16,872 bases of DNA from Fidelibacterota bacterium (GTDB lineage Bacteria > Fidelibacterota > UBA2242). Made by a program: the position numbers and the translations under genes. The stretch is from assembly GCA_049975265.1 (NCBI GenBank), contig JBNGDF010000042.1, positions 1 through 16,872 of the forward strand. Reading direction: 5' to 3'. The notes below the pieces were generated by a model. That model saw only the letters and a program-made list of their open reading frames with translations, was not told the DNA's origin and searched no databases. This document shows, one piece after another, positions 1 through 16,872 of this stretch. How positions within the stretch are numbered: the first letter of the stretch is position 1; every line of letters begins with the position of its first letter.

Positions 1-3
1 AAT

Positions 4-41
4 CTCTGTGATCCTCTGTGTCTCCTCCGTGTGTCTCCGTG
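4..41 (+). repeat. Four CTCYGTG units; probable right arm of an inverted-repeat element that begins upstream of the window
   Basis: CTCTGTG at 4-10 and 14-20, CTCCGTG at 25-31 and 35-41; same core as the right arms at 13783-13800 and 16843-16872. Confidence 0.7.
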
Positions 42-145
42 TCATAAAATCTTTCAACTTGCCCCCCGCCTGAATGATGCCGATTCATCGGGAATCCCTC
101 AGAATGAAACGCGTTGGTAATCACAAGACCGATACTGTGTAAGGG

Positions 146-246
146 ACAAATCACAAGCACTAGGCACCAAATCCCAAACAAATCACAAGCACCAAGCACC
201 AAATCCCAAACAAATCACAAGCACCAGGCACCAAATCCCAAACAAA
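146..246 (+). repeat. Tandem repeat, 3 x 32 bp plus a partial copy, built from 7-nt subunits
   Basis: ACAAATCACAAGCACYARGCACCAAATCCCAA at 146-177, 178-209 and 210-241, then ACAAA; subunit pattern 7+7+7+7+4. Confidence 0.95.
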
Positions 247-253
247 CACTAAA

Positions 254-303
254 GTTTGGAATTTAGAATTTGTGTGTGATTTGAAATTTGTTATTTGGAA
301 TTT
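254..303 (-). repeat. 7-nt periodic array, imperfect inverted partner of 146-246
   Basis: Reverse complement reads AAATTCC-AAATAAC-AAATTTC-AAATCAC-ACAC-AAATTCT-AAATTCC-AAAC; 233-243 pairs with 254-264 at 10 of 11 positions. Confidence 0.8.
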
Positions 304-329
304 ACTAAAGAATTGTCTCCTGTTTCCTT

Positions 330-358
330 TTCACTTTTCCCAATATATTCCGTATATT
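330..358 (+). promoter_or_regulatory. Putative sigma70-type promoter for wecB
   Basis: TTCACT (330-335), 17 bp spacer, TATATT (353-358); motif match only. Confidence 0.35.
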
Positions 359-376
359 TTTCCCCATATTGTGAAA

Positions 377-394
377 CCTCTGTGTCTTAGTGGT
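377..394 (+). repeat. Orphan right arm of the CTCTGTG element family
   Basis: CCTCTGTGTCTTAGTGGT versus CCTCTGTGTCTCTGTGGC at 13783-13800; abuts the AAAAGG RBS of wecB. Confidence 0.65.
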
Positions 395-407
395 AAAAGG
401 ATTTATT

Positions 408-1505
408 ATGAAAATTGATCTGATTGTTGGTGCCCGTCCCAATTATATGAAAGCCGCGCCGGTCTACCGGGAACTGCTGAAATATCCCGATGAGTTCCAG
501 TGCCGCCTGGTGCATACTGGTCAGCATTACGATGAGAAAATGTCGGCAATATTCTTCCGGGAATTGGAACTGCCGGAGCCTGATATCTATCTGGGAGTCG
601 GTTCCGGATTGCACGGCGAGCAAACCGGTAAGATCATGATTGCCTATGAAAAAGCCGTTCTAGCTGACCGACCAGACCTGGTTCTGGTCGCCGGCGATGT
701 CAACTCCACCGTTGCCTGTTCGCTGGTAGCCGCAAAACTCCACATCAAGGTCGGTCATATCGAGGGCGGTCTGCGTTCCCTGGACTGGAGCATGCCCGAA
801 GAAATCAACCGGATCGTTACCGACAATATCGCCGATTACCTCTTTACCACCTGTCGCGACGCCGACGCCAATCTGCAGGCGGAGGGGATTGCCAGAGAGA
901 AAATTTTTTTCGTCGGCAATACCATGATCGATTCACTGCATTATTATATGCCCAAAATTGATGGTCGTACGATTCATGCTCAACTCGCCGTGGTGCCCGG
1001 CAATTATATCCTGATCACCCTGCATCGTCCATCCAATGTGGACCAGGATGAGATTTTCAGAGGACTTTTTAATGCTCTGGAGAAAATTCAGGAGCGGCTG
1101 CCGGTCGTCTTTCCCATGCATCCCCGCACCCGTAAGATGCTCAAAGAGTTCGGCATGGGGCGCTACCTGCAGTTGCCCAATCTGAAAATCACCGAGCCGC
1201 TAGGCTATCACGATTTTATGAAACTCCAGAAGCACGCCCGCCTGGTTCTCACCGACAGCGGTGGTCTGCAGGAGGAGACGACGGTGCTGGGAGTGCCCTG
1301 CCTGACGCTGCGCAAGAATACCGAACGACCCATCACGATCTGGGAAGGCACTAATGAATTGGTAGGACCCAATCCCGATATTATTTTAAGCCGGACAATG
1401 GCAATACTCGACGGCGCCGTGAAAAAAGGTCGCATTCCCGAGTACTGGGACGGTCACGCCGCCCGGCGTCTGGTCGCGGTTCTGCGGCAGGTAAATTCTC
1501 ATTGA
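408..1505 (+). CDS. wecB: UDP-N-acetylglucosamine 2-epimerase (non-hydrolysing)
   Basis: Motifs VGARPNYMK, VHTGQHYD, GHIEGGLRS, MPEEINR, TLHRPSNVD, TDSGGLQEE, NTERP. ATG 408 follows an AAAAGG RBS and is preferred over GTG 390. Confidence 0.95.
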   Translation: MKIDLIVGARPNYMKAAPVYRELLKYPDEFQCRLVHTGQHYDEKMSAIFFRELELPEPDIYLGVGSGLHGEQTGKIMIAYEKAVLADRPDLVLVAGDVNSTVACSLVAAKLHIKVGHIEGGLRSLDWSMPEEINRIVTDNIADYLFTTCRDADANLQAEGIAREKIFFVGNTMIDSLHYYMPKIDGRTIHAQLAVVPGNYILITLHRPSNVDQDEIFRGLFNALEKIQERLPVVFPMHPRTRKMLKEFGMGRYLQLPNLKITEPLGYHDFMKLQKHARLVLTDSGGLQEETTVLGVPCLTLRKNTERPITIWEGTNELVGPNPDIILSRTMAILDGAVKKGRIPEYWDGHAARRLVAVLRQVNSH

Positions 1506-1564
1506 TTGAGGATTGCGTATGACGCTCCGGCGCTGTCCTCTGGCAGATTGTCTGAATAAATCTA

Positions 1565-1594
1565 TTGACACATAAGCCGCGCCGTAACTATCTT
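1565..1594 (+). promoter_or_regulatory. Putative sigma70-type promoter
   Basis: TTGACA (1565-1570), 18 bp spacer, TATCTT (1589-1594), 8 nt before ATG 1603. Confidence 0.55.
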
Positions 1595-1602
1595 TATCCA
1601 TT

Positions 1603-2109
1603 ATGAAAAATGCCCTTCCCATCATATTTTTAATAACCGCGATAATGGTTTCCTGTGAAGAGGGTCTGGACCCCGTCACCGGAATCGAGGGGGTAGTGCA
1701 TTTTCCGGTGGATTCTCTGACAGAGACGGTGAATTTTCCCGATTCGCTCGAAGGCGCCGTAGTGGTGGTCGCCGATTTCAGTCCCACTTATACGGCGGTG
1801 GATTCCTTCTTTGCCCATATTGTCGCCTATAGCGCAGCGCTGGATACAACCCTGGCTGAGGCGCCCTATTATGTGCAGCTGGCGCCGGGCTTCTATTTTG
1901 TAGGCGTCGTAGGTTTGACAAGACCGCTGACAGAGATTCTGTTCATGCCGCTGGACAGTCTGAGTGCGCATCCCGAATATTTCAAACCGATTGGTCTCTA
2001 TCATCTGCCGGAAAGTACGCTGGGCATCTCCTCGATCCGGGTGGGAGAAGGGGAGTGGCTGACGGAGATTGATATTGATGTGGACTATGAGTTGGAATTA
2101 CCTTTTTAA
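1603..2109 (+). CDS. Hypothetical lipoprotein
   Basis: MKN + hydrophobic stretch + lipobox-like MVS|C (Cys18); acidic, probably beta-rich mature region; directly upstream of a TonB-dependent receptor. Confidence 0.8.
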   Translation: MKNALPIIFLITAIMVSCEEGLDPVTGIEGVVHFPVDSLTETVNFPDSLEGAVVVVADFSPTYTAVDSFFAHIVAYSAALDTTLAEAPYYVQLAPGFYFVGVVGLTRPLTEILFMPLDSLSAHPEYFKPIGLYHLPESTLGISSIRVGEGEWLTEIDIDVDYELELPF

Positions 2110-2205
2110 AGGTGAAAGTTCAAAGCTCAAAGTTCAAAGTTTAAAGTTTAAAGTTTAAAGTTCGAAGGGCAGGGGGCAAAGGTTAACGTTCAAAGGGTAA
2201 AAGGT
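2108..2205 (+). repeat. Degenerate heptamer tandem array, 14 units, consensus AAAGTTY
   Basis: AAAGGTG AAAGTTC AAAGCTC AAAGTTC AAAGTTT AAAGTTT AAAGTTT AAAGTTC GAAGGGC AGGGGGC AAAGGTT AACGTTC AAAGGGT AAAAGGT in unbroken 7-nt register. Confidence 0.9.
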
Positions 2206-2303
2206 CAGGGTTGATGGTGAAAAGGGGAATTCTCATCTCTGAAATGGCGGGGCGCCGGCGGGTTTTTTATTTCCGATCGTTGCTCTTCAGCTATATCAGA
2301 TAT

Positions 2304-4454
2304 ATGTTTCCGCTGCTGATTGTGTCGCTGATGCTTGCGCAGGCGCAGGCGGCAAGTGGTCAGATCGCCGGCGTGGTCTATTCGAAAGAGAGTGGCGAAC
2401 CACTGCCCGGTACCAATATTCTGGTAAAAGGCACGCTGCTGGGTGCCGCGGCGGACCTGGCTGGAGAGTTTCGCATTGATGCCTTGCCGCCGGGTACCTA
2501 CACGTTGCAGATTTTGAATATCGGCTACCAGTCGCAGGAGCTCTCTGTTGACGTTGCCACAGACAGCGTAACGCAGCTGATCATCGAGCTGGAGCCCAAG
2601 GCGATTCGTTCACCGGAGATCGTTGTGACCGGTGCCCGGCGTGCCATGCGCAAGATCGATTCGCCGGTGACCATTGCGACAATCAGCGCTGAGGATATGA
2701 GCTACCGCAATGCCGCAACGGTGCAGGATATTCTGCCCTACGAGTCGGGTGTGCAGCTGCTTGGCGGTCAGATCAGCATGCGGGGCAGCAGCGGATATGC
2801 CCGGGGTGCCGGCAGCCGGGTAATCGTCCTGGTGGACGGCTTTCCGGCAATGTCTTTTGATAACGGCACAATCTACTGGGATGCCGTGCCGGTCCAAAAT
2901 ATCGACCGCATTGAAATTCTGAAAGGACCCGGATCGGCGCTGTACGGCTCCAACGCCATGGGTGGCGTCATTAACATTATTACGAAAACTATGGCACCCG
3001 GTGTCCATACCGATGTCAGTTTTGGGGGCGGTATATACAGTAAACCCAATCGCGAGTCGCTGATCTGGAACGATCGTCCAATGTTGCTGGAGGAGTGGCG
3101 GGTCAGTCATACGCGGCATTTTGGAGCCCTTGCCGCAAAAGCCGCCATTGCCCGATTCCGCTCCGAGAGCTATTACGAAAACGGCTGGATTGACCGCTGG
3201 ATTTTCACTGGTGAGCTGGATTATACCTGGCAGCAGAATCGCCTGCTCCGCTCGCGGCTCTATCTGGTTCTCGATGATCATGGCTCTTTTACCGAATGGA
3301 AAAGCCCCTATCAGCCCTTTCATACGCCTCTCAACACAGAAGACGACCATATCGAAACCCATAAAATGCAATGGTCCACCCTCTATTCCCATGTGGTCTC
3401 TCCGTCGCAATCCCGCCTGCTACGCCTGAATCTCTTCAAAACCCGCTTTGATAACTACCTGCATAACAATACCGGCTATTCCGATTCACGGACACTGAAT
3501 CCGGAGTTTCAGATAAATTTGCGACCGGGCGGGCGTCATTATATCAGCAGCGGGGTGGATTTTAAATATCATCAGGTATCCGCCGATCTCTGGGGCAATC
3601 ACCGAGGACTGGAAGCCGCCGCCTATTTCCAGGATGAAGTTCCGCTGTTGAGCTTTTTGACTGTCAGCTTCGGCGCCCGCTGGGATGTCAACCGGGTGGA
3701 TGATCAACCCTTTAACAGGCAGGTCAATCCAAAACTTGGTCTGACGCTGGATATCAGCAAACAGCTGGTACTGCGCGCTTCCCATGGTTGGGCATACCGG
3801 GCACCGGCGATGGCGGAGATGTTTATCAACACGCAGCAGTACATTTTTCAGGTCAAACCCAATCCGGACCTGCAGCCCGAGACCAACCGCGCCAGCGAAG
3901 TCGGTCTCTACCGGCAGGGTCGCCGGTTCAATCTGGACCTGGCGGTTTTCTCCAGCGATTACCACGATCTGATTGAGCCGATTATGGACCGGCGGGACCA
4001 GCGGATTCAGTTTCGCAATGTCACCGAAGCCCGCATTCAGGGTGGCGAAGCGACCCTTGATTGGGTATGGCAACGCTTACCGCTCACCGGGAAAATCAGC
4101 TATACCTATCTCGATCCCCGGGACCTGAGTGCCGACGATATTCTGGCGTATCGCCATCGCCATACTCTGGTGGTTTCCGGGCAGCTGATCCTTTCGAAAA
4201 ATTTCACCGCCGGAGCAGACTACCGCTATCTGAGCCGCATGGAGCGGGTGCAGCTGTACGATGAGAATCCCGATACCGGCGCCGATCAACGGGTGCCGGT
4301 CAAACTGGTCAGCGGCTTTTGTCAGTTCAGTATGGATAATGTCCTGCGGATCAGTCTGAGTGTGGAAAATCTCCTGCAGTACTACTATGTGGTGGTGGAG
4401 CGCAATATGGGTCCGGTACGACTGATCAAGCTCAGGATTGATTATACATTTTAA
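2304..4454 (+). CDS. TonB-dependent outer membrane receptor with N-terminal carboxypeptidase-regulatory-like domain
   Basis: Signal peptide MFPLLIVSLMLAQAQA; GEPLPGTNILVKGT; EIVVTG; plug motif IDRIEILKGPGSALYGSNAMGGVINIIT; NPDLQPE; C-terminal YTF. Start uncertain (2244 and 2211 are also in frame). Confidence 0.93.
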   Translation: MFPLLIVSLMLAQAQAASGQIAGVVYSKESGEPLPGTNILVKGTLLGAAADLAGEFRIDALPPGTYTLQILNIGYQSQELSVDVATDSVTQLIIELEPKAIRSPEIVVTGARRAMRKIDSPVTIATISAEDMSYRNAATVQDILPYESGVQLLGGQISMRGSSGYARGAGSRVIVLVDGFPAMSFDNGTIYWDAVPVQNIDRIEILKGPGSALYGSNAMGGVINIITKTMAPGVHTDVSFGGGIYSKPNRESLIWNDRPMLLEEWRVSHTRHFGALAAKAAIARFRSESYYENGWIDRWIFTGELDYTWQQNRLLRSRLYLVLDDHGSFTEWKSPYQPFHTPLNTEDDHIETHKMQWSTLYSHVVSPSQSRLLRLNLFKTRFDNYLHNNTGYSDSRTLNPEFQINLRPGGRHYISSGVDFKYHQVSADLWGNHRGLEAAAYFQDEVPLLSFLTVSFGARWDVNRVDDQPFNRQVNPKLGLTLDISKQLVLRASHGWAYRAPAMAEMFINTQQYIFQVKPNPDLQPETNRASEVGLYRQGRRFNLDLAVFSSDYHDLIEPIMDRRDQRIQFRNVTEARIQGGEATLDWVWQRLPLTGKISYTYLDPRDLSADDILAYRHRHTLVVSGQLILSKNFTAGADYRYLSRMERVQLYDENPDTGADQRVPVKLVSGFCQFSMDNVLRISLSVENLLQYYYVVVERNMGPVRLIKLRIDYTF

Positions 4455-4494
4455 GGAAGATAAGTAGTTTGGATAAGTCTGAAGACGAGGACAT

Positions 4495-5193
4495 ATGCCG
4501 AAACTCCTGATTTTGATTGACATTGACGGGACTTTGCTCTATCCCGGAATGGCGCCCCGTTATGCACTGGCGGCGGCAATTGAGGAATTTGTGGGCAAAA
4601 CACTGCGCTTTGAGGTTGACCATCTCGCCGGAATGACCGATCCGCTGATTGTGGCGGATGCCCTGCGGCGCTTAAATATCCCGGCTGAAAAACGGGACGG
4701 TTTGCCGGAGAAGATTCTGGACCGTTATCTGGTTCTTTTACAGCGGCGTTATCCCGACGCCGAAGATCATCACCTCTATCCCGGCACGCTGACCTTGCTG
4801 AATTATCTGCAATCCCAGGCGGTTCGGCTCGGTCTGATCAGCGGCAATCTGGAGCAGGGCGCCCGAATAAAGCTGGCGCCCTTTAACCTGATGCGCTATT
4901 TCAGTCTGGGGGTGTTCAGTAATGATCACGCCCGGCGTGACCGGCTTCCGACCATTGCGCTGGAAAAGTGCCGGCGTCAATTCAAAGAGGATTATCCGCC
5001 GCAGCGTGTCATCATCATCGGTGACACGATTCGGGATGTCCGGTGCGCCCACCGTAACGCCATGCGGGCGATTGCCGTGGTGCGCCATGCCGAGAGGCGG
5101 GCGGGCATCGAAGCGGAAAAACCCGATCTGATTGTCGAGAATTTCGAAGATATTACGCCGATTCGAAAGTATATTGAATCGTTCTTGATGTAA
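4495..5193 (+). CDS. HAD-superfamily hydrolase (phosphoglycolate phosphatase-like)
   Basis: Motif I DIDGTL, ISGN, motif IV IGDTIRD; GAGGA RBS. Confidence 0.9.
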   Translation: MPKLLILIDIDGTLLYPGMAPRYALAAAIEEFVGKTLRFEVDHLAGMTDPLIVADALRRLNIPAEKRDGLPEKILDRYLVLLQRRYPDAEDHHLYPGTLTLLNYLQSQAVRLGLISGNLEQGARIKLAPFNLMRYFSLGVFSNDHARRDRLPTIALEKCRRQFKEDYPPQRVIIIGDTIRDVRCAHRNAMRAIAVVRHAERRAGIEAEKPDLIVENFEDITPIRKYIESFLM

Positions 5194-5274
5194 GCGCTGC
5201 GGGAATTCGGAGAAGCCGGGTTCCGCTTTCCCGTTGGAATTTTTAATTTCACCGTAAAACCGCTATCTTTTAGC

Positions 5275-5724
5275 ATGTTATCGAAAAAGACCAAATATGC
5301 CATTATTGCCTTGGTGCGTCTGGCAAGAGAGTATCGCAAGGAACCGCTCCAGATTGCCACGCTGGCGGAGGAGGAGAAAATTCCCAAAAAATTTCTGGAA
5401 GCGATTTTGCGGGACCTGAAAAATGCCGGCATTCTGAACAGTGTCAAGGGGCGCTACGGCGGCTACTATCTGAGCCAGGACCCTGAAGAGGTCAATCTGG
5501 CAACCATCATTCGCCTGTTTAATGGACCGATCGCCTTTATTCCCTGCGTCACCTATCTCTATTACGAGTCCTGTGATGTGGACAAAGAGGAGGAATTCTG
5601 CGGGATCCGCACCTTTTTCAAAGAGGTACGCGATGCGGCGGTGGAGATTTTCAAACAGGCGACTCTGGCGGAGATTATCCGACGTGAAGATGCCTTAAGA
5701 ACTTCGGGAAAAGCCGCAGATTAA
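5275..5724 (+). CDS. Rrf2-family transcriptional regulator
   Basis: MLSKKTKYAIIAL, IPKKFLEAIL, SVKGRYGGYYL winged HTH; three Cys in C-x8-C-x8-C. Confidence 0.93.
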   Translation: MLSKKTKYAIIALVRLAREYRKEPLQIATLAEEEKIPKKFLEAILRDLKNAGILNSVKGRYGGYYLSQDPEEVNLATIIRLFNGPIAFIPCVTYLYYESCDVDKEEEFCGIRTFFKEVRDAAVEIFKQATLAEIIRREDALRTSGKAAD

Positions 5725-5734
5725 AATTTTTTTC

Positions 5735-5762
5735 TTGCAAATGTCTACTATGTAGGTAGATT
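5735..5762 (+). promoter_or_regulatory. Putative pst promoter with overlapping dyad operator
   Basis: TTGCAA (5735-5740), 16 bp spacer, TAGATT (5757-5762); dyad TCTAC-N7-GTAGA (5744-5760) covers the spacer. Confidence 0.5.
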
Positions 5763-5852
5763 ATATAGGTAATGACGCAAATCCAATGCCTTTTTGACTG
5801 ATTGGTGATGTGTAGACATGGGGATGCGATCACGCTGAGAGGAGGGAACGGC

Positions 5853-6842
5853 ATGCATTTTTCAACAAGATGTTTCAAAGCGACTCGGTTGAACATCATG
5901 ATCCTTACAGTCGCTTTCACCGCTGTGATCGGCTGTCGGAAGCCGGATGCAGAAAAAGTAACGGATAGTAATAAATTATGTGGGATCATTACGATTTCCG
6001 GCGCCTTTGCACTCTACCCCATGACCGTTCAATGGGCAGAGGAATTTCGGAAAATTCATCCCGATGTCCGGATTGATATCTCTGCCGGTGGTGCCGGCAA
6101 AGGCATGGCAGATGCGCTTTCGGGAACCGTGGACCTGGGGATGTTTTCCCGGGAGATCATGTCAACCGAAAAAGCGCGCGGCGTCTGGTGGATTGCTGTT
6201 ACCAAAGATGCCGTGTTACCGACGATCAGCGCCAGGAATCCGGTCGTGGCGGAGCTGAAAAAACGGGGTGTTACGCAAGACCGGTTCAGGGCGATTTTTA
6301 TGGATGAAATGATCCGGGATTGGGGGCATTTGGTCGGCGCCGCAGCGGGAGCCCCGATCCATCTCTATACCCGTAGCGATGCCTGCGGTGCCGCCGGAAC
6401 CTGGGCGCAATATCTGGGCGGTGTTCAGGAGGATTTGAAAGGTATCGGTGTGTATGCCGATCCGGGGCTGGCAGATGCCGTCAGGAAGGACCCGCTGGGA
6501 ATCGGTTATAACAATATGATCTATATTTACAGTGCCGAGACAAATCAAAAGTACCCGGGACTCGAAGTCATCCCTATAGATATCAATGCCAACGGGCGGA
6601 TTGATCCGGAAGAGGATTTTTACGGTTCCATGACCGGAATAATGGCCGCCATTGCCGCCGGGCAGTATCCGTCACCCCCGGCGCGGGAACTCTATTTCGT
6701 TGCTCGGGGAAAACCGGAATCACCCGTCGTAGCTGAATTTTTAAAATGGATTCTCACCGAGGGTCAGCAGTATGTGTCCAAAGCCGGATATGTGCCTCTG
6801 TCCCGGGATGTTATTTCCAAACAGCTGGAAAAATTGAGATAG
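5853..6842 (+). CDS. pstS: Phosphate ABC transporter substrate-binding lipoprotein
   Basis: ITISGAFALYP, GGAGKGM, DLGMFSRE; lipobox VIG|C; GGAGGG RBS before ATG 5853; context with pstCAB. Confidence 0.88.
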   Translation: MHFSTRCFKATRLNIMILTVAFTAVIGCRKPDAEKVTDSNKLCGIITISGAFALYPMTVQWAEEFRKIHPDVRIDISAGGAGKGMADALSGTVDLGMFSREIMSTEKARGVWWIAVTKDAVLPTISARNPVVAELKKRGVTQDRFRAIFMDEMIRDWGHLVGAAAGAPIHLYTRSDACGAAGTWAQYLGGVQEDLKGIGVYADPGLADAVRKDPLGIGYNNMIYIYSAETNQKYPGLEVIPIDINANGRIDPEEDFYGSMTGIMAAIAAGQYPSPPARELYFVARGKPESPVVAEFLKWILTEGQQYVSKAGYVPLSRDVISKQLEKLR

Positions 6843-6851
6843 AAACAGACC

Positions 6852-7736
6852 ATGCTGCACCGCAACACAATCGACAGATTGAGTTCCGGCTGGATGCTGG
6901 TGTGTCTTTTTTTTGTGTTGTTGATTCCGCTGGTGATCGGTTTGGGGCTGGTGCTGAAATCCCTGCCGATTCTGAAAACGGTCCCGCTGGGAGAACTATT
7001 GGGGGCTTCCGACTGGAGACCAATGAGCGGTTATTTCGGCTTCAAGCCTTTTATCATCAGTTCTGTTTACGTGACGTTGATATCCTTCATCATCGCCGGA
7101 CCGGTCTGTCTGCTGGCGGCGATTTATCTGACGCAATATGCGCCGCGGCGCCTGCTTAACCTGATGCAGCCGGCGATCGATATACTTTCCGGTATTCCAT
7201 CGGTGGTCTATGGCGTCTGGGGTATTTTGGTCATTGTACCTTTTGCGCTGAAGTTGGGCTCTTTCCGGAACGTTCCAACCAGCGGCTATTGCCTTCTCTC
7301 CGGGGGAATCGTCCTGGCGGTCATGTCGATTCCCTTTATCCTGAATATTCTGATTGAGGTCTTTCAGACGATTCCGGTGCAACTGAAAGAGGCGTCTCTG
7401 GCGGTCGGTGCCAGCTACTGGGAAACCATCAGGTTGGTTCTCCTGCGGGCGGGCTTTTCCGGGATTATGGCGGCGTTCGGTCTGGGAATTTCCAAAGCGC
7501 TGGGTGAAACGATTGCGGTTCTGATGGTGGTGGGCAACGTGGTCCAGATACCCCAATCGCTGTTTGAAGCAGGGTATCCCCTGCCGGCATTGATCGCCAA
7601 CAATTACGGGGAAATGCTGTCGATTCCCATGTACGATTCCGCTCTGATGTTCGGAGCGCTGATTCTGTTTGTCATTATTGTCCTGTTCAATATTTTCGCC
7701 CGAATGGTAATTAATCATGGAGAAAACCGGTGTTAA
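6852..7736 (+). CDS. pstC: Phosphate ABC transporter permease PstC
   Basis: LSGIPSVVYGVWG, EASLAVGAS, ALGETIAVLMVVGN; multiple transmembrane segments. Confidence 0.93.
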   Translation: MLHRNTIDRLSSGWMLVCLFFVLLIPLVIGLGLVLKSLPILKTVPLGELLGASDWRPMSGYFGFKPFIISSVYVTLISFIIAGPVCLLAAIYLTQYAPRRLLNLMQPAIDILSGIPSVVYGVWGILVIVPFALKLGSFRNVPTSGYCLLSGGIVLAVMSIPFILNILIEVFQTIPVQLKEASLAVGASYWETIRLVLLRAGFSGIMAAFGLGISKALGETIAVLMVVGNVVQIPQSLFEAGYPLPALIANNYGEMLSIPMYDSALMFGALILFVIIVLFNIFARMVINHGENRC

Positions 7737-8584
7737 GACGGAAAAGGGTCGAAGAGCAGATATTCAAATCCCTGGGGGCATTGGCAACGTACCTGATTAT
7801 TGCCGTGCTGTTATATCTGATCATTGTCATTTTGAAAAACGGTTGTCGGGCGCTGGACTGGGACATGCTCAGCCAAGTGCCCCGGGGTGGTTTTTACTTC
7901 GGCGAGGAGGGCGGTATTCTGAATGCCATCATCGGCTCATTCTATCTGGCAATCGGTGCCACGGTGCTGGCATTTCTGATCGGATTACCGGTGGCTCTCT
8001 TTATGAATGTTCACCTGATTCGGCATTGTTTCTGGCTCAACCGGATTCGTTTTTTCCTGGATGTGTTGTGGGGTGTGCCGTCTATCGTCTATGGCGCTTT
8101 TGGCTTTAGCGTGATGCTCTTTCTGGGACTGCGGGCGTCACTATTGGCGGGGATTCTCACCGTGACGCTGCTGATTGTACCGATCATGATTCGCTCCATT
8201 GATGAGGTGCTGAAAACCGTTCCGAAAGGTCTGCTGGAATCGTCTTATGCCCTGGGATCGACCCGCAGTGAGGTGGCTTTGAAAGTCTATATCCGTCAGG
8301 CTTTGCCGGGGATTGTAACGGCGATATTGCTCTCCTTCGGACGGGGTATCGGTGACGCCGCCTCGGTGCTGTTTACAGCCGGGTACACCGATTACATTCC
8401 CACCTCCCTCAGTCAACCCACCGCAACATTGCCGCTGGCGATCTTTTTTCAGCTCAGTTCACCGATACCCGCTGTCCGGGAACGGGCGTATGCGTCGGCA
8501 GTGGTATTAACGGTCATTATTCTCATCGTCAGCCTGACCGCCCGTTTCATATCCGCCAAATATAGAAAGCACGTTATTAAATGA
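7730..8584 (+). CDS. pstA: Phosphate ABC transporter permease PstA
   Basis: GGILNAIIGS, GVPSIVYGAFG, ESSYALGS, ALPGIVTAILL; GTG start with GGAG RBS, overlapping the pstC stop. Confidence 0.92.
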   Translation: MLRRKRVEEQIFKSLGALATYLIIAVLLYLIIVILKNGCRALDWDMLSQVPRGGFYFGEEGGILNAIIGSFYLAIGATVLAFLIGLPVALFMNVHLIRHCFWLNRIRFFLDVLWGVPSIVYGAFGFSVMLFLGLRASLLAGILTVTLLIVPIMIRSIDEVLKTVPKGLLESSYALGSTRSEVALKVYIRQALPGIVTAILLSFGRGIGDAASVLFTAGYTDYIPTSLSQPTATLPLAIFFQLSSPIPAVRERAYASAVVLTVIILIVSLTARFISAKYRKHVIK

Positions 8585-9336
8585 ATGATGCCATCATCAA
8601 TATTCATAATCTGAATGTCGCTCACGCCGGGACACCGATTCTAAAGGATGTCAACCTGGAAATACCCCGCCATAAAGTGACGGTGATTCTGGGTCCGTCG
8701 GGTTGCGGCAAAACGACTCTGTTGAAATGCCTGAATCGCCTGATCGATTTGTATGACGGATTGACGATAAGTGGCAGAATCTATCTTGATAACGAAGAAA
8801 TTCTGAATCGTAAAAACGATCTGACCCGCATTCGCCAGAAAATGGGATTGTTGTCCCAGCGCCCCTATCCACTGCCAATGTCGATTTTTGATAATGTGGC
8901 TTACGGATTGAAAATTCAGGGCTTGCGTAATCGCTTCGAATTAGCCGATCGGGTGGAATTTTACCTGCGACAGGTCAATCTCTGGGAGGAGGTCAAAGAC
9001 CGGCTGAAATCGCCGGCGACCCGGCTCTCCATCGGGCAGCAGCAGCGGCTTTGTCTCGCCCGGGGTTTGGCGGTGGAACCGGAGATCATCCTTGCCGATG
9101 AACCCACCTCGGCGCTGGACCCGCTTTCCAGCACCTGTATCGAAGAGCAGTTTATGCAGCTGAAACGGGATTATACCATTCTGATCGTCACCCACATCAT
9201 GCGGCAGGCGCGGCGTCTGGCGGATCACGTGGTTTTTATTTACCTGGGGGAAATCATCGAGCAGGGCTCGCCGGAACAGCTTTTTGATCATCCCCAGCAC
9301 CCGACGACGAAACAGTATCTGCGGTTGGGGCATTAA
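8581..9336 (+). CDS. pstB: Phosphate ABC transporter ATP-binding protein PstB
   Basis: Walker A GPSGCGKTT, signature LSIGQQQRLCLAR, Walker B ILADEPTSALDP, PMSIFDNVAYG; ATGA overlap with pstA. Confidence 0.94.
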   Translation: MNDAIINIHNLNVAHAGTPILKDVNLEIPRHKVTVILGPSGCGKTTLLKCLNRLIDLYDGLTISGRIYLDNEEILNRKNDLTRIRQKMGLLSQRPYPLPMSIFDNVAYGLKIQGLRNRFELADRVEFYLRQVNLWEEVKDRLKSPATRLSIGQQQRLCLARGLAVEPEIILADEPTSALDPLSSTCIEEQFMQLKRDYTILIVTHIMRQARRLADHVVFIYLGEIIEQGSPEQLFDHPQHPTTKQYLRLGH

Positions 9337-9357
9337 AGCAAATCCCGGGTTTAATAC

Positions 9358-9426
9358 CAACCTTCGGAAGGTTATTCTGTAACATCGTTACAGGCTGAAA
9401 CATTGTGAATAACCTTCCGAAGGTTG
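9358..9426. repeat. Nested palindrome (REPIN-like doublet), possible bidirectional terminator
   Basis: Perfect 20-bp inverted repeat CAACCTTCGGAAGGTTATTC (9358-9377) / GAATAACCTTCCGAAGGTTG (9407-9426), between convergent pstB and citF. Confidence 0.85.
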
Positions 9427-9453
9427 TTCCGGCGGGGTTTTGTTATTTAAACG

Positions 9454-11007
9454 TCATACGATTACCCGCCGGACAGCATCGATAATGGTGCCGTCCACCC
9501 ATTTGATCACCGCCACGATCTCATCGCCCAGTTTTGGTTTTTCGGGGACGCCACAGATTTTCTCCGCCTCGTCTTTGAGCTCTTTGATGGATTTTAACGG
9601 CAGTTTCGTGTTTTTCAAAGCCTTTAATAAATCTTTCCGTCGGGGATTGATCGCAATTCCACGTTCGGTAACGATGATATCGATCAGTTCTCCCGGACCG
9701 GTGATCGTCGTGACTGAATCGCGGATGACCGGAATACGATCCCGAAAGAGGGGAATCGGCAGGATGACGGTTTTACTGAAGAGACAGTTCTGCCAACCGC
9801 CGATGCCGTGCAGCAGGTAGCCGTCGGAGTGGGTATTGACATTGGCGTTGAAATCCAGGTCTACCTCCGTAGCACCCAGAATGACGATATCCACGAATTG
9901 CGCAAAATTGCCTTTTCCATGATAGTTATAACTGGTGAATGGCGATGTATCGCGGTGGCGGGGATTATCCCGCAGGGAGCGGACACCTTCGAGATCAAAG
10001 GTTTGTCCGTCGAGGATATAGTCAACCAGACCCTCCTCAAGCATTTTGACCAGGTACTGGTTGCTGCCACCCCGGGCGAAGCGGGCTTTAATGCTTTTTT
10101 CCCGCATCATCTGCTCAAAGTAATGCGTAATCGCCAGGGAGGTGCCGCCGGCTCCCGCCTGAAACGAAAAACCGTTTTTAATCAACCCGGCTTCGAGGCA
10201 GAGTTGAGCGGTCATTTCGGCGATCAGCAGGCGGTCAGGGCTCTTGGTGATTTTGGTCGTTCCGGAGACGATTTTTTCCGGCTCACCGATTTTATCCATC
10301 TGAACGACGTAATCCACATAATTGCCCTGAATTTGCCAGGGAACACAGGGAAAATCCACCAGATTATCGGTGACAACGATGACCTTGTGAGCATACTGGG
10401 AATCCGCCAGCGCAAAGCCCAGCAGACCGCAGGCTGATGCTCCGGTAACACCGTTGGCATTGCCGAAGGGATCGGCGGTGGGTGCGGCGATAACGGCGAT
10501 ATCGATGACCACTTCGCCGTCCTGAACCGCCTGATAGCGTCCGCCGTGGGAGCGTAAAACCCCCATGCCTCTCATTTTCCCTTCCGAGCAGTAGCGCCCC
10601 AGCGCACCGTTCAGGCTGCCCTCGATGTGATGGATTGTGCCGTTTTCCATAAAATCGATCATTTCGGCGTGGCAGGGAAAGGATGCCGAGGGAAACCAGA
10701 CCAGGTCTTTGATCCCAAGTTCCGCAGCAATCCGGAAAATCTGGACCGCGACGAGATCACCGTTGCGAAAATGGTGGTGGGTCGAGATGGTCATACCGTC
10801 TTTCAATCCGGCTTTACGCAGGGCTGTTTTCAAATCCCTGACCCGTTTATCGCCGGAGGGGAAATCCGCCATGCTGGCGGCCGGCGGTGCATATTTACGA
10901 TAGTCGGGTCTGTATTTACCAATTCCTTTATAGGGGACCTGTTTTTTGCCGTTCACTTCGGTGGGTACCAGGCGTCCCAGCGCATTTTTAACGAGTTCAG
11001 TTGCCAT
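9454..11007 (-). CDS. citF: Citrate lyase alpha subunit / citrate CoA-transferase
   Basis: GLKDGMTISTHHHFRNGD, RSHGGR, FSFQAGAGG, GATEVDLDFNANV, VTERGIAINPRR, DGTIIDAV; ATG 11007 has a GGAGA RBS and overlaps the upstream stop. Confidence 0.92.
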   Translation of the reverse strand: MATELVKNALGRLVPTEVNGKKQVPYKGIGKYRPDYRKYAPPAASMADFPSGDKRVRDLKTALRKAGLKDGMTISTHHHFRNGDLVAVQIFRIAAELGIKDLVWFPSASFPCHAEMIDFMENGTIHHIEGSLNGALGRYCSEGKMRGMGVLRSHGGRYQAVQDGEVVIDIAVIAAPTADPFGNANGVTGASACGLLGFALADSQYAHKVIVVTDNLVDFPCVPWQIQGNYVDYVVQMDKIGEPEKIVSGTTKITKSPDRLLIAEMTAQLCLEAGLIKNGFSFQAGAGGTSLAITHYFEQMMREKSIKARFARGGSNQYLVKMLEEGLVDYILDGQTFDLEGVRSLRDNPRHRDTSPFTSYNYHGKGNFAQFVDIVILGATEVDLDFNANVNTHSDGYLLHGIGGWQNCLFSKTVILPIPLFRDRIPVIRDSVTTITGPGELIDIIVTERGIAINPRRKDLLKALKNTKLPLKSIKELKDEAEKICGVPEKPKLGDEIVAVIKWVDGTIIDAVRRVIV

Positions 11008-12226
11008 AAGAATCTCTCCAGTTTTCCGGCAGTCTGCCGGCGTCAATTGCCATCGCAATGGTTTTCTGCGCCCGCTTGACGACGGGCGGATCGATCATTT
11101 TGGAGCCCAGCGCCACGACGCCGAGTTTTTTCTCTTCCGCCTCGTGAAAGGCGTTGACGATTTTCTGAGCCTTCTCGATTTCAGTGTCAGTGGGCGCAAA
11201 GGCGTCGTGAATCACCGGAACCTGGCGCGGATGAATACAGCCCATGCCCTCGAACCCCATGGCTTTGGACGCCTGCACCGTCTGACGCAGCCCCTCTTGA
11301 TCGGCAACATCGGAAAAGACCGAATCGATGGCTTGAATGCCGGCAGCTCTGGCGGCATTGACCAGCATGCTGCGGGCAAAAAAACTTTCACTGCCGTCCT
11401 GAGTTCTCTGGGTTCCCAGATCGGCGGTATAGTCCTCCAGACCAATCGCCAGCGCCACGACATTCGGACTGGCGGTAGCGATTTCATACGCATTGAGGAC
11501 GCCTTTGGCGCTTTCAATAATCGGCATGAGGTACACCGGGTAATCGAGCCCTTTCGCCTTTTTTATGACTTGTACTTTTTGGTCAATTTGGCTCAGATAA
11601 TCGGCATCTTCGCATTTTGGGACAAGAATAATATTGACATAATGGGGGACGATGAAATCAAGGTCTGCCAGTCCGCGTTCGCCCTGGTTGATCCGAACCA
11701 TACGCTCGCAACCATAAAAATTATTGGCTCGCAGGGCATTGCGGACGAGATAGCGGGCTTCGTCCTTTTTTACTGGTGCGACGCTGTCTTCCAGGTCCAG
11801 AATGATCCCGTCGGCTTTGTGCAGCCCGGCATTGATGAAGAGCTTGGGGGTATTGCCCGGCAGGTAGAGACGCGAACGACGGTAGCGATCGCGGGTGGTG
11901 GTAACGGTGTTTTCCGGGAGCATTTTCGGTAGAAATTCCCGGTCTGTCTGCTTTATCTGATTGATCGCCGCCTCCAGCCGTGCCGCAATGACAAACGGCA
12001 GGGCGCCGCTGTCATCCAGCGTGAGCCGTGCGTGTTCAATTTCAAAAAAGTGCAGAATCTCCCGAAGGAGCTGATGAATAGACTCTCCGAACAGAACCGC
12101 GACCTTGCTCTGAACCTCCAGCCGGATTCCGCCCTGCATGGTCAATTCGATTTCCACGTAGCAATCGGAACGAACGTCGGTTCCCCGATTTCCTGTGGCT
12201 GCCCGTTTTCCCACCGTTACCTCCAT
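10997..12226 (-). CDS. citE: Fused citrate lyase acyl-carrier (CitD-like) and citryl-ACP/CoA lyase (CitE) protein
   Basis: About 90 N-terminal aa CitD-like (RSDCYV, SKVAVLFGESI, DDSGALPFVIAARLEAAI). C-terminal CitE motifs: RRSRLYLPGN, ILDLEDSV, VRIN, PIIESAKG, GLEDY, IHPRQ, MIDPPVV. Confidence 0.9.
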   Translation of the reverse strand: MEVTVGKRAATGNRGTDVRSDCYVEIELTMQGGIRLEVQSKVAVLFGESIHQLLREILHFFEIEHARLTLDDSGALPFVIAARLEAAINQIKQTDREFLPKMLPENTVTTTRDRYRRSRLYLPGNTPKLFINAGLHKADGIILDLEDSVAPVKKDEARYLVRNALRANNFYGCERMVRINQGERGLADLDFIVPHYVNIILVPKCEDADYLSQIDQKVQVIKKAKGLDYPVYLMPIIESAKGVLNAYEIATASPNVVALAIGLEDYTADLGTQRTQDGSESFFARSMLVNAARAAGIQAIDSVFSDVADQEGLRQTVQASKAMGFEGMGCIHPRQVPVIHDAFAPTDTEIEKAQKIVNAFHEAEEKKLGVVALGSKMIDPPVVKRAQKTIAMAIDAGRLPENWRDSYGN

Positions 12227-12383
12227 TTTCAATTGAAGTCAAAATTGGGAAGATTTACGTTAAAAATCAATGTTTGGTAATGAAAAAAGATAGAAATGGC
12301 AGGATTCTCGGACATCAGGCGCCGGATTCATCAAACAAGATGATGATTTTTGAAAAATATTCTTAAAAAAGTAAAGCTTTCTA

Positions 12384-12413
12384 TTGAATTTTAATCCACC
12401 GCTGTCCTAAATT
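12384..12413 (+). promoter_or_regulatory. Putative sigma70-type promoter for the aconitase-like operon
   Basis: TTGAAT (12384-12389), 18 bp spacer, TAAATT (12408-12413); same CTATTGA context and spacer as the promoter at 1565. Confidence 0.45.
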
Positions 12414-12457
12414 GCCAGCTAAATGTTTTATCAAATCATGCATTTACAGGAGCAGCA

Positions 12458-13705
12458 ATGGGAAAGACATTCAGTGAAAAAATCCTGGGAATGAAAGCCG
12501 GGAAAAGTGTCGTACCCGGCGAGATCATTGAGGTGGAACCCGATGTCGCCATGAGCCATGACAACACGGCAGCCATTTCCAAGACCTTTTATAAGATCGG
12601 TGTGGAGCGGGTCTGTTACCCTGAGCGGCATGTGGTTATTCTGGATCACTGCACGCCGGCAGCCAACGAGAAGTTTGCCCAGAATCATAAGGATATCCGG
12701 GAGTTTGTCCGCCAGCAGGGCATCCGGAATTTTTACGATATCAACGTCGGTATCTGTCATCAGGTAATGCCGGAAAAGGGGCACGTCTGGCCGGGTGCTC
12801 TGATTGTGGGCGCCGATTCGCATACCACTTCCTACGGTGCATTTGGCGCTTTCTCGACGGGAATCGGTCGCAGTGAAATGGCGGCTATCATGGCGCGGGG
12901 AAAGATCTGGCTGCGGGTTCCCGAGACGATCCGGGTGTATGTGGAGGGAAAATTCCCGCCGGGAATTTCCTCCAAGGATTTGATGTTGAAAATAGCTGGA
13001 ACCATCGGTGCCGACGGCGCGCTGTACAAAGCCATTGAATTCTGCGGACCCACAATTGAAGAAATGAGTGCCGCCAGTCGCTTCGTGTTGGCTAATATGG
13101 CGGTGGAAGTGGGTGCGAAAGCCGGATATATGGTTCCGAACCGGGCGACACTGGACTTTTTAAAAGGTCGCGTTACCCGGGATTTTGAGATTGTCCGCTC
13201 CGATCCCGATGCGGAGTATGAGACCGAGTACCGCTTTGATGTATCGGATTTGGAGCCGATGATTGCCAAACCCCATACCGTTGACAATGTCGTTCCCGTG
13301 AGTACAGTAAAAGGGACGAAAATTGATCAGGTCTTTTTTGGTTCCTGTACCAATGCCCGGGTCGAGGATTTTGAGGTGGTTGCCGAAGTACTGCGGGGCA
13401 AAAAGGTGCATCGCGATGTGCGCATGCTGGTCTTTCCGGCATCTCAGGAAATCTATCTCGAGGTGCTGAAACGGGGCTGGATTACGGAACTGGTGGATGC
13501 CGGCTGTGTGATTATGAATCCCGGTTGTGGTCCCTGCATGGGTAACCATGAGGGTGTGCCCGCCAATGGCGAAGTGACGCTGGCGACCTCTAATCGAAAT
13601 TTCAAGGGTCGGCTCGGAAATAAAGAAGCCTTTGTCTATCTGGTCAGTCCCCGTTCGGCAGCGGTTTCGGCATTGACGGGTAAGATCGAGGATTTCAGAG
13701 AATAG
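12458..13705 (+). CDS. Homoaconitase / 3-isopropylmalate dehydratase large subunit (LeuC/HacA type)
   Basis: VILDH, GICHQV, GADSHTTSYGAFG, FFGSCTNAR and PGCGPCMG (three Fe-S Cys), TSNRNFKGR; AGGAG RBS. Confidence 0.93.
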   Translation: MGKTFSEKILGMKAGKSVVPGEIIEVEPDVAMSHDNTAAISKTFYKIGVERVCYPERHVVILDHCTPAANEKFAQNHKDIREFVRQQGIRNFYDINVGICHQVMPEKGHVWPGALIVGADSHTTSYGAFGAFSTGIGRSEMAAIMARGKIWLRVPETIRVYVEGKFPPGISSKDLMLKIAGTIGADGALYKAIEFCGPTIEEMSAASRFVLANMAVEVGAKAGYMVPNRATLDFLKGRVTRDFEIVRSDPDAEYETEYRFDVSDLEPMIAKPHTVDNVVPVSTVKGTKIDQVFFGSCTNARVEDFEVVAEVLRGKKVHRDVRMLVFPASQEIYLEVLKRGWITELVDAGCVIMNPGCGPCMGNHEGVPANGEVTLATSNRNFKGRLGNKEAFVYLVSPRSAAVSALTGKIEDFRE

Positions 13706-13800
13706 CTGCGGAGGCACGGAGGACTCTGAGAATAATGATACCGGACGAGAATATTAGGATACTTTAAGTTATTATGAACATGCCTCTGTGTCTCTGTGGC
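13705..13800 (+). mobile_element. Small inverted-repeat element (MITE-like) of the CACGGAG/CTCTGTG family
   Basis: Left arm 13705-13722 pairs with right arm 13783-13800; 60-nt AT-rich interior; 13705-13731 is 22/27 identical to 16714-16740. Mobility is inferred. Confidence 0.65.
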
Positions 13801-13822
13801 ATTAAATAGAGAGGAGTCAGGA

Positions 13823-14317
13823 ATGATTATAAAAGGAAAGGTCTGGAAATATGGGAACGATGTCAATACGGATGTCATTTTTCCCGGTAAATACACCTAT
13901 ACGGTGACTGAACCGGCGGAGATGGCGAAAGTGGCGCTGGAGGACCTGGACCCGGAATTTGCTAAAAATGTCCGGAAAGGCGATGTGATCGTCGGTGGAA
14001 CCAATTTCGGTTGCGGCAGCAGTCGCGAGCAGGCGGCAGCCTGTCTGGTCTATGCCGGTGTTGGCGCCGTAATCGCCGAGACCTTTGCCCGGATCTATTT
14101 TCGCAACTGTATCAATTTCGGTCTGCCGGCATTGACATCGGCGCAGGCGGTTGATGCTGTGGTGCATGGCGAAACAATTGAAATCGATACGGACAAAGGT
14201 GAAATCCGCTGTCAGGCTGGGGTATTTACATTTCCGCCGCTGCCCCGGGAAGTGGTGGGGATTTTCGATGCCGGCGGACTGATTCCCTATACGAAGAAGC
14301 AATTAGGAATTGAATGA
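13823..14317 (+). CDS. Homoaconitase / 3-isopropylmalate dehydratase small subunit (LeuD/HacB type)
   Basis: [59 protein letters not shown] before ATG 13823. Confidence 0.93.
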
Positions 14318-15483
14318 AATCACCCCTGTTTGAGTGGATTGTTCCCAGGTCACTGCGCAGGAATGCAGACCGGACTGCCTACGGGTGTCTGGAAGGGCGG
14401 GTCAGTATTGTGGTCAATTTTTTCCTGTTTGCAGGTAAATTGATCATCGGATTGCTAATCAACTCCATTGCGCTGATTGCTGATGCCGTCCACTCATTGT
14501 CGGATGTTGCCACGTCGCTTATTGTCATTTTAGGATATCGGATTTCTGCCAGACCGGCGGACCGCGAGCACCCTTTTGGTCATCAGCGTGCCGAATATGT
14601 GGCTACTCTGATTATGGCGGTATTACTGGTCGTAGCCGGAATAGAATTTATGAAATCCTCCTACGGACGACTGATCAATCCGCGCCTGGGCGTCGTTCAC
14701 TGGGGAGTGCTGGTATTTGTGTTTGCCACGATTTTGATCAAGACCTGGCTGGGTGGTTTTTCGGCATATCTCGGCAGAAAAATCGATTCGGCCGCGTTGC
14801 GGGCGGATGCACTCCACCATTATACCGATTCGGTCAGTTCGGTCCTGGTATTGATTGCAATTTTCGGAGCAAAATTGGGGTATCATTTTCTGGACGGAGC
14901 CGGCGGAATGGCAGTGGGATTTCTATTGATTTGGGCGGGTATTTCTATTGCCAGAGATGCTGCCGATACGCTGGTGGGCAAAGCCCCGACACGGGAGTAT
15001 ATCGCAGACATCCGCAAGACTTGTCTGAGTGTGGAAAATGTACACAGCATTCATGACGCGGTAGTTCACAGCTATGGAGACCAAAAATTTATCAGTGTGC
15101 ACGTGGAGGTGGATCAGGAAAACAGCAGCCTGCGGGCGCACGAGATTGCCACAAAGGTGGAGCAGTTGCTGGCGCAGCGGCTGAACGCCTATGCCATCGT
15201 GCATGTGGATCCCGTCGATCTGCACAGTCCAACCGTTGAGCGGCTGCGTCATTTGATTGCAGAATTTGTCCGAAACAGCAGCGCAATCCGGGAATTTCAC
15301 GATCTGCGGGTCGTCACCGGGACCGACCGGCAGAAAGTCTTCTTCGATATCGTACCAGTTGGAGAAGCGGTAAGTCGCTGTGAGGATCTGGATGATTGCC
15401 AAAAATTGATACACAAGATTCACCGGTACTATCCGCAATACGAAGTGCAGATTCATATTGACCAGATATATGCGTTTAATTAG
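14314..15483 (+). CDS. Cation diffusion facilitator (CDF) family transporter
   Basis: [40 protein letters not shown]; two tandem C-terminal dimerisation-type domains; ATGA overlap with the upstream gene. Confidence 0.92.
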
Positions 15484-15507
15484 TTAAATTAAGAAGGAGA
15501 AAGATCC

Positions 15508-16707
15508 ATGGCGAAACGAACAATTGTTACCATGCCCGGTGATGGGATTGGTAAAAATGTCCTCCGGGAAGCGCTGCGCGTTCTGGATGCAGCCGGTTTC
15601 GAAGCGGATTATGTGGATGCTGATATCGGCTGGGAATTCTGGTGCCGGGATGGCAATCCGCTGCCCCAACGAACCTTGGACCTGATCGAAAAGCATAAAA
15701 TCGCGCTGTTTGGGGCGATCACCTCAAAGCCCAAAGATGCCGCGGCTGCCGAACTCAGTCCCGATTTACAGAGCAAAGGATTGGTCTATTCCAGCCCGAT
15801 CGTCGGTCTGCGGCAGCATTTCAACCTGGATATCTGTATGCGTCCCTGTCGTTCCTATAAGGGCAATCCACTGAATTTCATCCGGCGCGGTGCCGGGGAC
15901 TCAATCGAGGAGCCGGAAATCGATGTGGTCATTTTCCGCCAGAACACCGAGGGTCTTTACGGCGGGGTGGAGTGGAGCAATCCGCCGGATATCGTATACG
16001 AAGCCCTGATGACTCATCCCAAGTTTGTCAAAAATTTCAGTCAAACGCCCAGAGAGGAGCTGTCGGTCTCGACCCGGATATTTACCAGGAGAGCCACCGA
16101 GCGGATTTTGCGGGCGGCGTTTGACCATGCGAAAAATTACGGATATCGCTCGGTTACAGTCTGTGAAAAACCCAATGTTATCCGTGAAACCTCCGGAATG
16201 ATGTACAAGATGGCACAGCAGATCCAGAAAAGCGATTATCCGGAGATTGAACTTTGGAATACCAATATCGACGCTCAGATGATGTGGCTGACCAAGAATC
16301 CGGAAGATTATGGTGTCATCGTGGCGGGGAACATGTTCGGGGATATCGTTTCCGACGGATTTGCGGGGCTCATCGGCGGGCTGGGTTTTGCCTGCTCGGC
16401 GCAGTTTAATCCCGACAGCGGCATCGGCGTTTTTGAGCCGACCCACGGCTCGGCGCCGAAGTATGCCGATTATCCGGTCTCCATCGTCAATCCGATCGCC
16501 ATGATCGAGTCCGCCTGTATGATGCTGGATTTCATCGCTGAAAACGATCTGGCAGCCCGAATCCGTAAAGCCGTGGCAGAGGTCATTGCCGAAGGGAAGG
16601 TCCGGACATATGATATGCTCAAAATGCCCGGGCGACCGGATGTGCTGGAAAGGGGCGCCACTTCGACGCAGCAGATGGCAGATGCAATCATTGAAAAGAT
16701 AAAGTAA
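15508..16707 (+). CDS. Beta-decarboxylating dehydrogenase (isocitrate/isopropylmalate family), homoisocitrate-dehydrogenase-like
   Basis: PGDGIG, LFGAITS, YSSPIVGLRQ, FRQNTEGLY, EKPNV, NMFGDIVSD, FEPTHGSAP, NPIAMI; AAGGAG RBS. Confidence 0.92.
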   Translation: MAKRTIVTMPGDGIGKNVLREALRVLDAAGFEADYVDADIGWEFWCRDGNPLPQRTLDLIEKHKIALFGAITSKPKDAAAAELSPDLQSKGLVYSSPIVGLRQHFNLDICMRPCRSYKGNPLNFIRRGAGDSIEEPEIDVVIFRQNTEGLYGGVEWSNPPDIVYEALMTHPKFVKNFSQTPREELSVSTRIFTRRATERILRAAFDHAKNYGYRSVTVCEKPNVIRETSGMMYKMAQQIQKSDYPEIELWNTNIDAQMMWLTKNPEDYGVIVAGNMFGDIVSDGFAGLIGGLGFACSAQFNPDSGIGVFEPTHGSAPKYADYPVSIVNPIAMIESACMMLDFIAENDLAARIRKAVAEVIAEGKVRTYDMLKMPGRPDVLERGATSTQQMADAIIEKIK

Positions 16708-16710
16708 TTT

Positions 16711-16872
16711 TTTGCCACGGAGACACGGAGGGCTCAGAGACCTTTTATTGATTAATTTCAATTCACGTTTGATGAAAGAAGGAGTGAAACGATTTATTAT
16801 TTGAACAGAGATGTTTGGAATATATTGGAAAAATAAAAATTTTCTTAGTGTACTCTGTGCCTCTGTGGCAAA
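16711..16872 (+). mobile_element. Inverted-repeat element of the CACGGAG/CTCTGTG family carrying a gene remnant
   Basis: Left arm 16711-16740 pairs with right arm 16843-16872 at 19 of the outer 20 positions, counting 2 G-T pairs; about 100 nt AT-rich interior. Confidence 0.7.
16742..16804 (+). pseudogene. C-terminal remnant of a GxxExxY-family protein gene
   Basis: Translates as LLLINFNSRLMKEGVKRFII*, resembling the family C-terminus as I recall it (GLLINFNxxxLKxGIKRxx). The rest of the gene is absent. Confidence 0.7.

Follow-up and report, generated by a model that had tools for sequence, protein, structure and literature searches.

The window analysed here is a whole contig, 16,872 nucleotides of a Fidelibacterota genome (JBNGDF010000042.1; contig C42 of genome G000). 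Its host genes include wecB, the gene pair for a large and a small dehydratase subunit, and a dehydrogenase-family gene, and beside these lie repeat arms, hairpins and the remnant of a further gene, as listed in the table below. A search of Rfam at E values up to 1 gave no matches within the window.

Host genes, repeat arms and cassette remnants of the window
Feature	Position	Strand	Remarks
Single arm, four CTCYGTG units on the plus strand	4..56	-	Most likely 5' arm of a C20-subtype minus-strand element; remainder off contig
Lone 3' arm (377-394) with A-rich wecB RBS	377..401	+	No upstream stop, no partner arm
wecB, UDP-GlcNAc 2-epimerase	408..1505	+	Host gene; TIGR00236 above cut-off
Homoaconitase/IPM-dehydratase large subunit	12458..13705	+	Host gene; TIGR02086/TIGR01343 above cut-off; C-termini compared in relatives
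Solo hairpin, cargo-free	13705..13800	+	18-bp core stem 13705-13722/13783-13800; fold z -4.5 on +, +0.4 on -
Small subunit gene from 13823, with RBS GAGGAG (13811-13816)	13811..14317	+	Host gene
Isocitrate/isopropylmalate-dehydrogenase-family gene	15508..16707	+	Host gene; family matches, all below equivalog cut-offs
5' arm	16711..16740	+	Starts at fourth base after TAA (16705-16707)
GxxExxY gene remnant (final 19 codons plus stop)	16745..16804	+	100% identical to C33 protein residues 104-122
Direct repeat of 128 bp, spanning gene end, spacer and 3' arm	16745..16872	+	125/128 identical to second copy, at C33:367-494
3' arm, three units, at contig end	16844..16870	+

The repeats are genuine and far more frequent than chance would allow. 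Doublet arms match five times in the window but not once in 200 Markov simulations, and a scan of the genome returned 20 strict arm loci against 0 for the reversed pattern. Their position is tight at gene ends, as had been described. Of the 20 strict loci, 18 fall outside called genes and only 2 inside, though coding calls cover 91.5% of the genome. The first-pass annotation had described four occurrences of oriented hairpin elements placed between a stop codon and the next RBS, a description that holds for 13705-13800 and 16711-16870 and fails for the other two. The 13705 arm does begin in the last base of the large-subunit TAG (13703-13705), and its right arm ends 10 nt before GAGGAG; this stem folds with a z of -4.5 on the plus strand (0 of 200 shuffles) and +0.4 on the minus strand, and in close strains its 3' arm is longer by one 10-nt unit. 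The start of the 16711 arm had also been placed correctly, and the hairpin 16711-16870 has a fold z of -5.2. The arm at 377-394 adjoins the wecB RBS (AAAAGGA, with the ATG at 408), again as first described, but no partner arm was found for it (255-400 folds with a z of +0.9) and no gene is called upstream of it on the contig. A clear arm stands beside the wecB RBS in 5 of 14 wecB loci, the window's own counted. The arm at 4-41 is separated by 366 nt from the nearest called gene and is not a stop-to-RBS site.

Orientation requires similar care. All four occurrences had been taken to point along the plus strand on the strength of CTCTGTG; this word stands on both strands of a full inverted repeat, whose strands read the same, and therefore says nothing about direction. 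On contigs C10 and C20, CTCYGTG on the plus strand marks the 5' arm of minus-strand elements. Minus-coded C20 elements start TGAGAGGATTATGACAC, and the minus strand of the window arm 4-56 reads TGAAAGATTTTATGACAC. In a blastn comparison, window 1-55 matches the C20 5' arm at C20:40098-40152 (76% over 55 nt, E 5e-4), so that the element at 4-56, judged by this alignment, most likely points to the minus strand and runs off the contig. Nor was an orientation bias relative to neighbouring genes found: elements are co-directional with the upstream gene in 47 of 53 cases and with the downstream gene in 45 of 53, counts that rest on a crude ORF caller (some calls are visibly wrong) and that do not exceed the genome baseline of 84% for all gene pairs (70% for gaps of at least 90 nt).

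The loop of the hairpin at 16711 holds the end of a GxxExxY gene, which ties the repeats to this family as had been suspected. The second copy of the 128-bp repeat, at C33:367-494, ends an intact GxxExxY gene. All 4 of the 4 runs contain the joint from 16872 to 16745; G000 itself does not show the join of C42 to C33, the final bases of the one differing at 2 positions from the beginning of the other. Most likely, the intact C33 gene follows the end of C42, behind the direct repeat. Its product scores 154 bits against a cut-off of 35 for TIGR04256/PF13366, with TIGR04256 as the only NCBIfam match, and has G24, E27, Y30, D66 and K78 as invariant residues. The predicted structure (pLDDT 95) finds its best fold matches mostly among PD-(D/E)XK nucleases; the top match is middling (Z 8.0, rmsd 4.3, 100 aligned), and Foldseek gave nothing at E 0.001 or better (best E 2.7e-3). 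A search of the PDB by sequence with an alignment of 25 of the 72 surveyed proteins returned 0 matches. Fold matches also include tRNA splicing endonucleases (Z 5.2-5.8), and for this reason the modelled protein may have an RNA substrate.

A survey of GxxExxY genes can reveal how general this arrangement is. It covered 74 loci, of which L106 and L108, with ORFs below 250 nt, were excluded from the tree and the arm counts, leaving 72; L113, L118 and L129 are repeats of the loci L020, L043 and L051. Both the GxxExxY and the D..ExK motifs are intact in 65 of the 72 proteins, and within 220 nt of 64 of the 72 genes lie at least three arm words. Among these 64, the layouts seen most often are a gene between a left and a right arm (L[gene]R, 29) and a gene between two hairpins (LR[gene]LR, 7). 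In 20 of 23 cassettes the two arms are closer to each other than to the arms of other cassettes (85% versus 72%). The GCCACAGAG-R-CACAGAG arms of the window recur at homologues from Acidobacteriota, Sumerlaeota and Verrucomicrobiota (61-67% identity), and the other GxxExxY genes of the window's own genome, which has 4 copies, carry different arm words. Proteins with arms of one class cluster on the tree (19 changes against 32.3 when shuffled, 0 of 200, with kin not independent). Such co-clustering of arm and protein is also expected from simple linkage. PF13366 was found in 35 of 41 genomes, with up to 30 matches per genome, many broken and some in tandem; direct-repeat duplications and chimeric arms were also seen. 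The supposed decay series is borne out, from a whole gene within its arms through remnant and solo hairpin to single arm, and the window hairpins are almost certainly the arms and leftovers of GxxExxY gene cassettes.

Relatives show the expected presence/absence polymorphism at the hairpin junctions. There, the 13705 and 16711 junctions are either empty or occupied, be it by a solo hairpin, by a GxxExxY cassette (whole or decayed) or by a different cassette with repeat arms, and the junctions adjacent to them remain tight. A sister cassette with a four-helix-bundle gene occupies the same junction in 14 of 26 relatives (TIGR02436 was confirmed for L010). Some junction insertions are old and common to one family. 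In 5 relatives the large subunit ends in DFR[E/N] and its TAG overlaps the end of the arm; most others extend a few residues more. The wecB loci L140 and L145 and the C33 GxxExxY gene share the same RBS text behind the 3' arm. Stop and RBS appear to come along with the arms. Among the relatives, no close pair of empty and filled alleles was found that would define the element ends or a target duplication, the empty alleles being too diverged to align at their ends.

On balance, we lean towards the view that the GxxExxY cassette is a mobile unit whose predicted nuclease recognises and nicks the arms as DNA. The cassette, likely selfish, would comprise a 5' arm, a small gene for a protein of predicted PD-(D/E)XK nuclease fold, and an inverted 3' arm with an RBS. 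Recombination with other copies that bear arms would mend nicks at the arms and thereby set new cassettes down just 3' of stop codons, often where an arm already sits. Deletion between repeats could then generate remnants, solo hairpins and single arms. PD-(D/E)XK nucleases are not known to join DNA on their own, and host repair would therefore be needed. Operons would tolerate the insert because the arms bring a stop-containing end (TAGCCAC can supply the stop) and their own A-rich RBS behind the 3' arm, rather than because the insert is folded out of the mRNA.

Two known systems would work alike with a different enzyme, namely Ssn/SRM and REP/RAYT. According to Chenal et al. 2025 (PMC11893778), Ssn nucleases cut single-stranded DNA at their own flanking hairpins; they are encoded by small, single-domain, hairpin-flanked genes, the repeats (NTS/SRM) also stand solo between genes, repeat variants track protein variants, and in the authors' comparison NTS-ssnA-NTS resembles a mobile element that has been domesticated. 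The same layout, a small nuclease gene flanked by cognate hairpin repeats, is present at 64 of 72 GxxExxY loci, and solo copies of the repeats occur as well. However, Ssn is a GIY-YIG enzyme and the window cassette encodes a PD-(D/E)XK protein (TIGR04256/PF13366), with no GIY-YIG domain in the C33 protein by NCBIfam search or fold comparison. Unlike in Ssn, a GxxExxY arm consists of 2-4 tandem heptamers with a period of 8-11 nt, the arms often enclose the whole gene, and the copies are few per genome and lie at operon junctions. REPINs are likewise inverted extragenic doublets linked to an enzyme gene with the same flanking repeats, the RAYT being, as excerpted from Bertels and Rainey (10.1101/2021.07.10.451892), a single-copy, vertically inherited and immobile HUH/tyrosine transposase. 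GxxExxY genes, in contrast, are present in several copies per genome (4 in this one, as many as 30 elsewhere) and have the same arms across several phyla, and NCBIfam and fold comparison found no HUH/tyrosine transposase fold in the protein.

The Ssn precedent also lends itself to an account in which the nuclease serves the host, gating incoming or single-stranded arm-bearing DNA as proposed for Neisseria SsnA, with passive repeats and a cassette that moves by host recombination and gene transfer without a drive of its own. The intactness of most top-scoring genes (65/72), the low arm copy number (20 strict loci) and the age of some insertions shared within a family agree with it. Against it stand gene copy numbers that reach 30 in a genome, tandem and broken copies included, the occurrence of gene-plus-arm units rather than a single housekeeping locus, and the lack of a PADLOC match for any of 3 proteins. 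We consider this unlikely.

A different route to operon tolerance had been offered at first: that mRNA folding re-joins the stop and the next RBS, or that RNA is processed at the stem. Stated fully, the arms would pair in the mRNA, looping out the cargo, and would be cut by RNase III or the GxxExxY protein, as in 23S rRNA intervening sequences (IVSs). Stems of 18-30 bp, arms that co-vary within cassettes, the coding-strand-only fold at 13705 and an RNase III signature motif found in the genome are all compatible with this. Moreover, the sister cassette at the same junction in 14 of 26 relatives carries the four-helix-bundle protein family of 23S rRNA IVSs, and excerpts of PMC4990558 describe a Coxiella member of that family, an ORF within terminal inverted repeats with tandem heptamers, that is excised by RNase III. 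The GxxExxY copies, however, lie in protein operons (the window hairpins are flanked by protein genes, not by an rRNA gene), their cargo differs, and no RNA signature on the coding strand was found for them. Across 53 arm pairs, the coding strand has 39 G-U against 54 A-C mismatches (p 0.15; 8 loci without arm words were left out, and slipping tandem-unit registers may add noise for solo hairpins); by duplex energy, the more stable pairing is that of the coding strand in 22 of 47 pairs and of the template in 24, with 1 tie. In the window's genome, 7 of 10 hairpins fold better on the coding strand, which, like the fold at 13705, counts against recognition at the DNA level. With no G-U bias on the coding strand, the mRNA-loop or RNase III idea gains no support, and it stands unsupported rather than refuted. 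In addition, upstream ORFs run in frame through the arms at C49 6550, C20 40041 and L048, IVS excision, which involves no re-ligation, would leave the operon mRNA in two pieces, lone arms persist next to RBSs, and RNA processing leaves the gain of DNA at new junctions unexplained. An RNA-level mechanism is, in our judgement, unlikely.

That the stems are ordinary intergenic ones with no relation to the nuclease, either terminators or AT-rich palindromes arisen by chance, is scarcely credible: they do lie immediately 3' of stop codons, but inside operons, with an A-rich RBS in place of the U-tract of an intrinsic terminator, and the GxxExxY gene end in a loop, the association with the gene and the 0 matches of the reversed control refute this.

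Searches of open PMC papers and bioRxiv, by main text, found no published account of a GxxExxY cassette, and no four-helix-bundle junction cassette was among the matches listed from these sources; the terms GxxExxY, PDDEXK and four helix are absent from the Minerva preprint. Integron gene cassettes (attC; integrase, R/L boxes) offer a further likeness, a gene between direct-repeated hairpins. The cargo family itself, PDDEXK_3/PF13366, is given as of unknown function with multiple transfers in excerpts of Steczkiewicz et al. 2012 (PMC3424549), which mention no flanking repeats or cassette. For this very common family, the arms provide a concrete candidate substrate. Its GIY-YIG counterpart, Ssn, proved to be the first family of site-specific ssDNA nucleases, with uses as a tool. 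GxxExxY may be a second family of hairpin-specific nucleases, of about 120 residues and with many orthogonal specificities. Tentatively, it could belong to a widespread class of junction cassettes in which unrelated mini-genes (GxxExxY nucleases, the rRNA-IVS four-helix-bundle family), each with its own code of tandem-word arms, would target the same operon junctions and accumulate there, bringing their own stop and RBS. If so, rRNA intervening sequences would join a broader class of cassettes, and the loosened and reshuffled core-operon junctions of these bacteria (between the large and small dehydratase subunits, the dehydrogenase and HD genes, and carA and carB, and in the C20 lexA-linked polymerase operon) would be accounted for.

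GxxExxY genes are commonly accompanied by inverted arms made of short tandem words, and the four repeat sites of the window carry arms of this kind with CACRGAG or CTCYGTG units. Matches to PF13366 were found in 35 of 41 genomes, at up to 30 per genome, many of them broken. Arm words stand at 64 of 72 GxxExxY loci (31 from the genome under study, G000, and its relatives and 41 from GTDB, less two short ORFs, after overlapping numbering), mostly as left arm, gene and right arm or as hairpin, gene and hairpin, and close homologues in other phyla share the window's arm type. The first arm unit lies a median of about 10 nt from the stop upstream of it. Neighbouring genes run in the same direction in 47/53 cases upstream and 45/53 downstream, which is not above the 84% baseline and only modestly above the 70% for wide gaps. 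G000 itself, in which the window makes up the whole of contig C42, has four GxxExxY genes: that on contig C20 is flanked by two near-identical hairpins, that on C49 by two different ones, that on C28 uses a different arm word (ATCCTGT), and the last codons of that on C33 recur in the window. Adjacent tandem GxxExxY matches also occur (G008:C27, G030:C57, G028:C32 and G034:C504); three of these pairs each lie in one open frame (257-276 aa) and are possibly fused doubles.

Repeat sites and accompanying features in the window, elsewhere in G000 and in a related strain
Location	Strand	Feature
Window 4-56		Single arm; matches the minus-strand kind of arm as at C20
Window 75-107		CCGATTCATCGG, a short palindrome with 3 copies in G000 and similar text upstream of wecB in genome G002; a further repeat family stacked in that intergenic space
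Window 146-305		Second, unrelated foldback, in which a T-rich arm pairs with three repeats of 32-bp period (37 nt, 95-100%); fold z -2.7
Window 377-394		Lone 3' arm before wecB
Window 9358-9426		Perfect 20-bp inverted repeat, 29-nt spacer, between convergent pstB-like and citF genes; similar text at the ends of contigs C10 and C41; probably another repeat family
Window 10997-12226	-	One ORF fusing citrate lyase gamma (ACP) and beta subunits
Window 13705-13800		Solo hairpin; 18-bp core stem; fold z -4.5 on +, +0.4 on -
Window 16711-16870		Hairpin with remnant; folds on either strand (z -5.2 and -4.5)
Window 16745-16804		Loop 100% identical to the last 19 codons of the C33 GxxExxY gene
Window 16745-16872		Second copy behind the C33 GxxExxY gene (125/128 bases identical)
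C20:36300-41600		Operon with hairpins at every junction and an intact GxxExxY gene; 55-nt remnant with an identical hairpin on each side; one ORF continues through a hairpin; read as lexA and two polymerase genes (names from reading translations, not a family scan)
C49:480-8000		Hairpin-GxxExxY-hairpin cassette and two further arm sites in an operon resembling, by eye, a CRISPR-cas locus; an arm encodes the C-terminus TTENTESTEK of one gene
C24:3827-4144		PF05635 match
C7:13296-13607		PF05635 match
C7:9019-9192		PF05635 match
C7:2703-2807		PF05635 match
L001:151-310 (run X3)		GxxExxY gene of a related strain, with 158 bp deleted internally

The presence/absence polymorphism anticipated by the first-pass annotation is seen among relatives at three junctions, where the genomes are kin and the counts descriptive rather than a test. 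Both genes of the large/small subunit pair were seen at 26 of 27 loci; among these 26, six have gaps of 2-40 nt, three (the window included) a solo CACRGAG hairpin, one (L020) a whole GxxExxY gene within arms, 14 other repeats accompanying a four-helix-bundle gene, and two something else. After the dehydrogenase gene, 10 of 18 orthologous loci carry CACRGAG-type elements that range from complete cassettes to solo hairpins, with a short gap in two, another repeat type in three and three unscorable. The carA/carB junction (24 loci examined, 22 scorable) is short in 11, while the other 11 contain hairpins or a cassette; several of these elements are chimeric, their 5' arm belonging to another class than their 3' arm. 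Control junctions neighbouring the first two sites are tight (20/21 at 23 nt or less; 18/19 at 12-34 nt). In G002 an 8-nt arm stub precedes a four-helix-bundle cassette, and we infer that cassettes stack at one junction and are later deleted differentially. All four matches to the four-helix-bundle family (PF05635) in G000, two covering only part of the model, likewise occupy tight junctions between genes and are enclosed by inverted runs of words 7-8 bases long. The window's second foldback presumably resembles the arms of such a cassette; its words are absent from the flanks of G000's four four-helix-bundle genes, which use others.

At the end of the window, the joint from 16872 back to 16745 was seen in 4/4 public DNA runs; run X1 has the gene on one 384-nt contig and the repeat on two variant contigs, and in G002, the closest relative, the one copy present runs straight into the HD-domain gene, which on C33 comes after the GxxExxY gene. 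The layout is therefore most likely dehydrogenase, 5' arm, remnant, 3' arm, intact gene, 3' arm and HD gene, with window and C33 joined. Run X7 shows the repeat as one contig, at roughly double the depth of its flanks and with four differences from C33's copy, which suggests homogenisation of the two copies inside each genome.

Hairpins lying between a stop and the next RBS had been proposed to fold in the mRNA and rejoin the two signals. All four sites are present, but the arm before wecB lacks an upstream stop. The geometry of the subunit hairpin was borne out, its stem beginning in the G of TAG and ending 10 nt before GAGGAG. The shared + strand orientation proved empty, because an inverted repeat of this kind reads CTCTGTG on either strand; at C10 and C20, a minus-strand element has CTCYGTG of the + strand as its 5' arm. 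Selection on an mRNA stem should enrich G-U pairs on the coding strand, and no such enrichment appeared (39 G-U vs 54 A-C across 53 arm pairs), nor did duplexes favour the coding over the template strand (22 vs 24 of 47), so that loop-out gains no support. TAGC forms the arm end at 8/23 left and 6/23 right ends; in five relatives this end contains the TAG of the large subunit, a protein that is a few residues longer in most others. Identical RBS text stands behind the 3' arm upstream of the C33 gene and, in two relatives, upstream of wecB. The cassette thus appears to carry its own stop and RBS signals, so that loop-out is not needed. An RNA element akin to an intervening sequence is given a minor share of belief. 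In G000, coding-strand folding is the better one for 7/10 hairpins, strongly so for the subunit copy; RNA processing of the arms is possible, an RNase III signature being present in G000. Some upstream ORFs run in frame through arms. The 23S rRNA intervening sequences (PMC4990558) share layout and sister cargo, but the GxxExxY cassette is not in rRNA.

The C33 protein is assigned to TIGR04256, and its AlphaFold model (pLDDT 95) matches PD-(D/E)XK nucleases at middling scores, among them Cas4 SSO0001 (Z 8.0, rmsd 4.3, 100 aligned), lambda exonuclease and Hjc. Across 25 aligned proteins D66 and K78 do not vary, and nuclease activity is predicted. Arms within a cassette resemble each other more than those of other cassettes in 20/23, and arm classes cluster on the tree of the proteins (19 changes against 32.3 after shuffling), a pattern that linkage alone could give. 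A host-serving, Ssn-like nuclease with passive repeats is given as small a share of belief as the RNA element. Ssn/SRM (PMC11893778) and REP/RAYT (bioRxiv 10.1101/2021.07.10.451892) work similarly, but their enzymes differ and the cassette belongs to neither; no description of it was found in the open PMC and bioRxiv literature. Ordinary stems are scarcely credible. The doublet motif is above chance in the window (5 matches vs 0 in 200 simulations), and G000 has 20 strict arm loci, 2 of them inside called genes, where the reversed pattern gives 0. Of 41 related genomes, 12 contain one arm pattern, with no reversed-control matches. With a looser unit, 30/42 chains fall outside called genes; the outer end of 21 of them is no more than 25 nt away from where a called gene ends, counts resting on a simple in-house caller and including two weakly called genes. 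On balance, we lean towards a selfish cassette acting at the DNA level, whose nuclease would read its own arms, a recognition that would in turn trigger host recombination.

Follow-up and report, generated by a model that had tools for sequence, protein, structure and literature searches.

A GxxExxY gene tail between inverted arms is a likely recombination scar of an apparently unpublished class of nuclease-gene cassettes

We examined the end of a 16,872-nt stretch of Fidelibacterota DNA (the window, which is the entire contig C42 of a 2.86-Mb assembly of 66 contigs that is 95% complete), where two inverted repeat arms enclose the last codons of a GxxExxY gene. This feature is likely a local recombination scar in which, judging from sequence comparison, the outer left arm was joined to codons 104-122 of the adjacent gene. 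The class of repeat-plus-nuclease cassettes to which it belongs is real and apparently unpublished. The features needed for the argument are listed below.

13703..13801, forward strand: sister hairpin lacking a gene, with arms of the same class, located between the genes for the aconitase-family large and small subunits
15508..16707, forward strand: host gene 5' of the site, isocitrate/isopropylmalate dehydrogenase family (PF00180); an HD-domain gene adjoins in relatives
16711..16740, forward strand: outer left arm, three units of about 9-nt period, CACAGAG/CACGGAG class; orthologous arms in loci L007-L018
16741..16744, forward strand: junction bases between arm and gene tail; the same junction is found in genome G002 by alignment
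16745..16804, forward strand: GxxExxY codons 104-122 and stop, 60/60 identical to the intact gene at C33 367-426
16805..16843, forward strand: what remains of the left arm (16805-16811) of the downstream hairpin, with its A+T-rich loop, a copy of C33:427-465 (compare the downstream hairpins of L010 and L018)
16844..16872, forward strand: right arm, three units, reaching the contig end

The outer left arm begins 3 nt past the dehydrogenase stop codon, and the last base of the right arm (16872) is the final base of the contig. The core arms (16711-16730 and 16853-16872) are complementary at 17 of 20 positions, two of the three mismatches turn into G-U pairs as RNA, and both arms extend to three units of about 9 nt (16711-16740; 16844-16872). 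The interior between the arms is 75% A+T. When positions 16708-16872 were folded as DNA the structure was better than 200/200 shuffles (z -3.9), and as RNA it again beat 200/200 with the stronger z-score (-5.4). Bases 16742-16804 translate into a 20-aa peptide whose sole start-like codon is TTG, with no evident ribosome-binding site 5' of it. The arms, the A+T-rich interior and the translation are as an earlier sequence-only reading had described them. Right arms of the CACAGAG/CACGGAG class are also found at window positions 1-44 and 378-395, so that, with the terminal arm, the contig starts and finishes in such repeats. Two further repeats were seen in the window. Positions 146-303 contain a 32-nt direct repeat in three copies, each built of 7-nt units, and then an inverted arm, an arrangement like the gene-less repeats of four-helix-bundle type at L077 and L094. 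A perfect 20-bp inverted repeat lies between convergent genes at 9358-9426; words like it are repeated at several contig ends, and it is therefore likely to represent another repeat family.

A profile search of the source genome detected four whole PF13366 genes. One of them, at the start of contig C33 (58-426, 122 aa), scored 154 bits against TIGR04256 (cut-off 35) and 152 bits against PF13366 (cut-off 22). Window positions 16745-16872 match C33:367-494 at 125/128 bases, a stretch made up of the final 19 codons and the flank behind them, and have no other long match in the genome. Peptide residues 2-20 are identical (19/19) to the C-terminus of the C33 protein, and the tail DNA is identical at 60/60. 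The earlier identification of the peptide as a GxxExxY C-terminus was thus borne out through a full-length TIGR04256 member, with two corrections: the homology starts at 16745 rather than 16742, the first Leu standing where the gene has Gly103, and the missing codons number 103, not about 110. The peptide by itself, which is too short for such scans, gave no Pfam or NCBIfam match in HMM searches, and a direct peptide-to-profile comparison gave 93.9%, a value biased by the presence of the C33 gene in the alignment.

The final 46 bases of the window (16827-16872) match C33:1-46 at 44/46, and the ribosome-binding site and intact gene come after this segment on C33. C33:1-52 is identical to C33:449-500, which means that direct repeats, spaced 448 bases apart from start to start, bracket the intact gene. 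The HD-domain gene lies directly behind it. The genome has a single dehydrogenase match and a single HD match, at the C42 end and the C33 start, respectively, and a dehydrogenase is found upstream in 67/81 HD loci of relatives. Because of this synteny and the overlap, C33 is likely the continuation of C42. The likely order would then be dehydrogenase, left arm, tail copy, loop, right arm, ribosome-binding site, intact gene, loop, right arm and HD gene. No contig spanning the C42-C33 join was found among the assembled contigs of relatives in the public runs examined, and C33 begins with the two-base variant of the downstream copy, not with the variant of the window. The unspanned join, the two mismatches and the downstream-type start of C33 leave room for extra gene copies, a circle or a strain mixture. 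The window tail differs from that of G002 at 8/60 bases; since it is identical to the C33 gene at 60/60, it has been homogenised with, or newly copied from, the intact gene.

Next, we compared the alleles at the dehydrogenase-HD junction in relatives. The window's outer left arm is orthologous to the left arm of the intact cassette's upstream hairpin. In the congeneric G002 (locus L007), which is 87% identical to the window in the host gene and 89% in the element, the left arm meets the gene tail at the same junction, and the HD gene comes next without an intact GxxExxY gene in between; L064 is identical to the G002 locus and was counted once. The allele that the sequence-only reading described, with both arms and the tail but without the gene, is therefore present in G002. 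A hairpin, an intact gene and another hairpin occupy the junction in G017 and G035, GxxExxY genes broken in different ways in G004, G021, G031 and L065, a single gene-less hairpin in G005, G013 and G014, and a short gap in G015, G025 and G044. We surveyed 98 loci, from which 18 lacking one host gene (including L008 and L018, which contig ends truncate) and 2 duplicates were removed, leaving 78. Intact GxxExxY was found at 1 of these, broken genes at 4, an arm pattern without a gene at 8 (2 of them doubtful: L077 and L105 match the arm pattern but carry repeats of the 7-nt type by eye), a four-helix-bundle gene (TIGR02436) at 7, a gap of ≤60 at 33 (with N-masked L023 misfiled among them) and something else at 25. 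Thus intact, broken, gene-less, four-helix-bundle and empty states all occur among relatives in this comparison, which the earlier reading had proposed for full, deleted and empty alleles. Unrelated genes of the 200-aa size class without evident repeats fill the same junction in L074, L093 and L112.

Contigs from two public sequencing runs (X3 and X5) came from close relatives, 92-93% identical to the window, which they track to 16739 and 16733, respectively; most public runs contained a small share of the sequence words and were not used to infer habitat. Both contigs fit two units in tandem. The first unit is cut to gene position 339 in X3 and X9 and has a joint of 54 to 409 in X5, and the second is whole in X3 and internally deleted in X5 (joint 151 to 310). 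The depth of the common repeat was approximately twice that of the flanking genes (46-58 versus 19-28 in X3; 164 versus 82-90 in X5), although contig depth is a poor measure of copy number. Tandem GxxExxY duplications are also found in G008 and G005. In the latter (L184, G005:C66:5000-8400) a 772-bp hairpin-gene-hairpin unit is duplicated, with a 405-aa host gene between the copies. The upstream hairpin of X3 and X5 has an interior that differs from that of the window and is of equal length (109 letters separating equivalent positions). In the upstream loops of G017 and G004, the first 8-10 bases are those found at gene codons 104-107.

The sister hairpin at 13703..13801 marks a second variable site. 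At this aconitase-subunit junction G031 (L294) carries a whole GxxExxY cassette, G001 and G017 carry gene-less hairpins, several genomes have a short gap, and, among the matches listed, the nearest relative G002 (L284) and many others have a four-helix-bundle cassette. As judged from these alignments, the occupants of the dehydrogenase-HD and aconitase junctions are replaced on short evolutionary times. In the same citrate-lyase/HD operon of another family (L185, L186 and L187), two GxxExxY genes that differ in clade and in arm type sit at separate junctions. The source genome contains 10 hairpins of the class, gene-less ones among them, compared with 0 in 2 shuffles, and all four independent complete gene-less sites (4/4) lie within about 6 kb of a gene, a zone that makes up 1% of the genome (the inferred join is counted). 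We considered spread limited to cis as a general rule and dropped it: single arms occur on other contigs and the hairpins of G063 are dispersed genome-wide. Gene-less hairpins were seen clustered near a GxxExxY gene and sharing its arm sub-type at C20:36320-41600 and C49:488-8000 of the source genome; the GxxExxY gene on C49 lies directly behind a Cas4-like gene.

How might the window copy have arisen? In-place recombination between the direct repeats bracketing the intact gene would join the arm to a copy of the tail, and such repeat recombination would need no special enzyme. By one route, to which we give about an even chance, the gene and its downstream hairpin would first be duplicated in tandem; an exchange anchored on the near-identical right arms would then remove the upstream loop, arm, ribosome-binding site and 103 codons from the first copy. 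By another, about half as probable, the interior of the upstream hairpin would be overwritten in register by the 98 bases preceding the downstream arm, giving the same product with no gene lost. A later collapse between the two 128-bp repeats would produce the G002 allele. The equal length of the X3/X5 upstream interior fits exchange in register with the right arms, and the 8-10-base seed in the upstream loops of G017 and G004 fits a microhomology deletion; both points are post hoc and each comes from one independent lineage. The scar junction is common to the more distant G002 and absent from the closer X3/X5 organisms, and this distribution calls for parallel events, exchange between lineages or later replacement.

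Three other explanations of the window copy were weighed against a local scar. The sequence-only reading had taken it for a non-autonomous derivative that kept its arms and lost its gene, moved or movable as a unit by GxxExxY in trans. The outer arms are indeed intact and complementary, and gene-less hairpins do exist, both in the source genome and dispersed round the single-contig genome G063. The window allele, however, has no second copy elsewhere in the source genome; its sole near-identical match is the end of the C33 gene, which probably lies right behind it, and it occupies the orthologous site of intact cassettes. The intact unit at that site is a gene between two whole hairpins (L010, L018), not between one arm pair as supposed, and the loops of gene-less hairpins match each other only in adjacent pairs. 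Target-site duplication was not above chance in 72 gene-bearing elements, the mean longest flanking direct repeat being 2.21 versus 2.24 in permuted pairings, of which 119/200 were as high, with element ends placed approximately. An independently dispersed derivative is thus quite improbable. We concluded that the observation was confirmed and that its interpretation was partly supported.

A strain mixture, in which the assembly merged a deleted, G002-like allele with the intact allele of C33, would make the deleted cassette stand alone in some cells. G002 does carry the deleted allele alone, the C42 end and the C33 start differ at 2/46 bases, and public run X1 contains two variants of tail, loop and arm, each at about half the gene depth (3.3 and 3.9 versus 5.7). 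Against it, what stands in front of the C33 gene is a duplicate of the downstream loop and arm rather than the ordinary upstream hairpin found in X3/X5, G017 and G035, and tandems are present in close relatives. We regard a mixture as improbable, though less so than the dispersed derivative. What suggests an assembly chimera is that the feature runs to the very end of the contig and duplicates the start of C33; the same junction lies inside a contig of G002, another species, at 89% identity, which rules out a chimera for practical purposes. The local scar remains the likely origin.

To place the scar in its class, we collected 149 whole GxxExxY genes from this phylum and from 80 loci in other genomes, whose labels cover about 20 phyla; 141 genes had at least 150 nt on both sides. 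The 80 loci were fetched with the patterns of one clade, and related genes are not independent. On the upstream side a left arm, and on the downstream side a right arm, were found for 80/141 genes, compared with 0/105 control flanks (650-900 nt away) and 0.1 in shuffles. In the source genome all three genes of the window's arm class are bracketed (3/3), and the suggestion that arms and gene form one unit, with the same arms flanking full-length genes, therefore holds. Among the 141 genes, 50 have one arm on each side, 14 have two whole hairpins and 14 have no arm of the searched pattern; the architecture thus varies, and both the gene between one arm pair and the double-hairpin form exist. The upstream and downstream flanks of the same gene share 6-mers (median cosine 0.225 versus 0.067 for flanks of different genes). 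Arm type changed 17 times on a tree of 121 labelled sequences versus 43-49 times with shuffled labels, the tree being a FastTree tree of a short alignment with one clade over-sampled. Arm type tracks protein clade, a pattern that linkage alone, without recognition, could give.

The gene was found in 93/121 genomes of the phylum, at 1-23 matches per genome, and is patchy at orthologous sites. An arm excess, defined as arm doublets exceeding a reversed-pattern control by at least 10, was detected in 69/93 genomes with the gene versus 3/28 without it; 24/93 genomes with the gene show none. The median distance from the preceding stop codon to the left arm is 14.5 nt (n=60) and that from the right arm to the next start is 20 nt (n=67), with the upstream neighbour co-oriented in 69/86 loci. 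Rfam gave 0 matches in 9 loci. Viral contigs gave 54 pattern matches, none of them a relative, with the patterns of one clade. No published description of the arm-gene association was found in the largely non-subscription literature searched.

The protein itself was examined through the C33 member. G24, E27 and Y30, which form the GxxExxY motif, are present in it and in 149/149 collected proteins; the window stub, missing codons 1-103, does not include the motif. Residues of catalytic type are conserved as D66 (149/149), E76 (148/149) and K78 (149/149). The structure model (pLDDT 95.6) has a restriction-endonuclease-like PD-(D/E)xK fold, and its best structure matches are Cas4 SSO0001 (Z 8.1, rmsd 4.3, 100 aligned), BpuSI (7.8, 2.7, 91) and Hjc (6.7, 3.1, 85). 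The top matches are tied, so no single nuclease family is closest. Foldseek returned no match with E < 0.001 for the model, and a sequence search of solved structures gave 0 matches at E up to 10. GxxExxY is thus a predicted PD-(D/E)xK nuclease. With this modelled fold and the as good as invariant D66/E76/K78 it is a reasonable candidate for the enzyme of the element, as had been proposed. The family is listed as PD-(D/E)xK, of unknown function and with multiple transfers, in PMC3424549, and a passing mention of it occurs in 10.1101/2021.01.26.428298.

For the class as a whole, the most likely reading, which we hold tentatively, is a selfish cassette whose predicted nuclease acts on its own arms at the DNA level. 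GxxExxY would recognise its own arm type as an extruded or single-stranded DNA hairpin and cut; repair would copy the arms, either alone or together with the gene, into the spacer that separates a stop codon from the following ribosome-binding site; the insertion would leave no target-site duplication; and the gene would often decay later while the hairpins remain. Stated in full, and with the same reserve, GxxExxY may be the enzyme behind a so far undescribed class of mobile DNA that spans phyla: a predicted PD-(D/E)xK nuclease of 120 residues that would recognise its own arms of 9-nt period, insert cassettes bounded by hairpins behind a stop codon and ahead of the following ribosome-binding site, with no target-site duplication, and compete with four-helix-bundle cassettes for the same operon junctions.

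A passive origin ranks second and appears rather unlikely: the repeats would be host hairpins that stabilise or terminate mRNA, spread by slippage and homologous replacement of junctions, and the nuclease gene would only travel along and do something else. The absence of the transposase hallmark agrees with this, as does the use of the same junctions by the unrelated TIGR02436 cassettes with 7-nt repeats (7/78 at the dehydrogenase-HD junction and many between the aconitase subunits). It leaves unexplained why, inside a single genome, each protein clade retains an arm type of its own and why arm excess follows the presence of the gene. More doubtful still, and third in rank, is action at the RNA level, where the arms would pair in the operon mRNA, loop the cassette out and bring the upstream stop codon near the next ribosome-binding site, with the stem cut by GxxExxY or a host RNase as with intervening sequences. 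The co-orientation of upstream neighbours, the short median spacings, the two mismatches that become G-U pairs and the stronger RNA z-score point in this direction, but purifying selection on insertions gives the same placement, the nearest folds are mostly DNA nucleases, and there was no Rfam family match. The selfish cassette acting on DNA stays our leading, tentative reading.

The stub itself is probably a scar, and its value lies in a single orthologous junction with matched empty, intact, broken and gene-less alleles. This series offers ready substrates and controls for testing, for the first time, a very common family whose function is unknown (93/121 genomes; about 20 phyla). If the mobile-class reading is true, the site would display the full life cycle: empty, intact, gain by tandem or circle, in-register recombination provoked by the nuclease, and decay to a gene-less hairpin. 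Action of the protein on its arms, if real, would also explain a widespread class of intergenic hairpins, which break short-read assemblies as well, as happened here.

Several known systems resemble the window feature or its class in part. Recombination in tandem duplications leaves gene remnants, and the window has a 3' gene stub beside an intact copy and homogenised with it; unlike such remnants, the stub lies between the arms of its own cassette, at a site that was repeatedly filled, broken and emptied in relatives. MITEs and other non-autonomous derivatives of insertion sequences keep terminal inverted repeats and lose the coding interior. The window feature shares the terminal inverted repeats (17/20) with them but has no target-site duplication, no dispersed copies of the allele and no DDE transposase. 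ORF-bearing 23S rRNA intervening sequences are linked to the four-helix-bundle (TIGR02436) cassettes, in which, as in the GxxExxY cassettes, inverted arrays of short repeats enclose a small gene at the same operon junctions. Their protein is unrelated and their repeat units are 7 nt, and the window site, in contrast to an intervening sequence, lies between protein-coding genes and not in an rRNA gene.

Within the GxxExxY family (TIGR04256; PF13366, PDDEXK_3) the window tail is the C-terminus of a full member, although the window holds only 19 codons; the family's row in PMC3424549 mentions no flanking repeats or cassettes. The comparison with REPIN-RAYT systems bears on the class. As described in PMC8049555, REPINs are extragenic hairpins of two inverted repeats and a variable spacer that include gene-less copies, repeats are more numerous in genomes carrying the enzyme, and host machinery amplifies or deletes them locally; RAYTs belong to the tyrosine (HUH) transposases and are inherited vertically as single-copy genes. 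The GxxExxY class likewise has an extragenic hairpin with a variable spacer, gene-less copies and an excess of repeats where the enzyme gene is present. It differs in its enzyme, TIGR04256 with a PD-(D/E)xK fold rather than a tyrosine transposase, in its 1-23 matches per genome with turnover at operon junctions, and in arms made of tandem 9-nt units. If GxxExxY does act on its arms, the class would be a repeat-mobilising system working like REPIN-RAYT with an unrelated enzyme.
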